Shown here: one piece after another, positions 1 to 64,000 of the stretch
Layout: each line of letters opens with the position of its first letter
How positions within the stretch are numbered: the stretch's first letter is position 1
Program-made: the position numbers and the translations under genes
DNA from: Spirochaetota bacterium
GTDB taxonomy: Bacteria; Spirochaetota; UBA12135; COTS27
Length of the DNA stretch: 64,000 bases
Reading direction: 5' to 3'
NCBI GenBank assembly: GCA_013426755.1
Contig: AP019861.1
Span: 1,254,270-1,318,269 of the forward strand
The notes under the pieces: model-generated
Told to the model about the DNA's origin: nothing
What the model saw: only the letters and a program-made list of their open reading frames with translations
Databases searched by the model: none

Positions 1-177
1 CCTCAGTTAAGATTAAATTAAGTAAATAACTAAATAAATGCAGGTGATACTATGACAGTATTATAATATTATAACATTGTTACCCCGTTTTAACAAATAG
101 TGATTTATATTGATTTATAAAAGAGGGGAGAATAATAATCGGTTAAACTTTAAGGGTAAAGGATTGACTGCTGGGGA

Positions 178-3100
178 TTAATTGCAGGCAGCGGTTGGAT
201 TGCGTTGGCGGTTTGGACAGACAACTGTACGTAATGAGGGGTATTGTCCTGATTGGAAGTTCCAAATCGTATCAAGCCAATTGACGTAGACTTCATTAGC
301 GCCGCTGGGAACAGGTGCGGCGACTTGCAGTTGAGGCGTTGTTCTAGCAGTCCCTGCGGCGCTAGAATCTTTAGTAGAAGTGATGCTATCCCAGTAAGAA
401 TGAATCACACTAGTCGATAAATTTTCTCTATTATCATTACTTCCGATCAAACCTCCGATGTTATTGATGACGTTTCCTGTTACGGTGCCTATAGCATAAG
501 AATTGATGATTTCTCCAAAAGTGGTCATTCCAACCAATCCACCTGTAGCATACATACCATCAACATTTCCTGCTGCGTAAGAGTTGCTGATATGGCCGTA
601 GAAGTTTCTTCCGACTAATCCGCCTACGAAGAATATAGGACTTTCTGGTGGGGTAGTTGTTTTTTGAATATCACCTGTCGCATAGGCAATATCAATAGTT
701 CCCTCGTTAAATCCGACCAATCCGCCTACTCTAAGATCACCCTCAACAGTTCCGTTTGCATAGGATTTACTAATGGTTCTATGTCGGGTATTCCATCCGA
801 CGAGTCCTCCTAAGTAATTAGAGCCTACGACATTACCTGTTGCGTAAGATAAAGAGACAGAACCACCTCTGCCTACTAATCCACCTAAGAAATTTGTACC
901 TGAAATATGTCCCTTAGCGTAAGAACGGCTAATACTTCCAGACAAATCAACTCCAGCTTCTCCTTCTCCGACTAACCCACCTAAGTAATTGCGTCCTGTA
1001 ACAGACCCTGTGGCATGAGAGTCTTCAATTGTTCCCACATTTAGACCCACGAGACCACCTAAGACGTGAGTTCCTGTAATAGATCCCGTAGCATAAGAGG
1101 AGGATTCAATTATTCCTTCATTCTCTCCGACAAGACCGCCTAGCCGATCAGACCCTGTGACGGACCCTGTTGCGTAAGAGGTTTTGATGATTCCTTCGTT
1201 CTGTCCGACTAGTCCGCCTGAGGGTGTTTCTCCCCCTGATGTCCCTCCTGAGACATTTCCTGTCGCATAAGAGTTCTCAATAATAAAGTTAGTGCTCTCT
1301 CTAATATTATGACTTGCACCGAGTAATCCTCCTACAAAAGAATTACCAGTAACGTTTAATGTGACATAAGAATCTCTAATACTGTTAGAGAGAATAGCCG
1401 TATGATTTATGATACTTCCGATAAGTCCGCCAATGTATACACCTCCGCTAACGAGTCCTGTCCCTACTAGATGATTATTAGAAAGGTTAATGACCGAGCT
1501 AGCAAAGATTGCAGCTGGTCCTCCGACAGAACCGATGAAGCCACCGACATGATCGCGTCCGCTAACGGTAGCATTGGTTATCTGTGTATTGGAGATAATG
1601 GTATGACCGGTTAAAGATCCGATGAGTGCACCGACGCGATTTTGTCCTGTGATATTGACATTGCTTAAAACACAATTTTTAATAGTAGCATTCTCGACAA
1701 CACCAAAGAAACCTAGGTTATCAGTGTCAATTTTATCAATATTAATATTTGAAAGGGTATGATTACTGCAGTCTAAGGCACCTGAGAATGCATTCTCCGT
1801 GCGAGTGCTGATGTAAGGGAATTCTGTGAGAATTCCGCCTGCTGTGAGGTCTAGATCGCGTGTTATTCTATAGTCTGCTGTTTTGTAATTACTTTGATTG
1901 TTATTGATAAAAAAAGAAATTGATATTAATTTAAGTTCTTTATCTATCAGATAAGGATTATTTATGGTTCCCTCGCCGTCGATGACACATAAGGGGTAGC
2001 GAATATTGACTACGAAATTATCGGTAAGAACATCGTCGTTGTCACTTATCGTTAAGATTCTTGTAATGATAATACTAGGGGTACCGCTTTCATCAGTAAA
2101 AATGCCATCATTGTAATTAAATGCCCTAGTAATTGGAGAGGACGACCAGGAGCCTACTCGATTAGCGTTTAATACTTCGATAGTCACTGGGTCTAGGAAA
2201 GCGCAGTTCTCGGTTAAAGAAAGCGTTTCACCAGAGCTGATCGTCACAGGACTACCCACAATATTAGCGCTAGTTATTCTCAGTTCTACTAATTCCTCAA
2301 CAAATAAAACTTTAATAATATTAGTCGTTGTCTGTCCGTTAGGTGTCGTGATGATGATAGGATCCAGTGATATTTCAAGAGCATTAGTGCCTTCGGGATT
2401 ATTTAAAGGAAAGGTGATACTGGAACTTGGCGGTGTAGTCGCCGTTTCAATGGTATAGTTTTTCAAAGTGGGGTCTTGGATAAAAACACTTCCTGTGCCT
2501 GCTGCGCCTTTAATGTTTGTGAAGCCTGAGATGAGCACTTCGCCTTCAGATATAATGATATTACTTGGCTGCGTTTTACCAGAAACAATGATGCCAGCAA
2601 ACTCGGCTGTAATGTGTGCCTTCTCTAATGGGGAATTGTATTGAAAAAAATCAAGGACAATATTGTAAGTTTCGCTATTAGTGGGATTATTTTCTTCACT
2701 GATTTTTAATTTGGTATGAATGACGGTTGTGGCAGTGGTTCTTTCGCCATCTGGATCGGTTATGGATATTGTAGAGGGCTCTGCTTTAAAGCCTCTCGGG
2801 ACTTCTACCTCGATAGAACCGCTCCCATCGACGCTATTAGTCTGTCTAAAAATAAGATTAGGATAATCAAAACTCACACTAATCGGCAGTCCATCGAATT
2901 GCCCTGAAACATATTTTTTTACGTTCTGTCCTGAGAACCAATCTGCAACTTTCGGAGTGTCAACACGCACCTTTAGTGTATAAGATACAGCAGGTGAATC
3001 ATCAAACGCGACCATAACCGTATGGGTAAAATCATACGCTAAGACAAAGTCTGTGGTTTGGATTGTGATATTCGTAGGGGTGCTACGGATCCCTAGTTGC

Positions 3101-3369
3101 TGGCGAATGTTTAGTGTCCACGAAGGAGGAGCAACTCCATCTACAGAATTTGTCAATCCTGAAATGATCACAGTTCTACTGATGGGGTCTGATTCGTCGA
3201 TACGGATTGTGAGGTCATCATAATGGGCTGTGCTTTTCTGGAGAACATCGATGAACTCATTTATATTGTCTTGTGATGGTGAAAGCTGGCTACTCCCAAT
3301 ACAGCCTAGTAAGCTACTTATGACTATTAGGAAGAGAATATTAAATCTCTTAATGCGGTAGAGGGTCAT
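178..3369 (-). CDS. GLUG-motif repeat surface lipoprotein (family member 1)
   Basis: 1063-aa ORF. The N-terminus has a signal peptide with a lipobox (SSLLGC). A lead-in (GTINNPYLI ... DYRITRDLDL ... FSGALDCSNHTLSNINI) is followed by more than 20 tandem ~20-aa units of the form GGLVG..I..SYATG.V.G (GLUG motif). It ends YWD...YPSLR plus the tail VVCPNRQRNPTAACN. The N-terminal ~220 aa resembles the module repeated in the neighbouring gene. Confidence 0.8.
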   Translation of the reverse strand: MTLYRIKRFNILFLIVISSLLGCIGSSQLSPSQDNINEFIDVLQKSTAHYDDLTIRIDESDPISRTVIISGLTNSVDGVAPPSWTLNIRQQLGIRSTPTNITIQTTDFVLAYDFTHTVMVAFDDSPAVSYTLKVRVDTPKVADWFSGQNVKKYVSGQFDGLPISVSFDYPNLIFRQTNSVDGSGSIEVEVPRGFKAEPSTISITDPDGERTTATTVIHTKLKISEENNPTNSETYNIVLDFFQYNSPLEKAHITAEFAGIIVSGKTQPSNIIISEGEVLISGFTNIKGAAGTGSVFIQDPTLKNYTIETATTPPSSSITFPLNNPEGTNALEISLDPIIITTPNGQTTTNIIKVLFVEELVELRITSANIVGSPVTISSGETLSLTENCAFLDPVTIEVLNANRVGSWSSSPITRAFNYNDGIFTDESGTPSIIITRILTISDNDDVLTDNFVVNIRYPLCVIDGEGTINNPYLIDKELKLISISFFINNNQSNYKTADYRITRDLDLTAGGILTEFPYISTRTENAFSGALDCSNHTLSNINIDKIDTDNLGFFGVVENATIKNCVLSNVNITGQNRVGALIGSLTGHTIISNTQITNATVSGRDHVGGFIGSVGGPAAIFASSVINLSNNHLVGTGLVSGGVYIGGLIGSIINHTAILSNSIRDSYVTLNVTGNSFVGGLLGASHNIRESTNFIIENSYATGNVSGGTSGGETPSGGLVGQNEGIIKTSYATGSVTGSDRLGGLVGENEGIIESSSYATGSITGTHVLGGLVGLNVGTIEDSHATGSVTGRNYLGGLVGEGEAGVDLSGSISRSYAKGHISGTNFLGGLVGRGGSVSLSYATGNVVGSNYLGGLVGWNTRHRTISKSYANGTVEGDLRVGGLVGFNEGTIDIAYATGDIQKTTTPPESPIFFVGGLVGRNFYGHISNSYAAGNVDGMYATGGLVGMTTFGEIINSYAIGTVTGNVINNIGGLIGSNDNRENLSTSVIHSYWDSITSTKDSSAAGTARTTPQLQVAAPVPSGANEVYVNWLDTIWNFQSGQYPSLRTVVCPNRQRNPTAACN

Positions 3370-3532
3370 TTTTAGCTACGAGCTCCTATAATAATAAGTT
3401 CACTTACGGATGCTATTTTGTGTTATGGATTGCTATTTTATGCTATTAAGCACCTGCTCTATTTAATAATGGCAACTCTTCTAATTATAAGCTCTCAAAT
3501 AATTACTAATAATAATTAATAATCTAAAATTA

Positions 3533-6500
3533 TCAATTACAAGCAGCAGCAGGGTTTGCCTGGCGGTTAGAACAGACCACATTTCGTAGACGCGGGTAAG
3601 CAGCCGCTTGGAATTCCCAGATCATAGCGTCATCCCAGTTTCCATAAATAGCTTCGCCATTAATAATTGTCCCTTTAACAGACTGCAGCTCGGAGCCTGT
3701 AAGTCCTCTTATGTTAGCAGTAATGAGTTCTGTCTGCTCACTAGAAGCTTCTCTATCAGACCCGACTGCTTTAGCAGTAGCAACTGCCCCTTTTACAGTA
3801 AAAGTGGTTTCTGTATTGTAGTAAGAGTCTGTTATACCTTGACCGTCAGGACTGACTAAATTTCCTGGCGCGTGCATGAAAGCATTATACCCTATGAACA
3901 AACCGCCTGCTACTGTCGCTATAACAGTGCTGCGTGTGTAGGAATTGACAACAGTACTGCTAGAAAAATTAAATCCAACTAGACCGCCTACGAGTTGTTC
4001 GCCTGTAACATTACCTGTTGCGTAGGAGTCAGTAATAGACGAGGATTCCCTGTTCCATCCGACCAGGCCGCCAATTGATTGAAACCCAGAGGCATCTCCT
4101 GTTGCGTAAGACTCACTAATGCTAGCACCATCGTAATTGACGCCAACGAGTCCGCCTACATTCCCACTATTAGCATTTGTTCCCGCTGTTGCTGATATGG
4201 CCATGAGTCCTGTTACAGTCCCTGTTGCATAAGATTTTGCGATAGTACTGCCATCATTATATCCGACTAAGCCGCCGACAAGAGAATTTCCTTCTACATG
4301 ACCCGTTGCATAGGAATTGGTAACAGTAGAATTATGAATATTTCGTCCAACTAAGCCGCCTGCGTTAGCATTTGCTGAATTAGAAATAAACCTAGTCACA
4401 TTTCCTGTGGCGTAGGAATTGATAATAGTAGAGTTATTGGTATTTTGACCGACTAGACCACCAATAGTGTGAAACCCGGTTACAGTCCCTCCTGCATGGG
4501 AATCTCGAATAGTCACATGTCCATAATTATTTCCAACCAGGCCACCTCCATTGTACTCAGTTGAGGTGACAGTGGTCATAGCAGAAGAGTTTGTAACCAT
4601 TACGTTAGAAAAAGTTTCTCCGATCAAACCACCTACATCTTCAAAACCAAGAACAGTTCCCGCTGCGCGAGAATTAGTCACTGTTCCGCCATGAACTCTT
4701 CCAACCAGTGTCCCTACATTAGTAAGGCCTAGGATATCGACGTTCGTTAAAATACAATCTTTAATGGTAGCCTCTCTGACGGAACCTAAGAGTCCTACGC
4801 TATTGATAGTTCTATGGATATAGAGATTTGAGATTGTGTTGGCTGCGCAGTCAAATGTCCCTGTGAAAGGGCTTTCTTCTAATCCGATGATAGGGAAGCC
4901 TTCTCTAATAGCGCTCCCGTCCCAGGGCAAACCTACTGAGCCGAGGTCAATGTCCGTAGTAATCCGATAATGCCTACTTCCATAAACAGTATTACTTGTA
5001 TTGACGAGATAGGAGACGAGTTCTAGTTCAGGGGCATTATCTATGCGGTAAGGATCAGATTCAGTACCAGTACCTGAGCCAGCAGGGAAGCTTTCACATG
5101 GCGGGAATTGCAAATTGATCGTGAAGCTAGCTGTGATCTGCCCGGTGGCAGTTTCTACGGTGACTAGCTGCGGCAAAACAAAATTCACTTCACCACCACT
5201 AGGTGCATGTCCCTCTCTGTGATAATAGCGTGGGAGCGACTGAATGCTTCCCGCTGAAACAACACTTCCTGTGCTAGCCATGACAGGAGTTATCGTTGGC
5301 GTAGCGAGGAGGGTACATGGCTCGGAGATTTCAATTGAACCTCCATTGCCAATTGTTACAGGGCTACCTGCAATGTTGGCGCCAGTGACCATGAGTTCAA
5401 CTCCTGTTGGATTTATTAACTCAGCAAGGTCTACAATAATGACGTCATAATTTTTAGTATTGGTGCTCTCACCAGTACTAGGGAATGGGTCTTCAGAGAT
5501 TGTGATAGTACCTGCTTTAACATTATTGAGTGCTCGTGTTCCCAAATCGTCTGGGTCTGTTAACATATCATCACCACTTAGCGAGAAACCGGTAGGAAGT
5601 GTGCCGCTACCTCTTGTGAGAACAACCTCTCCGTTAGGAACATTGGTAAGGGTCCCCGTAATTCTAATATATCTTCCATCAAATCCTAGTGTAGCCGCCA
5701 CAGCGTTATAGGTCACTGATTGAAAATAACTGTTAAACCTAGCCAATGTGAACCAGTCTGCAATAGGCGCTCCTGCTACGTGTGTTTTAAGGGTATAGGC
5801 TTCGGCACTTCCTCCGTCAAAAGCGACCATTACCGTATTCGTAAAATTTTCAGGCGAGATAAGCGCACTTGCTGTGAGGGGAATACTTGTGGGTGTGGTT
5901 GTGATGCCTTGTGATTGGTCGATGGCGATTGTCCACGTGGGCGGTGTTCCTGTTGAGATGTTCGTCAATCCTGTGATGAGCAGTGTTTTTAGTGTCTGGT
6001 CTGAGCTATCGGCACTTACTTTGAAATTTGGATTGCTGGTTTTAAGAACGCTATTACTGGCGTCAATGTGGGAGACGAGTCTAAATAAGATATGTTGCAG
6101 CAATACAATATCAGCAATCGTATACGTTTGACTGTTGTCAGGATTGGCTGTTTCACGAATGGTGATTGTATTTGCTGTGAGCGAAGCGCTTGTGATGGTG
6201 GCTGTATCAAGACCTGCGCCGTCTGGATCGGGAAGAGTGATGGTCTCTTGAGTGGCTGAGAACCCCGTAGGTAGCGACTGAATAGCAATTGATCCCGCTC
6301 CGTTTATTAGATTAGTGAGTCCTGTGAATGTGAGGGTCCCTCCTGTGAGCGTTACCGTAGCTGATGCACTACCTAAGGTAGCGGAAATATAGGTACTTAC
6401 GCTACTTGTGGTGATCCAATCACTTACGAGCGCCCCTGTTACTTGTGTTTTGAGGGTATAGGCTTCGGCACTTCCTCCGTCAAAAGCGACCATTACCGTA

Positions 6501-8224
6501 TTCGTGAAATTTTCAGGCGAGATGAGCGCACTTGCTGTGAGGGGAATACTTGTGGGTGTGGTTGTGATGCCTTGTGATTGGTCGATGGCGATTGTCCACG
6601 TGGGCGGTGTTCCTGTTGAGATGTTCGTCAGTCCTGAGATGAGCAGTGTTTTTAGTGTCTGGTCTGAGCTATCGGCACTTACTTTGAAATTTGGATTGCT
6701 GGTTTTAAGAACGCTATTACTAGTGTCAATGTGGGAAACAAGTCTAAATAGGATATGCTGCAGCAATACAATATCAGCAATGGTATACGTTTGACTGTTA
6801 TCAGGATTGGCTGTTTCACGAATGGTGATTGTATTTGCTGTGAGCGAAGCGCTTGTGATGGTGGCTGTATCAAGACCTACGCCGTCTGGATCGGGAAGAG
6901 TGATAGTCTCTTGAGTGGCTGAGAACCCCGTAGGTAACGACTGAATAGCAATTGAGCCCGATCCGTTCATTAGATTAGTGAGTCCTGTGAATGTGAGGGT
7001 CCCTCCTGTGAGCGTTATTGTAGCAGTGGTGCTACCGAATGTAGCGGAAACATAGGTACTTACGCTAGTTGTGGTGATCCAATCACTTACGGGCGCCCCT
7101 GTTACTTGTGTTTTGAGGGTATAGGCTTCGGCACTTCCTCCGTCAAAAGCGACCATTACCGTATTCGTGAAATTTTCAGGCGAGATGAGCGCACTTGCTG
7201 TGAGGGGAATACTTGTGGGTGTGGTTGTGATGCCTTGTGATTGGTCGATGGCGATTGTCCACGTGGGCGGTGTTCCTGTTGAGATGTTCGTCAGTCCTGA
7301 GATGAGCAGTGTTTTTTGCGTCTGGTCTGAGCTGTCAATATTGACATTGAAGTTTGGATTGCTGGTTTTAAGAACGCTATTACTGGTATCGATATGGGAA
7401 ATCAGGCGTATAAGGTTATCTGGTAGAAGTTCAATGTCAGCAATCGTATACGTTTGACTGTTATCAGGATTGGCTGTTTCACGAATGGTGATTGTATTTG
7501 CTGTGAGCGAAGCGCTTGTGATAGTGGCTGCGGTAGTACTTGCTCCGTCTGGATCGGGAAGAGTGATGGTCTCTTGAGTGGCTGAGAACCCCGTAGGTAG
7601 CGACTGGATAGCAATTGATCCCGCTGTGTCCCTTAGATTGGTAAGTCCTGTGAAGGTAAGGGTATTTTCTGTGAGCGTTACCGTAGCTGACGTACTACCT
7701 AAGGTAGCAGAAATATAGGTACTTACGCTAGTTGCGGTGATCCAATCACTTACACTTGCGGCGTCGACGTAGGCGTTTAGGGTATAAATAACTGGACTGG
7801 CTGCTTCGGAGGTGACGGAGAGGGTTTCTGTGATCATTTCAGCAGAAATAACCGTTGTCGGTGTGAATGTAAGCTGTGTGGGTGTGGTTGTGAAACCTTG
7901 GTTTTGTGGAATGTCGATAGTCCACGTGGGTGCGGTTCCTGTGGCGGCATTTTTCAATCCAGAGACACGCAATGTAGTGAGCGTAGCATCGGTGGCATCG
8001 GCTTCAATGGTGAGTTCTGAATGAGTATTTTGAATGCTAGAAACCAGTTGTTCGAGCAAGTTAGTTGTTTCAGGTGGTGTTGTAGAGGGCTCTGTCCCGG
8101 TACAATTTGCAATGAAACCCAATACAAACATTCCCAGCACTGTTCGTGTGAGAACTGTTCGTGATTTTTTAATCCATTGTGGGCACAATTGACTTTTTGT
8201 TTTATAAGAATCATTTGAAAACAT
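3533..8224 (-). CDS. Giant GLUG-motif surface lipoprotein with four tandem ~221-aa modules (family member 2)
   Basis: 1563-aa ORF with a hydrophobic leader and a lipobox-like FIANC. Four consecutive ~221-aa modules follow (..ISGLTNISTGTPPTWTIAIDQSQG..AYTLKTQV..SDWIT..LTFTGLTNL..ITLPDPDG..ETANPDNSQTYTIADI..), three of them near-identical. Then come the lead-in (DPYRIDN...DIDL...FTGTFDCAANTISNLYI) and GLUG units. The tail is VVCSNRQANPAAACN. Confidence 0.8.
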   Translation of the reverse strand: MFSNDSYKTKSQLCPQWIKKSRTVLTRTVLGMFVLGFIANCTGTEPSTTPPETTNLLEQLVSSIQNTHSELTIEADATDATLTTLRVSGLKNAATGTAPTWTIDIPQNQGFTTTPTQLTFTPTTVISAEMITETLSVTSEAASPVIYTLNAYVDAASVSDWITATSVSTYISATLGSTSATVTLTENTLTFTGLTNLRDTAGSIAIQSLPTGFSATQETITLPDPDGASTTAATITSASLTANTITIRETANPDNSQTYTIADIELLPDNLIRLISHIDTSNSVLKTSNPNFNVNIDSSDQTQKTLLISGLTNISTGTPPTWTIAIDQSQGITTTPTSIPLTASALISPENFTNTVMVAFDGGSAEAYTLKTQVTGAPVSDWITTTSVSTYVSATFGSTTATITLTGGTLTFTGLTNLMNGSGSIAIQSLPTGFSATQETITLPDPDGVGLDTATITSASLTANTITIRETANPDNSQTYTIADIVLLQHILFRLVSHIDTSNSVLKTSNPNFKVSADSSDQTLKTLLISGLTNISTGTPPTWTIAIDQSQGITTTPTSIPLTASALISPENFTNTVMVAFDGGSAEAYTLKTQVTGALVSDWITTSSVSTYISATLGSASATVTLTGGTLTFTGLTNLINGAGSIAIQSLPTGFSATQETITLPDPDGAGLDTATITSASLTANTITIRETANPDNSQTYTIADIVLLQHILFRLVSHIDASNSVLKTSNPNFKVSADSSDQTLKTLLITGLTNISTGTPPTWTIAIDQSQGITTTPTSIPLTASALISPENFTNTVMVAFDGGSAEAYTLKTHVAGAPIADWFTLARFNSYFQSVTYNAVAATLGFDGRYIRITGTLTNVPNGEVVLTRGSGTLPTGFSLSGDDMLTDPDDLGTRALNNVKAGTITISEDPFPSTGESTNTKNYDVIIVDLAELINPTGVELMVTGANIAGSPVTIGNGGSIEISEPCTLLATPTITPVMASTGSVVSAGSIQSLPRYYHREGHAPSGGEVNFVLPQLVTVETATGQITASFTINLQFPPCESFPAGSGTGTESDPYRIDNAPELELVSYLVNTSNTVYGSRHYRITTDIDLGSVGLPWDGSAIREGFPIIGLEESPFTGTFDCAANTISNLYIHRTINSVGLLGSVREATIKDCILTNVDILGLTNVGTLVGRVHGGTVTNSRAAGTVLGFEDVGGLIGETFSNVMVTNSSAMTTVTSTEYNGGGLVGNNYGHVTIRDSHAGGTVTGFHTIGGLVGQNTNNSTIINSYATGNVTRFISNSANANAGGLVGRNIHNSTVTNSYATGHVEGNSLVGGLVGYNDGSTIAKSYATGTVTGLMAISATAGTNANSGNVGGLVGVNYDGASISESYATGDASGFQSIGGLVGWNRESSSITDSYATGNVTGEQLVGGLVGFNFSSSTVVNSYTRSTVIATVAGGLFIGYNAFMHAPGNLVSPDGQGITDSYYNTETTFTVKGAVATAKAVGSDREASSEQTELITANIRGLTGSELQSVKGTIINGEAIYGNWDDAMIWEFQAAAYPRLRNVVCSNRQANPAAACN
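5770..8050. repeat. Coding tandem repeat, period 663 bp (221 aa), about 3.5 copies
   Basis: The same ~150-nt string (gcgaccattaccgtattcgt.aaattttcaggcgagat.agcgcacttgctgtgagggg...) recurs at 5823, 6486 and 7149, exactly 663 bp apart. A diverged copy is phased at 7812. The antisense ORFs at 5874, 6504 and 7167 are near-identical shadows of it. Confidence 0.9.
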
Positions 8225-8328
8225 GGTTAATTTACTCCTATGTTCTTTAAAATTATAATCCTAGCAGGTTATGTTGTATTCAATGTTTAGTTTTCTCTTA
8301 TGCTATAAAATTGATTTACGCACAATTC

Positions 8329-8740
8329 CTATGTGCAGTCAATACTGCAGTCTCTATGTGCAATCAATACTGGCAGTCAAATCACAGCCAGTATATCATT
8401 GTAATATACAATGAACCGCACACAATCGCAATACAAAGCTAAATATGTACCATTAACTCCACATAAATGCGCATAACTGCACGCAAATGCTATATTTATA
8501 ACATATTATTAATAATACTATTAATACGTGAATTTGTCAAGTCATTTTAAACCTGTTAATAACAGGTATTTTATTCGTACACCTTATATTTAACATGCAG
8601 TTTACATTCAACATGCAGTTTTAACACGCAATTTTTAGGCAATCTCAGGCAATTTCAACGCATCACCGACAATTTCAATGAATTTCAATCCATCTCAGGC
8701 AATTTCAATCTATCCATTAGCAATGAATTGAAACTGAAGC
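8329..8740. repeat. Degenerate short direct repeats in an intergenic spacer
   Basis: ctatgtgca.tcaatactg.cagt occurs about 2.5 times at 8329-8390. Motifs of the type caatttcaa / aggcaat.tc are reiterated at 8590-8740. The repeats are imperfect. Confidence 0.45.
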
Positions 8741-8745
8741 AGAGG

Positions 8746-9663
8746 TTAGAATGTTTCTAGGAGTTCTGTTTGGAAGACTTTTTTGTCCTGTTCGATGGGA
8801 GAATTGTTTTCGAGCGGGGCATTTGGGTCTAATTGGTTGTTATCAATGATATCGGCGCGGATATAACGAAGTGTGCTATCCCGTTTGAGTTCTAGCAGGT
8901 TACCTTCTTTGGCGTACCAGAGGACATTTTTATGGGATAGGGTGTCGGGTTTGCCATATTTTTGGTGGAATCGCTCGAGTAGGGTATTGAATGAAAAATA
9001 AGCGGGTAGTGGTTTCAAGCGAATCATGTAAAGCAGTTGGTTTTTGTCGAAGAAGAATTGTGCGGTCTGGAAGTAATTATTGCCATAGGTTTCAATGAAA
9101 AAAATATTGGTGACGGGTGTGAAAAGCGGGTCGAAATCTCCTTTGAGCGTTAACCACGGGTACTGGCGACTTTTGATAAGATTTGTGACTTGGTCGTAGG
9201 GCATATTGAGATTGAAATCACGCCATCCTGCAATCGTTTTATCTTCAATATAAGGAATATCTCGAAATGAACTGTAAGCTTCACCGAGGTCGCCCCTGAA
9301 AAAATCAATCTCCGGCAATGATTTAGTATCGGCTTCGAATTGTCCTTCGAGCGCTTTGTTGATTCCTGAGAGTGATTCTTGTTGGGAAGTCGGAGTATTG
9401 GGGATATTGGGAATATTTGGAGTGTTGGGGGTATTTGGAGTGCTTTTTGGGGCGGGGGCTTCGGTAGTGGGGCTGGTTGGAGGAGAGGTGGACGGATTAT
9501 TGCCTTGGTTGTCTGCTTGACTGTTATTAGTGGGTGTGCCGCGTGTCCCGTAGAATGGGTCTACGGGCTGGCTGAACCCACTAGCGAGACAAAAGATTGC
9601 TGTCACCAGAATAAATGCTAGCAGAATCGTCAATAAGTTATCTTCTTTACGTTGTTGTGACAT
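8746..9663 (-). CDS. Hypothetical membrane-anchored or secreted protein with a Pro/Thr/Asn-rich linker
   Basis: 305-aa ORF. It has an N-terminal hydrophobic helix (LLTILLAFILVTAIFCLA), a low-complexity linker (TPNTPNTPNIPNIPNTP), and a ~200-aa C-terminal domain with no motif I recognise. Confidence 0.6.
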   Translation of the reverse strand: MSQQRKEDNLLTILLAFILVTAIFCLASGFSQPVDPFYGTRGTPTNNSQADNQGNNPSTSPPTSPTTEAPAPKSTPNTPNTPNIPNIPNTPTSQQESLSGINKALEGQFEADTKSLPEIDFFRGDLGEAYSSFRDIPYIEDKTIAGWRDFNLNMPYDQVTNLIKSRQYPWLTLKGDFDPLFTPVTNIFFIETYGNNYFQTAQFFFDKNQLLYMIRLKPLPAYFSFNTLLERFHQKYGKPDTLSHKNVLWYAKEGNLLELKRDSTLRYIRADIIDNNQLDPNAPLENNSPIEQDKKVFQTELLETF

Positions 9664-9960
9664 ATGATGCGGTAGAGGTTATCTTCTCTACGTTGTTGTG
9701 ATCTGATGTAGGCGAAATTGCAAGTAGGTTATAGGGCTATATTTTTTAGGGCTATATTCTCTACGGCGTTTTAACGTCGGTTGTTACTTATAAGGACTTT
9801 ATTTTTCTGATCGCTCAGTTTATGGTTGCTAATAGGTTACTGATCATAGTATCGTCATAAAGAGAAATTTTAGACAATTTTTTAAATAATCTTGAAATGT
9901 GGTGAATAATATTGATAGAGTTGTCCTAAAAACGAAAGCAATGAATGTGAGTCATGGAAG

Positions 9961-11427
9961 TCAATTGAGTTTTTTGAATAATTCCTGGCTACGTGCGTAG
10001 TAATCTTTGAGATAATCGGGATTCATTTTAGAATTGACTAGACTGTCAATATCTTTACGTGCGAAGAGAGTAGCGAGGGTTTCCTTACTCTGCTTATTAT
10101 CGCCCATTTCATAATAGGTGGCTGCGAGATTGTAATCAGAAATGAGATAAGAAAGGGAAGTATGATAAGAGTTTTTAGCAATAGCTTCTTGCCACTTTTT
10201 ATAAAAGGCAATGATCTCTGGTGGGGATTTACTTTTGAGATAGAGTTTGCCTGTATTTTCGTAAGTACTGAGGAGGTTAGGAAAATTGTTCTGGAAGTGG
10301 CTACCTACTTGGTGGCCTTGTTCGAAGCGATTTTCGCGGATGTAGACTCCGATGAGGGCTAGTCCAGCGAAGGAGTTAGCAAGCGTTCCTTTTTCAAAGG
10401 CACGTTTTAGATCGGCAATACCTTTATCTTGTTGGCGGCGTTTTTCATATTTATTGAGAAAGAAGCCAAAGTACGTTGCATACAAATAATCGTATGACCC
10501 CGTCACATAAAAGGGGTCATAAAAATCTTTATTCTGTTCGGTGGCGGCGCGCATGTATTTAAGTCCTCTAAAAGCATCTGCGATCGCTCTATTGTAGTTT
10601 TTGTAAGAGGCGTTAAAGAGCCCACGTAGGCCGTAAGCCATACCGATATAAAATTGTGCCCATGCGTCATCTGTGTTATTCTTTTTGAGCCATTTCTTGC
10701 CTACTTTGATGGTTTGTTTGAGTTCTGCTTCTAAGCGAGGGGCGTATTTATAATTTTTAAGGTCTGCAAAAATCAAATAATAGACCACACTAGAATAAAG
10801 ATAGCTTACGGGGTGGTAATCTACGGTTTCTCTGAGCGCATTAAATATTTTAAGGCTTGCTTCGTACTTGCCATCGTATAAGGCGCGCATTCCTTCGTTG
10901 ACCTTAGCGGAGAGTTTTTTGTCTAGGTCGGGTGAGATTGAAACAATGATTGGAAAGGCTAGATCGCCACTAAGAATTTTTTGTTGGTGGGTACGAAGTT
11001 CTTTCTGCTTTTTAGCTGCTACGGGTACTACTGCGGTGTTAGGAGAGGATGTTTGTTCGCTCTGGGCGAGCAAATGACCGAATTGCTGAGATGCCAGATC
11101 AAACTGCTGAGAAGTCGGATCGAATTGCTGAAAAGCTACGTTAGGATCAGAAGGTCTGGATTGTTGTATGCGGATTTTTTTTGTTGCTGCGGTATTAGGA
11201 GAGAATGCTTGTTTTGATGGGGGTAATGATTTTGCTGAGGAAAGTTTATCTGCATGCTGGGGGAGTAATTTTATTGGGAGAAGTTTATGGGCATGCGTGA
11301 GCGTCTTTGTTGTGAGTGGTTTTGCTTCAATCGTCTTTGTTGCGAGCGTTTCCCCCGTTGTCAATCCACCACTAAGTACTGCCGCCAGTAATAATGTCTT
11401 TAATAAAACAGTGCGGTGTGGAAACAT
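9961..11427 (-). CDS. Secreted TPR-like helical-repeat protein, tandem paralog A
   Basis: 488-aa ORF with a signal-peptide-like N-terminus (LLLAAVLSGGLTTG). A Q-rich repeat (QQFDPTSQQFDLASQQFG) is followed by a conserved ~330-aa helical domain colinear with the next two genes (GDLAFPI.VSISPDLD.KLSAKV ... YHPVSYLYSSVVYY ... GMAY.LRGLF ... YYARSQ.LFKKLN). Confidence 0.7.
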   Translation of the reverse strand: MFPHRTVLLKTLLLAAVLSGGLTTGETLATKTIEAKPLTTKTLTHAHKLLPIKLLPQHADKLSSAKSLPPSKQAFSPNTAATKKIRIQQSRPSDPNVAFQQFDPTSQQFDLASQQFGHLLAQSEQTSSPNTAVVPVAAKKQKELRTHQQKILSGDLAFPIIVSISPDLDKKLSAKVNEGMRALYDGKYEASLKIFNALRETVDYHPVSYLYSSVVYYLIFADLKNYKYAPRLEAELKQTIKVGKKWLKKNNTDDAWAQFYIGMAYGLRGLFNASYKNYNRAIADAFRGLKYMRAATEQNKDFYDPFYVTGSYDYLYATYFGFFLNKYEKRRQQDKGIADLKRAFEKGTLANSFAGLALIGVYIRENRFEQGHQVGSHFQNNFPNLLSTYENTGKLYLKSKSPPEIIAFYKKWQEAIAKNSYHTSLSYLISDYNLAATYYEMGDNKQSKETLATLFARKDIDSLVNSKMNPDYLKDYYARSQELFKKLN

Positions 11428-11488
11428 TCAAAAAAAATCAAAAAAGCAGAGGAAAATGAAAGTCAATAATGAAAATTAATGATGGAAA

Positions 11489-12928
11489 TCAATTGAGTTT
11501 TTTGAATAATTTCTGGCTACGTGCGTAATAATCTTTGAGATAATCGGGATTTATTTTAGAATTGACTAGACTGTCAATATCTTTACGTGCGAAGAGGGTA
11601 GCGAGGGTTTGCTTACTCTGTTCTTGATCGCCGATTTGGTAATATGTGTTTGCGAGTTCGTAGTCAGAAACGAGGTAGGAAAGGGAAGTGTGATAAGAGT
11701 TTTTAGAAATGGTTTCTTGCCATTTTTTATAAAAAGCAATGATCTCTGGTGGGGATTTGCTTCTGAGATAGAGTTTGCCTGTATTTTCGTAAATGTTGAG
11801 GAAGTTTGGAAAATTGCTCTGGAAGTAGTCGGTGATTTCGTTACCTTGTTCGAAGCGATTTTCGTAGGTGTAGATTTCAAGGAGGCCAAAGCCGGCGAAG
11901 GAGCTTGCGAGCGTCCCTTTTTCGAAGGCACGTATTATATTGGCAATACCCTTAGTCTGTTGGCGGCGTTTTTCATATTTATTGAGAAAGAAATTAAAGT
12001 ACGTTGCGTACCAGTAGTCGTATGACCCAGTCAAATAAAAGGGGTCATAAAAATCTTTATTTTTTTCAGTGGCGGCGCGCATGTATTTGAGTCCTCTAAA
12101 AGCATCTGCGATGGCTTTATTGTAGCTATTGTAGGAGGCTTTAAAGAGGCCGCGCAGGGCATAAGCCATACCGACGTAAAATTGTGCCCATACGTCGTCT
12201 GCATTATTTTTTCTGAGCCATTTCTTGCCTACTTTGATGGTCTTTTTAAGTTCTGCTTCTAAGAGAGGGGCGTATTTATGATTTTTAAGGTCTATAAGAA
12301 TCAAGTAATAGACCACACTAGAATAAAGATAGCTTACGGGGTGGTATTCTGCGGTTTCTCTGAGCGTATTGAATATTTTAAGGCTTGCTTGGTACTTGCC
12401 CTGGTATAAGGTGCGTATTCCTTCGTTGACCTTAGCGGAGAGTTTTTTGTCTAGGTCGGGTGAGATTGAAACAACGATTGGAAAGGCTAGATCGCCACTA
12501 AGAATTTGTTGTTGGTGGGTACGAAGTTCTTTCTGCTTTTTAGCTGCTACGGGTGCTGCTGTGGTATTAGGAGAGGATGCTTGTTCGCTCTGGGCGAGCA
12601 AATGACCGAATTGCTGATCAGCCAGATTAAACTGCTGAATGAACTGCTGAAAAACCAAGTCGAATTGCTGAGAAGTTACGTTAGGATCAGAAGACTTGGC
12701 TTGTTGTATGCGGATTTTTTTTGTTGCTGCGGTACTGGGAGAGGATACTTGTTTTGATGGGGGGAGTAATTTTATTGAGGGAAGTTTATTTGCATGCGTG
12801 AGCGTCCTTGTTGTGAGTGGTTTTGCTTCAATCGTCCCCGTTGTGAGTATTCCTCCCGTTGTCAATCCACCACTTAGTACTACCGCCAGTAATAATGTCT
12901 TTAATAAAGCATTGCAGTGTGGAAACAT
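11489..12928 (-). CDS. Secreted TPR-like helical-repeat protein, tandem paralog B
   Basis: 479-aa ORF, colinear and highly similar to 9961-11427 over the C-terminal ~330 aa. It lies 61 bp downstream of the next paralog's stop. Confidence 0.7.
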   Translation of the reverse strand: MFPHCNALLKTLLLAVVLSGGLTTGGILTTGTIEAKPLTTRTLTHANKLPSIKLLPPSKQVSSPSTAATKKIRIQQAKSSDPNVTSQQFDLVFQQFIQQFNLADQQFGHLLAQSEQASSPNTTAAPVAAKKQKELRTHQQQILSGDLAFPIVVSISPDLDKKLSAKVNEGIRTLYQGKYQASLKIFNTLRETAEYHPVSYLYSSVVYYLILIDLKNHKYAPLLEAELKKTIKVGKKWLRKNNADDVWAQFYVGMAYALRGLFKASYNSYNKAIADAFRGLKYMRAATEKNKDFYDPFYLTGSYDYWYATYFNFFLNKYEKRRQQTKGIANIIRAFEKGTLASSFAGFGLLEIYTYENRFEQGNEITDYFQSNFPNFLNIYENTGKLYLRSKSPPEIIAFYKKWQETISKNSYHTSLSYLVSDYELANTYYQIGDQEQSKQTLATLFARKDIDSLVNSKINPDYLKDYYARSQKLFKKLN

Positions 12929-12979
12929 TTAAAAAAGTAGGGGAAAGTGAAAGTTAATAATGAAAATCAATATTGGAAG

Positions 12980-14470
12980 TCAATTGAGTTTTTTGAATAA
13001 TTCCTGGCTACGTGCGTAGTAGTCTTTGACGTAATTTGGGTTGAGTTCGGAATTAACGAGGCTATCAATATCTTTACGTGCGAAGAGGGTAGTGAGGATT
13101 TTCTTACTCTGTTCTTTATCGCCGATTTTATAATAGGTGGCTGCGAGATTGTAATCGGAAATGAGATAGGAGAGGGAGGTACGGTAGGGATTTTTAGAAA
13201 TAGATTCTTGCCATTTCTTATAAAAAGCAATGATCTCTGGTGGGGATTTACTTTTGATATAGAGTTTGCCTGTATTTTCGTAAATGTTGAGGAAGTTTGG
13301 AAAATTGCTCTGGAAGTATTGGGTAACTTCGTTACCTTGTTCGAAGCGATTTTCGTAGGTGTAGATTTCAATGAGGCCGAGTCCGGCGAAGGAGCTTGCG
13401 AGAGTGCCTTTTTCGAAGGCACGTTTTAGATCGGCAATACCCTTAGTCTGTTGGCGGCGTTTTTGATACTTATTCATAAGCAATCCCAAATATGTTGCGT
13501 ACCAGTAGTCGTATAACCCAATGGCATAAAAGGAGTCATAAAAATCTTTACTTTGTTCGGTGGCGGATCGCATGTATTTGAGTCCTCTAAAAGCATCAGA
13601 GAAGGCTTTAGTGTAGTTATCGTAAGAGACGTGAAAAAGGCCGCGCACGCCGTAAGCGACACCGATGTAAAATTTTGCCCATATATCGTCTGAATTATTT
13701 TTTCTGAGCCATCTCTTACCTACTTTGATGGTTTTTTTTAGTTCTTCTTCTAAGCGGGCGGCGTATTCATAATTTTTAAGGTCGACAAAAATCAAGTAGT
13801 AGACGACGCTAGAATAAACATAGCTTACGGGGTGGTAGTCTGCGGTTTCTCTGAGTGAATTGAATATTTTAAGTCCTGTTTCGTAATTGCCATCGTATAC
13901 GGCGCGCATTCCCTCGCTGACCTTAGCGGAAAGTTTCTCGTCTAGGTCGGGTGAGATTGACACAATGGATGGAAAAGCTAGATCGCCATTAAAAATCTTG
14001 AGTTGTTCGGTAAGAATTTTGTTCTGGCTTTGAGTTGTTGCAGTCGGTGTATTAGGAGAAGACACTTGTTCTCTTTGGGCGAGCAAATGACCCAATTGAC
14101 CCAATTGATCCAATTGATCTAATTGACTCAATGGAGCAGCCAGATCAAATTGCTGAGAAGCCAAGAAGTCGAGTTGCTGAACAGTTATATTAGAATCAGA
14201 AGGTCTGTGTTGTTGTGTGTGGGAATTTTGGGCTGCTGCGGTATTAGGAGAAGATGGTTGTTCTGGTGGGGAGAATGGTTTTGTTGAGCGAAATTCATTT
14301 GTGTGAACAGGTTTTTCAGTCCCGAATGCTCCACCACTGAGTAGCGCTACCGATAATAAGGTTTTCAATAAACGAGACTTATAGGTACTTGTTAAAATAA
14401 TGTTAAGAACAATTTTACAAGCATTTCTGCTTTTATAAGCATTTCTGCTCAATATAGATTTATGATACAT
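12980..14470 (-). CDS. Secreted TPR-like helical-repeat protein, tandem paralog C
   Basis: 496-aa ORF, the third colinear paralog. The first ~30 codons (MYHKSILSRNAYKSRNACK...) have no counterpart in paralogs A and B, so the true start may lie further downstream (non-ATG). Confidence 0.65.
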   Translation of the reverse strand: MYHKSILSRNAYKSRNACKIVLNIILTSTYKSRLLKTLLSVALLSGGAFGTEKPVHTNEFRSTKPFSPPEQPSSPNTAAAQNSHTQQHRPSDSNITVQQLDFLASQQFDLAAPLSQLDQLDQLGQLGHLLAQREQVSSPNTPTATTQSQNKILTEQLKIFNGDLAFPSIVSISPDLDEKLSAKVSEGMRAVYDGNYETGLKIFNSLRETADYHPVSYVYSSVVYYLIFVDLKNYEYAARLEEELKKTIKVGKRWLRKNNSDDIWAKFYIGVAYGVRGLFHVSYDNYTKAFSDAFRGLKYMRSATEQSKDFYDSFYAIGLYDYWYATYLGLLMNKYQKRRQQTKGIADLKRAFEKGTLASSFAGLGLIEIYTYENRFEQGNEVTQYFQSNFPNFLNIYENTGKLYIKSKSPPEIIAFYKKWQESISKNPYRTSLSYLISDYNLAATYYKIGDKEQSKKILTTLFARKDIDSLVNSELNPNYVKDYYARSQELFKKLN

Positions 14471-14521
14471 TTGTATTCCTTTTAAACTTATACGGTTGTT
14501 ATACCAATATCCTACTTAGTT

Positions 14522-14861
14522 TTATTTAAACGGGGCACTGAATTATTTAAACGGGGTACTGAAATATTTTTATTGAAACTGGGTCGTGTTACCGAAATAT
14601 TTTACAACAATTTTACAATAACGTAATACATTGGTTGACTTATTTAAGTTCTACATTGACTGACTTCTACATTGATTGACTTATTTAAGTTTTTATCGTT
14701 AGATATTGAAATGCTTTGTGACAATTTTACAATAAAGTCATCTATACAAGCCATTTATATATTACTTACTTAGGTTCTTATTACTTATTTAGGTTCTGAC
14801 TGCTGGTCACTCAAATATTTTATAACAATTTTACAATAAAGCTACTCTCTTACAATAAAGC
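14522..14861. repeat. Composite intergenic repeats including three copies of the motif ACAATTTTACAATAA
   Basis: ttatttaaacgggg.actgaa occurs twice (14522-14563). The motif (a)acaattttacaataa occurs at 14604-14621, 14720-14737 and 14824-14841, with a partial fourth copy ttacaataaag near 14851. Smaller duplications lie between them (ttgacttatttaagtt x2, ttactta.ttaggttc x2). Confidence 0.8.
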
Positions 14862-15041
14862 TATTCTCTTATTAAAGAGTTCCTGCCATTAAATATTCTA
14901 GGATCAATTATTAATTCTTGATTATTATAACATAAATTCAGATGTCAATATGTTTTTTATAAAACATAAAACCAAGCATTATCAATCAAATATCATTAAT
15001 TAAAGACTATTAATTAATAAAAGAAACAACTAAACAATCAA

Positions 15042-18000
15042 TCAATATTTAGTATTAGGTTTATGGTGTAGCATAATTTTAAGTAGATTGGCTTTATAGG
15101 AGAGTTGTTGTGAGAGCAGGGGTGCGTTGGTGGCTAGGGCGTGAAGTTTTTTCTTATCTGAGAGGAGCTGGCGTAATTCTTGGCTGAGCGAATGAATCTC
15201 GGTTGATTGGCAACGGAGAGACCCGTTATGCTGTTCGAAATGGGGTGTGATATCTGAGAAGGCTTTCATGTGAGGTCCGTAAATTGTTGGGGTGCCATGG
15301 AGGGCTGCTTCTAAGAAGTTATGTCCGCCGCTACCACGGACAAATGTATCGCCAATGAGTACAAGGTCTGAACTTTGATAAATGGCTTTAAGAACGCCTA
15401 AGTGTGCGATAATAAGAATTTGTTGCTGCCTAGGTGTGTGCTCTGAATGAGCTATATACTCTGAATGATCCGTATGTTCTGAATGATCTGTATGTTTTGA
15501 ATGATCTGTATGTTTTGAATGATCTGTATGTTTTGAATGATCTATATGTTCTGAATGAGCTGTATGTTCTGAATGAGCTGTATGTTCTGAATGAGCTGTA
15601 TGTTCTGAATGAGCTGTATGTTCTGAATGAGCCGTATGTTCTGAATGATCTGTATGTTTTGAATGAGCTGTATGTTCTGAATGAGCCGTATGTTCTGAAT
15701 GATCTGTATGTTTTGAATGAGCTGTATGTTTTGAATGATCTGTATGTTTTGAATGATCTGTATGTTCTAAATGATTTGTATGTTCTAAATGATCTATATG
15801 TTCTGAATGATCTGTATGTTTTGAATAATCTGTATGTTTTGAATAATCTGTATGTTTTGAATAAGGTATATTTTGCAGCTTCTGTGTGTGTGTTGGCTTA
15901 GAGGGAGGAATACCATTGGTAAGTTCTGTCAAAAAAGCATTCCAATGGGTTTCCATAATTGCAGAATTGCTGTTCTCTGAAATAGTTGTTGAGTTATTTT
16001 CTGAGGCAATTATTGAATTCTTCTCTGAAATGGTTGTTGAATTATTCTTTGAGATAGTTGTTGAATTCTTCTCTGAGATGGTTGCTGAATTCTTCTCTGA
16101 GATGGTTGCTGAATTATTTTCTGAGGCAATTGTTGAATTGTTTTCTGAGAATTTTTTTAATGTGTGTTTATCTAGATAAGAGACTGCAAACTTCTTTCCA
16201 AGTTGCTTGGCTAATTTCAATCCGCGTTCTGGATGACGGGGTACTATGATTAGAAATACTGGGGGCGTTGTTGCGTCTGATTCTATTGTGGCTGAATTTT
16301 CTGTTTCTATTGCAGATGAAATTTTTGTTTTTACTGCGGATGGAGAATTTGACTGCATTGCGGCTGAATTTTCTGTTTCTACTGCAGATGAATTTTTTGT
16401 TTTTACTGCGGATGGAGAATTTGACTGCATTGCGGCTGGAGTTTCTGTTTCTACTGCAGATGAAATTTTTGTTTTTACTGCGGATAGAGAGTCTGACTGC
16501 ATTGCGGCTGGAGTTTCTGTTTCCACTGCAGATGAATTTTTTGTTTTCATTGCAGATGGAGAATTTGACTGCATTGCGGCTGGAATTTCTTTTTTCACTG
16601 CAGATGAATTTTCTGTTTTCACTGCAGATGGAGAATTTGACTGCATTGCGGCTGGAGTTTCTGTTTCCATTGCAGATGAAATTTTTGTTTTCATTGCAGA
16701 TGGAGAATTTGACTGCATTGCGGCTGGAGTTTCTGTTTCCACTGCAGATGAAATTTCTGTTTTTACTGCAGGTGGAATGGTTGAATTTACTGTGGCTGTG
16801 GGCTGGATAAGCATTTCACTTAGGGCTGTGACAATAAGTTGTTCTTCACCTTCATGGGAAGATGCCAATGTGACAATCTGCGGCGTGGTCGTTGTCATGT
16901 GAGCATAATCAATCAAATCACTGAATTTACTTTTACAAAGTCGCTTGATAGGGTAGGGAATGTCTGTAAAAGTTTCATTATTATTTTTTTTGAATTGTTG
17001 TAAGAAACCTTGATTGTATTTTATATTTCCAATTGCTGCAATGATTGGCGTACCAGTAGCAGCCGAATTATTTGAATCAGCAGACGAAGTAGACGACAAT
17101 TTTCGATCAGCAGCCAAATTACTCAAATCAGCAGACGGAGTACTCGAATCAGCAGCCGAATTACTCGAATCAGCAGCCGAAGTAGACGGCAATTTTCGAT
17201 CGGCAGCCGAATTATTCAAATCAGCAGACGAAGTAGACGGCAATTTTCGATCAGCAGACGGAGTACTCGAATCAGTAGCCGAATTACTCGAATCAGCAGA
17301 CGGAGTAGACGGCAATTTGCGATCAGCAGATGAAGTAGGAGTAGAAATAGGAGACAAATTGGGAACAGGAGTGGGAGACAATTTTCGATCAGCAGCCGAA
17401 TTATTCAAATCAGCAGACGGAGTACTCGAATTAGCAGCCGAAGTAGACGGCAATTTGCGATCAGCAGCCAAATTACTCGAATCAGCAGACGGAGTAGACG
17501 GCAATTTTCGATCAGCAGCCAAGTTACTCGAATCAGCAGACGGAGTAGACGGCAATTTTCGATCAGCAGACGGAGTACTCGAATTAGCAGCCGAAGTAGA
17601 CGGCAACTTGGAATCAGCAGATGAAGTAGGAGTAGAAGTAGGAGACAAATTGGGAGTAGGGGAGTATAGTTTTTGTATGATTTTGTGTGTGGTTTCTGAA
17701 CACGTTAAGATGTGGCTTAACCGATGGGTCCATTTGAAGACAGCAGGGAATTTTTGATACCATTTTCCTGCTTTACCTTTGAGTTCGTAATTGACGAGGA
17801 GGCGGTGGTGTCCATTATTTTTGAGTTTTTCTAACAGGACAGGCCACAGATCATTCTCAATCACCACGAATGGCGCCGCAGGTTTCAATGTCTTCACATA
17901 CTTTCCTAGTATAGGAGCAAAATCCAATGGGACATAACAAAAATTAATATTAATATTGTGTTTTATTTTAAGATGTTTTGTTATGGCGGCTGCGCGTTCT

Positions 18001-19703
18001 GCCCCTGTGGAGGATTGGTAAGTGAGCAGGAATTGTGGGATTTCCTTATCCATTGAGTCACTTCTAAATGGGGTAGGAGAGATAGAAGATAAATTTTCAT
18101 TAGCTATTGAATCACTTCGGAGTTGAGGTGAAGACAAGTTTTTACTACCCATTGAGTCATTTCGGGGTGGGGTAGGAGAAGTAGAAGATAAATTTTCATT
18201 AGTCATTGAATCACTTCGGAATTGAGGTGAATACAAGTTTTCACTACCCATTGAATCATTTCTAAATGGAGTAGGAGAAGTAGAAGATAAATTTTCATTA
18301 GCTATTGAATCACTTCGGGGTGGGTTAGGAGAAGTAGAAGATAAATTTTCATTAGTCATTGAATCACTTCGGAGTTGAGGCGAAGACAAGTTTTCACTAC
18401 CCATTGAATCATTTCTAAATGGAGTAGGAGAAGTAGAAGATAAATTTTCATTAGCTATTGAATCACTTCGGAGTTGAGGTGAAGACAAGTTTTCACTACC
18501 CATTGAGTCATTTCGGGGTGGGGTAGGAGAGGTAGAAGATAAATTTTCATTAGCTATTGAATCACTTCGGAGTTGAGGTGAAGACAAATTTTCATTAGCT
18601 ATTGAATCACTTCGGAGTTGAGGTGAAAACAAGTTTTCACTAACTATTGAATCATTTCTAAATGGAGTAGGAGAGGTAGAAGATAAATTTTTATTAGCTA
18701 TTGAATCACTTCGGAGTTGAGGTGAAGACAAGTTTTCACCACCCATTGAATCATTTCTAAATGGAGTAGGGGTAGGAGAAGTAGGAGAAGCAAAATTGTC
18801 ATTTCCTGCTAGAAAGACACGAATTACTTCCGCTACCAAATTCACTTCTCCCGCAGAAATAGCATGAATCCAAGCATCATAACGACCTTTGAATATTTCC
18901 TCCTTAGGAAATCCTGCTTTTTCAAGGTAGTAATTGGTTTTCCTAGAATATTTCTTCTGCCCAGTACTATTATCACGCATCCTAGCATTATCGTGCATCC
19001 TAGTATTATCGTGTATCCTAGTATTATCATGTATCCTAATATTATCATGCTTCCTAGCATTATGACGCATTCTAGCATTATCACAATTGCCTGCATTGAA
19101 TGTAGAGGTCGCACCCATAGTCGCTGTATTGTTGGTACTGGCATGCTCATTGTGAGTACTGGCACGCTCATTATGAGTATCAATGGTGGTCGTATTGCCG
19201 GTACTGGCATGCTCATTGTGAGTATCAATGGTGGTCGTATTGTTAGCATTGGTGTTTACATTGTGAGTATCAATGGTGGTCGTATTGTTAGCATTGGTGT
19301 TTACATTGTGAGTATCAATGGTGGTCGTATTGTTAGCATTGGTGTTTACATTGTGAGTACCAATGGTGGTCGTATTGTTAGTATTGGTGTTCACATTGTG
19401 AGTATCAATGGTGGTCGTATTGTTCGTGCCAGCGGTACGAATTCCGAGTAGAATGCCGAGACCACGGCGATTTAGAGTACTTTTTAGAGTACTCTTTATA
19501 AGATTGCTTATAGTACTCATAGCATTCACTAGGGCATATTTCAATCTGAGGATCATTCCGTATAGACCAAAATAAAACCAAAGTAAGCCCATCGCACATT
19601 GATAGACCCATTCTATAGGGGAAACTTTTTCTAGCTTCATAGCATTTAACAATTGCTTATAGTACTCATAGTATTCACTAGGGCATTTTTTAACCTGATG
19701 CAT
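15042..19703 (-). CDS. waaA: 3-deoxy-D-manno-octulosonic acid (Kdo) transferase WaaA/KdtA carrying six in-frame tandem-repeat insertions
   Basis: All the conserved WaaA blocks I know from E. coli are present in order: WIHAISAGE (cf. HSVSVGE), VVIENDLWP (cf. METELWP), LASSHEGEE (cf. TSTHEGEE), LIIVPRHPER (cf. LVPRHPER) and GGHNFLEAALHGTPTIYGPH (cf. GGHNPLEAAAHAIPVLMGPH). The blocks are separated by six low-complexity repeat tracts. The ORF-track start at 19703 is probably an over-extension. The Met at 19640 (MKLEKVSPIEW..., followed by a TM helix) is the likelier start. Confidence 0.8.
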   Translation of the reverse strand: MHQVKKCPSEYYEYYKQLLNAMKLEKVSPIEWVYQCAMGLLWFYFGLYGMILRLKYALVNAMSTISNLIKSTLKSTLNRRGLGILLGIRTAGTNNTTTIDTHNVNTNTNNTTTIGTHNVNTNANNTTTIDTHNVNTNANNTTTIDTHNVNTNANNTTTIDTHNEHASTGNTTTIDTHNERASTHNEHASTNNTATMGATSTFNAGNCDNARMRHNARKHDNIRIHDNTRIHDNTRMHDNARMRDNSTGQKKYSRKTNYYLEKAGFPKEEIFKGRYDAWIHAISAGEVNLVAEVIRVFLAGNDNFASPTSPTPTPFRNDSMGGENLSSPQLRSDSIANKNLSSTSPTPFRNDSIVSENLFSPQLRSDSIANENLSSPQLRSDSIANENLSSTSPTPPRNDSMGSENLSSPQLRSDSIANENLSSTSPTPFRNDSMGSENLSSPQLRSDSMTNENLSSTSPNPPRSDSIANENLSSTSPTPFRNDSMGSENLYSPQFRSDSMTNENLSSTSPTPPRNDSMGSKNLSSPQLRSDSIANENLSSISPTPFRSDSMDKEIPQFLLTYQSSTGAERAAAITKHLKIKHNININFCYVPLDFAPILGKYVKTLKPAAPFVVIENDLWPVLLEKLKNNGHHRLLVNYELKGKAGKWYQKFPAVFKWTHRLSHILTCSETTHKIIQKLYSPTPNLSPTSTPTSSADSKLPSTSAANSSTPSADRKLPSTPSADSSNLAADRKLPSTPSADSSNLAADRKLPSTSAANSSTPSADLNNSAADRKLSPTPVPNLSPISTPTSSADRKLPSTPSADSSNSATDSSTPSADRKLPSTSSADLNNSAADRKLPSTSAADSSNSAADSSTPSADLSNLAADRKLSSTSSADSNNSAATGTPIIAAIGNIKYNQGFLQQFKKNNNETFTDIPYPIKRLCKSKFSDLIDYAHMTTTTPQIVTLASSHEGEEQLIVTALSEMLIQPTATVNSTIPPAVKTEISSAVETETPAAMQSNSPSAMKTKISSAMETETPAAMQSNSPSAVKTENSSAVKKEIPAAMQSNSPSAMKTKNSSAVETETPAAMQSDSLSAVKTKISSAVETETPAAMQSNSPSAVKTKNSSAVETENSAAMQSNSPSAVKTKISSAIETENSATIESDATTPPVFLIIVPRHPERGLKLAKQLGKKFAVSYLDKHTLKKFSENNSTIASENNSATISEKNSATISEKNSTTISKNNSTTISEKNSIIASENNSTTISENSNSAIMETHWNAFLTELTNGIPPSKPTHTQKLQNIPYSKHTDYSKHTDYSKHTDHSEHIDHLEHTNHLEHTDHSKHTDHSKHTAHSKHTDHSEHTAHSEHTAHSKHTDHSEHTAHSEHTAHSEHTAHSEHTAHSEHTAHSEHIDHSKHTDHSKHTDHSKHTDHSEHTDHSEYIAHSEHTPRQQQILIIAHLGVLKAIYQSSDLVLIGDTFVRGSGGHNFLEAALHGTPTIYGPHMKAFSDITPHFEQHNGSLRCQSTEIHSLSQELRQLLSDKKKLHALATNAPLLSQQLSYKANLLKIMLHHKPNTKY
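15432..15863. repeat. 18-bp coding repeat x24 (His-rich hexapeptide HS[EK]HT[AD]) inside waaA
   Basis: The unit agctgtatgttctgaatg and variants read as 24 consecutive hexapeptides, running from YSKHTD to HSEHTP. The tract lies between the PRHPER block and the GGHNFLEAA block. Confidence 0.95.
15957..16152. repeat. 24-bp coding repeat x~8 (SENNSTTI) inside waaA
   Basis: The protein tract is SENNSTIASENNSATISEKNSATISEKNSTTISKNNSTTISEKNSIIASENNSTTISE. Confidence 0.9.
16265..16800. repeat. 72-bp coding repeat x~7 (TETPAAMQSNSPSAVKTKISSAVE) inside waaA
   Basis: A 24-aa unit is reiterated between the HEGEE block and the PRHPER block. The antisense ORFs at 16246 and 16268 are shadows of this array. 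Confidence 0.9.
17045..17665. repeat. Irregular in-frame coding repeats (SADRKLPST / SADSSN units) inside waaA
   Basis: The protein tract STPSADRKLPSTPSADSSNLAADRKLPST... is reiterated with variable unit lengths. Confidence 0.85.
18040..18800. repeat. In-frame coding repeats (SPTPFRNDSMGSENLSSPQLRSDSIANENLSST units) inside waaA
   Basis: About 250 aa of reiterated ~16/33-aa units lie immediately after the WIHAISAGE block. Confidence 0.9.
18955..19430. repeat. Two adjacent coding arrays inside waaA: 18-bp (HDN[TA]R[IM]) x~8 and 45-bp (NNTTTIDTHNVNTNA) x~5
   Basis: The protein tracts are HNARKHDNIRIHDNTRIHDNTRMHDNARMRDN and TNNTTTIDTHNVNTNTNNTTTIGTHNVNTNANNTTTIDTHNVNTNA... They lie between the N-terminal TM helix and the first catalytic block. 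Confidence 0.9.
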
Positions 19704-19818
19704 TCACTAGGGCATATTTTAATCTGAGGATCGTTCCGTATAGACCAAAATAAAACCAAAGCAAGCCCATCACACATTGATAGACCCATTCTATAAGGGA
19801 AACTTTTTCTATCTTCAT
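19690..19818 (-). pseudogene. Tandemly duplicated 5' fragment of waaA (42-codon remnant)
   Basis: Hand translation gives MKIEKVSLIEWVYQCVMGLLWFYFGLYGTILRLKYALVNASG*. This is ~90% identical to the waaA N-terminus starting at 19640 (MKLEKVSPIEWVYQCAMGLLWFYFGLYGMILRLKYALVNAMS...). The duplication period is 178 bp. Confidence 0.7.
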
Positions 19819-19920
19819 AGCATTTTAACAATTGTCTTCTTTTGCTTTAACAATTGCCTTCTCTCATTTTATCATGAAAAGAACCATTCGCTTTCCAGCG
19901 TAGCAATGAATAATTTTGGC

Positions 19921-20320
19921 ATTGATTTCAATTGCAGCTTATAGCGTAGTTAACCAATTGATCTCAATTGTAACTCATAGCACAGTTAACCGATTGATCT
20001 CAATTGTAACTTATTTGTAACTCATAGCGTAGTATAACCGATTGATCTCAATTGTAACTCATAGCGTAGTATAACCGATTGATCTCAATTGTAACTCATA
20101 GCGTAGGATAACCAATTGATCTCAATTGTAACTTATAGCATAGTTAACCGATTGAACTCAATTGTAACTCACAGCGTAGTTAACCGATTGATCTCAATTG
20201 CAGCTCATAGCATAGTTAACCAATTGATCTCAATTGTAACTCATAGCGTAGTTAACCAATTGATCTCAATTGTAGCTCATAGAATATCAATGGCAGCATA
20301 TAGAGTAGTGACTCATTGCT
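19921..20320. repeat. Intergenic minisatellite, 36/37-bp unit x~10
   Basis: The unit is attgatctcaattgtaactcatagcgtagttaacc(g/a). Each unit carries the palindromes CAATTG (often twice) and usually GTTAAC. Confidence 0.95.
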
Positions 20321-20386
20321 TAGGCTAAAACCCATAACCTAACTACTTATGACTCAACTCGAGCATTACTCGAGCTAAGTCATTTG

Positions 20387-21015
20387 TTGCTAAGATTTTA
20401 TCTTTGCTGCTAAGATTATCTTTATTGCTAAGATTATCTTTGCTGATAAGATTAGCTTTGTTGCTAAGATTATCTTTGTTGCTAGGATTATCTTTGCTGC
20501 TAAGATTATCTTTATTGCTAAGATTATCTTTGCTGCTAAGATTAGCTTTGTTGCTAAGATTAGCTTTGTTGCTAAGATTATCTTTGCTGCTAAGATTAGC
20601 TTTGTTGCTAAGATTATCTTTATTGCTAAGATTATCTTTGCTGCTAAGATTAGCTTTGTTGATAAGATTAGCTTTGTTGCTAAGATTATCTTTGCTGCTA
20701 AGATTAGCTTTGTTGCTAAGATTATCTTTATTGCTAAGATTAGCTTTATTGCTAAGATTAGCTTTGTTGCTAAGATTATCTTTGCTGCTAAGATTAGCTT
20801 TATTGCTAAGATTATCTTTGCTGCTAAGATTAGCTTTGTTGCTAAGATTAGCTTTGTTGCTAAGATTATCTTTGCTGCTAAGATTAGCTTTGTTGCTAAG
20901 ATTATCTTTGTTGCTAAGATTATCTTTGCTGCTAAGATTAGCTTTGTTGCTAAGATTAGCTTTGTTGCTAAGATTATCTTTATTGCTAAGATTATCTTTG
21001 TTGCTAGGATTGTTT
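20387..21015. repeat. Intergenic minisatellite, 18-bp unit x~35
   Basis: The units ttgctaagattatctttg and ctgctaagattagctttg alternate over about 630 bp. Confidence 0.95.
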
Positions 21016-21439
21016 CTCTATTATTATTAATCCAGTGATGTCAAAAAACTTTAACCCAATTCATATCAGGTATTCGCAACTCAAGAAACTCATCGTTTCC
21101 TCAGCTCAAAGACCAATCAAGTACCTTAAAAAAATATTATCAATAACAACACTTATTCACATATACGCAAAATGACTTCGTTTCACTCACACGTAAAATA
21201 GCCTTGTTTTACTATACGTAAAATAATTTTTTTCATTCGTGCCATTAAGATAATTGGGTGGTCTTCTGTCAAGTTAAAGCATTTCACGCTCTCAGGCGCC
21301 TAGGGTAAAAGTTTTGCTTTCTCCTACCCATGCTTCACCTTTACATGCATTTAATAAGGTTCCAATTTGTCTTATACCCTTTCATACAACCACTAAACCA
21401 ATGCTATTGAATATTCTTTATCATTCTTTATTATTGTTT

Positions 21440-21790
21440 TTTGACGTTTTTTTAGTTGACTTTTTTTTTGAGTGCTCATCTATTGAGTCAAGCTTTTTAT
21501 TGTTAAAAATCCTTTTCTCAATATCGCAGTTTTTTAGTTGACTTTTTTAAAAAATGTCTAGCCATTGAGACAAGTTTTTTATTGTTAAAAATCCTTTTCT
21601 CAATATTACAGTTTTTTAGTTGACTTTCTTTAAAAGTGTCTAGCTATTGAGTCAAGTTTTTTATTGTCAAAAATCCTTTTATCAATTTTTGTCAATATTA
21701 CGATTTTTTAGTTGACTTTTTTTTTTAAGTGCCTATTCATTGAGTCAAGTTTTCATTGAGTCAAGTTTTTTATTGTTAAGAGTCTCTTAT
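21440..21790. repeat. Intergenic tandem repeat, ~82-bp unit x~4
   Basis: The marker tagttgac recurs at 21453, 21535, 21617 and 21709. The units share gagtcaagttttttattgttaaaaatccttttctcaatat...tttttagttgac. One unit has a 10-bp insertion. Confidence 0.9.
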
Positions 21791-21944
21791 TTGTTTGAAT
21801 TGCTCGCTAATTTTCTAGGTCTACCCATTTTAACTTTCTTTGAATGTCATTAAGGATAGCTCCAATTCCTAAAATTAAGTTGTTCACTGCAGAAAATCTC
21901 TCATTCCCCAACTTCCGATAAGTTCCATTATGTTAACTTTGCAC

Positions 21945-22268
21945 ATCTTTAAATTGTAATGACTCTCACAGATATTGTATTAAATTTTATGTTAGTTTTG
22001 TATCTTTTTTAGCTGTAATCATTCATACAGATATTGTGTTAAATCTTATATTAATTTTGTGTCTTTTTTAGCTGCGATGATTCATACAGATGTTGTGTTA
22101 AATCTTATGTTAGTTTTGTATCTTTTTTAGCTGTGATGATTCATACAGATATTGTTAAATCTTATATTAATTTTGTGTCTTTTTTAGCTGTGATGATTCA
22201 TACAGATATTGTGTTAAATCTTATGTTAATTTTGTGCTTTTTTTAATTGTAATCATATTCATACAGTT
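21945..22268. repeat. Intergenic tandem repeat, 59-bp unit x~5.5
   Basis: The unit is attcatacagatattgtgttaaatcttat.ttaattttgtgtcttttttagctg.gatg. The whole unit is conserved, so there is no spacer-like unique part. Confidence 0.95.
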
Positions 22269-22453
22269 CTAATCTGCTTTTATCATAGTTATAACATTGA
22301 TTAAATACAGTCAATTCGTCACAGTCACTCAATATCATCACCGTTACTAAATACAGTCAACTCATTACACTTCATAGTATAATCAGTAGACTACCAGCGA
22401 CTATTTTTTCATTAAGTAGCCTATTTTTCATTACTAAATATATTTCATGCAAA

Positions 22454-23335
22454 ATGGACAGCAATTATTCTATTTACAATGGTGATTGCCTGGCTTGGTT
22501 TAAAGAATATAAAGAGAATAATATTGATCTTACCTTCTTAGATCCGCCATTCAATCAGAACAAAGAATATCGTTATTTTAATGATAATTTGTCAGAAAAT
22601 GAGTACTGGCAATTTATGTTAACAGCCCTCAAAGAAATATATCGCCTTTCTAAACCAGGTGCAAGTATTTATTTCATGCAGAGAGAAAAAAATACACAAT
22701 TCGTTCTAGAAAGCTTAAAAAACGCCGGCTGGACTTTCCACAACTTAATTATCTGGAAAAAAAAAACTTCTGCCGTCCCGTGTAAAAATAAATTTAGCAA
22801 GTCTTATCAGATTATTGCTTACGCTACCAAAGGAACTAAACCAACTACTTTTAATAAACTTCGTATCTCTCCTCCATTACCCGCCCATTATAAATACGAA
22901 AGAAAAAATGGACTTTATCTAACCGATGTTTGGGATGATATACGAGAACTCACATCAGGATATTTTGCTAGTGAAGAAGCCATTAGAAATAAAGACAATT
23001 CAAGATTTCACAAACAACAAACTCCCATTGCACTTCTACTTCGCATCCTACTCTCTTCATCCAAACGTGGAGACCTAATCCTTGATCCTTTTGCCGGTAC
23101 AGGAACTACCCTAGTCACCGCATTTCAATTAGACCGTAAAAGTATCGGCATAGAGATAGACCCTAAAAATATAGCCTGTATTACCTCAAGATTAAACCAT
23201 ATCTCCAAAGGCGACCGTATCAATAAATATTTAGACGACTATAAATACACTCAAAATTTACATTGTCTTCTTAAAGAAACCACCCCTGTTAAAACAGAAC
23301 CCCACCAACCCCTTTTTCAAAAAACACTCGTTTAA
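22454..23335 (+). CDS. DNA methyltransferase, N6-adenine/N4-cytosine family, beta-class motif order
   Basis: 293-aa ORF. The catalytic motif IV, FLDPPFNQ (DPPY-type), is near the N-terminus. The SAM-binding motif I, ILDPFAGTGTTLVTA, is near the C-terminus. The order IV then I defines the beta group. The region is more AT-rich than the flanking housekeeping genes. Confidence 0.85.
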   Translation: MDSNYSIYNGDCLAWFKEYKENNIDLTFLDPPFNQNKEYRYFNDNLSENEYWQFMLTALKEIYRLSKPGASIYFMQREKNTQFVLESLKNAGWTFHNLIIWKKKTSAVPCKNKFSKSYQIIAYATKGTKPTTFNKLRISPPLPAHYKYERKNGLYLTDVWDDIRELTSGYFASEEAIRNKDNSRFHKQQTPIALLLRILLSSSKRGDLILDPFAGTGTTLVTAFQLDRKSIGIEIDPKNIACITSRLNHISKGDRINKYLDDYKYTQNLHCLLKETTPVKTEPHQPLFQKTLV

Positions 23336-23405
23336 TTCCCAAAAATTTTCCTTTAATCTTCACAAGCTAATTCTCAGCCCTCCTCTTTGAGATTTTATCT
23401 ACGAT

Positions 23406-24272
23406 ATGCCGATTTATTCTATTTATCATTTCTTTAAAGAGGTATTAAAAAATAAAAATTTTCTTTTGACCTTAAAAAAATTAGAAAATTTTCCCTTCAA
23501 TTCTAATTTATTAGCTTGTCAAAACAAAGGACTTTTTCCTGATCTAGCTATTCGTATAAATAAAAATTCAAATAAAGATATAGCTTTATTTAGTGGAGGC
23601 GAATTAATAGAATTAAAAGACAGTAAGAGTTACTCCATCGCTTCTTTTAATTCTACCATTCCAACAGGCAAAAAAGAAATCAATAAAGTTATCACTTCTT
23701 CCAGTAGTACAATAAAAAAACAAATGGAAGCTAACGGTAATAATATTTATTCTTTGCCCGTAAGAGATGTCTTTTATTTAATTAGAGGATTAACAAAAAA
23801 TAATACAAAAGTTTGTCTCGTCCACGGCAGTTTCTTTGAAACACTTCCAATCGATAAATTAATTCAAAATAGTCTCGAACAATCTTTAAATGAACGCCTT
23901 CATGAACTTGATAAGAAATTACCAACAAAATGGAAAAATAAATTTTTGTCTTTGTTTACAAAACAAGAAAATTTCAGCCGTGTTAGAAATATCGAAAAAG
24001 CATCCGTAAAACTTCGTTTTAGAATTATGACCGAAATAAAAGCAGAAGGAAATATCTTAAACTCTAAAACATACCCCGAAATCTTAGACAATACTCTTAA
24101 TTTTATTTTACCTCTCCATCAATCCATCGAAGAGAGTAATATCTTTAAAAAAATGAATTTTGTTTTCACTCAAAATCAATTGAACCAATTCAAAATCTTT
24201 AAAATTAAGCACCTGCTCAACGGTTATTTCCTAGTCTTTCAAACAAGTTTATCAAAAAATCAATCAAAGTAA
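23406..24272 (+). CDS. Putative type II restriction endonuclease (candidate PD-ExK nuclease)
   Basis: 288-aa ORF lying 70 bp downstream of, and co-oriented with, the methyltransferase. It contains LFPD-x(22)-ELK (..GLFPDLAIRINKNSNKDIALFSGGELIELKDSK..), which fits the PD-(D/E)XK spacing. I recognise no other family signature. Confidence 0.5.
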   Translation: MPIYSIYHFFKEVLKNKNFLLTLKKLENFPFNSNLLACQNKGLFPDLAIRINKNSNKDIALFSGGELIELKDSKSYSIASFNSTIPTGKKEINKVITSSSSTIKKQMEANGNNIYSLPVRDVFYLIRGLTKNNTKVCLVHGSFFETLPIDKLIQNSLEQSLNERLHELDKKLPTKWKNKFLSLFTKQENFSRVRNIEKASVKLRFRIMTEIKAEGNILNSKTYPEILDNTLNFILPLHQSIEESNIFKKMNFVFTQNQLNQFKIFKIKHLLNGYFLVFQTSLSKNQSK

Positions 24273-24339
24273 ATTATTTCCAAACTTAATCTCCTCGCCT
24301 TATTACTCCACTCTTCTTACCGGAAGATCAGGTCAATTA

Positions 24340-25185
24340 TTAAAATGCAACGCTTTCTTTTTTAAGTAGTTCTGTAAAATTGATATAATCAACGTCAAAC
24401 TCCTCACAAACATTGGGAATCTTTATCTTCTTTGCCATTGGACCAGATTTAGTTTCTGCTGTAACAACCGTTATTCTCATATCAATAGCTTTAGCAATAA
24501 GCAATCCGTCTGCAGCTAATTCGTCTGAGCCACCCATGCCCATGAAGTCCTGGTTAATTTCTTGAATATCCCTCCTTGATTTTACCTTCTTATCTTTTTT
24601 ATTTATATAATAATCAGCTATCTTAATTATTTCCTTTTTTACATGCTCTGAAACGATTTTACGCGAAGCACTGCTATTATCTAATATCAGTTTCTTTTTT
24701 AGAGGTTTTAATATCGATTCTAGAGATTCTAATATCAGTTTTAGAGATTTTGATATCTGTTCCTTTTCACTCGAAGCACTGACATCATTTAATATTAGTT
24801 CTAGAGATTTTGATATCTGTTCATCCTTTGGTAAAGATTTATGATGTATTAGCGTACTAGCATGATGATTTAATATATTGGTAATTAAGCTTTTTGCTTT
24901 ATCATGTACAGCGTCAATTGTCTGTATTTTCCCAGACTGAATATTTTGCTTAATAATCTTATCAAGAGATCTAAATAATATATTGATAATCGAGCTTTGG
25001 GCTTGATTGTATACAGCGTCAATTGTCTGTATTTTCTCAGACTGAATATTTTGCCTAATAATCTTATCGAGAGATCTAAATACATCATGAGGGTAAAATC
25101 TTTCTAAATTGATAAAACAATTAGCATCTAGTAAATACTTAGACTGAAACGTCTTAATGAATTGAGAAGCAGTTTTCTGTTCCAC
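24340..25185 (-). CDS. DUF4411-type PIN-like nuclease (putative toxin) with internal duplications
   Basis: 281-aa ORF. The N-terminal YLLDANCFINLERFYPHDVF and the C-terminal AADGLLIAKAIDMRITVVTAETKSG...KIPNVCEEFDVDYINFTELL match the two conserved ends of the DUF4411 PIN-like family as I recall it. The middle contains a 35-aa tandem duplication and SKSLxLIL repeats. Confidence 0.65.
   Translation of the reverse strand: MEQKTASQFIKTFQSKYLLDANCFINLERFYPHDVFRSLDKIIRQNIQSEKIQTIDAVYNQAQSSIINILFRSLDKIIKQNIQSGKIQTIDAVHDKAKSLITNILNHHASTLIHHKSLPKDEQISKSLELILNDVSASSEKEQISKSLKLILESLESILKPLKKKLILDNSSASRKIVSEHVKKEIIKIADYYINKKDKKVKSRRDIQEINQDFMGMGGSDELAADGLLIAKAIDMRITVVTAETKSGPMAKKIKIPNVCEEFDVDYINFTELLKKESVAF
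24874..25083. repeat. 105-bp coding tandem duplication (35 aa x2) inside the PIN-like gene
   Basis: acagcgtcaattgtctgtatttt occurs at 24908 and 25013. The protein copies are FRSLDKIIRQNIQSEKIQTIDAVYNQAQSSIINIL and FRSLDKIIKQNIQSGKIQTIDAVHDKAKSLITNIL. Confidence 0.9.
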
Positions 25186-25235
25186 AGTATAGAATACACC
25201 ACTTACAATAAATAAAAAATTATTGTTCTAACCTC

Positions 25236-26789
25236 TTAGATTTTACTTAACATTTTTTCTAATTTCTTAGATTTAAGTTGTTCGTAATCAAGCCCCAATA
25301 ACCGCCGGGTATCCGTATAAAGCATCCTGTTCTCGAAGAACTCATCGATAGCCGCATTTATAAAAGGCCTCCCCCCTAACCTATAAGGCAGCGTAGCCCA
25401 GAAATCGCCACCACCTTTCTGGCTTGTTGTTCTTTCTTTTTTATTAGAGGTCACTTTCCAGCTCCTATTAAAGTCCTCTTTTTCTATCAGGCCGGTAAGA
25501 TAGGCGCGTATAAGAACAACTTGAAAACTAATTTTGTATCTGTTAACTATCTTTTTACAGATCTCTTCATAATCATGACTGTCATGACCACCACTAAAAA
25601 GCTCCCAATCTCTCCTGATGATTTCATCAGGTAGTAAAACTTTTCCAGCAATACGATTACATCGCTTTTCTTGAGAAAAATTCTCTTTTGAGATCGAAGT
25701 GTCTACATCGATCATATCCACTAGTCCAGAATGTCTTAACTGCAGGTGCGCTAGTTCATGGGCAAGCGTAAAAATCTGAGCCTGCTTTGATAGAGCACCA
25801 TTGATAAATATAAGTGGAGCGTGTGTATCGTATAACGCAAAACCACAAAATTCCTCGACATTTAAGGGTCGGCGAGTATTATTCCCCACACAACCATTAC
25901 GCATAACCATAATGTCTCTGATAACAACCGTTTCAATAAGATTTTTGATTTTTTTATCAGAATCCAGATAATCATCTTTTTTATCTAAATCTAAAAATTC
26001 ACGAATATCGTTTGCTATCAGATCATCATCAGCTTCCTTTAAATCCTTATCAAATCCTGCTAATCCACTAAACTTCCTATACCCATTACCAAGTTTATAG
26101 TCGCGATACCATCTCTGCTTACTTCTAGCGTCTCTTATAACATCGAGCAGCGCAGGCGTAGGTGTCCTAATTATTTTATTACCATAAGTTCTAAAATCTG
26201 TAATCGGTAGCTTGATGTCCTCCTCAGTCAGTTTCCTATCAATAAAAAGATAACCGAATCCAATGTGAAATTTCTTTGCTAATCCCTCGAGTTGCTTCCA
26301 AGTAGGCGGAAGCGACCGTTTATTTTCCCAATTTTCATAGTTCTTATGAATCTTATGAAGTTTTTGCTTTAACTCTGACTGCCAGTAGTTCTCTTCTTCA
26401 TTATCATATTTTTTTTGTTGCTCTTTGGTTAAGTAACTCCATTTCTCATAGACCCATCGCTTTCTAGCCCATCGCAGATTATATGTATTGATCCAAAAAA
26501 CAGTTGACTTTATTTTAGACAGTTTCTTTTTGATAAGAAAATAGCCTAGTGCAACATTAAACTTTTCTGCCAATTCCTCGAGTTGGTTTTCAGTAGGAAT
26601 TAACTCGCCCTTTTCCCAATCTTTATACTTCTCATGAAGTTCTGGCTCCAATACGGACTGCCAGTAGGTCTCTTTTTTATTATCATAGTTACCCTTTTTT
26701 GCCTTAACTAAGCACCGCCACCGCATATCAATCCACCGTTCCCTAGCCCACCGCAGATTATCTCTATTAATATAAGTAGTCGTCATCAT
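25236..26789 (-). CDS. ImmA/IrrE-family (COG2856) zinc metallopeptidase with a duplicated N-terminal XRE-like module
   Basis: 517-aa ORF. The HExxH zinc motif lies in FTLAHELAHLQLRH, preceded by the typical DFR...ALLDVIRDAR..QRWYRDY segment. The N-terminus has two ~95-aa copies of a module (NLRWAR.RW ... W...P....QLE.LA.KF....GY.FI..KL) resembling the HTH part of XRE-ImmA fusions. It is upstream of, and co-oriented with, the PIN-like gene (50-bp gap). Confidence 0.75.
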   Translation of the reverse strand: MMTTTYINRDNLRWARERWIDMRWRCLVKAKKGNYDNKKETYWQSVLEPELHEKYKDWEKGELIPTENQLEELAEKFNVALGYFLIKKKLSKIKSTVFWINTYNLRWARKRWVYEKWSYLTKEQQKKYDNEEENYWQSELKQKLHKIHKNYENWENKRSLPPTWKQLEGLAKKFHIGFGYLFIDRKLTEEDIKLPITDFRTYGNKIIRTPTPALLDVIRDARSKQRWYRDYKLGNGYRKFSGLAGFDKDLKEADDDLIANDIREFLDLDKKDDYLDSDKKIKNLIETVVIRDIMVMRNGCVGNNTRRPLNVEEFCGFALYDTHAPLIFINGALSKQAQIFTLAHELAHLQLRHSGLVDMIDVDTSISKENFSQEKRCNRIAGKVLLPDEIIRRDWELFSGGHDSHDYEEICKKIVNRYKISFQVVLIRAYLTGLIEKEDFNRSWKVTSNKKERTTSQKGGGDFWATLPYRLGGRPFINAAIDEFFENRMLYTDTRRLLGLDYEQLKSKKLEKMLSKI

Positions 26790-26888
26790 TGTTACTTCCA
26801 GATATAGCTATTTTCTTAGAAATTCCCTAACCTATTTAAAGTATCGCTAATTTAACACTTCGCTTAAAATTCTTTACTACTCTCAATG

Positions 26889-26957
26889 TATTATATAATC
26901 TTATACAGATTATTATATAATCTTATACAAATTATTGTATAATTTTATACGAATTAT
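26889..26957. repeat. 22-bp direct repeat x3 in the divergent ImmA / rsmA promoter region
   Basis: The copies are tattatataatcttatacagat, tattatataatcttatacaaat and tattgtataattttatacgaat, lying 100-170 bp upstream of the ImmA start. Confidence 0.85.
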
Positions 26958-27011
26958 TCTACTAAAAATCTCATTTAAAACAAATGGGTAACACTGTAAC
27001 ATTGAAAGAAA

Positions 27012-28160
27012 TTGTTAGCATTGAAAGACATTGTTTTTAAAGACCTCACCAGTCCGCGTGAGCTGCAGCACGTTCTCACCAACCACCCAAAATCAATCAA
27101 AAAATCACTCGGACAACATTATCTCATTGATAAAAATATTGTCAGAAAGATAACAGCACTCATTGAGACCACAACCTCCATCGCCAAAGCCTCCACGCAA
27201 GCAACTCAGATCATTGAAATCGGAGCTGGGCTCGGCACACTCACCGCTTCCTTGCTTTCTACTTCTACTCAAAGTCGTATCATTGCCATCGAAGTAGAAC
27301 AAACCTCCGCCCACCTCCTAAAAAATAACATCAATCCTAACACCGTAAGTATAGTCTCTACACCTAAAGACCTAAGAACGGCGCCCCCACCCGCTCTCAT
27401 GATCATAACAGCAGATGTCTTTGCTTACCCCTGGCCTACCCTCTTACAAGCTCTCGCAGGTCATAAAATAACTTTTGTTGGAAACCTTCCCTACCGCATA
27501 GCTACGCGGCTAATTATTTATCTACTCGAAAATTACGCATTCCTTACCTATGACATGGTCTTTATGGTCCAGCGCGAAGTTGCCCAGAAACTCACAGCAA
27601 CACCCTCATTTTCTCCCCCTCCCAGTCAATCTACACTTAATAAAGCCACACAAAATAGCACACCTAAAAAAACACCCACCACCCATTCTACCGCCAGAGG
27701 AACATACGGCGTAGCCACCCTCCTTATCACCTGGCACGCCACCGTGCGTTGTCATTTCTCTGTTTCGCCCAATTCATTTTATCCTAAACCTAAGATAACC
27801 AGTCAAATAATTAGCATCAAACCCAAACCAGACCTAACTACCCAAACCGTCTCAATAACTTCAATAGACCCAACGACCACGCATCAAGTACCACAAAAAC
27901 AATTATACCCACTCTTCAAACAGATCATCAAAACGGCATTCTCAAAACGGAGAAAAACTATTCAAAATGCCCTACACACAATCGAACCCGATAAAAAACT
28001 GCTCACACAACGTCTGCTCACAGCAAACATTGACCCCAAGTCTCGCCCAGAACAACTCTCTCTCGCTGCTTACACCCACCTAGCCACACTCTTTTACTCC
28101 CCCACGGAGCCCAAGCATGCCCAGACCCACTCATCATCCCCCATCTCCTATCCTCCCTAA
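27012..28160 (+). CDS. rsmA: 16S rRNA (adenine1518/1519-N6)-dimethyltransferase RsmA/KsgA with a low-complexity insertion and C-terminal extension
   Basis: The motifs KKSLGQHYLIDKNIV, IIEIGAGLGTLT (SAM site), GNLPYRIATRLI and MVQREVAQKL are present in the canonical order. At 382 aa it is longer than the usual ~270 aa, owing to a P/S/T-rich insert (TATPSFSPPPSQSTLNKATQNSTPKKTPTTHST) and a tail. The start is an apparent TTG, because no in-frame ATG lies upstream of the first motif. Confidence 0.85.
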   Translation: MLALKDIVFKDLTSPRELQHVLTNHPKSIKKSLGQHYLIDKNIVRKITALIETTTSIAKASTQATQIIEIGAGLGTLTASLLSTSTQSRIIAIEVEQTSAHLLKNNINPNTVSIVSTPKDLRTAPPPALMIITADVFAYPWPTLLQALAGHKITFVGNLPYRIATRLIIYLLENYAFLTYDMVFMVQREVAQKLTATPSFSPPPSQSTLNKATQNSTPKKTPTTHSTARGTYGVATLLITWHATVRCHFSVSPNSFYPKPKITSQIISIKPKPDLTTQTVSITSIDPTTTHQVPQKQLYPLFKQIIKTAFSKRRKTIQNALHTIEPDKKLLTQRLLTANIDPKSRPEQLSLAAYTHLATLFYSPTEPKHAQTHSSSPISYPP

Positions 28161-28237
28161 ATCACTACAGCACGACCTAGCGAAAATTTGAATTGTAGAA
28201 AGATTGAAATAATAGGTAGTGTCGTTACTATTGTTAT

Positions 28238-29629
28238 TTAGAGCATTTTAGCGGGATCAACCCACGTATCGAACTGCTCTTCACTCACATACCCCGAGGC
28301 TACAGCAGCACTTCTAAGCGTTGTCTTCTCCTCATGCGCCTTCTTAGCAATGGATGCAGCTTTCTCATAGCCAATATGTGAATTGAGAATGGTCACCAGC
28401 ATTAAGGAATTATTGAGATGGGCACTAATACGCTCATGATTGGCTTCGATGCCTGCCACACAATTTTTTAAGAATGACAGCGCCGCCTCAGCCAGCAGAT
28501 CACAACTCAGTAATATATTAAACGCAATCATTGGCTTAAAGACATTGAGTTCAAAATGCCCCTGCGCCCCCCCGATCGCAACCGCCGTATCAAGACCCAT
28601 CACCTCAGCACACACCATCGTAAGCGCCTCAGCTTGCGTTGGATTGACTTTGCCTGGCATGATTGACGAGCCTGGCTCATTGGCTGGAAGCATCAATTCG
28701 CCTATTCCACAGCGCGGGCCTGAACCAAGCAATCTAATATCATTGCCGATCTTATTAAGGGATACCGCAAGTCGCTTCAAAACACCTGAAACTTCGACTA
28801 ACGCGTCATTGCTAGCGAGTGCTTCAAATTTGTTAGCCGCCGTTTTAAACGGGTAGCCTGTCAAATCCGCTAACTGCTTCGCCACCGCCTGCGCGTAGCC
28901 AGGGGGCGTATTTATGCCCGTTCCCACCGCCGTACCACCGAGCGCCAATTCGCTTATGCCGCCCAGCGCATTTTCAAGTGATCTGATGCCATGCGTGAGC
29001 TGCGCGGCGTAGCCTGAGAATTCATTGCCAAGTGTAAGCGGCGTTGCATCCATAAGATGTGTCCTGCCAATTTTTATCACATCTTTAAATGCCTCACTCT
29101 TAGCCGTAAGCTCATCACGGAGCGCCTTTATCCCAGGTATCACTTTGCGAATAATTTTATCGTAGACTGCAATATGCATCGCTGTTGGAAATGTGTCATT
29201 CGAGGACTGCGAACAATTGACGTCATCGTTGGGATGAATCTGCTTTTCTTCATCCGTAAGACGACCCCCCATAAGGACGTGCGAACGATTGGCGATCACT
29301 TCATTGACATTCATGTTCGTTTGCGTTCCTGACCCTGTTTGAAAGACTTTCAATGGGAAATGATCGTCTAATTTCCCTGCAATCACTTCCTCAGCCGCAC
29401 GGACAATAGTATCTTTCTTCGCTTCCGCCAGCACACCTAACTTCGCATTTGTCAGAGCCGCCGCCTTTTTAAGGTAGCCAAACGCATAGATAAGTTCAAT
29501 GGGCATCTTCATGCGATCGCCACCGATTGTAAAATTGCGGAGCGACCGCTCCGTCTGAGCACCCCAATACTTCTCGCTAGGCACTTCTACAACGCCCAGA
29601 CTATCACGCTCTTTTCGGTATTCTATCAT
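28238..29629 (-). CDS. fumC: Class II fumarate hydratase
   Basis: 463 aa. The fumarate-lyase signature is [13 protein letters not shown]. The motifs [17 protein letters not shown] and the N-terminal [21 protein letters not shown] match FumC rather than AspA. Confidence 0.95.
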
Positions 29630-29746
29630 TCTTTTTATAACGGATTGCTATTCTTAATAGTTCTGCAAAAATATATTAAAGGTATTAAGGTCGTATATTA
29701 AACTTGTGCCTATCCTATCCTAGCTTTGTAGATTGAACTCGGATAT

Positions 29747-31033
29747 TTACCTGAGCGGGGGACACGTACTCTCACTTGCGTACTGTCGTTCAGGATGGAT
29801 CACGCTAGTAAGACGCGGATCACAACCACGGCTAAAACTCCACGTCGCAGGTGAGCTCTCCCACCCAGGAAATGCTGAACCATTTCTAAGAGAAGTCGAA
29901 TCTACGTCTGTCACACCCACAAGTGAAGTACTTGTACCCGTTGCAGCCGTTTGCCCCGTCCGTATCCTATCCCAATAAGAACCGCTAATAGTAGGTGTAC
30001 CCGCAATGACTCTGCCAATAAATCCACCTTCATTGGTATCGCCAAACACCATTCCTATTGTATAAGCATTCGTAATGCTAGCGCTAGCATCACTTACAGC
30101 CCCTACGAGCCCACCGGCATTTATTCGTGATGAAGAGACGAGACCTGTCGCATAGGCCGAGCGAATCGTACCACTTAAAAATCCCACTAACCCGCCTACG
30201 TTTGTTCCTGAACCTGAGGCTACCCCCGTTGCATAAGAACTTGAAACCGTTCCACTGAGAGACCCCACTAACCCGCCTACGTCGTTAACCCCTGTTACCA
30301 TGCCGCTACTGTAAGAATTCGTAGCAGTACAGACCCTTTGAAAATTAGAAACATCGACTCCACACGATCCACTAAGCCCGCCTACTCGACTTGCGCCTGT
30401 GACTTCTGCCTCACTGTAAGAATCTTCAATAGCGCCCACCGCCAATCCAACCAATCCGCCTACGTCATTATTTCCTTTAACGCTGCCCGTGACGGAAGTA
30501 TTGATAAGTGCGCCAGCCATGTATCCTGCAACCGCTCCTACATTGTCACCGCTACTGTCAATCCTCACATTGACAAGCGAGCATGCACGGACCACACCGC
30601 CACTTGCTAAATATCCAAACAAACCCGTATAATTACGATCCGTTGTCGTTATCGATAGGTTAGAGATGCTTTTACCATCACAGTCGAATTGTCCGTTAAA
30701 ATAATTAATCGGACTCTCACCCGTTCCGATAGGCGTAAAAGCATTCCCGCCAAGGTCTACATCACCCATCAATTTATAATAATCATCAGAGTAAATACTC
30801 GCCTCCGCTTCGATAAGCATCAACTCTGAAACACGATTTAGATCAGCCGCACTAGTGACCTGCCAGGGCGCAGCCGCCGTTCCCGATCCAGCCAGCCCCG
30901 ATTCTGATTCTTTATTCACTCCACCACAACCTAGCAGCAGAACAGTAAGAGCAGTCATACCGCAACCCATCATTTTAAAGATATTTTTGACTCTATACAT
31001 CAATAGGCTCTTCATCACAAAAATTTTTACCAT
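29747..31033 (-). CDS. GLUG-motif lipoprotein, short form (family member 3)
   Basis: 428 aa. It has a lipobox (LLLGC), the lead-in (APWQVTSAADL...DVDL...FNGQFDCDGKSISNLSI) and about 9 GLUG units (VGGLVG...SYATG). It ends SYWD... Confidence 0.8.
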   Translation of the reverse strand: MVKIFVMKSLLMYRVKNIFKMMGCGMTALTVLLLGCGGVNKESESGLAGSGTAAAPWQVTSAADLNRVSELMLIEAEASIYSDDYYKLMGDVDLGGNAFTPIGTGESPINYFNGQFDCDGKSISNLSITTTDRNYTGLFGYLASGGVVRACSLVNVRIDSSGDNVGAVAGYMAGALINTSVTGSVKGNNDVGGLVGLAVGAIEDSYSEAEVTGASRVGGLSGSCGVDVSNFQRVCTATNSYSSGMVTGVNDVGGLVGSLSGTVSSSYATGVASGSGTNVGGLVGFLSGTIRSAYATGLVSSSRINAGGLVGAVSDASASITNAYTIGMVFGDTNEGGFIGRVIAGTPTISGSYWDRIRTGQTAATGTSTSLVGVTDVDSTSLRNGSAFPGWESSPATWSFSRGCDPRLTSVIHPERQYASESTCPPLR

Positions 31034-31141
31034 TCTATCATTCTAATTACCATTAAATATCAATTGTTCTTCATCGATACAAAAAGTCTAAATAACACAT
31101 TACAGAACACTTCAACAAACAAAACTTAAACAAACAATTAC

Positions 31142-31176
31142 AGAAACACAGAAACCACCACAGAGTCTGTGTTTCT
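31142..31176 (-). terminator. Putative intrinsic terminator hairpin downstream of the GLUG gene 31229-34564
   Basis: A perfect 10-bp stem pairs agaaacacag (31142-31151) with ctgtgtttct (31167-31176), with a 15-nt loop. On the minus-strand transcript it is followed by a T-rich stretch (gtaattgtttgtttaagttttgtttg). The loop is rather long for a classic terminator. Confidence 0.4.
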
Positions 31177-31228
31177 CTTCATTCACTCCTAAGTAAAATC
31201 TAATTGTTAGCAAAGCTACGAGTACGCG

Positions 31229-34200
31229 TTAGCGAAGCTGCGGGTACGCTCCTGATCGCAATTGCCATATCATCGTCGTATCCCATCCTACATAGACAGC
31301 ATCACTTCCACTTGGAATAGGATTAGCCACCTGTAACTGGGCAGTCGTTCTTCCCGTACCCCCATCACTCGCAGTCAAGCCGCTCGTATCCGTATCCCAG
31401 TACGACGCTGTTATCACAGCACCAGGACCAGAGTCATTGCTACCATTAAAACCGCCTACGCTAGCAGTACCACTCACCGCACCCGTTGCGTAAGAATTGC
31501 TGATTGAGAGTATATTGTATCCTACAAACCCCCCTACATTCGTAGCACCACTCACATTACCTGTTGCATAGGAATTGTCGATCACTCCCGTATTGCGACC
31601 CACCAAGCCTCCTACACTCGTATTACCCAAACGCCCCGTCACAGCGCCTGTCGCATAGGACCTCGTGATCGTTCCTCCTGAGAAGTGAACATCCCCTACT
31701 AACCCTCCTACATTGACGCTCCCATTCACATTGCCCGTTGCATAAGAATTTGAGATCGTCATGTTACCACCGTAAGCCGCTTTCCCCACTAAGCCGCCCA
31801 CATCACCCGTTCCTGCCACAGCTCCTGTCGCATAAGTATTTATGAGCTCACCACCACTTCCTAACCCAACGAGTCCTCCAGTAAAATCACGCGCCGTCAC
31901 AACCCCCGTCGCATAAGAATCAGTCACCGTTCCACCTCCTAATTCACCTATTAAACCACCTGCAGCACCAGTCGCTCTAGCCCCCACTGAAACCGCTACC
32001 GTCGCATAAGAATTAGAAATCTCCGTAGTACCACCAGCAACACCCACTAAGCCTCCCGCAATAATCCTAACCGCCATTACCCTTCCATTTTGTGCCGAAG
32101 AGTTTATAACCTTTGAAGTCCCATTTAGAATACCTACCAAACTTCCTGCCCGACCATACCCCGTCACATGAGGACTTATCAAGTGGCAATTACTTATACT
32201 TCCTCCTGTATTGACATGTGCAAACAGTCCTTTGACATTGCCATTGGTCTCTCCAGAGGAAACAGCATTGCTAATAAAAAGATTTGAAATCTCATGATTA
32301 TCACAATTAAAATTTCCACTAAAATTATTCGTATGATTTCTGTTATCAAACTGCGGCAACCCATTGAGTTCGTCCATCGCTAAAAGCGTCGAACCAATCG
32401 GCGTGAACCCATACGCACGCGGATTAGCATGCTGCGAACGATCACTCCACGGTGCCTCAGCTATCCCCAGATCAATTGCTCTAGTCAACTCATAGTGATC
32501 GTCTTTATGGGGACTAGGAAGACTAGTTACGTCATTGATCGTACGGGAAATCAGGTCTAGTTTCATGTCATTGTCGATCTGCCAGGGATTGCCACTCGTT
32601 CCAGCCCCTAAGATAGTCGCTGGATTCCCCGTAGCAACCGGGTCAGTAAGCATGCATTCTTGAATAGTTGGCGTTAGCGTATATATCGTCACATCACCGT
32701 CTGCCTCTGTGATCCTAAGCTCTTGCGCGTCTGTTTTGATATTGTTCGCAGCAACCACTTCATCGAAGTAATGATTGATCGCAGGCGCTGGCGTGCCTAT
32801 CGTATAACCGTGATTCTCACTTCCGCCCACCTTAAACGTAACCTCAGGAGCGTACTCACGACAACTCGCATTCGTCAGACTGAGTGGAAAATAGGCTACA
32901 TAGTTTTCATCCAACGTTCCCGTATGGGGCGTCGGTGTGTTAAAAGCAACTATCGTCCCCGCTACATTGAATATTTCGATAAGCGGCTTAAAGTGAATAT
33001 GCATCGTGTACGTCTCGCTATTGCCTTCGGTCGGCGCTGCGATACTTCCCTCAGCAACCGTTATCGTATAGAGACCGTGATTTAGAACCTCAGCAATCCC
33101 AGTCCCATCTGGATCCGTAATCGCAATAGGTAACGTCGTCGGGCTAGGAGGTGTGACTTGATTGACTTCATAAACATACCCTGCGGGGAGATATTGAACT
33201 GGCGGTGTGGGTGGTTCGGGGGTCGCTTGGTCCTTAAAACTAAACGTGCCTGCCACGCCGTCTATAACATTTGTGAACTTCACTGCAAACGCATTCGCAC
33301 CTGTCTGGAAGATACGCGAGGGAAGCGGATTATTGGCATTGAATGACCCTTCGAACGACGTCGCCGTAATCAGTTCTGCCACAGGAATCCCTTTGAAATG
33401 CGTCACAACGTCCATCAGAAAGGCATTGCCGTCGGCTGGAACTATTGTGAATTGTCCTCTATTCGTCACCGAGATATTCGTAATACCAGGAGGGTCACTG
33501 ATTGTCACCGTACGGGGCATCACCGAGAATGGACGTAGATCATCCTCAATCGTGATGTTCACCTCAGCATTTAAATGCGTGTAGGCATTCGTAAGGTTCG
33601 TGATTGTGACGACACCGTTTGCAATGTCAACGTCAATGTCATTAGGATCGGATTCCTTGCCGTTATAGACAACCGTAATGTCTTTGTTGCCCAGCGCCGA
33701 TGTATCGAAGAATCTAGCGACGACTTCATAGGTTTCACTGTTTCCATTGACCGGGTTGCTCGTATCCGTCCCCTCAGCAATGATGATCTTGCCAATGTTT
33801 GTCGTGATCGCATCAATGCTAGGCGGATCATTGATCACCAATTCACTACTCGTATACCCTTCTGGAAGCTCTATCACCTTAAACAAGCCAGCCGCTCCAT
33901 CGCTGAGATTTGTAAACCCGTTTATGATGATTTTATTTCCTGCATTGTCGACTTCAATCACTCCAGCCTGCGGCGGCGTCGTAGGACTGATCACAAGCGC
34001 ACTCTCACTAGGTCCGTACGTTGCACTAAACAAGTCCGCCGAAATAAGCTCCTTCACCGCCACACCAGAAAAATCAATCAATATATCCATCTCCTGCTCA
34101 CGTCCCTCCGCAGGAACCAGCATAAACGCTTCCAGCAGACTTTGTGATTTACTCGCAATTCCCGTAGGATCATCAAACCCTATCGAGAGTGGAAATGCAT

Positions 34201-34564
34201 TGAACGCAGTAGAACGCTCACTGATTGTTATCTTTCCCTTTGCTTGCAGGTTGTCGTAGACATTCGTAAGCCCTGTGACAATAAGCTTAGTTCTACTTAT
34301 GGTGATGTGTTCTTGCGGTACTTTTTCTTCATTGAACACAACCTCAATATCCGCCGAATTAAACGGTGATTTATCCGGCGGTGGATTCTTCTGCAGTAAC
34401 GCCGTACATCCTCCCATCACTACCACTACAACCGCTCCTAGTAATACTATGGCTAGGTATGATCTTACGGGGAACTTGGGTTGTATAGGGAATTTGGGAA
34501 GGGTCCTTGGAAAAAATTTTAGGGCAACTTTCTTTGAAAATTGCTTCAATAACTCAATATTCAT
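31229..34564 (-). CDS. GLUG-motif surface lipoprotein (family member 4)
   Basis: 1111 aa. It has a lipobox-like VVMGGC. The N-terminal half has repeated ..TGLTN../..ITDPDG..NSETY.. modules related to members 1 and 2. The lead-in is NPWQIDN...AIDL...FSGNFNCDNHEISNLFI, followed by GLUG units, and it ends SYWD...YPQLR. Confidence 0.8.
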   Translation of the reverse strand: MNIELLKQFSKKVALKFFPRTLPKFPIQPKFPVRSYLAIVLLGAVVVVVMGGCTALLQKNPPPDKSPFNSADIEVVFNEEKVPQEHITISRTKLIVTGLTNVYDNLQAKGKITISERSTAFNAFPLSIGFDDPTGIASKSQSLLEAFMLVPAEGREQEMDILIDFSGVAVKELISADLFSATYGPSESALVISPTTPPQAGVIEVDNAGNKIIINGFTNLSDGAAGLFKVIELPEGYTSSELVINDPPSIDAITTNIGKIIIAEGTDTSNPVNGNSETYEVVARFFDTSALGNKDITVVYNGKESDPNDIDVDIANGVVTITNLTNAYTHLNAEVNITIEDDLRPFSVMPRTVTISDPPGITNISVTNRGQFTIVPADGNAFLMDVVTHFKGIPVAELITATSFEGSFNANNPLPSRIFQTGANAFAVKFTNVIDGVAGTFSFKDQATPEPPTPPVQYLPAGYVYEVNQVTPPSPTTLPIAITDPDGTGIAEVLNHGLYTITVAEGSIAAPTEGNSETYTMHIHFKPLIEIFNVAGTIVAFNTPTPHTGTLDENYVAYFPLSLTNASCREYAPEVTFKVGGSENHGYTIGTPAPAINHYFDEVVAANNIKTDAQELRITEADGDVTIYTLTPTIQECMLTDPVATGNPATILGAGTSGNPWQIDNDMKLDLISRTINDVTSLPSPHKDDHYELTRAIDLGIAEAPWSDRSQHANPRAYGFTPIGSTLLAMDELNGLPQFDNRNHTNNFSGNFNCDNHEISNLFISNAVSSGETNGNVKGLFAHVNTGGSISNCHLISPHVTGYGRAGSLVGILNGTSKVINSSAQNGRVMAVRIIAGGLVGVAGGTTEISNSYATVAVSVGARATGAAGGLIGELGGGTVTDSYATGVVTARDFTGGLVGLGSGGELINTYATGAVAGTGDVGGLVGKAAYGGNMTISNSYATGNVNGSVNVGGLVGDVHFSGGTITRSYATGAVTGRLGNTSVGGLVGRNTGVIDNSYATGNVSGATNVGGFVGYNILSISNSYATGAVSGTASVGGFNGSNDSGPGAVITASYWDTDTSGLTASDGGTGRTTAQLQVANPIPSGSDAVYVGWDTTMIWQLRSGAYPQLR

Positions 34565-34574
34565 TTCATATTAC

Positions 34575-34860
34575 CTTTCTTTATTTCATATTGCCTTTGT
34601 TTATTTTTTATTCTCTTTATCTATTTTGTGTTACCTTTGTTTATTTTCTATTCTCTTTATCTATTTTGTGTTACCTTTGTTTATTTTTATTCTCTTTATC
34701 TATTTTGTGTTACCTTTGTTTATTTTTATTCTCTTTATCTATTTTATATTGCCTTTGTTTGTTTTCTACTCTCTTTATCTATTTTATATTGCCCTTGTTT
34801 GCTTTCTTTCTACTCTCTTTATTTATTTTATATTTCCTTTATTTTGTATTGCCTTTAATG
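34575..34860. repeat. Intergenic tandem repeat, 39-42-bp unit x~6.5, abutting the start codon of 31229-34564
   Basis: The marker ctctttatct recurs at 34613, 34653, 34692, 34731 and 34771. The unit is tattctctttatctattttgtgttacctttgtttattt. The array begins about 10 bp from the ATG at 34564. Confidence 0.9.
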
Positions 34861-35005
34861 AGGCATGTTTCTATTGAATACTATTCTGTTAGCTATTTTG
34901 ACCGTTGGTTTTATTATTCCTTGCTATTATCATTGTGAACCGTTGGTTTTATCATTGGAGCATTAAATGTATTGTTATCATAACTCATCATTTCCATTAT
35001 AACCT

Positions 35006-35335
35006 GTTTTCAAGTTCAATACTTTAACTTTGCTACTATTTTTGGATTGAGCGATTTATTTTTAGTGCTATTTTCAAATTGAATACTTTGTTTTTATGAC
35101 TATTTTCAAATTGAATACTTTGTTTTTATGGCTGTTCTTAAATTGAATACTTTATTTTTATGGCTATTTTGAAGTTAAATACTTTGTTTTTATGGCTATT
35201 TTCAAGTTGAATCCTTTGTTTTTATGACTATTTTCAAGTTGAATACTTTATTTTTATGACTATTTTCAAGTTGAATACTTTGTTTTTATGGCTGTTTTTA
35301 AGTTGAATACTTTGTTTTTATGGCTGTTTTACTGC
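35006..35335. repeat. Intergenic tandem repeat, exact 32-bp period x~10
   Basis: gaatac recurs at 35081, 35113, 35145, (35177), 35209, 35241, 35273 and 35305. The unit is ctattttcaagttgaatactttgtttttatgg. Confidence 0.95.
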
Positions 35336-35740
35336 TATTTCATCACTATTTTTCATCAATCGCAATCTCAATCTCTTATCCGCAATTCCTCCCCGTATCC
35401 CAACGGTATTTCCTCCCTGCACAGTTTATTCTCCGAGAATCATCACCATTCAGACGCCATCATACGATAACTCATGATATACGATAACTCACGATATTTC
35501 ATGATAACTATTCAAAATTCAGCATAGCATTCAGTATACCATTCAGCATTATAACTGAACCCCTACACTTCAATTAACGGTATGGCTACGCTATAACACA
35601 TTCATTATACGGTATTTCTTGTAGAATGACGCATAAATTTATAACTAGCTGCCATTAAATTTATTTTTAACCGTCAATATAAGGTTTTTGCCCTGTTTTC
35701 ATTTATTTTCTAGCCCTTTCAATATCTATTTCTATTTGCC

Positions 35741-36316
35741 ACTTACCATTTATGATTTACCGTTTATTATTTATCATTTATTATTTACCATTTATTATTT
35801 ACCAATTATCATTTACCGTTTATTATTTACCAATTATCATTTACCAATTATTATTTACCAATTATTATTTACGAATTATTATTTACCATTTATTATTTAC
35901 CAATTATTATTTACCAATTATCATTTACCAATTATCATTTACCATTTATTATTTACCAATTATCATTTACCGTTTATTATTTACCAATTATCATTTACCA
36001 ATTATCATTTACCAATTATCATTTACCAATTATCATTTACCGTTTATTATTTACCAATTATCATTTACCAATTATCATTTACCAATTATCATTTACCAAT
36101 TATCATTTACCAATTATCATTTAGCAATTATTATTTACCAATTATTATTTACCAATTATTATTTACCAATTATCATTTACCGTTTATTATTTACCATTTA
36201 TCATTTACCAATTATTATTTACCATTTAGCATTTACCAATTATTATTTACCATTTAGCATTTACCAATTATCATTTACCAATTATTATTTACCGTTTAGT
36301 ATTTACTATTTATCAT
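35741..36316. repeat. Intergenic microsatellite-like array, 14-bp unit x~40
   Basis: The unit is atttaccaattatc, with the variants atttaccgtttatt and atttaccatttatt. Confidence 0.95.
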
Positions 36317-36420
36317 ATGTGATTTTTAGGTAATTTTATATCAAATTTAAAGTGCTACGGAGTCTTATCCCCGTCTTTACACGTATTCGCCTCATCATTC
36401 GTGTATTGCTCATGCGAACA

Positions 36421-39400
36421 TCATATCCCTATAAGACGCGGATAAATCCCATTCATAAAAGACCACACTCCAGTATCCCAATTCACATATACAGCATTCT
36501 CACCACTACCACCATTAGTCGTCGGAGCTGAGACTTGAAGTTCCACAGTCCTCCGACCTACCGCATTCACATCAGCACTCGCCGACTGCCCTGTTGTCTC
36601 TTTATCCCAATAAGAAGCAATTGTCATCCCACCACTATTATTTCCAACCAGCCCACCTGTAGTCGCATTTCCAATCACACTCCCAGCCGCATACACATTA
36701 GATAACACGCCCCCATAACGCTCACCAACAATACCCCCCACCTGCGTTGTTCCCACAATCGAAGCCGTCGAGTACGCATTCGCTACAGTACCACCCACTT
36801 GCCATCCGACCAGACCCCCCGCCTGAACATCCATACCCCGCACAAACCCCGCCGTATAAGATACACTCACATTCCCCGTAGAACCCAGCTGCCCCACCAG
36901 ACCACCGACAATTCCATTCCCACGCAAAGTACTCTCCACAACATAACTACGCGTGATCGCACCCGCATTCGAGCCCACTAACCCTCCTGTGATCCTCCCG
37001 CGATTAGACAATCCTGCATTTCTTACATACGCATCAAGAATCATTCCTGCATTGTAACCGATCATCCCGCCTAACGGTAAGAACGTTTTCACCTGTCCAT
37101 TACCATTGCTGACCGTGACCTCTTCGAGAGCCACACGATCAATTGTTCCCGCAGCCACCACTCCAGCCAGCCCGCCTAGGTAAGCATTGCCAATAATTTT
37201 TACATTGCGTAACTGACAATTGCTGATCACACCACCATCGACAATTCCAAACAATCCCTTATAATTGCCGTTATTCGTCACATTCGTTCTTGTATTTGAA
37301 ATGTAGAGGTTTGAGATCGTTTGGTTATTGCAGTCAAAAGTGCCACGGAACCGACTCGTATGCGAACCAAAACTATTCACCGCATTTCTAGTCGTCCCAA
37401 TCGGTATAAACCCACCATAATTCCCAGCTCCATCACTATTTCCATCACCACTTCCGCTTTTTGCCTCACTCCACGGCGCTTCCACCTCCCCCAAATCCAC
37501 ATCCGCTGTCAAACGATAATGATCGTCTCCGTAGACATCATTCGTCTCATTGACAAGCTCAGCCACTAAGTTTAACCTAAGAGCGCTGTCGACCTGCCAC
37601 GGATTAGCAGCTGTTCCCACATCGACTAAATCTCCATTGACACCCATCATCCCAACGATATTCTCTTCATCGTCTTTTAATGTGCAAGCCCCTACATTGA
37701 CGGTGAATAAAAATTCTGCTATTGGATTTATTGGATTTTCTAGTGCCGCCTCCCCCTCAGCAATCAATCTTAACCGCCTAGCATACATGCCCGCTTCATA
37801 TGGATTTATAGGACGACTATTCATGTCTTCGATTGTGGCACGGATATGAGTCACTGGCATTCCCCCTACAAAAACCGTAGTGCGCGGTGAAAATTCTGTC
37901 CGACACGGCTTCAATCGTACCTCCGCCGTATCCAAAACCTCGCCTTCCGTAAAAATAACCTCCTCAATACCCCCACTCAAACGAACCTGCACTACTCCCA
38001 CAAATTTTAATTCCACGCGATAAGACAAGCCCCCATTCGACAAGTCCCCATTTGCTCCAATCGGTGTAAAAACAATCTCTTCTTTAACCGTCATTTTAGT
38101 TTCTGCCAGCCCAGGGGGATTGAGTTTCGAACCTGAAATCGTAAACACCTCAGGCTCCGCTCGGTACAACGCATTGCTATCATCACTCCCAATTCTTACC
38201 GTAAGCATTCCCGTCACATCATCGAGCCGATTGGTAACCATTCCAATTGTTATCACATCGTTTGTGATGCTCATCACCGCAGGCGCCTCGTACAGAACGT
38301 CATCTGAAGTTGTGATCCTTATATCCTCACGCTGGACGCATTCTTTAACATTAACGTCGAATGAAAACTCGGTGATTAAAACGCCATTGTTACGCACCGC
38401 TAACACAGCAGCAACCGTTCCAATGATATATGGATTGATTTCACTCACCGTTACGCTCAGTCCTGGCGCATTCTCCGAAGGGTCATTTCTAGTACCCAAG
38501 ATATTTGCAGTGTTCAAGTGGTTATTCTCAGTACCCAAGATATTTGTAGTATTCAAATGATTATTTCCAGTACCCAAGATATTTGTAGTATTCAAATGAT
38601 TATTTCCAGTACCCAAGATATTTGTAGTATTCAAAGGGTTATTTCCAGTACCCAGAATAGCTGCCGTATTCGAGTTAGCATCACCTTCGGTAGGGCTATT
38701 CAAATTGTCCGCACCGTAACTAAACGGCACCTCAATGCCCCCATCCAATACCCTAATGCTAGGCGGGAAATCACTACACGCCCGCAATTCAAGTCTCTCG
38801 CCACCAGCCGCATACTCCGTCAACGTCACCTCACCTTCACCACTCCCAAGACGCACCTGCACCAACCCTCCCAGCTCTACCACAATCTGATATTTTAACG
38901 CCCGATCATAGAGCTTAAAACCCGCCGCATCCACCGGAATGATTGCAATCTCAAACGGAGCTGTCATTCTCTCAGCGCCTATGCCGATTGGATTGAGAAC
39001 TAGCCCTGATATTGTAAACGTCTCGGGCTCCGCTTCGTACGCCACGTCGCTACTGGTGTCTTTGATTGTGACCGTAAGCATTCCTGTAACGTCGTCATTG
39101 TGATTTTTGATATTGCCGATTGTTATCATATTTTTGCTATTCGCATTATCAGTGTTCACATTGTCAATATTCGCATTCTTGGTATTCAAATTATCAGTGT
39201 TCGCGTTCTTGGTATACACATTGTCAATATTCACATTGTAAGTGTTCGTATTCTGGGTATACACATTGTTAGTATTCGCATTGTAAGTGTTCGTATTCTG
39301 GGTATACACATTGTCAATATTCACATTGTTAGTATTCGCATTGTTAGTGTTCGTGTTCTTGGTATACACATTGTAGGTGTTCGTATTCTGGGTATACACA

Positions 39401-39864
39401 TTGCCAATATTCGCATTCTGGGTGTTCGCATTGTAAGTGTTCGTGTTCTTGGTATACACATTGTAGGTGTTCGTATTCTGGGTATACACATTGCCAATAT
39501 TCGCATTCTGGGTGTTCGCATTGTCAGTGTTCGTGTTCTCGACAATACCCGTGATGCGCGGACCCTCATACAACACTACATCCGAACTCTCAATCATAAT
39601 GTCTTCCACAGCCACCGACACAACTTCCACCTCTTCAATCACCTCTGCTATTTCTCCCAAACCACGCTGCCCTATCGTACACCCAAGGGTTATCATTGCT
39701 AATAGGAGCATCAGGAGCATCAGGGGCATCAGGAGCATCACCACCACCGCTCCTAGCCTTAATAGTCCTCCTCCTCCCCTCTTCTTATACAAAAAGGTTC
39801 TGGGTAGTAGGGACGCGCTTATTGATATTGAAGATCGGAGCATTGATTTTTCTTTTTCATTCAA
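36421..39864 (-). CDS. GLUG-motif surface lipoprotein with Asn-rich repeat tracts (family member 5)
   Basis: 1147 aa. It has a hydrophobic leader plus the lipobox ITLGC and an Asn/Thr-rich tract. Duplicated ~250-aa modules share the motif DDVTGMLTV.I...S...Y.AEPE.FTISG..LNP.G. There is also a 13-aa repeat tract. The lead-in is NPWQVDS...DVDL...FRGTFDCNNQTISNLYI, followed by GLUG units, and it ends SYWDKETTG...YPRL. Confidence 0.8.
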   Translation of the reverse strand: MNEKEKSMLRSSISISASLLPRTFLYKKRGGGGLLRLGAVVVMLLMPLMLLMLLLAMITLGCTIGQRGLGEIAEVIEEVEVVSVAVEDIMIESSDVVLYEGPRITGIVENTNTDNANTQNANIGNVYTQNTNTYNVYTKNTNTYNANTQNANIGNVYTQNTNTYNVYTKNTNTNNANTNNVNIDNVYTQNTNTYNANTNNVYTQNTNTYNVNIDNVYTKNANTDNLNTKNANIDNVNTDNANSKNMITIGNIKNHNDDVTGMLTVTIKDTSSDVAYEAEPETFTISGLVLNPIGIGAERMTAPFEIAIIPVDAAGFKLYDRALKYQIVVELGGLVQVRLGSGEGEVTLTEYAAGGERLELRACSDFPPSIRVLDGGIEVPFSYGADNLNSPTEGDANSNTAAILGTGNNPLNTTNILGTGNNHLNTTNILGTGNNHLNTTNILGTENNHLNTANILGTRNDPSENAPGLSVTVSEINPYIIGTVAAVLAVRNNGVLITEFSFDVNVKECVQREDIRITTSDDVLYEAPAVMSITNDVITIGMVTNRLDDVTGMLTVRIGSDDSNALYRAEPEVFTISGSKLNPPGLAETKMTVKEEIVFTPIGANGDLSNGGLSYRVELKFVGVVQVRLSGGIEEVIFTEGEVLDTAEVRLKPCRTEFSPRTTVFVGGMPVTHIRATIEDMNSRPINPYEAGMYARRLRLIAEGEAALENPINPIAEFLFTVNVGACTLKDDEENIVGMMGVNGDLVDVGTAANPWQVDSALRLNLVAELVNETNDVYGDDHYRLTADVDLGEVEAPWSEAKSGSGDGNSDGAGNYGGFIPIGTTRNAVNSFGSHTSRFRGTFDCNNQTISNLYISNTRTNVTNNGNYKGLFGIVDGGVISNCQLRNVKIIGNAYLGGLAGVVAAGTIDRVALEEVTVSNGNGQVKTFLPLGGMIGYNAGMILDAYVRNAGLSNRGRITGGLVGSNAGAITRSYVVESTLRGNGIVGGLVGQLGSTGNVSVSYTAGFVRGMDVQAGGLVGWQVGGTVANAYSTASIVGTTQVGGIVGERYGGVLSNVYAAGSVIGNATTGGLVGNNSGGMTIASYWDKETTGQSASADVNAVGRRTVELQVSAPTTNGGSGENAVYVNWDTGVWSFMNGIYPRLIGI
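38488..38672. repeat. 39-bp coding repeat x~5 (ILGTGNNHLNTTN)
   Basis: agtacccaagatatttgtagtattcaaatgattatttcc is reiterated. The protein tract is ILGTGNNPLNTTNILGTGNNHLNTTNILGTGNNHLNTTNILGTENNHLNTANILGT. Confidence 0.9.
39125..39545. repeat. Nested 15/30/90-bp coding repeats (Asn-rich N-T-N-T-Y-N-V-Y-T-K-type units)
   Basis: The segments 39361-39450 and 39451-39540 are almost identical 90-bp copies built from ggtatacacattgt.a.tgttcgtattct subunits. The protein tract is NTQNANIGNVYTQNTNTYNVYTKNTNTYNA... Confidence 0.9.
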
Positions 39865-40045
39865 TCTTTTTTATTCTGCATTGAATTTATTCTAATTTTC
39901 TATACAACACCAGCCAGCGTTTTAAGGAACACTCCTCCCATTAGTGCCGCTTAAGTACTATTTTGGAAGACACGCCGATTAATATTGCAAAAAATTTGAA
40001 TAATCTAGAAAAAATTTGTTCTCCAATACCAATTGAAATGCAATT

Positions 40046-40328
40046 TTCTAAGAATTGTATTCTCTAAGATTGTAATTTTCTAAGAATGCAATTCTCTAAG
40101 ACTGCAATTGGAGAACTCACAGACTTTCTCAATCAAAGATTCAATGCTTTTTAATTTCCAACTTTCAATCAAAGAACCACAGATTTTCTCAATCAAAGAT
40201 TCACAGATCTTCTAAGAATTGCATTCTCTAAGATTATAATTTTCTAAAAATGCAATTCTCTGAAACTGTAATTGGAGTTACTCTCTGGTAACAATTTCCA
40301 ACTTTCAATCAAAGAACCACAGATTTTC
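40046..40328. repeat. ~164-bp intergenic segmental duplication (about 1.7 copies)
   Basis: ttctaagaattg.attctctaagatt.taattttctaa.aatgcaattctct.a.actg.aattggag... starts at 40046 and again at 40210. Both copies continue into tttccaactttcaatcaaagaaccacagattttctcaatcaaa. Confidence 0.85.
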
Positions 40329-40700
40329 TCAATCAAAAATTCATTGCTTTTTATCAATCATTCGCAACTCCTCTCAATCAAAAATTCATTGCTTTTTATC
40401 AATCATTCGCAACTCCTCTCAATCAAAAATTCACTGCTTTTTATCAATCATTCGCAACTCTTCTCAATCAAAAATTCACTGCTTTTTATCAATCATTCGC
40501 AACTCTTCTCAATCAAAAATTCATTGCTTTTTATCAATCATTCGCAACTCTTCTCAATCAAAAATTCATTGCTTTTTATCAATCATTCGCAACTCTTCTC
40601 AATCAAAAATTCATTGCTTTTTATCAATCATTCGCAACTCCTCTCAATCATTCATAGCTTTTCTCAACTCTCAATTAAAAATTCACAGCTTTTTCATCGC
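40328..40700. repeat. Intergenic tandem repeat, 45-bp unit x~7.5
   Basis: The unit is ctcaatcaaaaattca.tgctttttatcaatcattcgcaactc.t. The whole unit is conserved. Confidence 0.95.
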
Positions 40701-40888
40701 TAACCACATTGCTGCCTTGTCGTATAACATTTATATACAACAAGATTGGAATAAATATTGAATTATTTTTTGATATTTTATATTATTTTTATTCATTTGA
40801 ATAAAAATAGTATTTATTTCAATAATTATCGTATTTATTTAAATAAATATCAAATTGATAAATTTCAAAAATCTTAAATCATTGAATT

Positions 40889-41310
40889 TTGGGGTGATTG
40901 GGTTATGGTGATTATTTTTTGGGGTGATTCGGTTTTTAGGTGGGTCGATTGTTAGGTGGCTGGGTTTTTAGGTGGTTGGATTGTTGGGTGATTGGGTTTT
41001 TAGGGGGTTGGATTATTGGGTGATTCGGTTTTTGGTGGTTGGATTGTTTTTAGGTGGTTGGGTTTTTATGGGGGTAGATTTTTGGGGTGATTGGGTTATT
41101 TTGGGGTGATTCGGTTTTTAGGTGATTATTTTTTGGGGTGGCTGGATTTTTGGGTGGCTGGATTGTTGGGTGATTGGGTTTTTAGGTGATTATTTTTTGG
41201 GGTGGCTGGATTATTGGGGTGGTTGGGTTTTTAGGTGGGTCGATTGTTAGATGATTGGATTGTTGGGTGGCTGGATTGTTGGGTGGCTGGATTTTTTGGG
41301 GCGATTGAGT
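40889..41310. repeat. G/T-rich, almost C-free degenerate ~15-17-bp repeat array
   Basis: Units of the type ggtgattgggtttttag, ggtggctggattgttg and tggggtgattcggttttta are reiterated. More than 25 runs of at least 3 G lie on the + strand, with very few C. Confidence 0.9.
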
Positions 41311-41420
41311 TATCAATGGGGAATGATTCCCATTTCCTATTCTCGAGATTGCCCCCCTTATATTAGGGGTTTCAAGGTTAAGCATGGAATATTGCCTATT
41401 CAATGCTTGTTAAAGCACAA

Positions 41421-41895
41421 ATTGGCAGACTCAGATTATCAAGCTTAATCAGATTGGTAAGCCCAGATTGTCAGATTGTCGGGATTAATCGGATTGGTAA
41501 GCCCAGATTGGCAGGCTTAATCAGATTGGCAGGGTTAATCAGATTAGCAGGCTCAGATTGGCAGGGTTAATCAGATTGGCAAGCCTAGATTGGCAGATTG
41601 GCAGGGTTAATCAGATTGTCAAGCTTAATCAGATTGTCAGATTGGCAAGCTTAATCAGATTGTCAGATTGGTAAACTTAATCAGATTGGCAAGCCTAGAT
41701 TGTTAGATTGTTAGGCTTAATCAGATTGTCAAGCTTAATCAGATTGTCAGATTGGTAAACTTAATCAGATTGGCAAGCCCAGATTGTCAGATTGTTAGGA
41801 TTAATCAGATTGGTAAGCCCAGATTGTTAGATTGTTAGGCTTAATCAGATTGGTAAGGGCAGATTGGCAGATTGGTAGGGTTAATCAGATTGTCA
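41421..41895. repeat. Nested degenerate repeats with core CAGATTG (18-40-bp higher-order units)
   Basis: aatcagattg[gt][ct]a[ag]g[cg]tt and cagattgtcagattggcaagcttaat are reiterated throughout. The array runs into the stop codon of ORF 41893-42291. Confidence 0.9.
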
Positions 41896-42291
41896 GAATG
41901 GGCTATTGAAATATGGATTGGGCGCTTCCTCGTCCTCGTCTTTCGCCTTAGAATTGGGACGCAGGAGGTAATTTTGCTTATTGCATTCGCATGATGAGAT
42001 CAATTTCAGGTATTTCACCGCTTCCTCTTGCGATATATGGACAGATTTTATCTCGCCAGCCGCTATCTTCGTCAAAACCGTCGCCGTCAATTTTTCATCC
42101 GACGAAAAATCACGATCCGCTTGCTTCAATTGACACACTTCACTCAACATCAAATTTAACTGCTTCCTAGCAAACGCTAGCAATGTCGAGCGAAATGAAC
42201 TATGCCCTATCTTATCCGCTGATACAGACATTCCTGCCTTCTTATCACGCCGCCGCTTCACCTTCAAATAACCTCTTCCGCTGCTTCTCAC
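41893..42291 (-). CDS. Hypothetical small protein downstream of a pentapeptide-repeat gene
   Basis: 132-aa ORF with a basic N-terminus. No motif is recognised. A possible alternative start is MSVSADK. It lies 94 bp downstream of, and co-oriented with, 42386-44041. Confidence 0.4.
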   Translation of the reverse strand: MRSSGRGYLKVKRRRDKKAGMSVSADKIGHSSFRSTLLAFARKQLNLMLSEVCQLKQADRDFSSDEKLTATVLTKIAAGEIKSVHISQEEAVKYLKLISSCECNKQNYLLRPNSKAKDEDEEAPNPYFNSPF

Positions 42292-42385
42292 ATATTCCTT
42301 CTTTCATTCCTACCTCCTCCTACTATTAATATACTACTCTTTCTTTAAATGATCGGAAAATTTTATCATTATTCTATTAAAAATT

Positions 42386-44041
42386 TTATAAATTCTTGAA
42401 AAATTTCTGTTGTTTTTTTAGCCTCTTTTTAACTTCTTCTAGCATTGCGATAATCTTGTCTGCTTCTGCTTTGGGGTATTCTTCTATTTCAGCCCCAGGA
42501 GGAATAGGAGTATTATTAGGTTCACCTAAGTTTTCTTCTAGTATTTCTTCGACTCTGTTCATTCTCTCTTTAAAATTGTTAATATCATTATAATTTATAC
42601 CAGTTAATACCTTCTCGATCTCTGTTCTACAACTCTTAAAGTTCTTTAAATTATCTGCTTTTACACCTCCACTAAATATAACATCTTTGAGATCAGCTTT
42701 TTTACCTGATCTATTCTTTAATCTATCAACTGCAAGTTCTAAATTTGTTTTTGGTGGTATATGTATAGATATATTGGGATCAGCATAGGCTCCATTAAAA
42801 TTAATGACTGCAAACTCATCAGACTGAAGTTGAAGTTGAGCTTTATATAAGTTAGTCGCTTGAAATCGAGCCGTCATTAAATTTGCTCCTTGAAACTGAG
42901 CATAACTTAAATCAGCTCCTTGAAAATCAGCACAACTTAAATCAGCCCCTTGAAGCTGAGCTTCTCTTAAATTAGCCCCTTGAAGTTGAACTCCATTTGA
43001 AAGAATAATTTGAGGCTGTTTTTTTTCTGAATCAGTCGTTTGAAGAAACCCTAATCGAGCCCCTTGGAGATGGGATTTTCTTAAATTAGCACCTTGGAGA
43101 TGGGACTCTCTTAAATTAGCCCCTTGAAGTTGGGCTTCTTCTAAATTAGCCCCTTGAAGATAAGCTGATTGTAAAGTAGCCGCTTGAAGCTGGGCTTTCT
43201 CTAACTTAGCCTCTTGAAGTTGAGCATAATCTAAATTAGCCTCTTGAAGATATGCATGATTTAAATTAGTCCCTTGAAGCTGGGCATTCCATAAATAAGC
43301 CTCTTGAAGTTGGGCAGAACCTAATTTAGCACCTTGAAGCCAAGCTTGCCTTAAATTAGCTCCTTGAAGTTGGGCTTTTTCTAAATTAGCTCCGTTAAGA
43401 TGCGCATTTGCTAGGTTTATCCAGTGACTCTTAAAAGGAAAGTCCTTATTATTCTCTTTATTTGTTAGAAGATCGAGAATGCTCTGCACCTCGTCAGAGG
43501 GTTTAGTTTTATATCTTTCAGAGTAACTTTCTTTGTCAAAAATAGGTCCCACAGTAGTCGCAAGGTCCTTTTGCCTGTTAAAAATAGGTTTCTCACTGGT
43601 CGTAATGCCTCTTATGTGGACACAGAGCACATTGCAGATGTTTACACGACGGTCTTCATTATCTCTGGCTAGATAATACAGTCCGTAAGCTCCTGCTAGA
43701 CGAACACTTGAATTTTCATTTCCAAATTGTGTGATTGCATTTTTATAGCGGTCCTCGATGTTTCCTTGATCTAACGCTCTTACTCGCTCAAGGGCAGCCA
43801 CCGCAACCAATGATGCTATCACACCACCGATCGCATATCCTAAACGTACTATGAGTACTCCAGGATTGCAGAGTTGATTAGTTTCTGTAATGCCTAAATT
43901 TTTGATAAAACAAGGGCGGCAGTACTCCCCAGAAAGATTGGCAACTAAAAGTCCGATAAGAAATAAAAGTACAACAATGACGAGACATTTAACCCAGTTT
44001 TTTTTAAACCAGTTTTTAAAAGATTTTACATTCATAGCCAT
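42386..44041 (-). CDS. Membrane-anchored pentapeptide-repeat protein (PRP family member 1)
   Basis: 551 aa with two hydrophobic helices. The conserved N-domain is QGNIEDRYKNAITQFGNENSSVRLAGAYGLYYLARDN..RR.NIC.VLCVHIR..TTS ... KPSDEVQSILDLLTNKENNKDFPFKSHWINLANAHL. About 200 aa of A(N/D)LxxAQLQG pentapeptide repeats follow. The conserved C-domain is IFSGGV...YPKAEADKIIAMLEEVKK. Confidence 0.85.
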   Translation of the reverse strand: MAMNVKSFKNWFKKNWVKCLVIVVLLFLIGLLVANLSGEYCRPCFIKNLGITETNQLCNPGVLIVRLGYAIGGVIASLVAVAALERVRALDQGNIEDRYKNAITQFGNENSSVRLAGAYGLYYLARDNEDRRVNICNVLCVHIRGITTSEKPIFNRQKDLATTVGPIFDKESYSERYKTKPSDEVQSILDLLTNKENNKDFPFKSHWINLANAHLNGANLEKAQLQGANLRQAWLQGAKLGSAQLQEAYLWNAQLQGTNLNHAYLQEANLDYAQLQEAKLEKAQLQAATLQSAYLQGANLEEAQLQGANLRESHLQGANLRKSHLQGARLGFLQTTDSEKKQPQIILSNGVQLQGANLREAQLQGADLSCADFQGADLSYAQFQGANLMTARFQATNLYKAQLQLQSDEFAVINFNGAYADPNISIHIPPKTNLELAVDRLKNRSGKKADLKDVIFSGGVKADNLKNFKSCRTEIEKVLTGINYNDINNFKERMNRVEEILEENLGEPNNTPIPPGAEIEEYPKAEADKIIAMLEEVKKRLKKQQKFFKNL

Positions 44042-44107
44042 AGAACACGAGTAGAATATTAAAGAATTATACTCTGCTTGAGTTACTCTTCGTAACGGTA
44101 TTAGTTA

Positions 44108-45646
44108 TTAGCCCCAGTAGTATTGTCTTATTTCTATTTCTATTAGCTGTTTATTTAATTCTTCTAGCATTGCGATAATCTTGTCTGCTTCTGCTTTGGG
44201 GTAGATTCCTGTTATAGCGCCAGAAGGAATAGAATTGTCTTCGGGTTTACTTAAGTTGTCTTCTAGTATTTTTTCGACTTTATTCATTTTCAGTTCAAAG
44301 TGGTTAATTCTAACTTGATTATAGTTTTTTATCTTATCCAACTCGTCCAATGTTGTTGCTGTTGTTTTCTTAAAATCGTCTAATTCATATTTTCTTACTC
44401 CTCCACTGAAGATCGCATTTTGAATGTCGTCTTTTTGATTTCTTTTATCTTTTAATTTTTTAATCGCCGCATCAATATTAAAATCTGTATTATACTTCTG
44501 TTCAGTAAAAGCTCCTCTAAAATCAGTTTTTATTAAATCAGCCCCCTGAAACTGGGCAGAACTTAAATTGGTCATTTGAAGTCCGGCAGAACTTAAATTA
44601 GCCCCTTGAAGTTGGGCTCCTCTTAAACTAGCCCCTTGAAGTTGAGCTTCTCTTAAATTAGCCCCTTGAAGTTGGGTTAAATTTAAATCAGCCCCCTGAA
44701 ACTGGGCAGAACTTAAATCAGCCTCTTGAAGATGAGCATAACTTAAATTGGCTCCTTGAAACTGGGCATATTTTATCTCAGCATTTTGAAGCTGGGCAAG
44801 CCTTAAAACAGCCCCTTGAAGCTGGGCAGACCCTAAAACAGCACCTTGAAACTGGGACAAACTTAAATGAGCCCCTTGAAGCTGGGCTTGATATAAACTA
44901 GCCCTTTGAAGCCGGGCATTCCATAAATTAGCTCCTTGAAGTTGGGCTTTCCATAAATTAGCCCCGTTAAGATAGGCACTTGCTAGGTTTATCCAGTGAC
45001 TCTTAAAAGGAAAGTCTTTCTTGTTTTCTTTGTTTACCAGAAGATCGAGAATGCTCTGTATCTCGTTAGATGGTTTGGTTGCATATTTTTCAGAGTATTT
45101 TATTTCTTTACCATCACTATTTTTACCGACGGCAACTTCGCTAGTTGTAAGTTCTCTTATGTGGACACAGAGTACGTCACAGATATTTTCGCGACGGTCT
45201 TTATTATCTTTCGCTAGATGATACAGTCCGTAAGCGCCTGCTAGACGAATACTTGGATCTTCTTTTCCAAACTGTTCGATCGCGTTTTTATAACGGTCTT
45301 CGATGTTTCCTCTCTCCTGTGCTTTGGCGGTTTCATCTAAAGCTCGTGCTCGCTTAGCACCAGCCATCGCAACAAATAACGCTATCACACCGCCGATCGC
45401 ATACCCTAACCGTACTATGAGTGTTCCAATTTCACAATCTCCATTAGTTTTTCCTAAGGCAGGAGGCCAGCAGTACTCCCAAGAAAGACTAACCATTAAT
45501 AATATAAAGAGAGATAAGAATATAAAAATTATAACAGTTGTAGTTATTGTAGTTGTATAGGGATGTTCATAGTATTCCTGTAATTTACGTAAGCATGACG
45601 TTATTGTCTTACGTAAGAATGATGGTGTTTTTTTTATTGGCTTCAT
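44108..45646 (-). CDS. Membrane-anchored pentapeptide-repeat protein (PRP family member 2)
   Basis: 512 aa with the same architecture as member 1. It shares a ~45-nt string, identical by eye, with member 1 near the 3' end (ttcttctagcattgcgataatcttgtctgcttctgctttggggta). Its ATG (45644-45646) is 2 nt from the glyQS stop codon. Confidence 0.85.
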   Translation of the reverse strand: MKPIKKTPSFLRKTITSCLRKLQEYYEHPYTTTITTTVIIFIFLSLFILLMVSLSWEYCWPPALGKTNGDCEIGTLIVRLGYAIGGVIALFVAMAGAKRARALDETAKAQERGNIEDRYKNAIEQFGKEDPSIRLAGAYGLYHLAKDNKDRRENICDVLCVHIRELTTSEVAVGKNSDGKEIKYSEKYATKPSNEIQSILDLLVNKENKKDFPFKSHWINLASAYLNGANLWKAQLQGANLWNARLQRASLYQAQLQGAHLSLSQFQGAVLGSAQLQGAVLRLAQLQNAEIKYAQFQGANLSYAHLQEADLSSAQFQGADLNLTQLQGANLREAQLQGASLRGAQLQGANLSSAGLQMTNLSSAQFQGADLIKTDFRGAFTEQKYNTDFNIDAAIKKLKDKRNQKDDIQNAIFSGGVRKYELDDFKKTTATTLDELDKIKNYNQVRINHFELKMNKVEKILEDNLSKPEDNSIPSGAITGIYPKAEADKIIAMLEELNKQLIEIEIRQYYWG

Positions 45647-45648
45647 GG

Positions 45649-48600
45649 TTAAGAAAATTGATGCCAGTCGAGGAATTGATCTAATTGAGATTTAATATGA
45701 TCAAGTAAGGTTAGCCGATTGACCTTTAAAGATTGATTCTTATCGTTAACCATAACATTATCAAAAAACTTAGAAGTGCGCTGTTCATAATTGCCAAAAA
45801 GTTCTAAAATGTCATTGAAGGATTTATGAGACGCTTCGTCAGGATTTTTTGATTGTAGAGCCGACCGCTGCAGAAGTGATTGGACCTCCTGGTAATACGC
45901 AAACAGATCGTATTCCGCCCCTTCACCGAGGAGAGTTTCATTGATAGCCAGCCCGAGACCTATACCAACGTCGGTGATTGTCTTTTTTTCACGGGTAAGG
46001 ATATGAGAGATGCGTTTATGGACGGTTAGGATTGCAAGCCATTTTACAGGGCTTTTATTTCTAAAATCAATGATACATCTTAATAAATTAAAAGAATGTA
46101 GCGGATTCCAATCGCAATCGGTCAGAACAGATTTGAGTAATTCAGAAAAAGTCTCGTCCATTGATGGCGGGATTTTTTTAGATTTAAGGTATTCTTTCTT
46201 TAAAGCATTGGGAAGTCGGCTATTGAGGAGGGAGAGCAATTCTTTAAAGAGCTGGTTAGCATTGAGTTTTTTAGGGTGATGTTTCAGATAGGGCTCGTAG
46301 AGGTAGGGATTGGCTGTCCAGAATTTTTTAAACGAGAACGAAGGCCTATAACACTCAGAATCCCCCGTACTAGCATTCTTAACCCAGATGCCACCAAGCA
46401 GTAAATCGGCAATTTCAATGACCGCACGTCTAATCCCCTTAGGGTCTTTACTCCCAGTTACCGGTATACCCACCGCAAAAAGCGGGATAAGGTGCGTCAA
46501 CCGATCCGCTAACGCAAAGAAATAACGAAGCATTGCATCCTGCTCTGGCAGCTCAGAAAGCAACCGATTCGGAGCGACGTATTGGTATTTGATCGCATCT
46601 GTAATTGGGTCTATCTGGTCAGGTTTGAGATTATTCGCATTGTTATGACGCAGGGCATAATCTGTATAGTAAGAACCGATAACACCCTGGAGATGGGGGA
46701 ATTCAGCGACCATTTGTGACGCAATGTCAATCTTAGCGTAGTCACAGAGCGTGGAAATTGTATTGGAATCTGGAATTGAAGCGTAGCCATGGGGTGAATA
46801 GTTTTCGATTAGAGTTTTGAGTACCTGGCGCAGTAGTGAAACCTTGTCTTGGTAAGAGCCGATTCCTTCGTAGTAGGTGATCGTTTGAAGTTTATGGGTC
46901 CTATAAAAAGCTAGGTTTTTAAGATCATTCTCATAGAAGAAGAGACCGTCACGAAGCCGCGCCGTCAAGACTCGCTCATTGCCTGTTTTAACGGTATCAT
47001 TGCTTTCTTTGATATTGCTAGTGATGATAAAGCGAGGAAGTAATTTCTGCGTTTTACGGTCACGGATAGGAAAATATTTCTGGTGTTCGACCAATTCACT
47101 AACAATCACCTCTTCAGGTAAGGTTAGAAATTGTTCTGCAAACTCACCAATGATAATGATTGGGTATTCGATCAATTGCGTTACGACGGGTAATAATTTA
47201 TGGTAGGCTACAAATTCCCAGTCATTGCGTTCGCTTAACCTCGTAAGTTCCGCTTCGATCATGGATTGTCGCTTCATTCTATCAGCAATAACGTAGTGAT
47301 CTGCCAAAATATCTTCCCAATGATTAGGGTTATTGATAGAAATTGATTGTCCTGCGAAGTCATTGCGAATAGTTGTGTTATTTTTATCAGAACCAGGAGT
47401 TAACCACCGATGACCGCGAGTTATCGGTGCATTGGTAATACCCGCGTAGCTGAACTCAATAGGATCATTGTTTAGTAGAATAAGAATATAGGTGATTGGG
47501 CGGATGAATACTTTTTCTGTTTCATCGGACGTGCCCCAGCGCATTGTCTCGCCTAAATTGGACTTTTTAAGCGGCAATTTTTCAAAAATCTGTTGGATTG
47601 CATGTTCAATTGGTTTCAATAATGCTTCATGGGGTGGATTGTTATTGGATTGTTCCAATTGACATAGAAATGCTAGTCTACGCGGCGTACTGAATGCCTT
47701 AGCATTCGAGCAAGTTAATGCATGGTTAACCAATGTTTGCGTGCAGAGTGTATGGAAATTGATTTCAGTTTTCTCAAGTGTTTCATGCGGAAGTTCTTCA
47801 ACGCCAATCTCAATGAGCAGAGAGTTTTTTCGAGCTGGATCGACATTGCGGGGATTGGGTGGAATTGCTGGTGGTGAGAGAGTTTTTGCTGGCTGCGGAG
47901 GGGTTGCATTGAATTTTTCAGAGAACGTCTTGATGTATTTTGTAAGCGGGAAACCAGCGGCTTTGCGTTCACTCAGATAATTTTCAGCAACTTGCTTTGC
48001 CAGGGTGCGGATTCTAGCGATGTACGTATCACGCTCAATAGCAGAAATTGCCGAACGTGCATCGAGGAGATTGAAGAGGTGCGAACACTTGATAACAAGA
48101 TCGTAACTTGGTAGGGCACTGGTTGTTATTGAATCGGTAGGTGAATCTTTTTTATGGGTATGCTGCTGTTTGTCATTGAAATGATGAGCAAGTAGTTCTT
48201 TTGCTTCATTTTCATAGAGAGTGAACAATTGCATAAGCCTTTTTACAGAAGCAAGTTCAAAATTGTACTTCGAGTGCGCCTGTTCATTATGAAGGTAAAT
48301 ATCACCATAAGTAAGGTGATCATTGAATCGAATGTCATAAACCGAGTCAACGCCTTGCAGAAATAACGCCAATCGCTCGAGCCCATAGGTGATCTCACCT
48401 GTCACAAGCGGAACGTCAATGCTAGCAACTTGTTGAAAATAGGTGATTTGTGAGACTTCCATTCCACTAAGCCAGACTTCCCAACCCAGACCTTTTGCCC
48501 CTAAAGTTGGGGATTGCCAATCGTCATGCACAAGCCGTACGTCGTGTTTATGCCCATTTATACCGAGCATTGCTAGGCTTTTGAAATATAATGTGAGAAA

Positions 48601-48885
48601 TTGCCGTGGTACCGGTTTCAGTATAACCTGATATTGAAAGTACCGTTGCAGCCGATTGGGATTTTCTCCATAACGCCCATCCGTCGGTCTTCTAGAAAGT
48701 TGCGTATAGGCAGCACAGTAAGGCTCTGGCCCTAACGAGCGAATAAACGTAGCAGGATGAAATGTTCCCGCCCCCACTTCGCCATCGTAACTGTGGTGTA
48801 GCACACACCCTTGTTCTTTCCAGAAATCATTTAACTTTAAGATAATATCTTGAAACGTGAGCATAGAAAATTCACCGCCAAACAA
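45649..48885 (-). CDS. glyQS: Glycine--tRNA ligase, fused alpha and beta subunits (GlyQS)
   Basis: The alpha-subunit part is [19 protein letters not shown] ... [25 protein letters not shown] ... [33 protein letters not shown] Pro-rich linker follows ([19 protein letters not shown]). The beta subunit then begins [11 protein letters not shown]. The track start at 48885 is TTG, and the ATG at 48864 (MLTFQDII) is the likelier start. Confidence 0.9.
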
Positions 48886-48921
48886 TAAGAAGAATTGTTA
48901 GAATTGCTAAAATTGTTCTCC

Positions 48922-48951
48922 TAGGACGTGCTCAATTCAATTCACGTCCTA
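48922..48951 (-). terminator. Hairpin between accA and glyQS (putative terminator or attenuator)
   Basis: A perfect 9-bp stem pairs taggacgtg (48922-48930) with cacgtccta (48943-48951), with a 12-nt loop. It lies 80 nt downstream of the accA stop. On the transcript it is followed by gagaacaattttagc, which is only weakly U-rich. Confidence 0.35.
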
Positions 48952-49030
48952 AGTCAATACCCCACAGAACCACAACAAAAAAACAACTCACATAGCCAAT
49001 ACAGACCACTATCCACACACGTACACCGTG

Positions 49031-50029
49031 TTAAGAAGCTTTGTTAAGAATGCCAATATTAGCAAATTTCTCAATCCGATGTGAAATAAGCTTTTCTGGT
49101 GCATAAGTAGAAAATACACCCAGACTCTTGGATAACGCCGCCTTAATATGCGAACTAGTCATAGTAAGACCGCGATGTGCCCCACCCGGCGCTTCTTTAA
49201 TGATTTCATCGACAACTTTAAGGCTTTTGCCCGTAAACGCATCATTTTTAAGCGCCATTGCCGCGTCACGTTTGTACCCTTCGTCCTTCCATAATATAGC
49301 CGCACAAGACTCAGGCGATATCACCGAATAGATAGAATTCTCTAACATCATCAGATGATTGCAGACCGACAAAGCAAGCGCACCACCACTCCCGCCTTCG
49401 CCAATCACAACAGACACAATAGGAACACGCAATGTAAACATTTCTTGCAAGTTCTTAGCAATAGCCTCAGCCTGCCCACGCTCCTCAGCCCCAATCCCAG
49501 GATACGCCCCCGGCGTATCAATAAACGTAACAATAGGCTTATTGAATTTATCAGCCAAACGAAACAATTTTAACGCCTTCCGATAACCCTCTGGGTGCGG
49601 CATACCAAAATTACGCTTAATATTCTCTTCCGTAGACCTCCCCTTCTGCTGCCCAACAATAACCACACTCCGCCCCTCCAATGAAGCAATCCCTCCAATA
49701 ACAGACCGATCATCACCAAAAAGCCGATCCCCCGAAAACTCTTGAAAATCATCAAAAATATGACTCAAGTAATCCAATGTATACGGACGCTGCGGGTGCC
49801 GTGCCACTTGTGTACGCTGCCAATTGTCAAGCTTTTTGTAGAGCGACTTAGCTTTTGTTTGAAATTCCAGCTCAAACTCTTTCAGTTTTTCAAGGTCTTT
49901 ATCAGAAGCAGACTTTTTTTGCATAATTGCAGTCATTTTCTTATGCAAGAGACCCAAGTCTTTTTTTTCAAACTCTAACAGGTCAGGGAAACTTTCCGAA
50001 GTAACCGTTCCAGTATTCATGATTTTCAA
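49031..50029 (-). CDS. accA: Acetyl-CoA carboxylase carboxyltransferase alpha subunit
   Basis: 332 aa. ARHPQRPYTLDYLSHIFDDFQEFSGDR...RNFGMPHPEGYRKALKLFRLADKFNKPIVTFIDTPGAYPGIGAEERGQAEAIAKNL is nearly colinear with E. coli AccA. Confidence 0.95.
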   Translation of the reverse strand: MKIMNTGTVTSESFPDLLEFEKKDLGLLHKKMTAIMQKKSASDKDLEKLKEFELEFQTKAKSLYKKLDNWQRTQVARHPQRPYTLDYLSHIFDDFQEFSGDRLFGDDRSVIGGIASLEGRSVVIVGQQKGRSTEENIKRNFGMPHPEGYRKALKLFRLADKFNKPIVTFIDTPGAYPGIGAEERGQAEAIAKNLQEMFTLRVPIVSVVIGEGGSGGALALSVCNHLMMLENSIYSVISPESCAAILWKDEGYKRDAAMALKNDAFTGKSLKVVDEIIKEAPGGAHRGLTMTSSHIKAALSKSLGVFSTYAPEKLISHRIEKFANIGILNKAS

Positions 50030-50072
50030 TGCCCAAACAAAATTATAAAAGTATACTCAGAATTACACTCAA

Positions 50073-50200
50073 TTTCAATACATTTTCATTTAATTACCTG
50101 TGCTCTCGCTTTCAATACATTTTCATTGAACTACTTATGCTTTCAATACATTTTCATTTAATTACTTGTACTCTCGCTTTCAATACATTTTCATTTATAT
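50073..50200. repeat. Intergenic tandem repeat, 31-38-bp unit x4
   Basis: ttcaatacattttcatt occurs at 50073, 50111, 50142 and 50179. Confidence 0.85.
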
Positions 50201-50224
50201 TGCATTTATATCGCCTTCATTCAT

Positions 50225-50297
50225 ACAGTCAAATACAATCAAATAGAATCGAGTACCATCAAATAGAGTCAAATACAATCAAATACAGTCAAAGTAC
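50225..50297. repeat. 10-bp repeat x~7
   Basis: The units run aaatacaatc, aaatagaatc, gagtaccatc, aaatagagtc, aaatacaatc, aaatacagtc. Confidence 0.8.
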
Positions 50298-50310
50298 TAC
50301 TGTACAGTCT

Positions 50311-50404
50311 TCTCAATCATATTAAATCTCAATCATCTTAAATCTCAATCATTCTAAATCTCAATCATCTTAAATCTCAATCAGTCTAAATCTCAATCAT
50401 CTTA
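50311..50404. repeat. 16-bp repeat x~6
   Basis: The units are aaatctcaatcatctt, aaatctcaatcattct and aaatctcaatcagtct. Confidence 0.9.
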
Positions 50405-50434
50405 ATAATATTGTACTATCATCTTAAAAACTTA

Positions 50435-50535
50435 TTCACATATTATAATACATTCACATATTATAGCAGTTTATAATACATTCATATATTATAGCAGTTT
50501 ATAATATATTCACATATTACAGCAGTTTATAAGCC
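50435..50535. repeat. 28-bp repeat x~3.5
   Basis: The unit is attcacatattatagcagtttataatac. The first copy contains ttattcaca (50432-50440), which matches the DnaA-box consensus TTATNCACA. Confidence 0.85.
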
Positions 50536-50950
50536 TTACCACCCATTCTCCGCAGAGTTTTCGCAGAATTCTAAACAATAGTGTACTCTTAACAACTCAT
50601 ATCATAATCAAGTGCCCATAATCAATAGGCTATATATACAACATAAATCGTATAATTCATGAATATTGTAAACCAGTTAATCATAAAATTTGTTATTTTT
50701 ATCGGCACAAATTGTTATTTTTATCGACACAATATCAAAATTATAGGGGTTATGATGATATAATATACACATGCATTGAATATACACATGCATTGAGTAT
50801 ACAGACACATTGAATAGGCACACACATTTGAAATAACCCTAATTGCTATAAATAGCACAAAAATATCAAAAAGTATATAAAATATCAGGAATATATAACA
50901 TATATACAATATCAATTTTTACACACCATTATTAACAATTATTAATATCC

Positions 50951-51220
50951 AATCACATTGAATATCAATCACATTGAATATTAATCGCACTGAATATCAA
51001 TCACATTGAGTATTAATCGCACTGAATATTAATCGCATTGAATATTAATCACATTGAATATTAATCACATTGAATAATAATCGCATTGAATAATAATCGC
51101 ATTGAATAATAATCGCATTCAACATTGACATCACATTCAACATTGATATTACATTCAACATTGATATTAAATAGTAAGTAGTAAATAGTAAGTAATAATA
51201 ATAGTAAGTAATAATAATAT
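50951..51220. repeat. Composite arrays filling the 270 bp upstream of rpsU: 16-bp x~10, 18-bp x3, then agtaagta-type units
   Basis: The 16-bp unit aatcacattgaatatt / aatcgcattgaataat runs 50951-51116. The 18-bp unit attcaacattgatattac runs 51117-51170. The tract agtaagtagtaaatagtaagtaataataat... then runs up to the ATG at 51222. Confidence 0.9.
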
Positions 51221-51221
51221 T

Positions 51222-51443
51222 ATGGCAGTCGTATATATTAGAGAAAGTGAGAACATTGAGGGTTCTATCAGAAGATTTAAAAAAGAAGTCGATAAAGAGC
51301 GCATCATCAAAGAACTTAAAGAAAGACGCTTTTATAAAAAACCAGCGCTCGTTAAAAAAATTGAAGCCACACGCCTAGAAAAACGCATTCGTAGAAATAA
51401 GCGATTCACACGTTACATCATCAATCGCCGCCCCACTTACTGA
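51222..51443 (+). CDS. rpsU: 30S ribosomal protein S21
   Basis: 73 aa and basic. IRRFKKEVDKERIIKELKERRFYKKPA..KK matches the S21 pattern (ALRRFKR..EK.G...E.R.R.FYEKP). Confidence 0.9.
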   Translation: MAVVYIRESENIEGSIRRFKKEVDKERIIKELKERRFYKKPALVKKIEATRLEKRIRRNKRFTRYIINRRPTY

Positions 51444-51748
51444 TTGCTCCCCCCTAGCCTAGCCGCTTCTTGCCCCCTCCCAAGTGATCCTCACCCTCTC
51501 AGTAGTATCACTTATTCATTCATAATAAGACCTCTGCTCTTATGTGATATGGCTAGTAGATCAAATTGATTTCAACAATTGCAAATTGGATTTTCTATTC
51601 ATTATCGCCAGTGCTTATCATTATCGTATAACGTCTTATTCAATTGTTACCCATTCGATCTCAATCTTATCATTCAATTTTTACCATTCACTAATTCACA
51701 CATTCAATCTTATTATCCTATTATTTAATTATTTAGTACCGAGTACCT

Positions 51749-52282
51749 ATGAATCTATGGCATGACTTACCCTTAAGCAAAAAATTTCCTGCAGAATTTC
51801 CAGTCATCATTGAAATCTCTAAAGGCTCCAACGTCAAATACGAACTCCATAAAGATACAGGCCTCATCGCTGTCGATAGAATCCTTCACAGCGCTATGCA
51901 TTATCCTCTCAATTATGGCTTCACGCCACGTACCTATTGTAAAGATAATGACCCTATCGATGTTCTGCTAATGGGCGAATATGCCTTGATGCCAGGCTCA
52001 TTCATTCAAGCACGTGCCATTGGGTATATAGAAATGATTGACGACGGCGAAGAAGACCATAAACTTATTGCAATTCCAGTCAGCGATCCAGAACTCGCTC
52101 ACATTGACGACATCTCGAAAGTAAGCCCTCATCTCATTGAAAAAATTAAAAACTTCTTTGCCACCTACAAAATAATGCAGAAAAAAGACGTCGTCATCAA
52201 CAACCATTATTCACGCGAAAAGGCACTCGCACTTCTTACCACCGCCGCCGACAGCTATCTCAAAAAATTTCCCAACCACTAG
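51749..52282 (+). CDS. ppa: Inorganic pyrophosphatase (family I)
   Basis: 177 aa. The motifs VIIEISKGSNVKYELHKDTGLIAVDRIL, YPLNYGFTPRT, DNDPIDVLL and DHKLIAIPVSDP are the classic soluble PPase motifs. Confidence 0.95.
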   Translation: MNLWHDLPLSKKFPAEFPVIIEISKGSNVKYELHKDTGLIAVDRILHSAMHYPLNYGFTPRTYCKDNDPIDVLLMGEYALMPGSFIQARAIGYIEMIDDGEEDHKLIAIPVSDPELAHIDDISKVSPHLIEKIKNFFATYKIMQKKDVVINNHYSREKALALLTTAADSYLKKFPNH

Positions 52283-52320
52283 CCGCCCACCATCCCTAAA
52301 AAAATCTATGGTCGAATATT

Positions 52321-53940
52321 ATGCATTCAGAACCTAAGATTTCATCCTCTGAAAAGAATTCATTTCTGAAAAGAGTTCGTGATTGGGGTAAAGAGAAGTG
52401 GCGTGTTATAGATTGGGGTAAGATTTTTACAGTTATCCCATCTGGTATATTATTTGTTTTAGTTATAATTTTAGTTATAACTATTTATTTCATTGATGCG
52501 CCTTCAAATAAAGAAGTCATGTGTCATGTATTATTAAGAAATTTAGGAATAGCAAACGATAAGAACTGTGATATTGGACTAGCCATAGAACGCTTAGGTA
52601 TCGCGATTGGTGGTATCATAGCATTACTAGTCGCACTCGCTAGTTTCCAGCGAGCAAAAGCTTTAGATGATACCGCTAAAGCACAGGAACAAGGAAACAT
52701 CGAAGACCGCTATAAAAACGCAATCACACAGTTTGGAAATGCCAATTCAAGTGTTCGTCTGGCGGGAGCTTATGGGCTCTATCATTTAGCCATAGATAAC
52801 GAAAAGCGTCGTAAAAATATCTGTGACGTGCTCTGTGTTCATATAAGAGACCTTACGACTAGTGGGCGGCCTATTTTTAACGAGAAAAAAGACCTTGCGA
52901 CTACTGTGGGACATATTTGTGATGAGAAAAGTTACTCTGAAAAATATGAAAATAAACCCTCTAACGAGGTGCAGAGCATTCTCGATCTTCTAACAAACAA
53001 AAGCAACGAGAAAAATTTTCCTTTTAAGAGCCACTGGATAAACCTAGCAAACTCCTATCTTAACGGGGCTAATTTAGATTATGCCTGGCTTAAAGGGGCT
53101 GATTTAGAAGGAGTCCAATTTCAAGGGGTTATTTTACGACAAGCTCAGCTTCAAGGGACTAATTTAAAAAAGGCCCAGCTTCAAGGGGCTGTTTTATCAG
53201 AAGCTCAGCTTCAAGGGGCTAATTTATCAGAAGCTCAGCTTCAAGCGGCTAATTTATTCAGTGCCGAACTTCAAGGGGCTATTTTATCAGAAGCTCAGCT
53301 TCAAGGGACTAATTTAAAAAAAGCCCAACTTCAAGGGGCTTTTTTGCCAAAAGCTCAACTTCAAGCTGCTAATTTAAAGGAAGCCTGGCTTCAAGCGACT
53401 ATTTTATGGAAAGCCGAACTTCAAGGGGCTTTTTTACCAAAAGCTCAACTTCAAGCGGCTAATTTATTCAGTGCCGAACTTCAAGGGGCTATTTTAGAAG
53501 AAACAAATTTTAGCGGAGTTTTTACTGAAGAAGATATTGAAAAATATTTTTACATTGATATTGCGATTAAGCAATTAAAAGATAGAACAAATAAAGAAGC
53601 CTACATTGAAAACGCGATCTTCAGTGGAAGTGCAGCATTCAATGGAAGTGCAGCAAGAAAAAAATCAATGGAAATAAAATTAAAAAATCTCCAGAAAGTA
53701 ATAACAGAAACAGTAAAAAAGTTGAGTAAGATAATAGATTATCCTAAATATATGATTCAAGATTTTGTTGCTGATATGAATAATGCATATTATATTATAC
53801 AATCAAATATGAATGATGCCCCAGATTCTGATTTTCCTAAAGAATACGCTGCTAATATTAAGGATGGAAATTACCCCGAAGCGGAAGCAAGAAAAGTTAT
53901 CGAGATGCTAGAAAGAGTTAAAAAAGAGTTTAAGGAATAA
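52321..53940 (+). CDS. Membrane-anchored pentapeptide-repeat protein (PRP family member 3)
   Basis: 539 aa. It has TM helices and the conserved N-domain (QGNIEDRYKNAITQFGNANSSVRLAGAYGLYHLAIDN..RRKNICDVLCVHIRDLTTS ... KPSNEVQSILDLLTNK..EKNFPFKSHWINLANSYL). Pentapeptide repeats follow, then a C-domain ending YPEAEARKVIEMLERVKKEF. Confidence 0.85.
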   Translation: MHSEPKISSSEKNSFLKRVRDWGKEKWRVIDWGKIFTVIPSGILFVLVIILVITIYFIDAPSNKEVMCHVLLRNLGIANDKNCDIGLAIERLGIAIGGIIALLVALASFQRAKALDDTAKAQEQGNIEDRYKNAITQFGNANSSVRLAGAYGLYHLAIDNEKRRKNICDVLCVHIRDLTTSGRPIFNEKKDLATTVGHICDEKSYSEKYENKPSNEVQSILDLLTNKSNEKNFPFKSHWINLANSYLNGANLDYAWLKGADLEGVQFQGVILRQAQLQGTNLKKAQLQGAVLSEAQLQGANLSEAQLQAANLFSAELQGAILSEAQLQGTNLKKAQLQGAFLPKAQLQAANLKEAWLQATILWKAELQGAFLPKAQLQAANLFSAELQGAILEETNFSGVFTEEDIEKYFYIDIAIKQLKDRTNKEAYIENAIFSGSAAFNGSAARKKSMEIKLKNLQKVITETVKKLSKIIDYPKYMIQDFVADMNNAYYIIQSNMNDAPDSDFPKEYAANIKDGNYPEAEARKVIEMLERVKKEFKE

Positions 53941-54024
53941 GACGATCTATTTAAGAAGTTATGAGTATTAAATAGAATTTAGAAACTACAATTTCATTCT
54001 CTGAAGAGAGTTGGTAATGGATTT

Positions 54025-57000
54025 ATGAAAATGAAAAACGGGCTTAAAAAGATTTGGCTTCCGATAAAGGAGTTCTTAAAGAAGTGGGATGTTATAGATT
54101 GGGTTGTAAGTTTCATATGTGCTGCAATTATCACACTTGAATTATTTCTTCTAACAAAACTAGAGATTTTACCCTTCATAATAGAGATTTTACCCTTCAT
54201 AAAGGAGTGGCCTTATATACACTGGATAGTTGGACTTATAGTTATTTTTCTATTAGTTCTTCTAACATTATTATTTATAAAACAGCGACTTCTTACAGAT
54301 TTGTATATATTATTATTCACATTTCTTATATTAATTGGGTTAGATATAGTTTTATCATTCTCAGAAGATTGGTCTCTTATATATAGGATAATTATTGTTA
54401 TTCTTATTATTTGGCTAGATATTATTTGGCTAGACTTTCTAAAAAACCATGCAGTATTATCCTTTATAAAACAGCGGCATCTTACAGATTGGGTTATAGT
54501 AATCACATTTTTTATATTAATTAATTTAGGTATAGTTTTATATAAAACTATTTATCACGATACAAACTATCAGAGTAAAAGTGCACAGAATGAAAAATGT
54601 CTGCCTGAAGTATTAGGAAATTTAGGAAAAACAAGCAACAATGTAATAAACGACAATAAAACAACAAAAGAAACAGTAGACAACGGTAAAACAAACAACA
54701 ATTCAACAAACAATGAAATAGAAAACTATAGCCAAATAACCAACAATTTACCAAAAAATAACGCAACAGAAGACAATGAATGTGGCAATATTGGAGTAGC
54801 CATAGAACGTTTAGGTTTCGCGATTGGTGGTGTCATAGCGTTATTAGTCGCACTGGCTAGTTTAAGACGAGTAAAAGCTTTAGATGATACCGCTGAGGCA
54901 CAGAATAAAATCGCCGAAGCAGAGGAACAAGGAAATATCGAAGACCGCTATAAAAATGCGATTGAACGGCTTGGAAACGATAAATCAAGTGTTCGTCTGG
55001 CAGGAGTTTATGGACTGTATTATCTAGCCAAAGATAACGATTTCCGTTGCGAAAATATCTGTGACGTGCTCTGTGTTTATATAAGAGATATTACGACTAG
55101 TAAAGAACCTATTTCTAAAAATCTCCCTAAAATTTACTCTGATATATATAAAAACAAACCATCTAACGATGTGCAGAGCATTCTCAATCTTCTAACAAAT
55201 AAAGATGAGGATAAAAATTTTCCTTTTAAGTCTCACTTGATAGACTTATCAAATGCTTATATCAACGGGACTAATTTATCACGAGCCCAGATGCAAGGAG
55301 CTGATCTAGAAGAGGTCGAACTTAATAAAGCTAATCTAGAAAATGCTAATCTTAACCCTTACGAAGATAAAACTAATTCAGAGGATGAAAAACAAAAGAC
55401 TAACTTAAAAAAAGCTAAACTTCAAAATGCTAATCTAAAAGACGCTGAGTTTAAAGAAGCTAATCTAGAAGGAGCTAACTTCAAAGAGGCTAATCTAGAA
55501 AGGGCTAACTTCAAAGGCGCTAATCTAGAAAAAGCCTACTTTAGCTGCATTCATAATTCTAAAAAAAAGACTAATTTAAATAACGCTATCCTTCAAGAAG
55601 CCAATCTAAAAGGTGCCAACCTTAGATATGCTACGTTAGATGATGCTAACTTTCAAGATGCTGAGTTAAACAAGAAATGTCTTAATAGCATTGATAAGGC
55701 TTATCTAAAAAAAGTTAATCTCAATAGTATTATTTTTACGGGTACGGATTTTAATAAAATTAATTTAACGGGCGCCCAGCTAACAAATGCCAATCTTAAA
55801 AAGGCTGAGTTAATGAAAGCCAATCTTCAAAGTACTAATCTAGAAAATGCAGAACTTCAAAGGGCTAATCTAGTAGAAGCCAACCTTAGCTCTAAACGCA
55901 AAAACAATCGAACTAATTTAAGTAATGCCAAATTTCAAGGAGCTATTCTAGAAAAAGCCAACTTTAAAGGTGCTATCTTAAATGGAGCTGAATTTCAAGG
56001 TGCTAAGTTAGATAAAAAATGTCTTGATAGCATTGATAAGGCTTATCTAAAAGATGTTAATCTTAGTGGTATTGTTTTTACGGGTATGAGTTTTAGGAAA
56101 ATTATTTTAAATAATGCCCAGCTACAAGAAGCTAACCTTCGGGGAGCTAATCTAGAAGAAGCCCAACTTAAAAATACTGTTCTTAAAAAAGCTAAACTTA
56201 ACCCTTACAAAAAAACTAATTCAAATAGCGAAAAAATTACTAACTTAAAGAAAGCCCAACTTCAGGGGGCTAATCTAGAAAAAGCCGAACTTAAAAAGGC
56301 TATTTTAGAAAGTGCCAACCTTGAAGATACTACCTTAAATGGAGCTAAATTTCGAGGTGCTAAATTAAATAGAAGATGTCTTAATAGTATTCTTAGAAGT
56401 AAAACTGCATCAATAGATATAAAAAAAGTTGATCTTAGTGGTATTGTTTTTACGGTCAAGAACTTTGATAAAATTAACTTAACAAACGCCCAGCTAAAAG
56501 ATGCTATTTTTATAGACAAAACTACATTTAAAGGAGCCACTTTAACAAATGTCGTTCTTGAAAATGCTACTTTAAAGACAGCCCAATTTCAAGGGGCTAA
56601 TCTAGAAAATGCAGAACTTCAATCGGCTAATCTAGAAAGTGCAAATCTTAACCCTTACAAAAAACAGAAGACTAATTTAGAAAATGCCAAACTTCAGGGA
56701 GCTATTCTTGAAGGTGCTATGCTAAAGGATGCCAATCTTAGAGGTGCTAATTTTGAAAAAGCTAACCTTAACCCTTACAAAAAGAGTAATCCAAAGGGGC
56801 AAAAACAAAAGAATAAAGCAATAAATACCCAACTTCAAGGTGCTAATCTAGAAGGTGCCAACCTTAAAGATGCTAATCTAGAAGGTGCCAACCTTAAGAA
56901 TACGACATTAGATAAAAAGGCTTTTGAGTCGCTTAAAAAAGCAAAATCCTTAAGGAATGCAAGTGTCATTGGAATGAAACTTATACCGAGTAGATTTAAT

Positions 57001-57156
57001 CAGATATTCAATATTGAGTCGCTTAAAAAAACAAAACTCATTGGAAAGCAGCCTATATCGAGTATATTTAATCAGATATTCAATAAAAATCCAATACCAC
57101 TAACACCAAAACAGAAAAATGAACTTAAAAAGAAATTTCCTGGTGTGATTTTATAG
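54025..57156 (+). CDS. Large polytopic pentapeptide-repeat protein (PRP family member 4)
   Basis: 1043 aa. The extended N-terminus has about 6 hydrophobic helices, including a duplicated FIKQR.LTD module. An N/T-rich linker and the family N-domain follow (QGNIEDRYKNAIERLGNDKSSVRLAGVYGLYYLAKDN ... KPSNDVQSILNLLTNK). Then come about 650 aa of Lys-rich pentapeptide repeats (ANLE.A.LK.ANL) interrupted by CL.SIDKAYLK..NLS.I.FTG modules. It lacks the family C-domain. Confidence 0.85.
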   Translation: MKMKNGLKKIWLPIKEFLKKWDVIDWVVSFICAAIITLELFLLTKLEILPFIIEILPFIKEWPYIHWIVGLIVIFLLVLLTLLFIKQRLLTDLYILLFTFLILIGLDIVLSFSEDWSLIYRIIIVILIIWLDIIWLDFLKNHAVLSFIKQRHLTDWVIVITFFILINLGIVLYKTIYHDTNYQSKSAQNEKCLPEVLGNLGKTSNNVINDNKTTKETVDNGKTNNNSTNNEIENYSQITNNLPKNNATEDNECGNIGVAIERLGFAIGGVIALLVALASLRRVKALDDTAEAQNKIAEAEEQGNIEDRYKNAIERLGNDKSSVRLAGVYGLYYLAKDNDFRCENICDVLCVYIRDITTSKEPISKNLPKIYSDIYKNKPSNDVQSILNLLTNKDEDKNFPFKSHLIDLSNAYINGTNLSRAQMQGADLEEVELNKANLENANLNPYEDKTNSEDEKQKTNLKKAKLQNANLKDAEFKEANLEGANFKEANLERANFKGANLEKAYFSCIHNSKKKTNLNNAILQEANLKGANLRYATLDDANFQDAELNKKCLNSIDKAYLKKVNLNSIIFTGTDFNKINLTGAQLTNANLKKAELMKANLQSTNLENAELQRANLVEANLSSKRKNNRTNLSNAKFQGAILEKANFKGAILNGAEFQGAKLDKKCLDSIDKAYLKDVNLSGIVFTGMSFRKIILNNAQLQEANLRGANLEEAQLKNTVLKKAKLNPYKKTNSNSEKITNLKKAQLQGANLEKAELKKAILESANLEDTTLNGAKFRGAKLNRRCLNSILRSKTASIDIKKVDLSGIVFTVKNFDKINLTNAQLKDAIFIDKTTFKGATLTNVVLENATLKTAQFQGANLENAELQSANLESANLNPYKKQKTNLENAKLQGAILEGAMLKDANLRGANFEKANLNPYKKSNPKGQKQKNKAINTQLQGANLEGANLKDANLEGANLKNTTLDKKAFESLKKAKSLRNASVIGMKLIPSRFNQIFNIESLKKTKLIGKQPISSIFNQIFNKNPIPLTPKQKNELKKKFPGVIL

Positions 57157-58275
57157 CAGAAAATTTTCGGATGAAGGAGGCGGGATAGGTCCCCAGTTCC
57201 GTGCCGTAAAGAATGCGGTAAGATCACCTTCATTTTGAATCATTGCCTGAAAGACCATTCGCTTATACGTCACAGGATGAGAAAATGAAAGCATTTCTGC
57301 ATGCAAGAAATGACGCGGTAATTCCAATTTTTCTAACAAAGCCGATGTAAGCCCCTGTTCTAAAAAGTTTAAAAAATAAGTCTCACTGCGTCCGTAGATC
57401 TTATCACCCACCACAGCAAAACCACTCTCACAAAGATGCGCCCTCACCTGGTGCGTCCGCCCCGTTAACGGATAAGCTGAAAGTAACGAATACGTCTCAC
57501 CCTCCCAATCATACTCGGCGTCTTTATGAAAGTGCGTAACACTTGGTTTGCCAGTTAACGTGTTACGTCCTTGCTTTTTACTCACAATACTGCCTTGCTT
57601 ACGTCCTAACGGAAGCTCCATTTTAAGCATAGGTGGAAATGCCCCATAACTAAGGACACGGTAGCGTTTACGTCCAGTTCTAAGCGCATGACTGAAAATA
57701 GGGACAGCAGCCGCCGTTTTCACAGCCAGCAAAACACCCGAAGTTTCCGCATCCAAACGGTGAATGAAATGACACTTGATACCCCGCTCTGCTAATAGCT
57801 TAACCATGCAGTTATTAAAATAGGCGCCCGAAGGATGACAGGGAAGGCGCGGTGGTTTATTGAAGACGAGTAATTCATTGTCTTCGTATAATAGAGAGAT
57901 GTTGGTTGAGATTGGCGGCTCTGGAAAAATGGTCTCCTTAGCGTAAATGAGGAGATCGCCCTTCTTTAACGGGTATTTAGCAGAGATAAAGGCATTAAAT
58001 ACCTTCATTCGCCCCGCCCTAATCACGCCCTCCCAATGAACCCCCTTATCGTAACGATAAAGGTATTTTAAAACTCCTATATCCTCCGTAATGCCAAAAC
58101 AAAGATAGCCCTTGTAAAAAAGAGGCTCCGTAGGAAAAGATTTTTGCAGATGCGCCGCATTCTCATTATCAATGCTATCTATATAACGACTCAATTCACC
58201 GATCAGCGTATTTTGAGATTTTCGCTGTACCCAAGTACGTTTGTCTCTGTGTTTACGCCATTCTAGTAAATTCAT
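57151..58275 (-). CDS. RluA-family pseudouridine synthase
   Basis: 374 aa. The catalytic motif is HRLDAETSGVLLAVKT. The downstream LTGRTHQVRAHL and FLHAEMLSF motifs are typical of RluA/RluC/RluD enzymes. Its stop overlaps the convergent gene 54025-57156 by 6 bp. Confidence 0.85.
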   Translation of the reverse strand: MNLLEWRKHRDKRTWVQRKSQNTLIGELSRYIDSIDNENAAHLQKSFPTEPLFYKGYLCFGITEDIGVLKYLYRYDKGVHWEGVIRAGRMKVFNAFISAKYPLKKGDLLIYAKETIFPEPPISTNISLLYEDNELLVFNKPPRLPCHPSGAYFNNCMVKLLAERGIKCHFIHRLDAETSGVLLAVKTAAAVPIFSHALRTGRKRYRVLSYGAFPPMLKMELPLGRKQGSIVSKKQGRNTLTGKPSVTHFHKDAEYDWEGETYSLLSAYPLTGRTHQVRAHLCESGFAVVGDKIYGRSETYFLNFLEQGLTSALLEKLELPRHFLHAEMLSFSHPVTYKRMVFQAMIQNEGDLTAFFTARNWGPIPPPSSENFLL

Positions 58276-58356
58276 TAGGCTAGCAGAAATAATATTGAGT
58301 TTTTAATTGAAACTTTTATTGAGTTTTTAAAAAATGCTTATAAATGATTGATAGCA

Positions 58357-58465
58357 TTTTCAAGGAATAACTGGATTTTCAAGGAATAACTAGATTCGCA
58401 GGGAATAACTAGATTTGCAGGGAATAACTGGATTTTCAAGGAGTAACTGGATTTGCAGGGAATCA
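58357..58465. repeat. 19-bp tandem repeat x~6 abutting or overlapping the stop codon of the ThiF-family gene
   Basis: The units are ttttcaaggaataactgga, ttcgcagggaataactaga and tttgcagggaataactgga. The last unit contains the stop (tca at 58463-58465). Confidence 0.9.
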
Positions 58466-59434
58466 GTTAATGGCTGGAATTGGCGGAACATTACTGGGAG
58501 CAAGTGTTTTACAGAATGAACAGAACGGACTTCGTTTGAGGATATGAAATCTATTTTTAGCCGCATCTAGGGTGAGTAATTGATTGGTGAGTAAAGACGT
58601 ATTCGTGTGCAGCGTATTGGGGTTATTATCATGAGGGAAGAGAGCAGCTGTGGAAGTAGCATTTTTGAGATTGGAATCTTTGGGGCTGGAATCTTTGAAA
58701 TTGGATTTGGGGGGGCTGGAATGTGTGAAATTGGATTTTGGGGGGCTGGAATCTTTGGAATTGGAATCTGTGGGAATAGTAGAAGGTACACGGCGTAATA
58801 TAAGCAGAGCTTTTAAAACTTCACTTGCCAGAAAAGACCCGATCATTCCACAGAGCGGAGCAAATACACCATGCGCCGCACAACTCCTCCGCTCATCACT
58901 GTCAATAGTATCAAAAAAACAACGTAAACAGGTACTTTTACTAGGGATAATTGTTGTCACTTGTCCTGTCATGCCTAAGGCACTGCCGTGTACAAACCAT
59001 TTCCCCGCACGAAGTACGGCGTCATGGAGCATTATTTTATCACCCAGAGCGTCTAGACAATCAACAACAATATCTACATTCCGAGTAAGATCAGGCACTG
59101 TGGCTGCATTCAGCTTAACTGCAAGTGGAATTGTGATGATTTCTGGATTGAGTTTTCTAACGACTGCGGTTGCTTGCCGTGTTTTTAGCCGATCAATGTC
59201 GTTCATCGTATAAAGAATCTGACGTTGTAGATTTGATAAAGAAACTTTATCAAAATCGGCTAAATAAAGCGTGCCAACACCCGCCGTAGCAAGATAATAC
59301 GTAACAGCCGAACCCAAGCCGCCCAGCCCCGCAACCAACACTCGCCCACTAGCAATCGCAGAAACACCCACTTCTCCTAACTGAGGCAGAACTAAATGTC
59401 TCGCATGCCGTTCTAAAGTTGCTTCATTCATCAC
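58463..59434 (-). CDS. ThiF/MoeB/HesA-family adenylyltransferase (E1-like) with a repeat insertion
   Basis: 323 aa. It has RHARHLVLPQLGEVG, the nucleotide-binding loop VLVAGLGGLGSAV, and LADFDKVSLSNLQRQ. Two CxxC pairs (CLRC and CSFC) resemble the MoeB/ThiF zinc site. A 30-bp x~4 repeat (SSPPKSNF..) is inserted between the two CxxC pairs. No ThiS/MoaD-like partner ORF is seen nearby. Confidence 0.8.
   Translation of the reverse strand: MMNEATLERHARHLVLPQLGEVGVSAIASGRVLVAGLGGLGSAVTYYLATAGVGTLYLADFDKVSLSNLQRQILYTMNDIDRLKTRQATAVVRKLNPEIITIPLAVKLNAATVPDLTRNVDIVVDCLDALGDKIMLHDAVLRAGKWFVHGSALGMTGQVTTIIPSKSTCLRCFFDTIDSDERRSCAAHGVFAPLCGMIGSFLASEVLKALLILRRVPSTIPTDSNSKDSSPPKSNFTHSSPPKSNFKDSSPKDSNLKNATSTAALFPHDNNPNTLHTNTSLLTNQLLTLDAAKNRFHILKRSPFCSFCKTLAPSNVPPIPAIN
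58664..58783. repeat. 30-bp coding repeat x~4 inside the ThiF-family gene
   Basis: gaaattggatttgggggggctggaatgtgt and variants are reiterated, with gaaattgg at 58697 and 58727. The protein tract is KDSSPPKSNFTHSSPPKSNFKDSSPKDSNLKN. Confidence 0.9.
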
Positions 59435-59516
59435 CCGTCAAATATATCGTATCTTTATTAGAATAAGATTGAAATCAATCTAAATCAATCTAAATTGATC
59501 TAATCGTTTTAAAAAT

Positions 59517-59969
59517 TCAAATAGAATAACTGCGGTCTTCTTGCGTTAATTTATGGTAAGACGTGACAAGCTCACGCAATGTAATCTTTCGCATCGTATC
59601 TAGTGTTCTATTCTGGACTTGTTCGAGGGCTGATTGAATGCTCTGAACAGCATTGACAGAATCATTCGTAGGTGAAGCAGAAAAATCATGTCGGTAATTG
59701 CTTACCGCCCCATCAATCAATAAAATCACTTCGTATAACGTAATATCATTAGGGCTCTTGTCCAGAAAATACCCCCCTTGCGCCCCACGACTACTCCTAA
59801 TCAATTTTCCATGCTTAAGCTGCACAAGTACCATAGACAGCACTTTAAAGGGAATAGATAGCTGCCCTGCTAATTCTTTTGTTGTTATTTTGTATTGACG
59901 AAGGTCTTCACGATAAGCAATGTAAATAAGGGTTCGCAAAGCATAATCGCAACGCCGTGTGATCTTCAT
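59517..59969 (-). CDS. Rrf2-family transcriptional regulator (no Fe-S ligand cysteines evident)
   Basis: 150 aa. MKITRRCDYALRTLIYIA...ELAGQLSIP...L..L...KLIRSSRGAQGGYFL is the Rrf2 winged-helix pattern. The three-Cys cluster of the IscR/NsrR type is absent from the region after the wing. Confidence 0.85.
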   Translation of the reverse strand: MKITRRCDYALRTLIYIAYREDLRQYKITTKELAGQLSIPFKVLSMVLVQLKHGKLIRSSRGAQGGYFLDKSPNDITLYEVILLIDGAVSNYRHDFSASPTNDSVNAVQSIQSALEQVQNRTLDTMRKITLRELVTSYHKLTQEDRSYSI

Positions 59970-60140
59970 AAGGTTCTCGTTTTCACTTGAAAATCTTAAT
60001 TGTTCTCACAATGATACCACATTTAACTCTCAATTGAAAATCTTAATTGCTCTTACAATTATATCACGTCTAACCTAGCTGGAATAAAAGTTTTTATGGA
60101 ATTTCAAGCTAAATCGAATCAATCTCATTGAAATATTGTA

Positions 60141-60200
60141 AATTATCTAAAATTATCTAAAATTATCTAAAATTATCTAAAATTATTTGAAATTATTTGA
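60141..60200. repeat. 10-bp tandem repeat x6 overlapping the stop codon of the TPR gene
   Basis: aattatctaa occurs four times, then aattatttga twice. The TAA stop (60193-60195) and the last codons lie inside the final units. Confidence 0.9.
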
Positions 60201-62484
60201 ATAGGTCTAGGAGTTTTCCATTGCGGAGAGTCCGTATTTTTTGATTGTTGGGGTCCATTTTGTAGGCTGTGTCTAAATATCTGCGCGCCCTGGCAAATTG
60301 ATATGATTGCACAGAGTTTAAACTGGAATGAAAATAGACCATTGCTGTGAGCGTTTCGTCATTGTCTTCGTCGCTTTCTAAGCGCGCTTTATAGAGATAA
60401 TGTTGATATCTGGCATTGTTTTCTAATTTTTTCTCTACTAGGGCTAGATTATATGTGAAGGGCAATGAACGTGGATGCTCTGTTTGTGCTTTTTCTAGCA
60501 TGTTTTTAGCACGCGCCATATCGCCTAATTGGGCGTAGGCGAATGCTTGATTATTGCGAAGTTCTGCTAATTTTTCATTATTGCCCGTCTCAGCAATGGC
60601 GCGATTGTAATAATCTAAGGCGACGTCGTATTCTTTGAGTTTCAAGTAGAGATCAGCGACTTTTTTGTTCAGATCAGGTGACGGACGTTGATAGCGCTTG
60701 AGCAATGCAATGACAGCGTGGTAATCATGGATACTTTCAAAATATTTGGCTAGAATCAATCTAAAATTCTCGTCTGTCTCGTATTCTTTGGTGAACTCAC
60801 GGTATTGTTCTAGGAAATTTTCTTTACCTAAGAGGATTTCTAATTCCAAAATGCTATAAACAACCTCAGGATAACGTCCCCAATTGTCCGTAAACGTTTT
60901 TAGCGCCAGGTAGGCTTTTTCATAATTTTTAGCTTGAAGGTAGACTTGGGTGCGTAAATAATCAACCGCCCGTACTAAACGCGCATTCAATTCATAATCC
61001 TTTGTCAATCTATTAAGAATAACCAACGCTTCATTCCCCTCTTCTAGATTGAAATGCGATACCGCCAAGTAATACAGCAGATCTCTCGTCTCTTCAGACG
61101 TTTTACTGAAACATGAATTGATCGGGTACGTTATTTCTGATCTCGCATATTGCACGCGACTTACTGTAGCGCGATGCGATGCTGAGATTTCTGAGAAGCG
61201 ACCTGATTTTTGCGTAGGATTGATTGCGTTTTGATCGACCCATGCTAAATAACGTTTATAAATAATCCGACTCTTTTTGTAATAACCTTGCATATAATAG
61301 GCATTGCCAAGGGAACGCAGGACTGTGCAGTACCTCATGTCTGCTGGTTCTAGATTGATAAGTGTTTCTTGGTAAAGATCAATGGCACGGTCAAATTGGT
61401 TTGCTTTTAGGGCGCTTTGCCCCCAGTAGTAGAGATAATTGCCGCGCGCTTCCTTCGTTGCCGTATTGACTGCTTTTTCAAAGTAAATCTCTGCTTCCTT
61501 GTAATTACGATCCTCGCTGTGACTCATGGCACGGATAAAATAGACGCGATCGAGATGCCGCGTCCGTCCCAATAACGGGACATTCCCAAGATAATTCAAT
61601 GTCTCTTCGATATTTTCCAGAAAGAAATTGACAAGACTGATCTTAATCATTGTACTCGGCAATTTCAATAACGCCAGGTCTTCGTAAATCACCAATGCTT
61701 CGTCATAACGGGCATTTCTAAAGTAATAATCACCCAATTTTTCATACCCACTCCGATCATTCCCACTGCTTAACGCGCCTGCTTTTTTGTAGTGATAAAC
61801 CAATTTCCCTTCATCGCCCAATTCCTCATAGATCATTCCCATAAACAAATGCGTGAACACGTTTTCATCTAAAACATGCGCCTTTTCTAGTATTTCCAAT
61901 GCTTTTTCATGATTTCCATGCTTCCACAATGTCGTACTCAATAGGAGGTAATATTGGTATTGCTGGCGTTCGCTTACTATTTCCAATGAAGCCTGTTTTA
62001 GATAATAGAGCGTGCGTTTCAATTGTCCTTGTTTGTACGCATCGTAGGCGTAACGGTAGTAATGTCCGAATAATTCTGAGGCTCCTGCATTGATACGATT
62101 GCTTTTTTTATTGGCATTTTTTGGGGTGGTTGCATTGGGTTCTTCAAATAAATTGCTATACTCCTTTAAAAAGTCATTCGCAGCGAGCCGATCCGCTTTA
62201 TTATGCGGGCTATTCAAAACTCCATCTGAGGCATGCTCCGATGGTTTAGAAAAAGAGTCAATGGCTACTTCATTTTCTGCATCCTCTGGGTAAGCAGTGG
62301 TGATTTCCTGCTGCCAGCTGTCTTCAGCACTCTTTCCTACGCTACTCTCCCCTACTTTATACCCTAGCGGGTCTTCGCGTAGCACCACGTACAGCGACAA
62401 AAAACAGGCTGACGCGCCCAGAACCGCCAGGTAATAGCGGCTTTTCTTAATAAAGGCTAGTAACTTATTTTTAGTGATTGGCAT
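60193..62484 (-). CDS. Large TPR-repeat protein with an N-terminal membrane anchor or signal
   Basis: 763 aa. It has a hydrophobic N-terminus (YYLAVLGASACFLSLYVV). Many 34-aa TPR-like units have the A..Y...G.Y..A...Y..AL periodicity (for example YYNRAIAETGNNEKLAELRNNQAFAYAQLGDMARAKNMLEKA). Confidence 0.75.
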   Translation of the reverse strand: MPITKNKLLAFIKKSRYYLAVLGASACFLSLYVVLREDPLGYKVGESSVGKSAEDSWQQEITTAYPEDAENEVAIDSFSKPSEHASDGVLNSPHNKADRLAANDFLKEYSNLFEEPNATTPKNANKKSNRINAGASELFGHYYRYAYDAYKQGQLKRTLYYLKQASLEIVSERQQYQYYLLLSTTLWKHGNHEKALEILEKAHVLDENVFTHLFMGMIYEELGDEGKLVYHYKKAGALSSGNDRSGYEKLGDYYFRNARYDEALVIYEDLALLKLPSTMIKISLVNFFLENIEETLNYLGNVPLLGRTRHLDRVYFIRAMSHSEDRNYKEAEIYFEKAVNTATKEARGNYLYYWGQSALKANQFDRAIDLYQETLINLEPADMRYCTVLRSLGNAYYMQGYYKKSRIIYKRYLAWVDQNAINPTQKSGRFSEISASHRATVSRVQYARSEITYPINSCFSKTSEETRDLLYYLAVSHFNLEEGNEALVILNRLTKDYELNARLVRAVDYLRTQVYLQAKNYEKAYLALKTFTDNWGRYPEVVYSILELEILLGKENFLEQYREFTKEYETDENFRLILAKYFESIHDYHAVIALLKRYQRPSPDLNKKVADLYLKLKEYDVALDYYNRAIAETGNNEKLAELRNNQAFAYAQLGDMARAKNMLEKAQTEHPRSLPFTYNLALVEKKLENNARYQHYLYKARLESDEDNDETLTAMVYFHSSLNSVQSYQFARARRYLDTAYKMDPNNQKIRTLRNGKLLDLFK

Positions 62485-62614
62485 TTTAGCATTGATTTTT
62501 TGGGCACCGTGTTATCAGTCATTTCGGCTACTTTTGAGGGCAGAATGTTAGAGTTAATATTATCGGAGTATTACCAGTCAAAAGTCAATCCTCTTCCTGC
62601 TAATTAGATTTTTT

Positions 62615-63949
62615 TTATGCGGATAGATCATTGATTATCCTTTTTAGGTCTTCGATAACCTTATCGGCGTCTGCTTTGGGGTAGATTCCTGTTATAACTT
62701 TATTAGAAGGAATAAAAGTGTTAGGAGGACCACTGTTTGTACTTAGTATGTTCTCGACTTTATCCATTTTCTTTCTAAAATTACTAATATCATTATATTT
62801 TATATCGGTTAATACATTCTCGATATCTGTTCTTTTTCTTCTAAAATTTGATATATCATCTGGTTTTACACCTCCACTAAATACAATATTATTATTTAAA
62901 TCAGTCGATTGACCTACTCTATTTTCTAATCTGGCAACTGCAAGTTCTAAATTTGTTTGTCCCGATATAGAAGTGGGAACAGTATAAGCTCCGCTAAAAT
63001 TGGTTTTATCAAACTTAGCTCCCTGAAACTGAGCTTTCGATAAATTAGCCCCTTGAAGCTGGGCATTACTTAAATTAGCCCCTTGAAGTTGGGCTCCTGT
63101 TAAATTAGCCCCTTGAAGCTGGGCATGAAATAACTTAGCTCCTTGAAACTGGACGCACGTCAAATCAGTTCCTTGAAACTGGACTTTATATAAATTAGCC
63201 GTTTGAAACTGAGTTCCTTGTAAATTAATCCCTTGAAGCTGGGCTTTCGGCAACTTAGACCCTTGAAGTTTGACTCCTGTTAAATTAGCTTCTTCGAACT
63301 GGGCATTTTCTAAATTAGTATTTTTTAGATTAGCCCTTTCAAGTTGTGCTTTTTCTAAATTAGCCCCTTGAAGCCGGGCATTTTCTAAATTAGCCCCTTG
63401 AAGTTGGGCTCCTTTTAAATTAGCATTATTAAGATTAGCACGCTGAAAATAAACGTTTGACAAGTCTAGCCATTTACTAGAAAAAGGAATTTCCTTTCCA
63501 TTCGGAATTTTCTCTGCATTCTTTTTTTCAATAAGAAGGTCTAAAATAAATTGTATTGTCGCTGGTGAAATATCACAATTCTGAACACGACTTTCTGTTT
63601 GAAGATAATTACAAAAAACTGTACAGATACGTTTTCTTTTATCATTTGATTGTTCTTCTAACGCCAATTCATATAGATTTTGAAAGCCAATTCGAACGAC
63701 TCCCTGTCTTTTACTTTCAATCTGGCTTATAGCATAGTTGTAACGCTGTTCAGTGTTACTCTTACGCTGTTCAGTGTTACTTTTTTCTTGTGCCTCTGCT
63801 ACTCTGTGCTGTTCTAACATAAGCATGAAACTAATTATAGCCGTTATAAATAATACAAATAATGTTGCGGTATTATTTAAATTAAATTCAAATACTAAAA
63901 CTCCAACTAAACCTCCAGCTATGCCCAGAAGGATAGGTACACTAAACAA
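62615..63949 (-). CDS. Membrane-anchored pentapeptide-repeat protein (PRP family member 5, divergent)
   Basis: 444 aa with two TM helices. The N-domain is diverged (EQRYNYAISQIES....VRIGFQNLYELA ... ICTVFCNYLQ ... TIQFILDLLIEKKN). Pentapeptide repeats (ANL..AQLQGANL) follow, then the family C-domain (VFSGGVKPDDISNF...YPKADADKVIEDLKRI). Confidence 0.85.
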   Translation of the reverse strand: MFSVPILLGIAGGLVGVLVFEFNLNNTATLFVLFITAIISFMLMLEQHRVAEAQEKSNTEQRKSNTEQRYNYAISQIESKRQGVVRIGFQNLYELALEEQSNDKRKRICTVFCNYLQTESRVQNCDISPATIQFILDLLIEKKNAEKIPNGKEIPFSSKWLDLSNVYFQRANLNNANLKGAQLQGANLENARLQGANLEKAQLERANLKNTNLENAQFEEANLTGVKLQGSKLPKAQLQGINLQGTQFQTANLYKVQFQGTDLTCVQFQGAKLFHAQLQGANLTGAQLQGANLSNAQLQGANLSKAQFQGAKFDKTNFSGAYTVPTSISGQTNLELAVARLENRVGQSTDLNNNIVFSGGVKPDDISNFRRKRTDIENVLTDIKYNDISNFRKKMDKVENILSTNSGPPNTFIPSNKVITGIYPKADADKVIEDLKRIINDLSA

Positions 63950-64000
63950 AATAATATTATAGACAATGGACGTATTATAACAATTATATAAATGCTCAAT

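Follow-up and report, generated by a model that had tools for sequence, protein, structure and literature searches.

[quoted passage not shown] 2020; PMC7444263), and this density is far above that in the other bacteria compared. The whole 64-kb stretch is termed the window below; its source is identified by ten proteins that match BBM89099-BBM89131 (locus tags COTS27_00792-00824) at 100% identity. The genome paper brings up tandem repeats solely to explain 23 assembly gaps, all of them genic, and contains no analysis of minisatellite density (PMC7444263).

Array density, periods and units

Arrays were called with Tandem Repeats Finder (TRF) at a score of at least 50, and 139 rows were merged to 78 arrays. 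Twenty first-order Markov shuffles of the window gave a mean of 11 repeat bases (maximum 65), and 61 glyQS loci from other genomes had a median of <0.5% of their length in arrays (maximum 7.3%). The published SATFIND criterion, in an approximate version written for this analysis, gave 28 satellites in the 64 kb, or 438 per Mb, as against 8.4 per Mb for the same count in 1.79 Mb of other loci. In a survey of prokaryotic satellites, defined there as at least four copies of 10-260 nt units, the highest density among the table rows compared is ~23 per Mb (Subirana and Messeguer 2019; PMC6749651), a comparison that is approximately like-for-like. The original prediction, made from the sequence alone, of at least two dozen distinct arrays at a density unusual for bacteria is thus borne out.

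The arrays take up 5,945 of 12,094 non-coding bases (49%) and 6,274 of 51,906 coding bases (12%), although four CDSs implied by the GenBank numbering fall in spacers counted here as non-coding and, if real, would move the non-coding counts slightly. With the arrays removed, the non-coding share of the window is ~12%. Spacers of more than 200 bp nearly all carry arrays, divergent promoter regions included. The arrays are of the minisatellite type and are candidate VNTRs, with head-to-tail units of about 10 bp or more far beyond chance expectation, and the spacers are of the type known from Ehrlichia ruminantium, in which numerous unrelated tandem repeats account for most of the added length and coding density is lowered. 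The spacer features, none of which is assigned a strand, are as follows.

19704..22453: 2.75-kb spacer between the divergent waaA and DNA methylase genes, with arrays of 36 bp × 9.7 (19921-20282), 18 bp × 34.8 (20383-21011), 82 bp × 2.9 (21448-21686) and 59 bp × 4.7 (21968-22266)
26889..26958: 22 bp × 3.2 array, intergenic, upstream of rsmA
34563..36306: spacer with arrays of 20/40 bp (34563-34857), 32 bp × 8.6 (35055-35330) and 14 bp × 40.3 (35743-36306)
40037..41893: spacer with arrays of 16/32 bp (40037-40273), 16/32/64 bp (40887-41301) and 18/26/40/84 bp (41431-41893), and the youngest array, 45 bp × 7.2 at 98% identity (40326-40650)
50073..51219: divergent accA-rpsU spacer, with arrays of 37, 10, 16/32, 28, 22, 17, 18, 16/32 and 16 bp
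58356..58463: 19 bp × 5.7 array between rluA and thiF

The 14-bp array forms a ladder of weak -35/-10-like sites, which match just 9/12 of the consensus. The GC skew changes sign at ~20.5 kb, within the waaA-methylase spacer, and the gene index there is ~798 of 1650; this may be the replication terminus.

The periods listed in the original prediction were recovered by the repeat calls, namely 10, 14, 16, 18, 19, 22, 28, 32, 36/37, 40, 45, 59 and 82 bp between genes and 18, 24, 30, 39, 45, 72, 90 and 105 bp within them, together with a 663-bp unit in three copies. It had also been proposed that coding periods are multiples of three and most intergenic ones are not, and the period is in fact divisible by three in 32/33 coding and 11/43 non-coding arrays (Fisher p=5e-11). 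The coding figure is 18/18 when the pentapeptide genes are left out; the non-coding one (26%) does not differ from one-third, and 90/102 reading frames of the non-coding arrays hold stop codons. Such a frame filter is a general, textbook property of coding tandem repeats and is not special to COTS27; the predominance of multiples of three among genic satellites is noted in PMC6749651. The unusual features are how densely the window is filled with arrays and that housekeeping enzymes have been invaded by them.

An all-against-all comparison showed the array units to be mutually unrelated, with the exception of the pentapeptide-repeat genes and one array split by TRF. With the same two exceptions, no unit recurs across loci in the manner of a dispersed repeat family or mobile element (REP, MITE or transposed satellites), and the genome authors found neither transposable elements nor prophages (PMC7444263). 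The arrays therefore appear to have been born locally from unrelated sequences, which fits the sequence-independent duplication process originally proposed, and does not fit a mobile element or motif-targeted system. Copy identity ranges from 98% down to ~64%, and TRF detects higher-order periodicities (24 to 72, 30 to 90, 16 to 32 to 64, 20 to 40, and 99 to 252 bp), which point to more than one round of duplication. The spectrum of identities and the higher-order repeats are indirect signs that copy number may still be changing.

The mismatch-repair system had been the first suspect for such a background. However, repeats of 1-8 bp units show no excess over Markov expectation in the window (homopolymers of at least 8: 15 observed, 15.5 expected) and heptamer arrays are absent from it. 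Loss of mismatch repair is a poor candidate cause because microsatellites are not in excess and the process acts on units of at least 9 bp.

Arrays within genes

The heaviest load is carried by waaA, which encodes Kdo transferase (GT30) and in which ~60% of the reading frame (2,807/4,662 b) consists of in-frame tandem arrays.

15042..19703, minus strand: waaA ORF, 1553 aa, PF04413 at 5e-19
15442..15862, minus: 18 bp × 23.4 copies, 92% identity, encoding (S-K/E-H-T-D/A-H)n in a WaaA loop
15973..16150, minus: 24/72 bp array, encoding (SENNSTTI)n
16276..16776, minus: 72 bp × 6.8 copies (91%), a higher-order repeat made from three diverged 24-bp subunits (67%)
17058..17620, minus: irregular S/A/D/P-rich array, periods 21/42/51/72/93
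18050..18781, minus: 99/153/252-bp higher-order array, 88% identical at period 252, a 258-aa loop insert in the model
18969..19083, minus: 18 bp × 6.4 copies, encoding (DNxRMH)n
19128..19424, minus: 45 bp × 5.7 copies (92%), encoding (NNTTTIDTHNVNTNA)n

Homologues of WaaA are usually 410-450 aa long, and the best 120 span 358-743 aa, with none of 750 aa or more; the COTS27 protein is 3.6 times the normal length. Its exact 1553-aa product found no match in the protein collection under any of five start sites. Its alignment profile matches PDB 2XCI at 4e-46 and 4BFC at 1e-49, similarity extends over both Rossmann-like halves, and 42 invariant columns are kept, including HAxSxGE, PRHPER and GGHNxLE, with the catalytic motifs intact. 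In an AlphaFold2 model (pLDDT 93), the five large inserts (179-258 aa) all lie in loops, with their edges at loop boundaries. As anticipated, even the irregular tract at 17058..17620 leaves the frame open. To judge from the unbroken ORF of 4.66 kb, the conservation of motifs and the modelled loop placement, enzyme activity is probably kept despite ~1,100 aa of inserts. We know of no bacterial example of enzyme inflation at this scale. Inserts or arrays are also found in the following genes.

24871..25082, minus: 105 bp × 2 in-frame duplication in a DUF4411 (PIN-like) gene (TRF, Pfam)
27012..28160, plus: rsmA, 382 aa, with P/S/T/Q-rich inserts (the homologue in the WaaA-bearing locus L135 has 287 aa)
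38481..38654, minus: 39 bp × 4.5 in-frame array in a GLUG-like lipoprotein gene (36421-39864)
39138..39539, minus: higher-order array of 30/90 bp, in frame and N/T-rich, close to the N-terminus of that lipoprotein
45649..48885, minus: glyQ and glyS fused into one gene, annotated at 1071 aa, with a ~40-aa P-rich linker and a small GlyQ insert
58664..58774, minus: 30 bp × 3.7 in-frame array within a ~47-aa insert of ThiF/MoeB (322 aa)

The inserts in rsmA and the glyQS linker were described at the outset as low-complexity and not clearly tandem; they give no tandem signal even at a TRF score of 30. Those in rsmA may be decayed arrays, and both would then represent the far end of the age spectrum. 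The compact conserved proteins FumC, AccA, Ppa and S21 are free of arrays. Accessory-type genes in the window comprise the restriction-modification methylase, the ImmA/DUF4411 pair and the GLUG and pentapeptide families.

There is evidence that selection on the coding arrays reaches beyond the reading frame. The arrays encode 44% Ser/Asn/Thr, with a hydropathy of -1.06 compared with -0.30 in housekeeping proteins. The proposal that selection removes only frame-breaking events is accordingly too narrow, given this hydrophilicity, the bias towards loops and the freedom of compact proteins from arrays. Among repeat copies, pooled mismatches to the consensus fall 58/47/60 by codon position (p=0.41), with a synonymous fraction of 0.30 against 0.23 expected, a neutral-looking pattern that rests on 165 mismatches and that gene conversion between copies could blur. 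Since copies show no excess of differences at third codon positions, the peptides inserted have the look of filler that is tolerated and not of modules with a function. A positive role for the arrays, also suggested originally, is therefore unsupported for the enzyme inserts, whose divergence looks neutral, and may hold for the surface lipoproteins.

A separate class is formed by structural protein repeats.

5748..7736, minus: 663 bp × 3 domain repeat of a GLUG protein
42386..45646, minus: two pentapeptide-repeat protein genes (PF00805), with a periodicity of 15/30/90 bp that reflects the repeat of the protein fold itself
52321-57156, plus, and 62615-63949, minus: further pentapeptide-repeat genes (PF00805), the periodicity again arising from the fold

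The five pentapeptide genes match PF00805 at 1e-36 to 4e-99 and have the A(D/N)LXX pattern of the quadrilateral beta-helix. In the 663-bp GLUG copies, mismatches by codon position are 19/14/37 (p=0.002) and the synonymous fraction is 0.50 against 0.26 expected; this repeat is under purifying selection and is structural, not filler. Roughly one in four coding arrays is a pentapeptide or GLUG structural repeat and not a young slippage product. The idea of one process behind all arrays thus has to exclude these ordinary structural repeats.

The closest relative found in genome and metagenome collections, L132, has an AccA 68% identical to that of COTS27. TRF detects no arrays in its syntenic 8.2-kb locus, where ThiF is 276 aa long and glyQ and glyS are not fused, and its accA-rpsU spacer plus rpsU amounts to ~600 bp without arrays. 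Nor are there TRF arrays in the WaaA-bearing loci L133, L135 and L136, in which WaaA has 413-414 aa. The best reading of these sequence comparisons is that array birth and expansion are probably lineage-specific.

Origin of the arrays

The explanation that we favour, and consider likely, is that repeats whose units are at least 9 bp long have arisen and expanded specifically in this lineage, with weak selection acting on them as a sieve for frame, hydrophilicity and loop position. In the host-restricted COTS27 lineage, local sequence would be tandemly duplicated de novo at a high rate, in units of ~9 to 250 bp. The arrays would then grow and re-duplicate through slippage during replication, unequal sister-chromosome exchange or both; their removal would be weak, as selection may be in a small symbiont population. 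The sieve would have several layers, genic arrays persisting only if they keep the frame, are stop-free, are hydrophilic (and probably disordered) and lie in surface loops or at the termini of tolerant proteins. Spacers would tolerate any period, and so arrays come to make up half of the non-coding DNA. The published figures of 1650 CDSs in 2.68 Mb (a mean of 1,627 bp per CDS) and 23 gaps (PMC7444263) suggest that the arrays extend genome-wide.

In Neisseria, Haemophilus and Campylobacter, contingency loci have 1-8 bp units and concern a few dozen surface or restriction-modification genes. The COTS27 arrays might likewise be adaptive, hypervariable switches, those that alter promoter spacing tuning expression and those in frame varying surface proteins towards the starfish host. 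In a surface protein of the GLUG family, two in-frame arrays do lie just past the lipoprotein-like N-terminus, a typical place for a variable tether, nearly all spacers above 200 bp are occupied, divergent promoter regions among them, and the 14-bp array offers its ladder of promoter-like sites. We nevertheless regard this as unlikely. The heaviest load falls on a core LPS-biosynthesis enzyme, with ThiF/MoeB and RsmA also affected, where surface variation is meaningless; copy divergence is neutral-like; the units have no common motif; the promoter-like matches are weak; and phase-variation tracts of 1-8 bp are not enriched in the window. Contingency loci and MIRU/VNTR repeats are like those of COTS27 in lying in promoters and ORFs, and the known ones change by slippage, with in-frame units altering protein length. 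The COTS27 units differ in being 9-250 bp long, far more numerous and located inside housekeeping enzymes.

It is about equally improbable that the window is atypical, as a replication terminus or an accessory-gene island, and that the rest of the chromosome is ordinary. The skew flip, the gene index near the chromosome midpoint and the accessory-type genes speak for this; terminus regions can be atypical, and the genome-wide array density could therefore fall below that of the window. However, core genes and spacers are hit across all 64 kb (waaA, thiF and the accA-rpsU spacer), and the genic gaps and length per CDS point to genome-wide inflation.

The COTS27 assembly was made with Platanus from Illumina paired-end and mate-pair reads only, from a hologenome sample, and its authors checked the structure by means of mate pairs of 15 kb, PCR and the closing of gaps by Sanger sequencing (PMC7444263). 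Given short reads and the gaps left in repeats, the copy numbers of arrays longer than one read are uncertain, and an open frame is no check on copy number when the coding periods are divisible by three. That the arrays or their lengths were made by short-read assembly of host plus microbe is, even with arrays of 400-730 bp exceeding the reads, very improbable, as assemblers collapse repeats and would not create dozens of unrelated arrays, variants are interspersed among copies within a consistent higher-order structure, the authors' validation stands, the window holds 0 Ns, many arrays are shorter than one read and the WaaA inserts fall precisely at loop boundaries.

To return to lineage-specific birth and expansion, a bolder extension, for which we would claim no more than a tentative place, is that COTS27 is the most minisatellite-dense bacterial genome described, in which a lineage-specific lesion or innovation in replication or repair yields 9-250 bp duplications genome-wide while microsatellites are stable. 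As one candidate, the lineage would have lost those single-strand exonucleases or helicases by which long-unit slipped intermediates are normally aborted. If this were true, low-complexity sequence would have inflated the core enzymes of a bacterial proteome much as in Plasmodium, and COTS27 would be a natural model for the tolerance and perhaps the recruitment of disordered inserts by proteins and for satellite birth in a prokaryote.

Comparison with known repeat systems

Among known systems, Ehrlichia ruminantium comes nearest (Collins et al. 2005 PNAS; Frutos et al. 2006 J Bacteriol; via PMC10710844). It resembles COTS27 in being host-associated, in having long spacers of many unrelated tandem repeats and in the hindrance of its assembly by them, whereas its repeats are mostly non-coding (PMC10710844); in the COTS27 window, 12% of coding sequence is in arrays and a core enzyme is enlarged 3.6-fold. 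Ehrlichia ruminantium is an obligately intracellular member of the Alphaproteobacteria and COTS27 an extracellular spirochaete; variable copy number has been demonstrated in the former, whereas the arrays of the latter are known from one assembly. Repeats reportedly make up ~8.5% of the Ehrlichia ruminantium chromosome, compared with 19% of the COTS27 window.

The satellites of Leptospira interrogans, Methanosarcina, Chloroflexus and Burkholderia, as surveyed in PMC6749651, are like those of COTS27 in occurring in genes and spacers, with multiples of three predominating in genes. In Leptospira, Chloroflexus and Burkholderia, however, many satellites fall into dispersed families, suggestive of transposition, whereas the COTS27 units are unrelated, the pentapeptide genes and the split array excepted. 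Abundant intergenic tandem repeats are also formed by the TAACTGA heptamer of marine Beggiatoaceae, which like COTS27 are unusual uncultured bacteria, and by cyanobacterial STRRs (PMC4679880). These constitute a single conserved family of heptamers, for which a regulatory role has been proposed, in contrast to the COTS27 window, which has no shared unit and no heptamer arrays.

In likeness to low-complexity inserts in conserved enzymes, COTS27 resembles Plasmodium falciparum and Dictyostelium. There, hydrophilic, N/S/T-rich and often tandem inserts in the surface loops of enzymes are nearly neutral and lengthen the proteins. Those organisms are eukaryotes with an extreme AT bias, whereas COTS27 is a bacterium with 39% GC, and its inserts are still recognisable as DNA minisatellites.

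Tandem arrays and their units

It was originally predicted that the window is saturated with tandem arrays, and we can confirm that the observation is both real and striking. Tandem Repeats Finder (TRF), used at a score of at least 50, returned 139 rows, which gave 78 arrays after overlapping rows were merged; these cover 12,219 of the 64,000 bases (19.1%), and account for 49% of the non-coding bases (5,945/12,094) and 12% of the coding bases (6,274/51,906). By comparison, 20 first-order Markov shuffles of the window contained a mean of 11 repeat bases (maximum 65). Under identical TRF settings, 61 bacterial loci centred on glyQS, ranging from 28 to 61% GC, had a median repeat content below 0.5%, the highest being the 7.3% of a Ca. 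Marithrix contig. All of the predicted periods were found, including the 663-bp unit (× 3) of a GLUG gene, and the window contains no Ns. The SATFIND criterion (an exact decamer in at least four copies at a spacing of 10-260 nt; PMC6749651), roughly re-implemented, gave 28 satellites in the 64 kb, or 438 per Mb; counted in this way, other loci totalling 1.79 Mb contain 8.4 per Mb. The top density read from the table of the prokaryote-wide survey that used this criterion is about 23 per Mb (PMC6749651).

Comparison of the consensus units on both strands and in every rotation shows them to be unrelated. This had been anticipated and holds for most arrays; the exceptions are the units of the pentapeptide genes, which are related to one another, and one array that TRF had split. 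Thus, the arrays were born locally and do not derive from a mobile or targeted element. Many of them also have higher-order periods (24 to 72 bp, 30 to 90, 16 to 32 to 64, 20 to 40, and 99 to 252), which indicate that duplication recurred in multi-unit registers. Copy identity within arrays spans 98% to approximately 64%.

Array-bearing features of the window
15042-19703: waaA ORF, 1553 aa, in which seven arrays account for 2,807 of the 4,662 bases
40326-40650: array of 45 bp × 7.2, with the highest copy identity (98%)
DUF4411 gene: 105-bp duplication
GLUG-like lipoprotein gene: 39-bp and 30/90-bp arrays near the N-terminus

There is no excess over expectation in the window of repeats with 1-8 bp units: there are 15 homopolymers of at least 8 (15.5 expected) and a single dinucleotide run (0.6 expected). 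The smallest TRF period at a score of 50 is 9. The process is therefore specific to units of minisatellite size. Small loops are the substrate of mismatch repair, and it is single-strand exonucleases and helicases that restrain slipped intermediates with long units; losing mismatch repair would consequently explain the arrays poorly. No tRNA or Rfam matches occur in the window.

Repeats within genes and spacers

Using a gene model made from ORFs and Pfam, 32 of the 33 coding arrays in the window are built on a fundamental period that is a multiple of three (18/18 when the pentapeptide genes are excluded), compared with 11 of the 43 non-coding arrays (26%), a proportion indistinguishable from one-third (Fisher p=5e-11; p=1e-5 for arrays of at least three copies only). 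The predicted enrichment is thus present. This frame rule is real, yet it is expected and has been described previously for coding repeats: periods that are multiples of three mark genic satellites in the prokaryote survey (PMC6749651). A period of another length is not automatically lethal to an ORF, as demonstrated by the 14-bp × 40 array at 35743-36306 (+; TTACCAATTATTAT), in which one + frame is open and the other two are nearly so.

The peptides encoded by coding arrays are 44% Ser/Asn/Thr, with a mean hydropathy of -1.06, compared with -0.30 for the housekeeping proteins of the window. In spacer arrays, 90 of 102 frames contain stops and the stop-free frames are mostly hydrophobic. These observations imply that selection in genes sieves at least four things, namely frame, absence of stops, hydrophilicity and position. 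A reading-frame filter, as proposed, is therefore correct, if ordinary, but incomplete, and the view that only frame-breaking events are removed has to be abandoned.

The clearest case is waaA. Its homologues were sought with a repeat-deleted core because the full-length query was swamped by low-complexity words and gave no matches. In a search of 5.8 billion proteins, the best 120 homologues range from 358 to 743 aa in length, mostly 410-450, and are at most 30-34% identical to the COTS27 protein. An alignment with five of them retains 42 invariant columns, including HAxSxGE, PRHPER and GGHNxLE, and its profile matches the Kdo transferase structures 2XCI (4e-46) and 4BFC (1e-49). The closest homologue, P0001, was modelled with AlphaFold2 (pLDDT 93.3), and on this model the five large inserts (182, 258, 202, 179 and 222 aa) are all predicted to lie in loops between secondary-structure elements. 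The exact 1553-aa product was absent from the protein collection, with five alternative starts tried.

Mismatches to the array consensus, pooled over nine low-complexity coding arrays, fall almost evenly on codon positions 1, 2 and 3 (58/47/60; p=0.41 versus equal), and 30% of them are synonymous, compared with 23% expected for random stop-free changes; the enzyme inserts thus drift almost freely. The 663-bp GLUG repeat gives 19/14/37 (p=0.002), with 50% synonymous and 26% expected, which marks it as a selected protein domain.

ThiF/MoeB has 322 aa, compared with 276 aa in the nearest relative, and the additional segment holds a 30-bp array. RsmA has 382 aa, compared with 287 aa in a relative; its inserts and the glyQS linker are of low complexity with no detectable tandem structure, as had been noted, and may represent the decayed end of an age series of arrays. 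The lengths of FumC, AccA, Ppa, S21 and Rrf2 are normal.

GenBank numbering implies four CDSs within the array-filled spacers 19704-22453, 34565-36420 and 39865-41892, with numbers that fall between COTS27_00798-00800 and COTS27_00808-00811. These are probably array-made ORFs and annotation artefacts; they encode periodic, mostly hydrophobic peptides or have no start codons. Hidden genes were also considered in the arrays at 20383-21011 and 40326-40650 and rejected: the frames are open, but start codons are missing or the product is hydrophobic nonsense. A 36-bp array adjoining 20383-21011 has stops in all frames. Along the + strand, antisense to the flanking genes, the 14-bp array presents a regular series of hexamer pairs that weakly resemble sigma-70 sites (TTACCA-N16-TATTAT, 9/12 matches); these are consensus matches only.

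Origin and extent of the arrays

Genome and metagenome scans yielded no relative closer than approximately 57% by GlyQS, for which the best match is Ca. Marithrix (57% identity). The nearest relative found is L132, an ENA metagenome-assembled-genome contig whose AccA is 68% identical. It has the same gene order as COTS27, TPR-Rrf2-ThiF-RluA-ppa-rpsU-accA-glyQ-glyS, within 8.2 kb, and this syntenic locus contains no TRF arrays. Its glyQ and glyS (6229-8206) are separate genes, 28 b apart; those of COTS27 form one 1071-aa CDS (BBM89122; 45649-48885, -) with a P-rich linker of approximately 40 aa. Two pentapeptide genes (539 and 1043 aa; 52321-57156, +), situated between ppa and rluA in COTS27, are missing from L132. 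Arrays are likewise absent from L133, L135 and L136, three WaaA-bearing loci of more distant relatives, and the proliferation is therefore later than the split from these relatives. The sequence-independent generator originally proposed is supported, with the additions that the process is lineage-specific and of minisatellite size.

We suggest that such a process would begin with frequent primary tandem duplication of local sequence, and that arrays could then expand and re-duplicate via slipped-strand mispairing and/or unequal sister-chromosome exchange. Their removal would be weak; selection that is inefficient in a symbiont population confined to its host plausibly contributes.

The AccA of the window is 100% identical to BBM89123.1, on a contig of 2,684,921 bp, and thirteen further proteins match BBM89099-BBM89131 (COTS27_00792-00824). 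A giant sulfur bacterium of the Beggiatoaceae, to which the pentapeptide genes, AT-richness and the Ca. Marithrix GlyQS match had pointed, is rejected as the source on the strength of the AccA identity and the COTS27 locus tags. [quoted passage not shown] 2020, PMC7444263). Its chromosome is circular, with 39.6% GC, 1650 CDSs, an average of 1,627 bp per CDS, one 53-kb giant gene, and neither transposable elements nor prophages; Platanus was used to assemble Illumina paired-end and mate-pair reads, gaps were then closed by Sanger sequencing, there were 23 repeat-caused gaps in genes, and CheckM completeness is 90.66% for the closed chromosome (PMC7444263). Tandem repeats are mentioned there in one sentence only (PMC7444263), and so were seen but not analysed; the available supplements and later COTS27 papers contain nothing on repeats or repair genes. 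The published totals (bp per CDS, genic gaps, reduced CheckM) fit a genome-wide phenomenon, and the low completeness might be the result of repeat-inflated or highly diverged marker proteins.

Alternatively, the array density could be confined to an atypical region. Near 20.5 kb the GC skew reverses, with values of about +0.2 before and about -0.25 after, inside the 2.75-kb, 31%-GC, array-filled spacer between the divergent waaA and methylase genes, although it is not clean past 40 kb, and the locus tags (gene index approximately 798/1650) put the window near mid-chromosome. The window may thus lie at the replication terminus, in which case the region could be atypical. A replication origin or iterons in the 19.7-22.4 kb spacer were rejected, since DnaA-box near-matches number 8 (19 expected) and the change of skew has the sign of a terminus.

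It is possible that the surface lipoprotein arrays act as adaptive contingency loci, but as a general explanation this is contradicted: the load is carried by housekeeping enzymes, the divergence of copies is neutral, the units have no common motifs, and the short-unit tracts of contingency loci are not enriched. That the arrays were created by misassembly is unlikely, because the copies bear variants and higher-order structure, the structure was validated by the genome authors and the insert boundaries appear loop-precise on the model; misassembly is still relevant to exact copy numbers.

Housekeeping proteins of Plasmodium carry low-complexity inserts, which the protein-level picture in COTS27 resembles; we know of no bacterial case as close. 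The closest precedent for the arrays themselves is Ehrlichia ruminantium, with long intergenic regions of actively expanding and contracting tandem repeats (PMC10710844; PMC7343930). COTS27 differs in phylum and lifestyle, in its apparently higher density and in the extent to which in-frame arrays have entered core enzymes. Unstable copy numbers help to define the Ehrlichia case; the COTS27 arrays are known from one assembly. They are not a dispersed satellite family, unlike those described for Leptospira or Chloroflexus in the survey (PMC6749651), nor are they the Beggiatoaceae TAACTGA system.

Bacterial genomes are usually kept compact by deletion bias and efficient selection. A free-standing symbiont with a 2.7-Mb genome would depart from this if its spacers are half minisatellite and its core enzymes carry hundreds of neutral filler residues. 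It would show that repeat birth can exceed deletion in a bacterium without transposable elements, and it would reveal a mutational regime in which the instability of minisatellites is uncoupled from that of microsatellites. Both the array density and its spread into housekeeping enzymes are unusual; the frame filter was already known. As a natural experiment, the inserts can indicate where in a protein disordered sequence is tolerated. For such symbionts, repeats also distort annotation, estimates of completeness and assembly from short reads. [quoted passage not shown]

Other genes of the window

The window holds five pentapeptide genes and five GLUG-type genes. COTS27_00809 (36421-39864, -) is a 1140-aa hypothetical protein with a lipoprotein-like N-terminus (…LAMITLGC), two internally duplicated domains and, at the C-terminal end, a GLUG-like G-rich repeat region for which Pfam gave no report. 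Three adjacent paralogues at 9961-14470 (-), of 488, 479 and 496 aa, have no Pfam domain above the gathering threshold and all match one segment of L135 at 27-30% identity. Finally, a low-GC island (0.30-0.35) at 22454-26789 contains an N4/N6 DNA methylase, a 288-aa gene of unknown function and a pair consisting of DUF4411 (PIN-like) and an ImmA/IrrE metallopeptidase. It looks like a restriction-modification module beside a toxin-antitoxin-like one, and its ImmA carries a diverged N-terminal duplication of approximately 95 aa.

Follow-up and report, generated by a model that had tools for sequence, protein, structure and literature searches.

In-frame tandem arrays in six loops of a Kdo transferase from the starfish symbiont COTS27, a probable case of expansion in situ

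The waaA-like open reading frame (ORF) at 15042..19703 (-) in COTS27, an uncultured Spirochaetota symbiont hosted by crown-of-thorns starfish, encodes 1553 amino acids from an ATG start, with zero internal stops. When set against the nearest compact homologues, repeats at six sites account for 985 aa, i.e. 63% of the protein. Positions are those of the window, the whole 64-kb stretch of DNA (64,000 nucleotides) that was analyzed. The likely explanation, in our opinion, is that six loops of this enzyme were expanded in situ by slippage-driven tandem duplication, with selection acting as a filter, and that the resulting peptides are mostly tolerated ballast. Each loop would have been enlarged in place by tandem duplication, through either replication slippage or unequal recombination. 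Enzymatic activity, the slippage mechanism and the neutrality of the peptides are the three elements of this proposal that we infer.

The identity of the protein as WaaA, proposed in an initial annotation of this DNA, is well supported. All its Pfam, NCBIfam and PDB matches are Kdo transferases. The PF04413 profile (Glycos_transf_N) matches the native protein with an E-value of 5.2e-19 and 68.9 bits versus a cut-off of 23.9, over profile positions 47-166 only. Once the inserts are deleted, the core scores 91.8 bits over positions 6-178 of 179, an end-to-end match that places it in the family, and its best PDB fold match is the Aquifex WaaA (2XCI). The NCBIfam equivalog level (NF004385-NF004389; cut-offs of 363-617 bits) is not reached, the native protein scoring 112 bits at best and the core 162. 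Two compact relatives from Spirochaetota, P0177 (187 bits) and P0175 (169 bits), likewise remain under these cut-offs, and the shortfall is thus attributable to the divergence of the clade rather than to the inserts. Aligned with 17 canonical WaaAs, the insert-deleted core is colinear and retains every one of the 25 columns that are invariant among the 18 sequences, as well as the 36 of 36 columns that are invariant within the nearest clade. Its identity to any WaaA is at most 38% (best 150 hits among 1.84 billion representative proteins).

The catalytic blocks are all present and colinear, as had been claimed: WIHAISAGE at aa 278-286, ENDLWP at 616-621, SSHEGEE at 948-954, VPRHPER at 1154-1160 and the motif starting with GGHNFLEA at 1459-1478. 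In a phmmer comparison with 2xci (E 2.8e-11, allowing for a 21-residue tag offset), the Gly-Glu pair of WIHAISAGE (G285/E286), E616, N1462 and E1465 pair with Gly30/Glu31, Glu98, Asn273 and Glu276 of the Aquifex enzyme. Together with Arg212, these Aquifex residues are reported to be the catalytic and CMP-binding ones (Schmidt et al. 2012 PNAS). The arginines of PRHPER are invariant in WaaA alignments. Core blocks and insert sites alternate along the gene as follows.

19428..19703 (-), core block 1: aa 1-92, hydrophobic helices of the N-terminus, membrane-associated and aligning with the N-terminal helix of canonical WaaA
18969..19427 (-), insert site 1: aa 93-245, Asn/Thr/His-rich; arrays at 19128-19424 (45 bp x5.7) and 18969-19083 (18 bp x6.4, HDNxRM), plus an irregular HNEHAST tract
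18804..18968 (-), core block 2: aa 246-300, with WIHAISAGE at 18846-18872 in a strand-to-helix loop
18051..18803 (-), insert site 2: aa 301-551, Ser/Asn/Pro-rich; array at 18050-18781, 99/252 bp
17664..18050 (-), core block 3: aa 552-680, with ENDLWP at 17841-17858, which includes E616
17055..17663 (-), insert site 3: aa 681-883, Ser/Ala/Pro-rich; irregular array at 17058-17620, periods of 21-93 bp, all multiples of three
16800..17054 (-), core block 4: aa 884-968, with GNIKY and SSHEGEE (16842-16862)
16272..16799 (-), insert site 4: aa 969-1144, Ser/Ala/Thr-rich; array at 16276-16776, 72 bp x6.8
16146..16271 (-), core block 5: aa 1145-1186, with VPRHPER at 16224-16244
15960..16145 (-), insert site 5: aa 1187-1248; array at 15973-16150, 24/72 bp (SENNSxTI)
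15861..15959 (-), core block 6: aa 1249-1281, an element free of repeats and specific to the lineage, common to the nearest relative, P0175
15441..15860 (-), insert site 6: aa 1282-1421, 31% His; array at 15442-15862, 18 bp x23.4 (HSEHTA/HSKHTD)
15042..15440 (-), core block 7: aa 1422-1553, the CMP-Kdo-binding end, with GGHNFLEA at 15306-15329, N1462 and E1465

The AF2 model of the insert-deleted core (pLDDT 74.7, pTM 0.70) has a GT-B fold, with long helices at 29-78 in the N-terminal block. The top three Foldseek matches in PDB are chains of 2xci (E 8e-17 to 2e-16, target-normalised TM-score 0.64-0.66), and the C-terminal domain of WaaA in 4bfc is also matched. As read from the secondary structure of this predicted model, the six insert junctions are all in loops and none is within a core strand, in agreement with the earlier suggestion that the insert sites are loops of the GT-B fold. 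Four of the six junctions lead from helix to strand and none from strand to helix; the catalytic motifs are in strand-to-helix loops in five cases out of five. The junction of site 1 corresponds to a linker, modelled with low confidence, that joins the N-terminal helices to the first Rossmann domain, that of site 2 to the loop from H131-145 to E153-158 of the core model, and that of site 3 to the loop from H266-276 to E280-283; site 4 is likewise in a helix-to-strand loop. In a model of the C-terminal domain that includes its arrays, pLDDT values are 76-94 for the core blocks (93-94 for core block 4) and the strand order is unchanged. The arrays appear mostly as coil with pLDDT values of 27-45 (31-42 for site 4, 27-43 for site 6), these low values being due in part to the absence of array homologues from the alignment. 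According to these models, the insert sites are predicted to lie off the catalytic cleft. The repeat peptides are probably carried as ballast on the back of the two Rossmann domains, mostly tolerated, and would not constitute new functional domains. Should the protein be produced and active, it would show that an LPS core enzyme of a bacterium tolerates some 1000 disordered repeat residues distributed over six loops, and would provide a natural map of insertion-tolerant GT-B sites, all off the catalytic cleft.

Tandem Repeats Finder detected seven arrays inside the ORF, and the periods of all seven are multiples of three, hereafter 3n (18, 24/72, 72, 21-93, 99-252, 18 and 45 bp). Across the same 64-kb window, 3n periods are found for 32 of the 33 arrays located within ORFs versus about 12 of the 38 intergenic ones, the latter counted by hand. 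None of the waaA arrays has a stop in the coding frame, while the other two frames of the coding strand contain stops in most arrays. From this contrast in periodicity and the openness of the frame, the waaA reading frame is under selection and the gene is probably not decaying, as the initial annotation had argued. The 985 aa measured at the six sites also match its estimate of roughly 1000 codons in repeats. Its description of six independent tracts can be refined: the arrays are indeed mutually unrelated in DNA sequence, and there are seven of them at six sites, with two or three at site 1. The hydrophobic fraction is 10-33% in the inserts versus 39% in the core, and most alternative frames of the arrays would be more hydrophobic, up to 0.78. 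Selection has probably acted as a filter, by which the genic arrays that survive would be those of 3n period, stop-free in the frame of the gene, hydrophilic and of disorder type, and situated in loops off the catalytic cleft.

Contingency loci among the LPS/LOS glycosyltransferase genes of Haemophilus, Neisseria and Campylobacter contain mono- to tetranucleotide units that are not 3n, and a change in copy number toggles the frame. COTS27 waaA is comparable in that repeats, presumably generated by slippage, lie within an LPS biosynthesis gene. Unlike in these loci, a copy-number change cannot switch the gene, as its units are all 3n. A phase-variation switch, which needs a non-3n unit, was rejected on the same ground, all periods reported by Tandem Repeats Finder in the ORF being 3n.

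The waaA tracts are in-situ expansions and not insertions of foreign DNA. In an all-against-all blastn comparison of the arrays no shared sequence was found, the sole exception being the two adjacent tracts of site 1, and blastn of the waaA arrays against the rest of the window gave no shared sequence either. Since no Rfam family matched the inserts and the tracts are plain tandem repeats, an intron, an intein or an RNA element was discarded as their source. Mobile in-frame elements (RPE- or MITE-like) were also discarded, as neither blastn nor Rfam revealed one family dispersed at several sites. Rickettsia palindromic elements (RPEs) are in-frame insertions predicted to be compatible with protein fold and function (PMC10969869). 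The COTS27 arrays resemble RPEs as bacterial repeated DNA found in frame inside unrelated metabolic genes. They differ in that an RPE is a mobile element, about 150 bp long and dispersed, which belongs to one of a few families and usually occurs once per site, whereas those of COTS27 are local, site-specific arrays without cross-site similarity.

The richness in arrays is not peculiar to waaA. The whole window is saturated, with tandem arrays representing 19% of its 64 kb and 48% of its non-coding DNA, and other genes carry smaller arrays: those of the ThiF-like, DUF4411 and GLUG-like genes are 3n, and KsgA contains low-complexity inserts. The same repeat-generating process probably operates across the stretch, filling about half of the non-coding DNA and seeding the smaller genic arrays. 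Even within this window waaA is an outlier, its repeat share being 60% versus 3.3% in those other genes that do not belong to the pentapeptide-repeat family. Neutral processes acting genome-wide would not, alone, account for its repeat load. Housekeeping genes of the window other than waaA have a share of 0-12%; it is 0% in FumC, AccA, GlyQS and PPase. This difference, and the presence of six separate expanded loops in one protein, could mean that the tracts are functional disordered regions at the cytoplasmic face of the inner membrane, whose expansion was positively selected specifically in waaA. Metal binding by (HSEHTA)n, spacing or tethering, scaffolding of LPS enzymes and tuning of the enzyme level would be candidate roles. 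The 31% histidine of one tract and pN/pS values below 1 between repeat units (0.45-0.86) in four of the five arrays tested point in this direction. Taken as a whole, this adaptive explanation seems unlikely to us. The arrays are diverse in composition and mutually unrelated, pN/pS is about 1 overall (range 0.45-1.4) and reaches 1.4 precisely in the His-rich array, the non-coding DNA is filled with similar arrays, and nothing comparable is present at the insert sites in any relative examined. WaaA works at the cytoplasmic face of the membrane, which makes host-facing roles implausible. The pN/pS values between units rather suggest a weak constraint on the repeat peptides.

Another explanation would be that the gene is relaxed or dying, i.e. 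that it is a WaaA relic or encodes a protein no longer transferring Kdo, either because canonical LPS is less needed in the sheltered subcuticular niche or because its task has passed to another enzyme. Its repeat density matches or even exceeds that of the non-coding DNA, and its core is very divergent, with the low identity and the sub-threshold equivalog scores mentioned above. In an exact-sequence look-up, the ORF with nine alternative starts, as well as nearby and opposite-strand ORFs, had no match among the deposited proteins searched, in which the neighbours BBM89104 and BBM89107 are present. In GenBank the ORF may lack an annotation or carry a pseudogene flag. Moreover, its 5' end is duplicated: a tandem duplication of about 180 bp (19518..19831 (-)) spans the start codon, and the upstream copy forms a 42-aa ORF (19690-19818) that repeats WaaA aa 22-59. 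Still, we find a relic quite improbable, whatever the cause of the relaxation. None of the marks of a pseudogene (frameshift, stop or lost invariant residue) was found: the 1553 codons, 4.66 kb at about 38% G+C, are open, and every family-invariant residue is kept. The seven arrays are all 3n versus about one third in the neutral DNA of the window. The compact Spirochaetota relatives that also miss the equivalog cut-offs indicate that the divergence belongs to the clade, and an LPS biosynthesis gene set was reported for COTS27 in its genome paper. Judged from its sequence, COTS27 waaA is intact, and its product probably remains functional. Scans for promoters and terminators around waaA gave no enrichment compared with shuffled sequence. 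The window also shows a GC-skew flip, near which DnaA boxes are not enriched.

The reliability of the arrays depends on the assembly. According to the COTS27 genome paper, Illumina paired-end and mate-pair reads were assembled with Platanus, and 23 gaps were left in genic tandem repeats; genic tandem repeats are brought up in that paper only as assembly gaps. Several of the arrays described here (420-730 bp) probably exceed the read length, and de Bruijn assembly from the short reads of a whole starfish hologenome might have created or inflated them. With such an assembly, the copy numbers and the order of the units are uncertain. That the arrays as such are an artefact is nevertheless most improbable. 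An assembler is blind to frame, yet genic and intergenic arrays differ sharply in 3n periodicity. Many diagnostic variant units are present within the arrays, the window contains zero N bases, and the authors confirmed the structure using 15-kb mate pairs, with Sanger sequencing for the closure of gaps. Copy-number errors leave the frame unchanged, since every period is 3n.

When 1.84 billion representative proteins were searched, the 150 best hits included no WaaA with comparable repeat inflation, which bears out the rarity claimed earlier for this architecture. At 63 waaA loci of other genomes, the median share of tandem repeats is 0% and the highest 1.8%. WaaA has 412-468 aa in related Spirochaetota, and the relatives considered as a whole (406-470 aa) confirm that the typical size is far below 1553 aa. 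Two longer proteins were discarded as repeat-inflated candidates, P0180 (866 aa) being a fusion of two WaaAs and P0183 (586 aa) a partial duplication. P0177 and P0178, considered as a compact second waaA of COTS27, have a similar composition but come from other assemblies. A search with COTS27-specific peptides in GTDB and JGI metagenomes matched neither a second strain nor the COTS27 genome itself.

Compared with canonical WaaA/KdtA (lipid IV(A) Kdo transferase, CAZy GT30; 2XCI), the COTS27 protein has the same domain order, motifs, N-terminal hydrophobic helix and GT-B fold. The canonical enzyme has about 410-470 aa, and differs in lacking the tandem arrays that make up most of the COTS27 protein. 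Ehrlichia ruminantium has many tandem repeats of variable copy number, whose expansion and contraction are described as targeted at non-coding regions (PMC10710844). Like COTS27, it is a host-associated bacterium with low coding density and a tandem-repeat-active genome; in COTS27 the arrays also enter the loops of an LPS core enzyme. In Plasmodium falciparum, low-complexity inserts in housekeeping proteins are commonly viewed as near-neutral products of slippage (PMC11260460, PMC6310243, PMC3140889). As in COTS27, these are hydrophilic in-frame tracts of low complexity, in many cases repetitive, between structural elements of conserved enzymes. However, P. falciparum is an extremely A+T-rich eukaryote with mainly Asn/Lys homopolymer-like runs, whereas COTS27 is a bacterium of about 39% G+C with diverse minisatellite-type units of 18-252 bp, and the inflation of its WaaA, at 63%, is extreme for a single enzyme. 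We would suggest, tentatively and with rather low odds, that COTS27 is a bacterial counterpart of Plasmodium-style proteome inflation, in which tandem duplication is unusually active, perhaps because some function in replication or repair is absent or changed, and in which the loop arrays are live, copy-number-polymorphic and functional (metal binding by the His-rich tract, membrane scaffolding). If this doubtful functional reading were true, WaaA would be a natural experiment on the degree of expansion that a GT-B enzyme can bear with its activity kept.

Tandem arrays occupy about half of the non-coding DNA of the window, which points to a so far undescribed property of this symbiont genome, itself already published. 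The sorting of these arrays by period, 3n in genes and any period outside, offers a clean bacterial system in which slippage mutation can be set against selection. Finally, the native protein has partial Pfam coverage and scores far under the NCBIfam cut-offs, so that short-read assembly combined with HMM annotation can under-call such genes.

The waaA-like open reading frame (ORF) of COTS27 (15042–19703, minus strand) starts with ATG and comprises 1553 codons with no internal stop, as the initial annotation had read it. Tandem Repeats Finder called seven arrays within this ORF:

15442–15862, minus-strand ORF, waaA array, 18 bp x23.4
15973–16150, minus-strand ORF, waaA array, 24/72 bp
16276–16776, minus-strand ORF, waaA array, 72 bp x6.8
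17058–17620, minus-strand ORF, waaA array, irregular, 21–93 bp
18050–18781, minus-strand ORF, waaA array, 99/252 bp
18969–19083, minus-strand ORF, waaA array, 18 bp x6.4
19128–19424, minus-strand ORF, waaA array, 45 bp x5.7

Alignment of the full-length protein to its nearest clade defines six insert sites, numbered from the N-terminus (aa 93–245, 301–551, 681–883, 969–1144, 1187–1248 and 1282–1421). They account for 985 aa (63%) of the protein's length, in line with the initial estimate of about 1000 codons in six tracts. That each tract differs in sequence also holds, the arrays showing no DNA-level kinship with one another. They terminate in partial units, which is expected from in-situ duplication and not from insertion of foreign DNA. 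Sites 5 and 6 are separated by a 33-aa non-repetitive element that P0175, the nearest relative, also has. The array peptides are rich in Ser, Thr, Asn, Pro and His, with 10–33% hydrophobic residues versus 39% in the core; read in other frames, the same DNA mostly encodes more hydrophobic peptides (fraction up to 0.78). A tandem duplication of ~180 bp lies across the start codon (19518–19831, minus strand). Its upstream copy is a 42-aa ORF (19690–19818) repeating WaaA aa 22–59, the N-terminal membrane helix, and M22 at 19640 may be the ancestral start codon.

After excision of the repeat tracts, the core comprises 568 aa. It is colinear with 17 canonical WaaAs, 25/25 invariant columns are kept, and the five catalytic motifs previously listed were all found in the same order. 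The protein matches PF04413 (Kdo transferase N-terminal domain, E 5e-19) in Pfam, exclusively WaaA equivalogs in NCBIfam, and the Aquifex WaaA structure 2xci in a PDB sequence search. In a phmmer alignment with 2xci, the tag offset being allowed for, G285/E286, E616, N1462 and E1465 correspond to Aquifex Gly30/Glu31, Glu98, Asn273 and Glu276, reportedly among the catalytic and CMP-binding residues of the 2012 structure. The AlphaFold2 core model (pLDDT 74.7, pTM 0.70) has 2xci chains as its top three Foldseek matches in the PDB (E 8e-17 to 2e-16). The core scores 162 bits, below the NCBIfam equivalog cut-off of 363 bits, and the compact Spirochaetota relatives P0177 (187) and P0175 (169) also fall below it; the shortfall is thus a matter of how far the clade has diverged, not of the inserts. 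Domain, predicted fold and conserved residues all assign this putative Kdo transferase gene to the WaaA (GT30) family. The proposal that the inserts occupy loops was borne out by modelling, with 6/6 junctions in loops of the core model: four lie in helix-to-strand loops, one in the linker that follows the N-terminal membrane helices, and one next to a lineage-specific element. Strand-to-helix loops contain none of the six junctions but all five catalytic motifs in this model. The substrate cleft of Rossmann-type domains is bordered by strand-to-helix loops, the helix-to-strand loops being on the opposite edge. Given this geometry, the arrays are predicted to project from the rear of each of the two domains. 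When the contiguous C-terminal domain was modelled with arrays 4–6, the core blocks had pLDDT values of 76–94 and the strand order was unchanged. Arrays 4 and 6 were coil and array 5 partly helical in the same model, at a pLDDT of 27–45 that is low in part because the arrays are without homologues.

Tandem repeats make up 19% of the window (15.9% without waaA) and 48% of its non-coding DNA. The repeat content of waaA is 60% versus 3.3% in the other genes, the pentapeptide-repeat family being set aside. The FumC, AccA, GlyQS and pyrophosphatase genes are free of repeats, and a ThiF-like and a DUF4411 gene, as well as a GLUG-like surface protein, carry smaller arrays with periods divisible by three (3n). 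All seven waaA arrays have 3n periods. Across the window, this is the case for 32 of the 33 arrays inside ORFs versus about 12 of the 38 intergenic ones (hand count from the array table), the latter share being the one third expected by chance. Stops per waaA array number 0 in the coding frame, and 0–12 and 0–48 in the other two coding-strand frames, so that the coding frame alone is stop-free throughout. Both results support the earlier suggestion that the reading frame is under selection. The only non-3n array inside an ORF (52336–52378, 17 bp x2.4) falls within codons 1–20 of ORF 52321–53940, whose true start is thus probably downstream.

We consider it likely, from sequence and models together, that active array formation is combined with a selective filter. 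Slippage or unequal recombination, very active in this genome stretch, would seed arrays throughout, and selection would purge genic arrays other than those that have 3n periods, lack stops, are hydrophilic and occupy permissive loops. The waaA gene would have gathered six such expansions while staying an intact, probably functional Kdo transferase. Its excess over other housekeeping genes could possibly stem from helix-to-strand loops that are long and exposed, from a low expression level, or from selection on LPS being relaxed in a sheltered niche. The arrays might instead be adaptive disordered regions; this is unlikely, since they are diverse and mutually unrelated, and pN/pS among repeat units is near 1 (0.45–1.4), which indicates that the array peptide sequence itself is under little constraint. 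Relaxation or decay of waaA is hard to reconcile with the 3n bias of the arrays and the retained conserved residues, and appears quite improbable. An assembly artefact is barely credible. The COTS27 chromosome is a Platanus assembly of starfish-hologenome Illumina reads, both paired-end and mate-pair, with gaps closed by Sanger sequencing (PMC7444263), and the window has no N bases. With all periods 3n, a copy-number error from short-read assembly would leave the frame unaltered. The contrast in periodicity between coding and non-coding DNA is beyond any assembler, which argues that the arrays are biological, their exact lengths being uncertain.

Searched exhaustively with phmmer, 1.84 billion representative proteins yielded nothing above 37–38% identity to the core, nor the waaA ORF itself. 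With nine start codons tried, the ORF had no match in the protein collection, whereas its neighbours are present, being identical to GenBank BBM89100, BBM89104, BBM89107, BBM89111, BBM89112 and BBM89122. Proteins of the nearest clade are 406–533 aa long, with IEHDLWP and LIGDTF..GGHNFLE as common motifs. The closest waaA loci in a GTDB scan are from Spirochaetota MAGs, with WaaA ORFs of 412–468 aa. Among 63 waaA loci of other genomes (~13 kb each), the repeat fraction is at most 1.8%, averaging 0.3% with a median of 0. Two long WaaA matches were inspected and neither is repeat-inflated, one being two WaaAs fused together and the other partially duplicated. Glycyl-tRNA synthetase (45649–48885, minus strand) has its alpha and beta parts fused in one chain of 1071–1078 aa. 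Its best non-self relatives, mostly Chlamydiae-type fused enzymes, share about 34% identity overall, which points to a highly divergent COTS27 lineage. The nearest one (P0050, MAG GCA_030621685.1) has two small 3n arrays within GlyQS, a hint that the array-forming tendency predates COTS27.

We know of no bacterial core-metabolism enzyme with a comparable degree of multi-site minisatellite expansion. A phase-variable contingency locus was ruled out, as all waaA units are 3n. The three closest analogues in mechanism are the low-complexity inserts of Plasmodium enzymes (PMC11260460, PMC6310243, PMC3140889), the in-frame Rickettsia palindromic elements (PMC10969869) and the tandem-repeat-rich genome of Ehrlichia ruminantium (PMC10710844), where the repeat process is described as targeted at non-coding DNA. 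COTS27 is an uncultured subcuticular symbiont that crown-of-thorns starfish harbour (Wada et al. 2020, PMC7444263). Its genome paper reports a set of LPS biosynthesis genes and, over 2.68 Mb, 1650 CDS; repeat-inflated enzymes or waaA are not discussed in the paper or its supplements, and the multi-site waaA expansion is absent from its account (PMC7444263).

Elsewhere in the window, long gene-free stretches (19704–22453, 34565–36420, 39865–42385 and 50030–51748) are built almost wholly from tandem arrays that are unrelated and have periods of 10–116 bp, mostly non-3n. The GC skew of the plus strand changes from about +0.2 (6–20 kb) to -0.2 to -0.4 (21–40 kb), flipping near 20000–21000 (region 19000–23000), inside the gene-free, array-filled DNA upstream of waaA. 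As most genes to either side have minus-strand orientation, this is not a gene-strand effect; the flip could mark an inversion boundary, or else the origin or terminus of replication. DnaA boxes show no enrichment near it, and the 64-kb window (1–64000) has no tRNA genes or Rfam matches. Region 22454–26789, with a G+C content of about 31%, below its flanks, encodes a DNA methylase (N6_N4_Mtase), then a hypothetical protein, a DUF4411 (PIN-like) protein and an IrrE/M78 peptidase, and resembles a small island of restriction-modification or toxin-antitoxin type. The DUF4411 gene (24340–25185, minus strand) carries an in-frame 105-bp x2 duplication and a 21-bp array. The ThiF/MoeB-like protein (58463–59434, minus strand) has an in-frame 30-bp x3.7 array (SSPPKSNF...) after the ThiF domain. 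KsgA (BBM89111; 27012–28160, plus strand) has 382 aa versus about 250–300 aa in solved homologues, with several low-complexity, non-repetitive, Ser/Thr/Pro/Gln-rich inserts between conserved blocks. Large GLUG-motif proteins (428–1563 aa), probably surface or secreted, form a family at 178–8224, 29747–34564 and 36421–39864 (minus strand), one member having Asn/Thr-rich 39-bp and 90-bp arrays. Five pentapeptide-repeat paralogues of 444–1043 aa lie within 22 kb (42386–45646, minus strand; 52321–57156, plus strand; 62615–63949, minus strand).

Follow-up and report, generated by a model that had tools for sequence, protein, structure and literature searches.

The window analysed here, a stretch of 64,000 nucleotides, comes from COTS27, a crown-of-thorns starfish symbiont with a genome of 2.7 Mb in which genic tandem repeats were reported (COTS27 paper). 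It carries on its minus strand an HTH-ImmA/IrrE (Peptidase_M78) antitoxin/regulator gene (25236..26789; 517 aa, VapB52/RmrA-like), followed by a DUF4411 PIN-like toxin gene (24340..25185; 281 aa, GTG start), and both were present at exactly these coordinates in the ORF list of the window. On balance, it was judged probable that the pair is a VapBC52-type toxin-antitoxin (TA) or anti-phage cassette that was acquired horizontally, that a repeat-generating process hit both genes, and that the antitoxin is probably functional while the toxin is probably attenuated or inactive.

Profile searches bore out the family assignments of an earlier note on this DNA. The 517-aa protein matched Peptidase_M78 (Pfam, E 5e-16), and the 281-aa protein scored 81.1 bits for DUF4411 (PF14367; cut-off 23.5, E 1e-22). 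NCBIfam and PADLOC matches also spoke for the identity of the pair. The recurrent pairing proposed in that note was also found, as an M78 gene that overlaps the following DUF4411 gene by 4 nt, in defence islands of Nitrospira inopinata and metagenome contigs (L007-L010), and as the HTH-DUF955 (COG2856) plus DUF4411.1 combination, which was predicted to form three-domain TA modules (Matelska et al. 2017, PMC5499597). Its view that the family was little studied experimentally did not stand, as VapBC52 of Mycobacterium tuberculosis (Rv2515c/Rv2514c type) was characterised with crystal structures (PDB 9VZY/9VZZ; Singh et al., NAR 2026, PMC13273310). A tRNA-cleaving toxin and an ssDNA-triggered, self-cleaving antitoxin were described there, and these activities were demonstrated only for VapBC52 (PMC13273310). 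A literature search on the codes 9VZY/9VZZ gave no relevant match; the entries were tied to VapBC52 by their molecule names and chain counts (three antitoxin, six toxin), which matched the asymmetric unit in PMC13273310. The antitoxin family profile matched PDB chain 9vzy_A (VapB52) with E 2.9e-45, and the toxin family profile matched the toxin chain of 9VZY with E 7e-17. By these matches the pair is of the VapBC52 kind; its antitoxin is related to those of RosmerTA. As in VapBC52, an antitoxin consisting of a large XRE-like N-terminal domain, an ImmA/IrrE peptidase and a C-terminal domain (CTD) precedes a DUF4411 PIN toxin.

By homology with VapBC52, the N-terminal XRE-like domain of the antitoxin would grip the toxin dimer, and its CTD would block the toxin active site. 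Single-stranded DNA arising from phage attack or DNA damage would switch on the HExxH peptidase, which would then cut itself in the linker, at the FR motif (F199/R200), and free the tRNA-cleaving toxin. CapP and IrrE peptidases are activated by ssDNA or DNA damage, and they cleave a separate repressor to turn transcription on. The window antitoxin shares the IrrE-fold peptidase with CapP/CapH (CBASS) and IrrE/DdrO (Deinococcus), and matched the capP model of PADLOC with E 4.5e-11; in contrast to those systems, its expected substrate would be its own linker, as in VapB52, and the output would be freed toxin. RosmerTA (RmrT/RmrA) are phage-defence systems (Millman et al. 2022; NetFlax, PMC10440598). 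Like their antitoxins, the 517-aa protein combines an N-terminal HTH with an ImmA zinc peptidase, and RmrA and PDC-M69B were the other PADLOC models that it matched. The RmrA matches (E 8e-13 to 1e-5) were weak, however, and lay mainly over the peptidase part, and no PADLOC model, RmrT included, matched the window toxin. Canonical DUF4411 proteins also match no PADLOC model, and assignment of the pair to a named PADLOC system was dropped because PADLOC has no DUF4411 model. ImmA proteins were described elsewhere as antitoxins of the RmrA type that are associated with PIN-like toxins.

The DUF4411 gene lies directly 3' of the HTH-DUF955/ImmA gene, as in the modules of Matelska et al., with which the pair shares identical domain content and gene order and the presence of restriction-modification genes nearby. 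A spacer of 50 nt separates the ImmA stop from the start of the toxin gene, whereas a 4-nt overlap is usual and the VapBC52 genes overlap as well; with this spacer and the GTG start, translational coupling is lost in the pair. Upstream of the ImmA gene, TRF detected direct repeats of 22 bp (x3.2, 26889..26958). A promoter scan placed the best minus-strand sigma70-like match within them (TATACA-18-TATAAT, 10/12, 26941-26912), which makes this array a candidate promoter/operator.

Two plus-strand genes are convergent with the cassette (22454..24272). One encodes an N6/N4 DNA methyltransferase (22454-23335; Pfam N6_N4_Mtase E 1.5e-44) and the other is a 288-aa orphan ORF (23406-24272), for which no family was found in Pfam, NCBIfam or PADLOC. 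With the cassette these genes form a low-GC island. The GC content of the island was 28–38% and that of the cassette 31–38%, compared with 39.6% for the genome and 46–49% for the flanking core genes. The cassette was absent from all 40 relatives searched. The same-genus genome G001 carries other genes at the syntenic site, and its use as an ortholog source for dN/dS was dropped because the cassette is absent there. The cassette was thus probably gained horizontally, as part of a variable low-GC island of COTS27 that also holds the restriction-modification pair acquired with it.

The antitoxin, for which 896 homologs were collected, is ∼130 aa longer than its relatives (366–409 aa). The family is expected to have one N-terminal five-helix XRE-like toxin-binding domain, as VapB52 does; here there are two tandem copies, with toxin binding putative. 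Module 1 (aa 6-91, 26517..26774, minus strand) is the extra copy, with no counterpart among the aligned homologs, and module 2 (aa 99-188, 26226..26495, minus strand) aligns with the single N-terminal domain of the family. The two share 48% amino acid identity (BLASTP, E 2e-26) and 69% nucleotide identity, and each carries an insertion of ∼21 aa that VapB52 does not have, located in module 1 after ‘WARER’. The proposal of two tandem, degenerate HTH-like modules was therefore upheld, and the label is accurate because the HTH_3 signature was sub-threshold, being weak in module 1 (E 0.009) and giving no match in module 2. In the AF2 model, module 1 had pLDDT of 43–75 and module 2 of 74–93.

The remainder of the antitoxin was well preserved. 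The FR motif, whose role was defined in VapB52 (PMC13273310), occurs as D198-F199-R200-T201 (26187..26198, minus strand) where the N-terminal domain meets the middle domain, and is the probable self-cleavage site. R was found in 98/98 and F in 84/98 homologs, and inspection of the sequence after module 1 revealed no FR motif, which occurs after module 2 only. The zinc-peptidase core (aa 320-429 for the Pfam stretch, 25503..25832, minus strand) retains H344-E345-x-x-H348 (HExxH in 98/98 homologs) and the third ligand E374 (96/98). According to the profile alignment and PMC13273310, H344, H348 and E374 map to H216, H220 and E245 of VapB52. The CTD could be aligned over its full length, with conserved G460, G461, F463, R470 and F476 and the GGGDF motif kept; modelled with pLDDT of 90–96, it is predicted to be able to occlude the toxin active site. 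Overall, all 25 invariant columns in an alignment with 98 homologs were retained; where at least 97% of homologs agreed, 94% of the columns were kept as well. Prediction of both structures had been suggested earlier. It gave a confident IrrE fold for the antitoxin (pLDDT 83, pTM 0.78; Foldseek top matches IrrE/PprI, probability 1.00), and a much less confident result for the toxin (see below). Every determinant defined in VapB52, namely FR, HExxH, the third zinc ligand and the CTD, is thus retained at the sequence level, with the N-terminal domain doubled, and the antitoxin is probably functional. Two candidate observations were set aside. E383K might have pointed to inactivation, but it was discounted since the corresponding residue of VapB52 is Ala. 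Cysteine-switch regulation in the style of VapB52/CapP was dropped for the window subfamily, the switch position, Cys in VapB52, being Ser in 78/98 homologs and Val in the antitoxin.

These features bear on whether the whole cassette might be a decaying relic, in which neither protein works and only the recent date of the decay explains the open frames. COTS27 is a restricted symbiont whose genome evolves fast and is riddled with repeats, both proteins are conservation outliers, the HTH signature is sub-threshold, and the toxin gene is truncated in another cassette of the same type (L006). Nevertheless, such a state would hardly be expected to leave the ImmA protein with all its invariant residues and nearly all of its most conserved columns, nor to keep both copies of an old duplication in frame across 517 codons. 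The alternative frames of the toxin gene are also stop-rich. Decay of the entire cassette was accordingly considered quite improbable.

The toxin, by contrast with the 159–179 aa of 120 relatives and ∼160 aa of VapC52, has 281 aa, about 110 more than any relative, and stands out as a unique outlier. Its best non-self match among 1.84e9 representatives had E 6.5e-10, and none of the matches listed exceeded 216 aa. The DUF4411 match fell into two pieces (profile 1-48 and 93-159), and its score of 81 bits compares with 199 bits for a canonical member. TRF detected a 105-nt x2.0 repeat at 24871-25082, with 88% matches and no indels. Copy 1 (24976..25080, minus strand, aa 36-70) comprises helix 2, strand 2 and the start of helix 3, and copy 2 (24871..24975, minus strand) covers aa 71-105; the resulting 35-aa copies are 77% identical (E 3e-18). 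The 35-aa duplication noted earlier is therefore real, but the duplicated unit is no insertion between the N-terminal motif and the catalytic half, being part of the domain itself. Because copy 1 matches Pfam profile 1-48 and aligns to homologs, the duplicated unit is, as judged from the alignment, a native piece of DUF4411, that is, a partial domain duplication with no foreign insertion. When copy 2 alone was retained, the DUF4411 score was slightly better (86.7 vs 81.1 bits), and the AF2 core was built from copy 1 (strand 52-54, pLDDT ∼87–90).

Further towards the C terminus, the middle of the toxin contains nested short repeats (24700..24822, minus strand; TRF and alignment), and it gave no match to the family profile. 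The SKSL-type repeats mentioned in the earlier note were found as a 60-nt-period pair with 94% nucleotide identity (24790-24822 and 24730-24762; EQISKSLELIL at aa 122-132 and EQISKSLKLIL at aa 142-152), and as a 21-nt x2.8 array (TRF, 24700-24757). This region contributes 0 bits to the DUF4411 score. The toxin of VapBC52 has neither the duplicated helix 2/strand 2/helix 3 nor such a repeat-derived, unalignable middle. An intact domain with clean insertions was tried as a description of the toxin and rejected, since in-silico removal of the repeats gave no real score gain and the middle was still unmatched.

The C-terminal half of the toxin is well preserved, and comparison with a DUF4411 alignment, which had been proposed as a check of the catalytic Asp residues, gave a mixed outcome. 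D20, D226 and E244, corresponding to D (beta1), D and E of VapC52, were present together with the PNVC motif, but the fourth acidic residue was gone. This residue, the Glu of SIDRVKxEL, was found in 75/75 homologs and in VapC52 as its second catalytic Glu; the corresponding positions in the toxin are Q61 in copy 1 and K96 in copy 2. D95, which adjoins the latter, might substitute for it. Three acidic residues are thus left, in contrast to the four conserved negatively charged active-site residues that the description of the DUF4411 family requires (PMC5499597). In addition, the invariant Trp positions W40, W127 and W154 were lost, and the toxin kept 53% of the conserved columns, compared with a minimum of 72% in homologs. 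The homolog sets were the best profile matches and hence biased to consensus-like members, so that the outlier status of both window proteins is exaggerated. The usual DUF4411 domain is a compact single PIN of about 155–180 aa with a five-stranded parallel sheet. The AF2 model of the toxin (pLDDT 69) had four strands rather than five, with confident core ends and a low-confidence middle (pLDDT 42–59). Foldseek of the whole model against the PDB returned nothing significant (best E 0.11), the weak top matches being PIN-like HARP/PRORP; this was uninformative either way because the low-confidence middle spoils the comparison.

The earlier note had left two alternatives, a nuclease that tolerates a large insertion in its core or a toxin disarmed by the repeat process while its ORF stays open. 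The former would correspond to a fully functional system, in which the extra segments are tolerated surface excursions on an active RNase and the pair serves for addiction or defence like any normal VapBC52-type module. Its frame is open and every repeat is in frame. Stops number 25 and 36 in the alternative frames and 1 in the coding frame. A frame that stays open for 281 codons at a GC content of 31%, with all repeats in frame, argues for continued selection on the protein. The dN/dS between the 105-nt copies was 0.46, a value resting on only 12 nucleotide differences, 9 of which fall within codons 59-67. The retained catalytic residues and PNVC, the confidently modelled core ends, and an intact partner antitoxin, which makes most sense with a toxin still to neutralise, are likewise what an active toxin would show. 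Three acidic residues suffice in some PIN-like families, acidic counts being variable in the published table (PMC5499597). The middle region of VapC52 is partly disordered in the crystals (PMC13273310), suggesting that the equivalent region of the toxin may tolerate insertions. The duplicated unit, however, contains a core beta-strand and is more than a loop, no fifth strand appeared in the model, and the Glu invariant in homologs is missing from both copies. The loss of invariant aromatic positions, the low fraction of conserved columns and the lost translational coupling also weigh against full function, which we regard as rather unlikely. The second alternative was favoured, and the toxin is probably attenuated or inactive, judging from the eroded residues, though its reading frame is maintained.

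The repeats of the cassette are themselves far beyond chance. Duplications in both partners, which had been presented as a property of the pair, are real in both, but they reflect a genome-wide habit. TRF-detectable in-frame repeats were carried by 249 of 1311 long ORFs (19%), so two adjacent repeat-bearing genes are unremarkable, and the duplications are genomic background, not cassette-specific. An in-frame tandem duplication process acting across the genome probably struck both genes; the antitoxin N-terminal domain would have been doubled long ago (69% nucleotide identity between copies), and the 105-nt duplication of the toxin would be recent (88% identity), with the shorter repeats added. 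An artefact of the short-read hologenome assembly was also considered, because all 23 gaps of the published COTS27 assembly lay in genic tandem repeats (COTS27 paper). Yet there are 12 differences between the 105-nt copies, and 31% of positions differ between the ImmA modules, so they are distinguishable and not collapsed or expanded identical units, and the cassette contains no Ns; an artefactual origin is extremely improbable.

VapB52 and the toxin dimer form a 1:2 complex in which the one N-terminal domain of VapB52 sits on the outer face of a single protomer (PMC13273310). It is conceivable, but very improbable, that the two duplications are functionally matched, the tandem N-terminal domain clamping both protomers or docking on the toxin surface formed by the duplicated helix 2/strand 2/helix 3. 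If true, this would mean a TA complex with a new stoichiometry or tighter neutralisation, reached by co-duplication of interacting parts.

Taken alone, the pair carries little weight, because cassettes of this type are known and have by now been characterised, and the genome-wide habit accounts for the duplications. It offers a natural experiment on the insertion tolerance of the PIN/DUF4411 fold and of a VapB52-type antitoxin, and would be a further example of a toxin decaying faster than the antitoxin/regulator in this cassette family. The broader phenomenon is more noteworthy: in-frame repeats occur in one long ORF in five, tandem repeats make up 8.7% of the COTS27 genome (2016 loci), and 393 of the 411 intragenic repeats were in frame.

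The two minus-strand ORFs of the cassette reported in the earlier note were found at 25236–26789 (ImmA antitoxin, 517 aa) and 24340–25185 (DUF4411 toxin, 281 aa, GTG start). Both family assignments made there also held in profile searches: the 281-aa protein matched DUF4411 (PF14367) with an E-value of 1e-22, and the 517-aa protein matched Peptidase_M78/IrrE with an E-value of 5e-16, and more weakly the spr1629 repressor/antitoxin family as well as, in PADLOC, RmrA, PDC-M69B and capP. In RosmerTA defence systems, ImmA-type antitoxins serve as RmrA, and their association with PIN-like toxins has been noted (PMC10440598; Millman et al. preprint). The pairing was indeed recurrent, as had been proposed, since the same gene order, M78 (382–384 aa) then DUF4411 (166 aa), was observed within type I R-M/AbiE islands of Nitrospira inopinata and metagenome contigs. 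In those pairs the genes overlapped by 4 nt, whereas in COTS27 the co-oriented toxin gene started 50 nt past the ImmA-gene stop.

The antitoxin and toxin family profiles matched the 393-aa 'HTH cro/C1-type' chain (E 2.9e-45) and the 162-aa DUF4411 chain (E 7e-17) of the crystal structure 9VZY, respectively, and its three antitoxin and six toxin chains agree with the asymmetric unit reported for VapBC52 of M. tuberculosis (PMC13273310). The COTS27 pair is a divergent VapBC52-type cassette, whose mechanism may be inferred by homology. VapC52, a DUF4411 toxin, cleaves tRNAs; VapB52 and the toxin dimer bind 1:2, the N-terminal domain of VapB52 being essential to binding and its C-terminal domain occluding the active site. 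Single-stranded DNA activates the HExxH peptidase of VapB52, by which its own N-terminal domain is cut off at a conserved FR motif, and VapBC52 gives protection against a mycobacteriophage (PMC13273310).

The 35-aa toxin duplication claimed earlier was real. TRF detected a tandem repeat of 105-nt period and exactly two copies at 24871–25082 (88% matches, no indels), and the encoded copies (aa 36–70 and 71–105) were 77% identical. The two copies shared 96% identity over the first 71 nt, and 9 of their 12 nt differences were clustered in codons 59–67. A 60-nt-period repeat (aa 122–132 and 142–152) and a 21-nt × 2.8 array were also present in the gene. The option of a large insertion in the core needed correction. 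The DUF4411 profile aligned in two pieces, positions 1–48 on aa 17–63 and positions 93–159 on aa 208–281, the first of which makes copy 1 native to the domain (helix 2, strand 2 and the start of helix 3), and copy 2 a partial duplication of that domain and no foreign insert.

The length of relatives was 159–179 aa in all 120 profile-search matches listed. Among 1.84 billion representatives searched exhaustively with phmmer, no close relative of the toxin was found (best non-self E 6.5e-10); matches covered the termini only, and none was longer than 216 aa among the matches listed. When the toxin was aligned with 75 homologs, D20, D226, E244 and the P-N-V-C motif, all invariant in the family, were found to be kept, but the Glu of 'SIDRVKxEL', present in 75/75 homologs and in the solved VapC52 chain, had given way to Q61 (copy 1) and K96 (copy 2). 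Three of the four acidic active-site residues defining the family (PMC5499597) were left. W40, W127 and W154 were also gone, and the toxin kept 53% of the columns at which conservation among the homologs reached 90% or more, compared with at least 72% (median 98%) in the homologs.

In silico deletion of the repeat copies did not raise the Pfam score (80–87 bits versus 199 for a canonical member), and no profile match was recovered for the middle of the protein. The AF2 model (pLDDT 69) exhibited four strands and a long helical middle of low confidence; it was confident only at aa 14–50 and 220–280, and gave no significant Foldseek match. The loss of the catalytic Glu, of core aromatic residues and of translational coupling, together with a duplicated core strand and an unrecognisable middle, makes it probable that the toxin is attenuated or dead. 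Nevertheless, its reading frame is clearly maintained, with one stop (terminal), whereas alternative frames contain 25 and 36; together with a C-terminal half that is intact and three acidic residues still in place, this leaves a substantial, if clearly minor, chance that the toxin still works.

The tandem N-terminal duplication reported for the peptidase was likewise genuine, the modules (aa 6–91 and 99–188) sharing 48% protein identity (E 2e-26) and 69% DNA identity. Compared with the 88% of the toxin repeat, the latter value makes this a much older duplication. Relatives of the antitoxin (366–409 aa) have a single XRE-like module. A ∼21-aa insertion follows 'WARER' in both modules, which places this insertion before the duplication. 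A 471-aa metagenome homolog, P0206, showed an independent partial duplication of the module (FIKPEL..WAREH twice), implying that the domain was doubled more than once.

The antitoxin looks functional. It kept every one of the 25 columns that do not vary among 98 homologs; at conservation thresholds of ≥90% and ≥97% of homologs, it kept 82% and 94% of the columns, respectively. Its AF2 model was good (pLDDT 83, pTM 0.78) and less confident in the extra module only, and the best fold matches were IrrE/PprI and an M. tuberculosis XRE-DUF955 regulator. The determinants shared with VapB52 were the FR motif (D198-F199-R200-T201), the HExxH with its Glu ligand (H344, E345, H348, E374) and the C-terminal domain. 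K383 occupied a nearly invariant Glu position, at which VapB52 has Ala; the Cys-switch residue is not characteristic of this subfamily. As the FR motif occurred only after module 2, a cut there would release the doubled toxin-binding domain as one piece.

The closest ImmA homolog, P0123 (38% identity, L005:3001–5203), overlapped a RelA_SpoT (toxSAS-like) gene, not DUF4411; the antitoxin subfamily therefore swaps toxins. Behind another close homolog, P0132 (L006:3001–4651), lay only a 95-aa piece of DUF4411, which is another toxin truncation beside an intact antitoxin; this island also held ParE-like and BrnT toxins.

In the COTS27 assembly (2,684,921 bp, GC 39.6%), TRF gave 2016 repeat loci, covering 8.7% of the genome and, within the window, 19%. 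Of 1311 ORFs with a length of 200 aa or more, 249 contained a repeat, and 393 of 411 intragenic repeats had a period divisible by three. The COTS27 paper attributed gaps to genic tandem repeats, and found neither transposable elements nor prophages. Given this repeat frequency, duplications in two adjacent genes are expected background, and those of the cassette are by-products of the repeat-generating process of the genome. In the same-genus relative G001, two tandem partial copies of the fumC 3' part (L015:12383–13433) lay directly downstream of intact fumC (13557–14933, minus strand), so this congener, too, shows the repeat-making habit.

The cassette (GC 31–38%), the adjacent methyltransferase gene (35%) and a 288-aa ORF downstream of the latter (23406–24272, 28%) formed an island of low GC flanked by core genes at 46–49%. 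The 288-aa ORF had no family match in Pfam, NCBIfam or PADLOC; its position makes it a candidate for the cognate restriction endonuclease. At this site, G001 kept ksgA-fumC synteny and carried a different methyltransferase and a sugar kinase instead. Among 40 relatives, the search for DUF4411 homologs found none except one weak match in a distant genome. Upstream of the ImmA gene, three 22-bp direct repeats (26889–26958) contained the best minus-strand sigma70-like promoter match (TATACA-18-TATAAT), and this array may serve as both promoter and operator. KsgA/RsmA (27012–28160) had a P/S/T-rich low-complexity insertion and only 39–45% identity to its same-genus ortholog, a divergence that is a sign of the fast evolution of the lineage. 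A second M78 peptidase of COTS27 (L011:1444–2034, minus strand; G000:C1 ∼1902000) was a stand-alone 196-aa protein with HEFAH, encoded next to a small membrane protein.

Follow-up and report, generated by a model that had tools for sequence, protein, structure and literature searches.

The three tandem-repeat arrays that crowd the spacer upstream of P0001, a GLUG-repeat gene of COTS27, are real and striking, yet ordinary for that genome. We regard them as probably private, near-neutral minisatellites generated by slippage, three of the ~550 that lie between genes, where neutrality is a reading from the genome context, and on the best reading any effect that they have on the leader of P0001 is incidental. 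COTS27 is the subcuticular spirochaete of crown-of-thorns starfish and a host-restricted symbiont (genome paper), and its assembly consists of one contig of 2,684,921 bp with 39.6% GC. Positions are given throughout in coordinates of the window, the whole stretch of 64,000 nucleotides that was analysed, and arrays were detected with Tandem Repeats Finder (TRF). The spacer runs from 34565 to 36420 (1,856 bp) between two minus-strand GLUG-repeat genes, and arrays A, B and C together occupy 1,120 of its 1,856 bp (Table 1).

Table 1. Features of the spacer between P0002 and P0001 and of its surroundings, in window coordinates.
Feature	Position	Strand	Description
P0001, downstream gene	31229-34564	-	ORF, 1111 aa, GLUG-repeat
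P0001 initiation region	34562-34578	-	AAAGG 34578-34574, 9 nt, ATG 34564-34562; terminal unit of array A
Array A, full extent	34563-34857	-	20/40-bp units, about 7 copies
Array A (TRF)	34575-34844		period 40, 6.7 copies, 88% matches, score 336; period 20 from 34563
Non-repeat segment	34858-35054		197 bp, first possible site for a promoter of P0001's own
Array B	35055-35330		32-bp unit, 8.6 copies, 89% matches, score 352
Semi-unique segment	35331-35742		small decayed repeats 35356-35375, 35462-35509, 35517-35549 (TRF minimum score 30)
Array C	35743-36306		14-bp unit, 40.3 copies, 88% matches, score 806
Six-pair hairpin ACGGGG-AUAAGA-CUCCGU	36357-36374	-	47 nt past P0002 stop, weak T-tail
P0002, upstream gene	36421-39864	-	ORF, 1147 aa, GLUG-family paralogue, in-frame coding repeats

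P0001 matches the Pfam family PF07581 Glug (E 6.1e-21), and a lipobox-like VVMGGC at residue 53 is the sole basis for labelling it a lipoprotein; sequence relatives of P0001 were sought in the PDB and none was found. The upstream gene P0002 is itself preceded by a spacer of 2,521 bp with 4 further arrays, and the hairpin that follows its stop codon is possibly a weak terminator of P0002, which the terminator scan did not call. A search for Rfam families across the window gave no match, and against the rest of the genome the spacer returned marginal AT-rich matches only. Three open reading frames on the plus strand (34275-34877, 35688-36257 and 35752-36333) were set aside as artefacts of T-rich repeats without stop codons, and a protein-coding remnant sought in the semi-unique segment was not found.

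The spacer might itself once have been a GLUG paralogue, with the arrays as relics of its in-frame repeats, as coding tandem repeats do occur in GLUG genes and the spacer measures 1.86 kb against a family median of 308 bp. Such a decayed gene is nonetheless highly improbable, and we consider it largely refuted: a blastx search with the spacer found no match in the proteome of COTS27, none of the periods 14, 32 and 40 is a multiple of 3, each frame of the sense strand (in the direction of P0001) is interrupted by 80-88 stops and stays open for 35 codons at most, and the GC content of the spacer is 27-36% versus 46-49% in the flanking genes.

The arrays themselves stand far above what shuffled sequence yields, 200 dinucleotide-preserving shuffles of the spacer giving a TRF score of 100 at most as against 336-806 in the real DNA, and all three are minisatellites in the usual sense of head-to-tail units of ~10-100 bp, above chance and non-coding. 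An earlier note on this DNA had described three minisatellites upstream of a GLUG lipoprotein gene; TRF bears out the arrays and Pfam the Glug assignment, with the lipoprotein part depending on the lipobox-like motif named above. Its count of ~40 units for the 14-bp array agrees with TRF (40.3 copies), whereas for the 32-bp array the period stands and the ~10 copies do not, TRF giving 8.6. The third array, of ~40-bp units, does lie beside the ATG as claimed, but "abutting" understates the contact: AAAGG, the ATG and codons 1 and 2 of P0001 all fall within its last, incomplete unit.

Evaluating the units revealed arrays of unexceptional purity, with an identity of 88-89% in arrays A-C versus a genome median of 88%. 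The longest perfect tracts span 2.5 units in array A, 2.0 units (63 bp) in array B and 5.4 units in array C, in which a 70-bp higher-order unit is also duplicated perfectly over 161 bp, and none of the three has the long uninterrupted tract that is typical of classical contingency loci. Array C, which is 1 of only 3 intergenic arrays in the genome with at least 40 copies, is composed of 12 unit variants in the order FCGDACABBHDBAADACAAAACAAAAAIBBACJBEBEABKL, with a homogeneous centre, in which 4-5 identical units follow one another in runs, and degenerate edges. Arrays that have grown by slippage are expected to look like this, and usually do. The units of arrays A, B and C are all private to the locus, each forming a singleton cluster genome-wide. 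A dispersed REP or MITE origin was rejected, as the units are private and not shared among loci, and a CRISPR origin was rejected as well, as the units are contiguous and without spacers.

Real arrays could still owe their copy numbers, or part of their length, to short-read assembly or gap closing. The chromosome was assembled with Platanus from paired-end and mate-pair libraries (Illumina HiSeq), and 23 gaps at tandem repeats are still there; the genome paper brings up such repeats in no other connection than as what left these 23 gaps in genes. The 564-bp array of 14-mers extends beyond the span of one short read. We hold this to be very doubtful as an account of the arrays, as coverage was x210, mate pairs and PCR were used to check the circle, and the units differ by many variants that follow one another in a non-periodic order, unlike the products of collapse or artificial expansion. 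Unit counts nevertheless come from a short-read assembly, such that exact counts are not guaranteed, least of all for the 564-bp array C.

Arrays of this kind are found throughout the COTS27 genome. A census with TRF (score >=100) over genes from an in-house longest-ORF caller, which gave 1,514 genes (1,650 published) and 78% coding and whose gene and start-codon calls are our own approximations, revealed 721 arrays that make up 6.4% of the genome. There are 553 intergenic arrays, and arrays cover 22% of intergenic DNA versus 1.7% of coding DNA; periods divisible by 3 account for 99% of coding arrays versus 25% of intergenic ones. COTS27 thereby appears to be among the most minisatellite-rich bacterial genomes. 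Most intergenic arrays are built of units found nowhere else (505 of 553, or 91%), and the one dispersed family in the genome comprises 32 arrays with a CAGAT core, of which arrays A-C are not members.

The distribution of arrays around genes follows protected sequence. Among spacers between well-supported genes, the share of DNA taken up by arrays is 21% where the genes diverge, 23% where they converge and 24% where they run in tandem. Convergent spacers hold no promoters. An array comes within 15 bp of the stop in 92 genes and within 15 bp of the start in 46, and the median distance of arrays is 59 bp from the stop and 137 bp from the start; arrays extend up to selection-protected sequence, and starts are better protected than gene ends. 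That an array touches the start of P0001 is uncommon and not unique, as 29 of the 406 genes with an upstream array (~7%) have it within 5 bp of the start.

Strand composition revealed a second genome-wide pattern. The terminus as judged by GC skew is at genome position 1,273,757, which is ~19.5 kb into the window, and the purine fraction of intergenic arrays on the leading strand averages 0.54 (t = 9.9), alike for flanking genes that are co-directional with replication or opposed to it. When the fraction is counted on the gene-sense strand, the sign of the bias reverses between the two classes, 0.536 (co-directional) and 0.458 (opposed). Because the purine bias keeps to the leading strand regardless of gene direction, the asymmetry is tied to replication and not to transcription. 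Arrays A, B and C have leading-strand purine fractions of 0.81, 0.63 and 0.66, which places array A among the most strand-asymmetric arrays of the genome.

A third pattern is that intergenic periods favour multiples of 10 bp (81 of 521, p 7e-5), a preference that a purely neutral process does not obviously predict. It could point to an architectural role, in which the arrays provide phased A-tract curvature, binding sites for nucleoid proteins, or spacers that insulate GLUG genes against read-through or recombination with one another. Even-numbered periods are favoured besides the 10-bp multiples, the 20/40-bp and 32-bp units at this locus come near whole helical turns, array A is rich in A-tracts, and in this GLUG cluster arrays fill the two largest spacers. 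We still think such a role very unlikely, as 91% of units are confined to one locus, bear no sequence relationship to one another and therefore offer no common binding motif, the bias to even numbers is expected from the doubling of higher-order units, and most GLUG genes lie 80-400 bp apart without arrays.

For array A, the sequence also suggests how a private minisatellite may have begun, as its units appear to be decayed copies of the initiation region of P0001 itself. In the sense of P0001 all of them open with AAGG(T/C)AA(T/C)A(T/C)(A/G)AAAT(A/G), and the last unit, AAGGTAATATGAAATG, is the ribosome-binding site and ATG of the gene, with an AAAGG that complements the 3' tail of the COTS27 16S rRNA (...CCUCCUUU). 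The penultimate unit, AAGGCAATATGAAATAAAGA, matches the sequence that enters P0001, AAGGTAATATGAAATGAATA, at 17 of 20 positions, which indicates that the seeding duplication took in the first two codons. The sense strand of array A is 64% A and 81% purine, and it holds only two ATGs, each of which starts a two-codon mini-ORF; the mini-ORF ATG AAA TGA (34569-34561, 2 codons) overlaps the P0001 start.

Ahead of the signal peptide of P0001, a TTG at codon 6 is the one other in-frame start, and its use would leave the picture unchanged. The opening MNI..LLK..SKK of P0001 resembles that of paralogues such as MNILQKSILKTSKN, which is suggestive, and when residues 1-60 were compared with paralogue N-termini by BLAST, the alignment was confined to the core of the signal peptide (residues 31-55). 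P0001 is the only GLUG paralogue with an array that touches its start. Overlaps of an array with a start were seen in several other genes too, in which the start calls are uncertain.

The earlier note had placed any promoter and 5' UTR of P0001 inside or beyond the arrays, and its geometry was right. Upstream of the ATG, DNA free of repeats is first reached at 34858, so that a promoter of the gene's own, if there is one, lies at least 293 nt from the ATG. A weak sigma-70-like match, ATGATA-18-GATAAT (9/12), is found in this non-repeat segment on the minus strand (34955 to 34926), and a small hairpin at 34850-34865 spans the boundary of array A and is terminator-like for the plus strand only. 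Array A has no listed promoter match on the P0001 strand. Array C presents TTGGTA-17-(A/G)ATAAT on that strand every 14 bp across two units (9/12), with equally good matches on the other strand, as an AT-rich 14-mer would yield by chance. Whether the P0001 transcript were to start near 34858, further up, or by read-through from P0002, array A must, to judge by this layout, be part of the leader every time, and the further claim that the leader would lengthen or shorten as units are gained or lost follows from that placement as a geometric premise. The leader inferred in this way would be at least 290 nt long, A-rich, unstructured and built of repeats: its predicted fold reaches -14.8 kcal/mol over 366 nt (z -0.75 versus shuffles) with the repeats unpaired, and a long hairpin of the hmw type, sought in this 366-nt fold, was absent.

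From that premise the earlier note had gone on to a dedicated copy-number switch, a rheostat or contingency locus in which gain and loss of units changes the spacing of promoter and start, or the length of the leader, and so tunes or switches P0001. Beyond a leader that has to contain array A, several observations are in keeping with this idea: the tract stands where contingency loci have theirs, in the leader and at the start, with array A lying over the Shine-Dalgarno (SD) sequence and ATG; P0001 belongs to a predicted surface family of 87 members, in which individual tuning is plausible; slippage is itself plausible, as perfect tandem tracts of 63-161 bp persist; start-touching arrays are as uncommon as the count of 29 in 406 implies; and there are precedents both for transcribed repeats that govern adhesin expression (PMC12721329) and for promoter repeats on the minisatellite scale (PMC12817950). 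The remaining evidence runs against it. Arrays are a genome-wide feature (the 553 intergenic ones fill 22% of non-coding DNA) and are as dense in convergent spacers, which are free of promoters, as elsewhere; they come up against stop codons more often than start codons; their strand asymmetry tracks replication rather than transcription; the units at this locus are interrupted and of average age; array A lacks a good promoter match; and the leader is unstructured, without a hairpin like that of hmw. Slippage within array A would moreover spare the terminal unit with its SD and ATG, such that it could tune translation and could hardly switch it off.

The GLUG family argues in the same direction. 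COTS27 has 87 GLUG paralogues, and an upstream array is present in 12 of 87 GLUG genes versus 394 of 1427 other genes (27% of all genes), which is a depletion (odds ratio 0.42, p 0.004), with 75 of the 87 paralogues having no upstream array; the family is mostly closely spaced, as noted above for its distances and median. We accordingly find the switch interpretation unsupported, though not refuted, and rate it as unlikely. A narrower form, in which array A acts as a translational rheostat through a leader with 8-9 decoy or standby AAAGG sites whose copy number varies by slippage, while arrays B and C set the distance or number of upstream promoters, strikes us as quite improbable; if true, it would adjust how much is made from a single gene among the 87 of a surface lipoprotein family.

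Relatives of COTS27 were compared for the same process. The same-genus genome G001 has many tandem duplications of 200-450 bp, fumC fragments included, whereas G003 and G008, of the same order, have few, a lineage pattern that fits the account by slippage or tandem duplication. G001 retains the rsmA-fumC synteny and has no GLUG genes beside fumC, and so does not have this locus. A second assembly of the locus was sought through a P0001 search of genome contigs, through exact-protein look-ups of P0001, P0003 and FumC, and through a 34-mer scan of metagenome contigs, each of which gave no match. Loss of repair genes was rejected as a cause of the arrays: MutS, MutL, the PolA 5'-nuclease, ExoVII and RecA are intact in COTS27, and RecJ, which is absent from COTS27, is likewise absent from array-poor relatives.

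Private, near-neutral minisatellites remain our preferred account of arrays A-C, and their history may have run as follows. Replication slippage or tandem duplication would make arrays, and the genome would tolerate them wherever no gene is broken; weak selection against extra non-coding DNA in a host-restricted symbiont may explain why they are retained. Lovett and colleagues are said to have described slipped misalignment at tandem repeats that is independent of RecA. Array A would have been seeded by tandem duplication of a ~20-bp segment with the ribosome-binding site, ATG and first two codons of P0001, after which the gene-adjacent copy presumably stayed functional and the upstream copies lost their ATG, while arrays B and C would have arisen independently from unrelated local sequence. 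Selection would act only as a filter, allowing arrays in spacers of any orientation and, within genes, only periods in multiples of three. Because perfect tandem tracts of 63-161 bp remain, some copy-number heterogeneity is to be expected in the population, and it would be a by-product rather than a designed switch.

These considerations shift the interest from the locus to its genome. Without read-level evidence the locus does not belong among phase-variation systems, and a start-adjacent array in COTS27 should serve as a warning, being by itself no evidence of regulation. Of more interest is the genome context, with its reading-frame filter, its purine bias on the leading strand and its mild preference for 10-bp periods, which makes COTS27 a natural system for the birth of tandem repeats (here from the ribosome-binding site of a gene), their spread and their filtering.

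Known systems offer both functional and neutral counterparts. The closest functional model for a switch is provided by hmw1A and hmw2A of H. influenzae, in which 7-bp repeats lie in the 5' UTR and expression scales with repeat number, the perfect 7-mers pairing with a G-rich arm in a long hairpin that is a target of RNase III (PMC12721329, PMC8262952). P0001 resembles hmw1A in having repeats between promoter and start of a large surface gene, within the leader, and differs in that its leader is purine-rich and folds no better than shuffles, its units are 20-40 bp long and interrupted, and the arrangement does not recur across the family. The earlier note had presented long units as a departure from known systems, which does not hold: tandem repeats of M. 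tuberculosis promoters already show long units (PMC12817950). These MIRU-VNTR and promoter repeats resemble ours in unit size, tens of bp, and in lying within intergenic or promoter DNA, and some of them vary in isogenic populations and alter promoter strength (PMC12817950). In M. tuberculosis, however, the unit carries promoter elements and the variation has been measured, whereas array A carries a ribosome-binding region and array C weak promoter-like matches on two strands.

Other counterparts are genome-wide. Marine Beggiatoaceae have intergenic direct repeats of TAACTGA, for which a regulatory role was proposed (PMC4679880), and share with COTS27 the many intergenic direct-repeat arrays across the genome; there, one heptamer is common to many loci, whereas 91% of the COTS27 arrays have private, unrelated units. 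Ehrlichia ruminantium differs in being a member of the Rickettsiales with ~64% coding DNA, whereas COTS27 is a spirochaete and an extracellular subcuticular symbiont with ~78% (own gene calls); copy-number change in E. ruminantium was established by strain comparison, whereas the COTS27 arrays are known from one assembly. According to PMC10710844, which cites Collins 2005 and Frutos 2006, non-coding tandem repeats of E. ruminantium actively expand and contract, a process targeted at its non-coding DNA. E. ruminantium is the closest analogue of what we see here, being likewise host-restricted, with long intergenic regions that hold many unrelated tandem repeats as the outcome of a genome-wide process (PMC10710844).

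The GLUG gene that begins inside the terminal unit of its upstream array is overlapped at its start codon, through an ATGA, by a two-codon mini-ORF, ATG AAA TGA, and a second mini-ORF, ATG AAA TAA, lies one unit further upstream; duplication of the initiation region produced both of them as by-products. Several other genes of COTS27, the spirochaete studied here, apparently also carry a putative start codon and first codons within an array unit, their starts being longest-ORF calls whose true positions may lie downstream. One such array comprises eight units of 58 bp, each of which opens with ATGTTAGAAC.

Evaluating intergenic array periods across the whole COTS27 genome revealed that multiples of 10 bp were over-represented (81 of 521 periods; binomial p = 7e-5) and that even periods outnumbered odd ones (300 versus 221). 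Higher-order unit doubling may be the source of part of this even-period bias; the distribution of periods also shows maxima at 20, 40 and 50 bp. Against the private arrays, whose units are confined to one locus, a single dispersed repeat family stands out: 32 intergenic arrays across the genome, with units of 34-177 bp, have in common the 10-bp core (A/C)(A/G)CAGAT(G/A)AAC.

Coordinates of repeat-associated features and of the GC-skew maximum
Feature	Location	Strand
Mini-ORF ATG AAA TGA	window 34561-34569	minus
Mini-ORF ATG AAA TAA	window 34589	
Genes with apparent start-containing array unit	genome 455051, 990007, 2194794, 2502865 and others	
CAGAT-core arrays, example sites	genome 6352, 210077-248258, 417027-425294, 479433, 2285357-2286329	
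Cumulative GC-skew maximum	genome 1,273,757 (window ~19,500)	
Duplicated fumC fragments (residues ~269-424, two copies)	G001:C36:12368-13433 (L015)	

GLUG-repeat paralogues number 87 in the 2.68-Mb COTS27 genome, and most of them are clustered head to tail in the 1.18-1.83 Mb stretch of the second replichore. In many of them the lipobox is preceded by a long N-terminal leader whose poly-proline tract is often an assembly gap. Cumulative GC skew over the whole genome reached its minimum at the contig start and its maximum, probably the replication terminus, inside the window. This maximum sits at the 5' end of a repeat-bloated waaA, adjoining a 2.7-kb gene-free repeat region.

Searches for RecJ (TIGR00644) gave no match in COTS27 or in five relatives of the order (G001, G002, G003, G007 and G008); the same model matched 13 of 14 control genomes. 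In the same-genus genome G001, fumC fragments duplicated in tandem lie between rsmA and an intact fumC. That genome is also rich in tandem duplications 200-450 bp long whose periods are not multiples of 3, and these duplications are a different flavour of the same repeat habit as that of COTS27.
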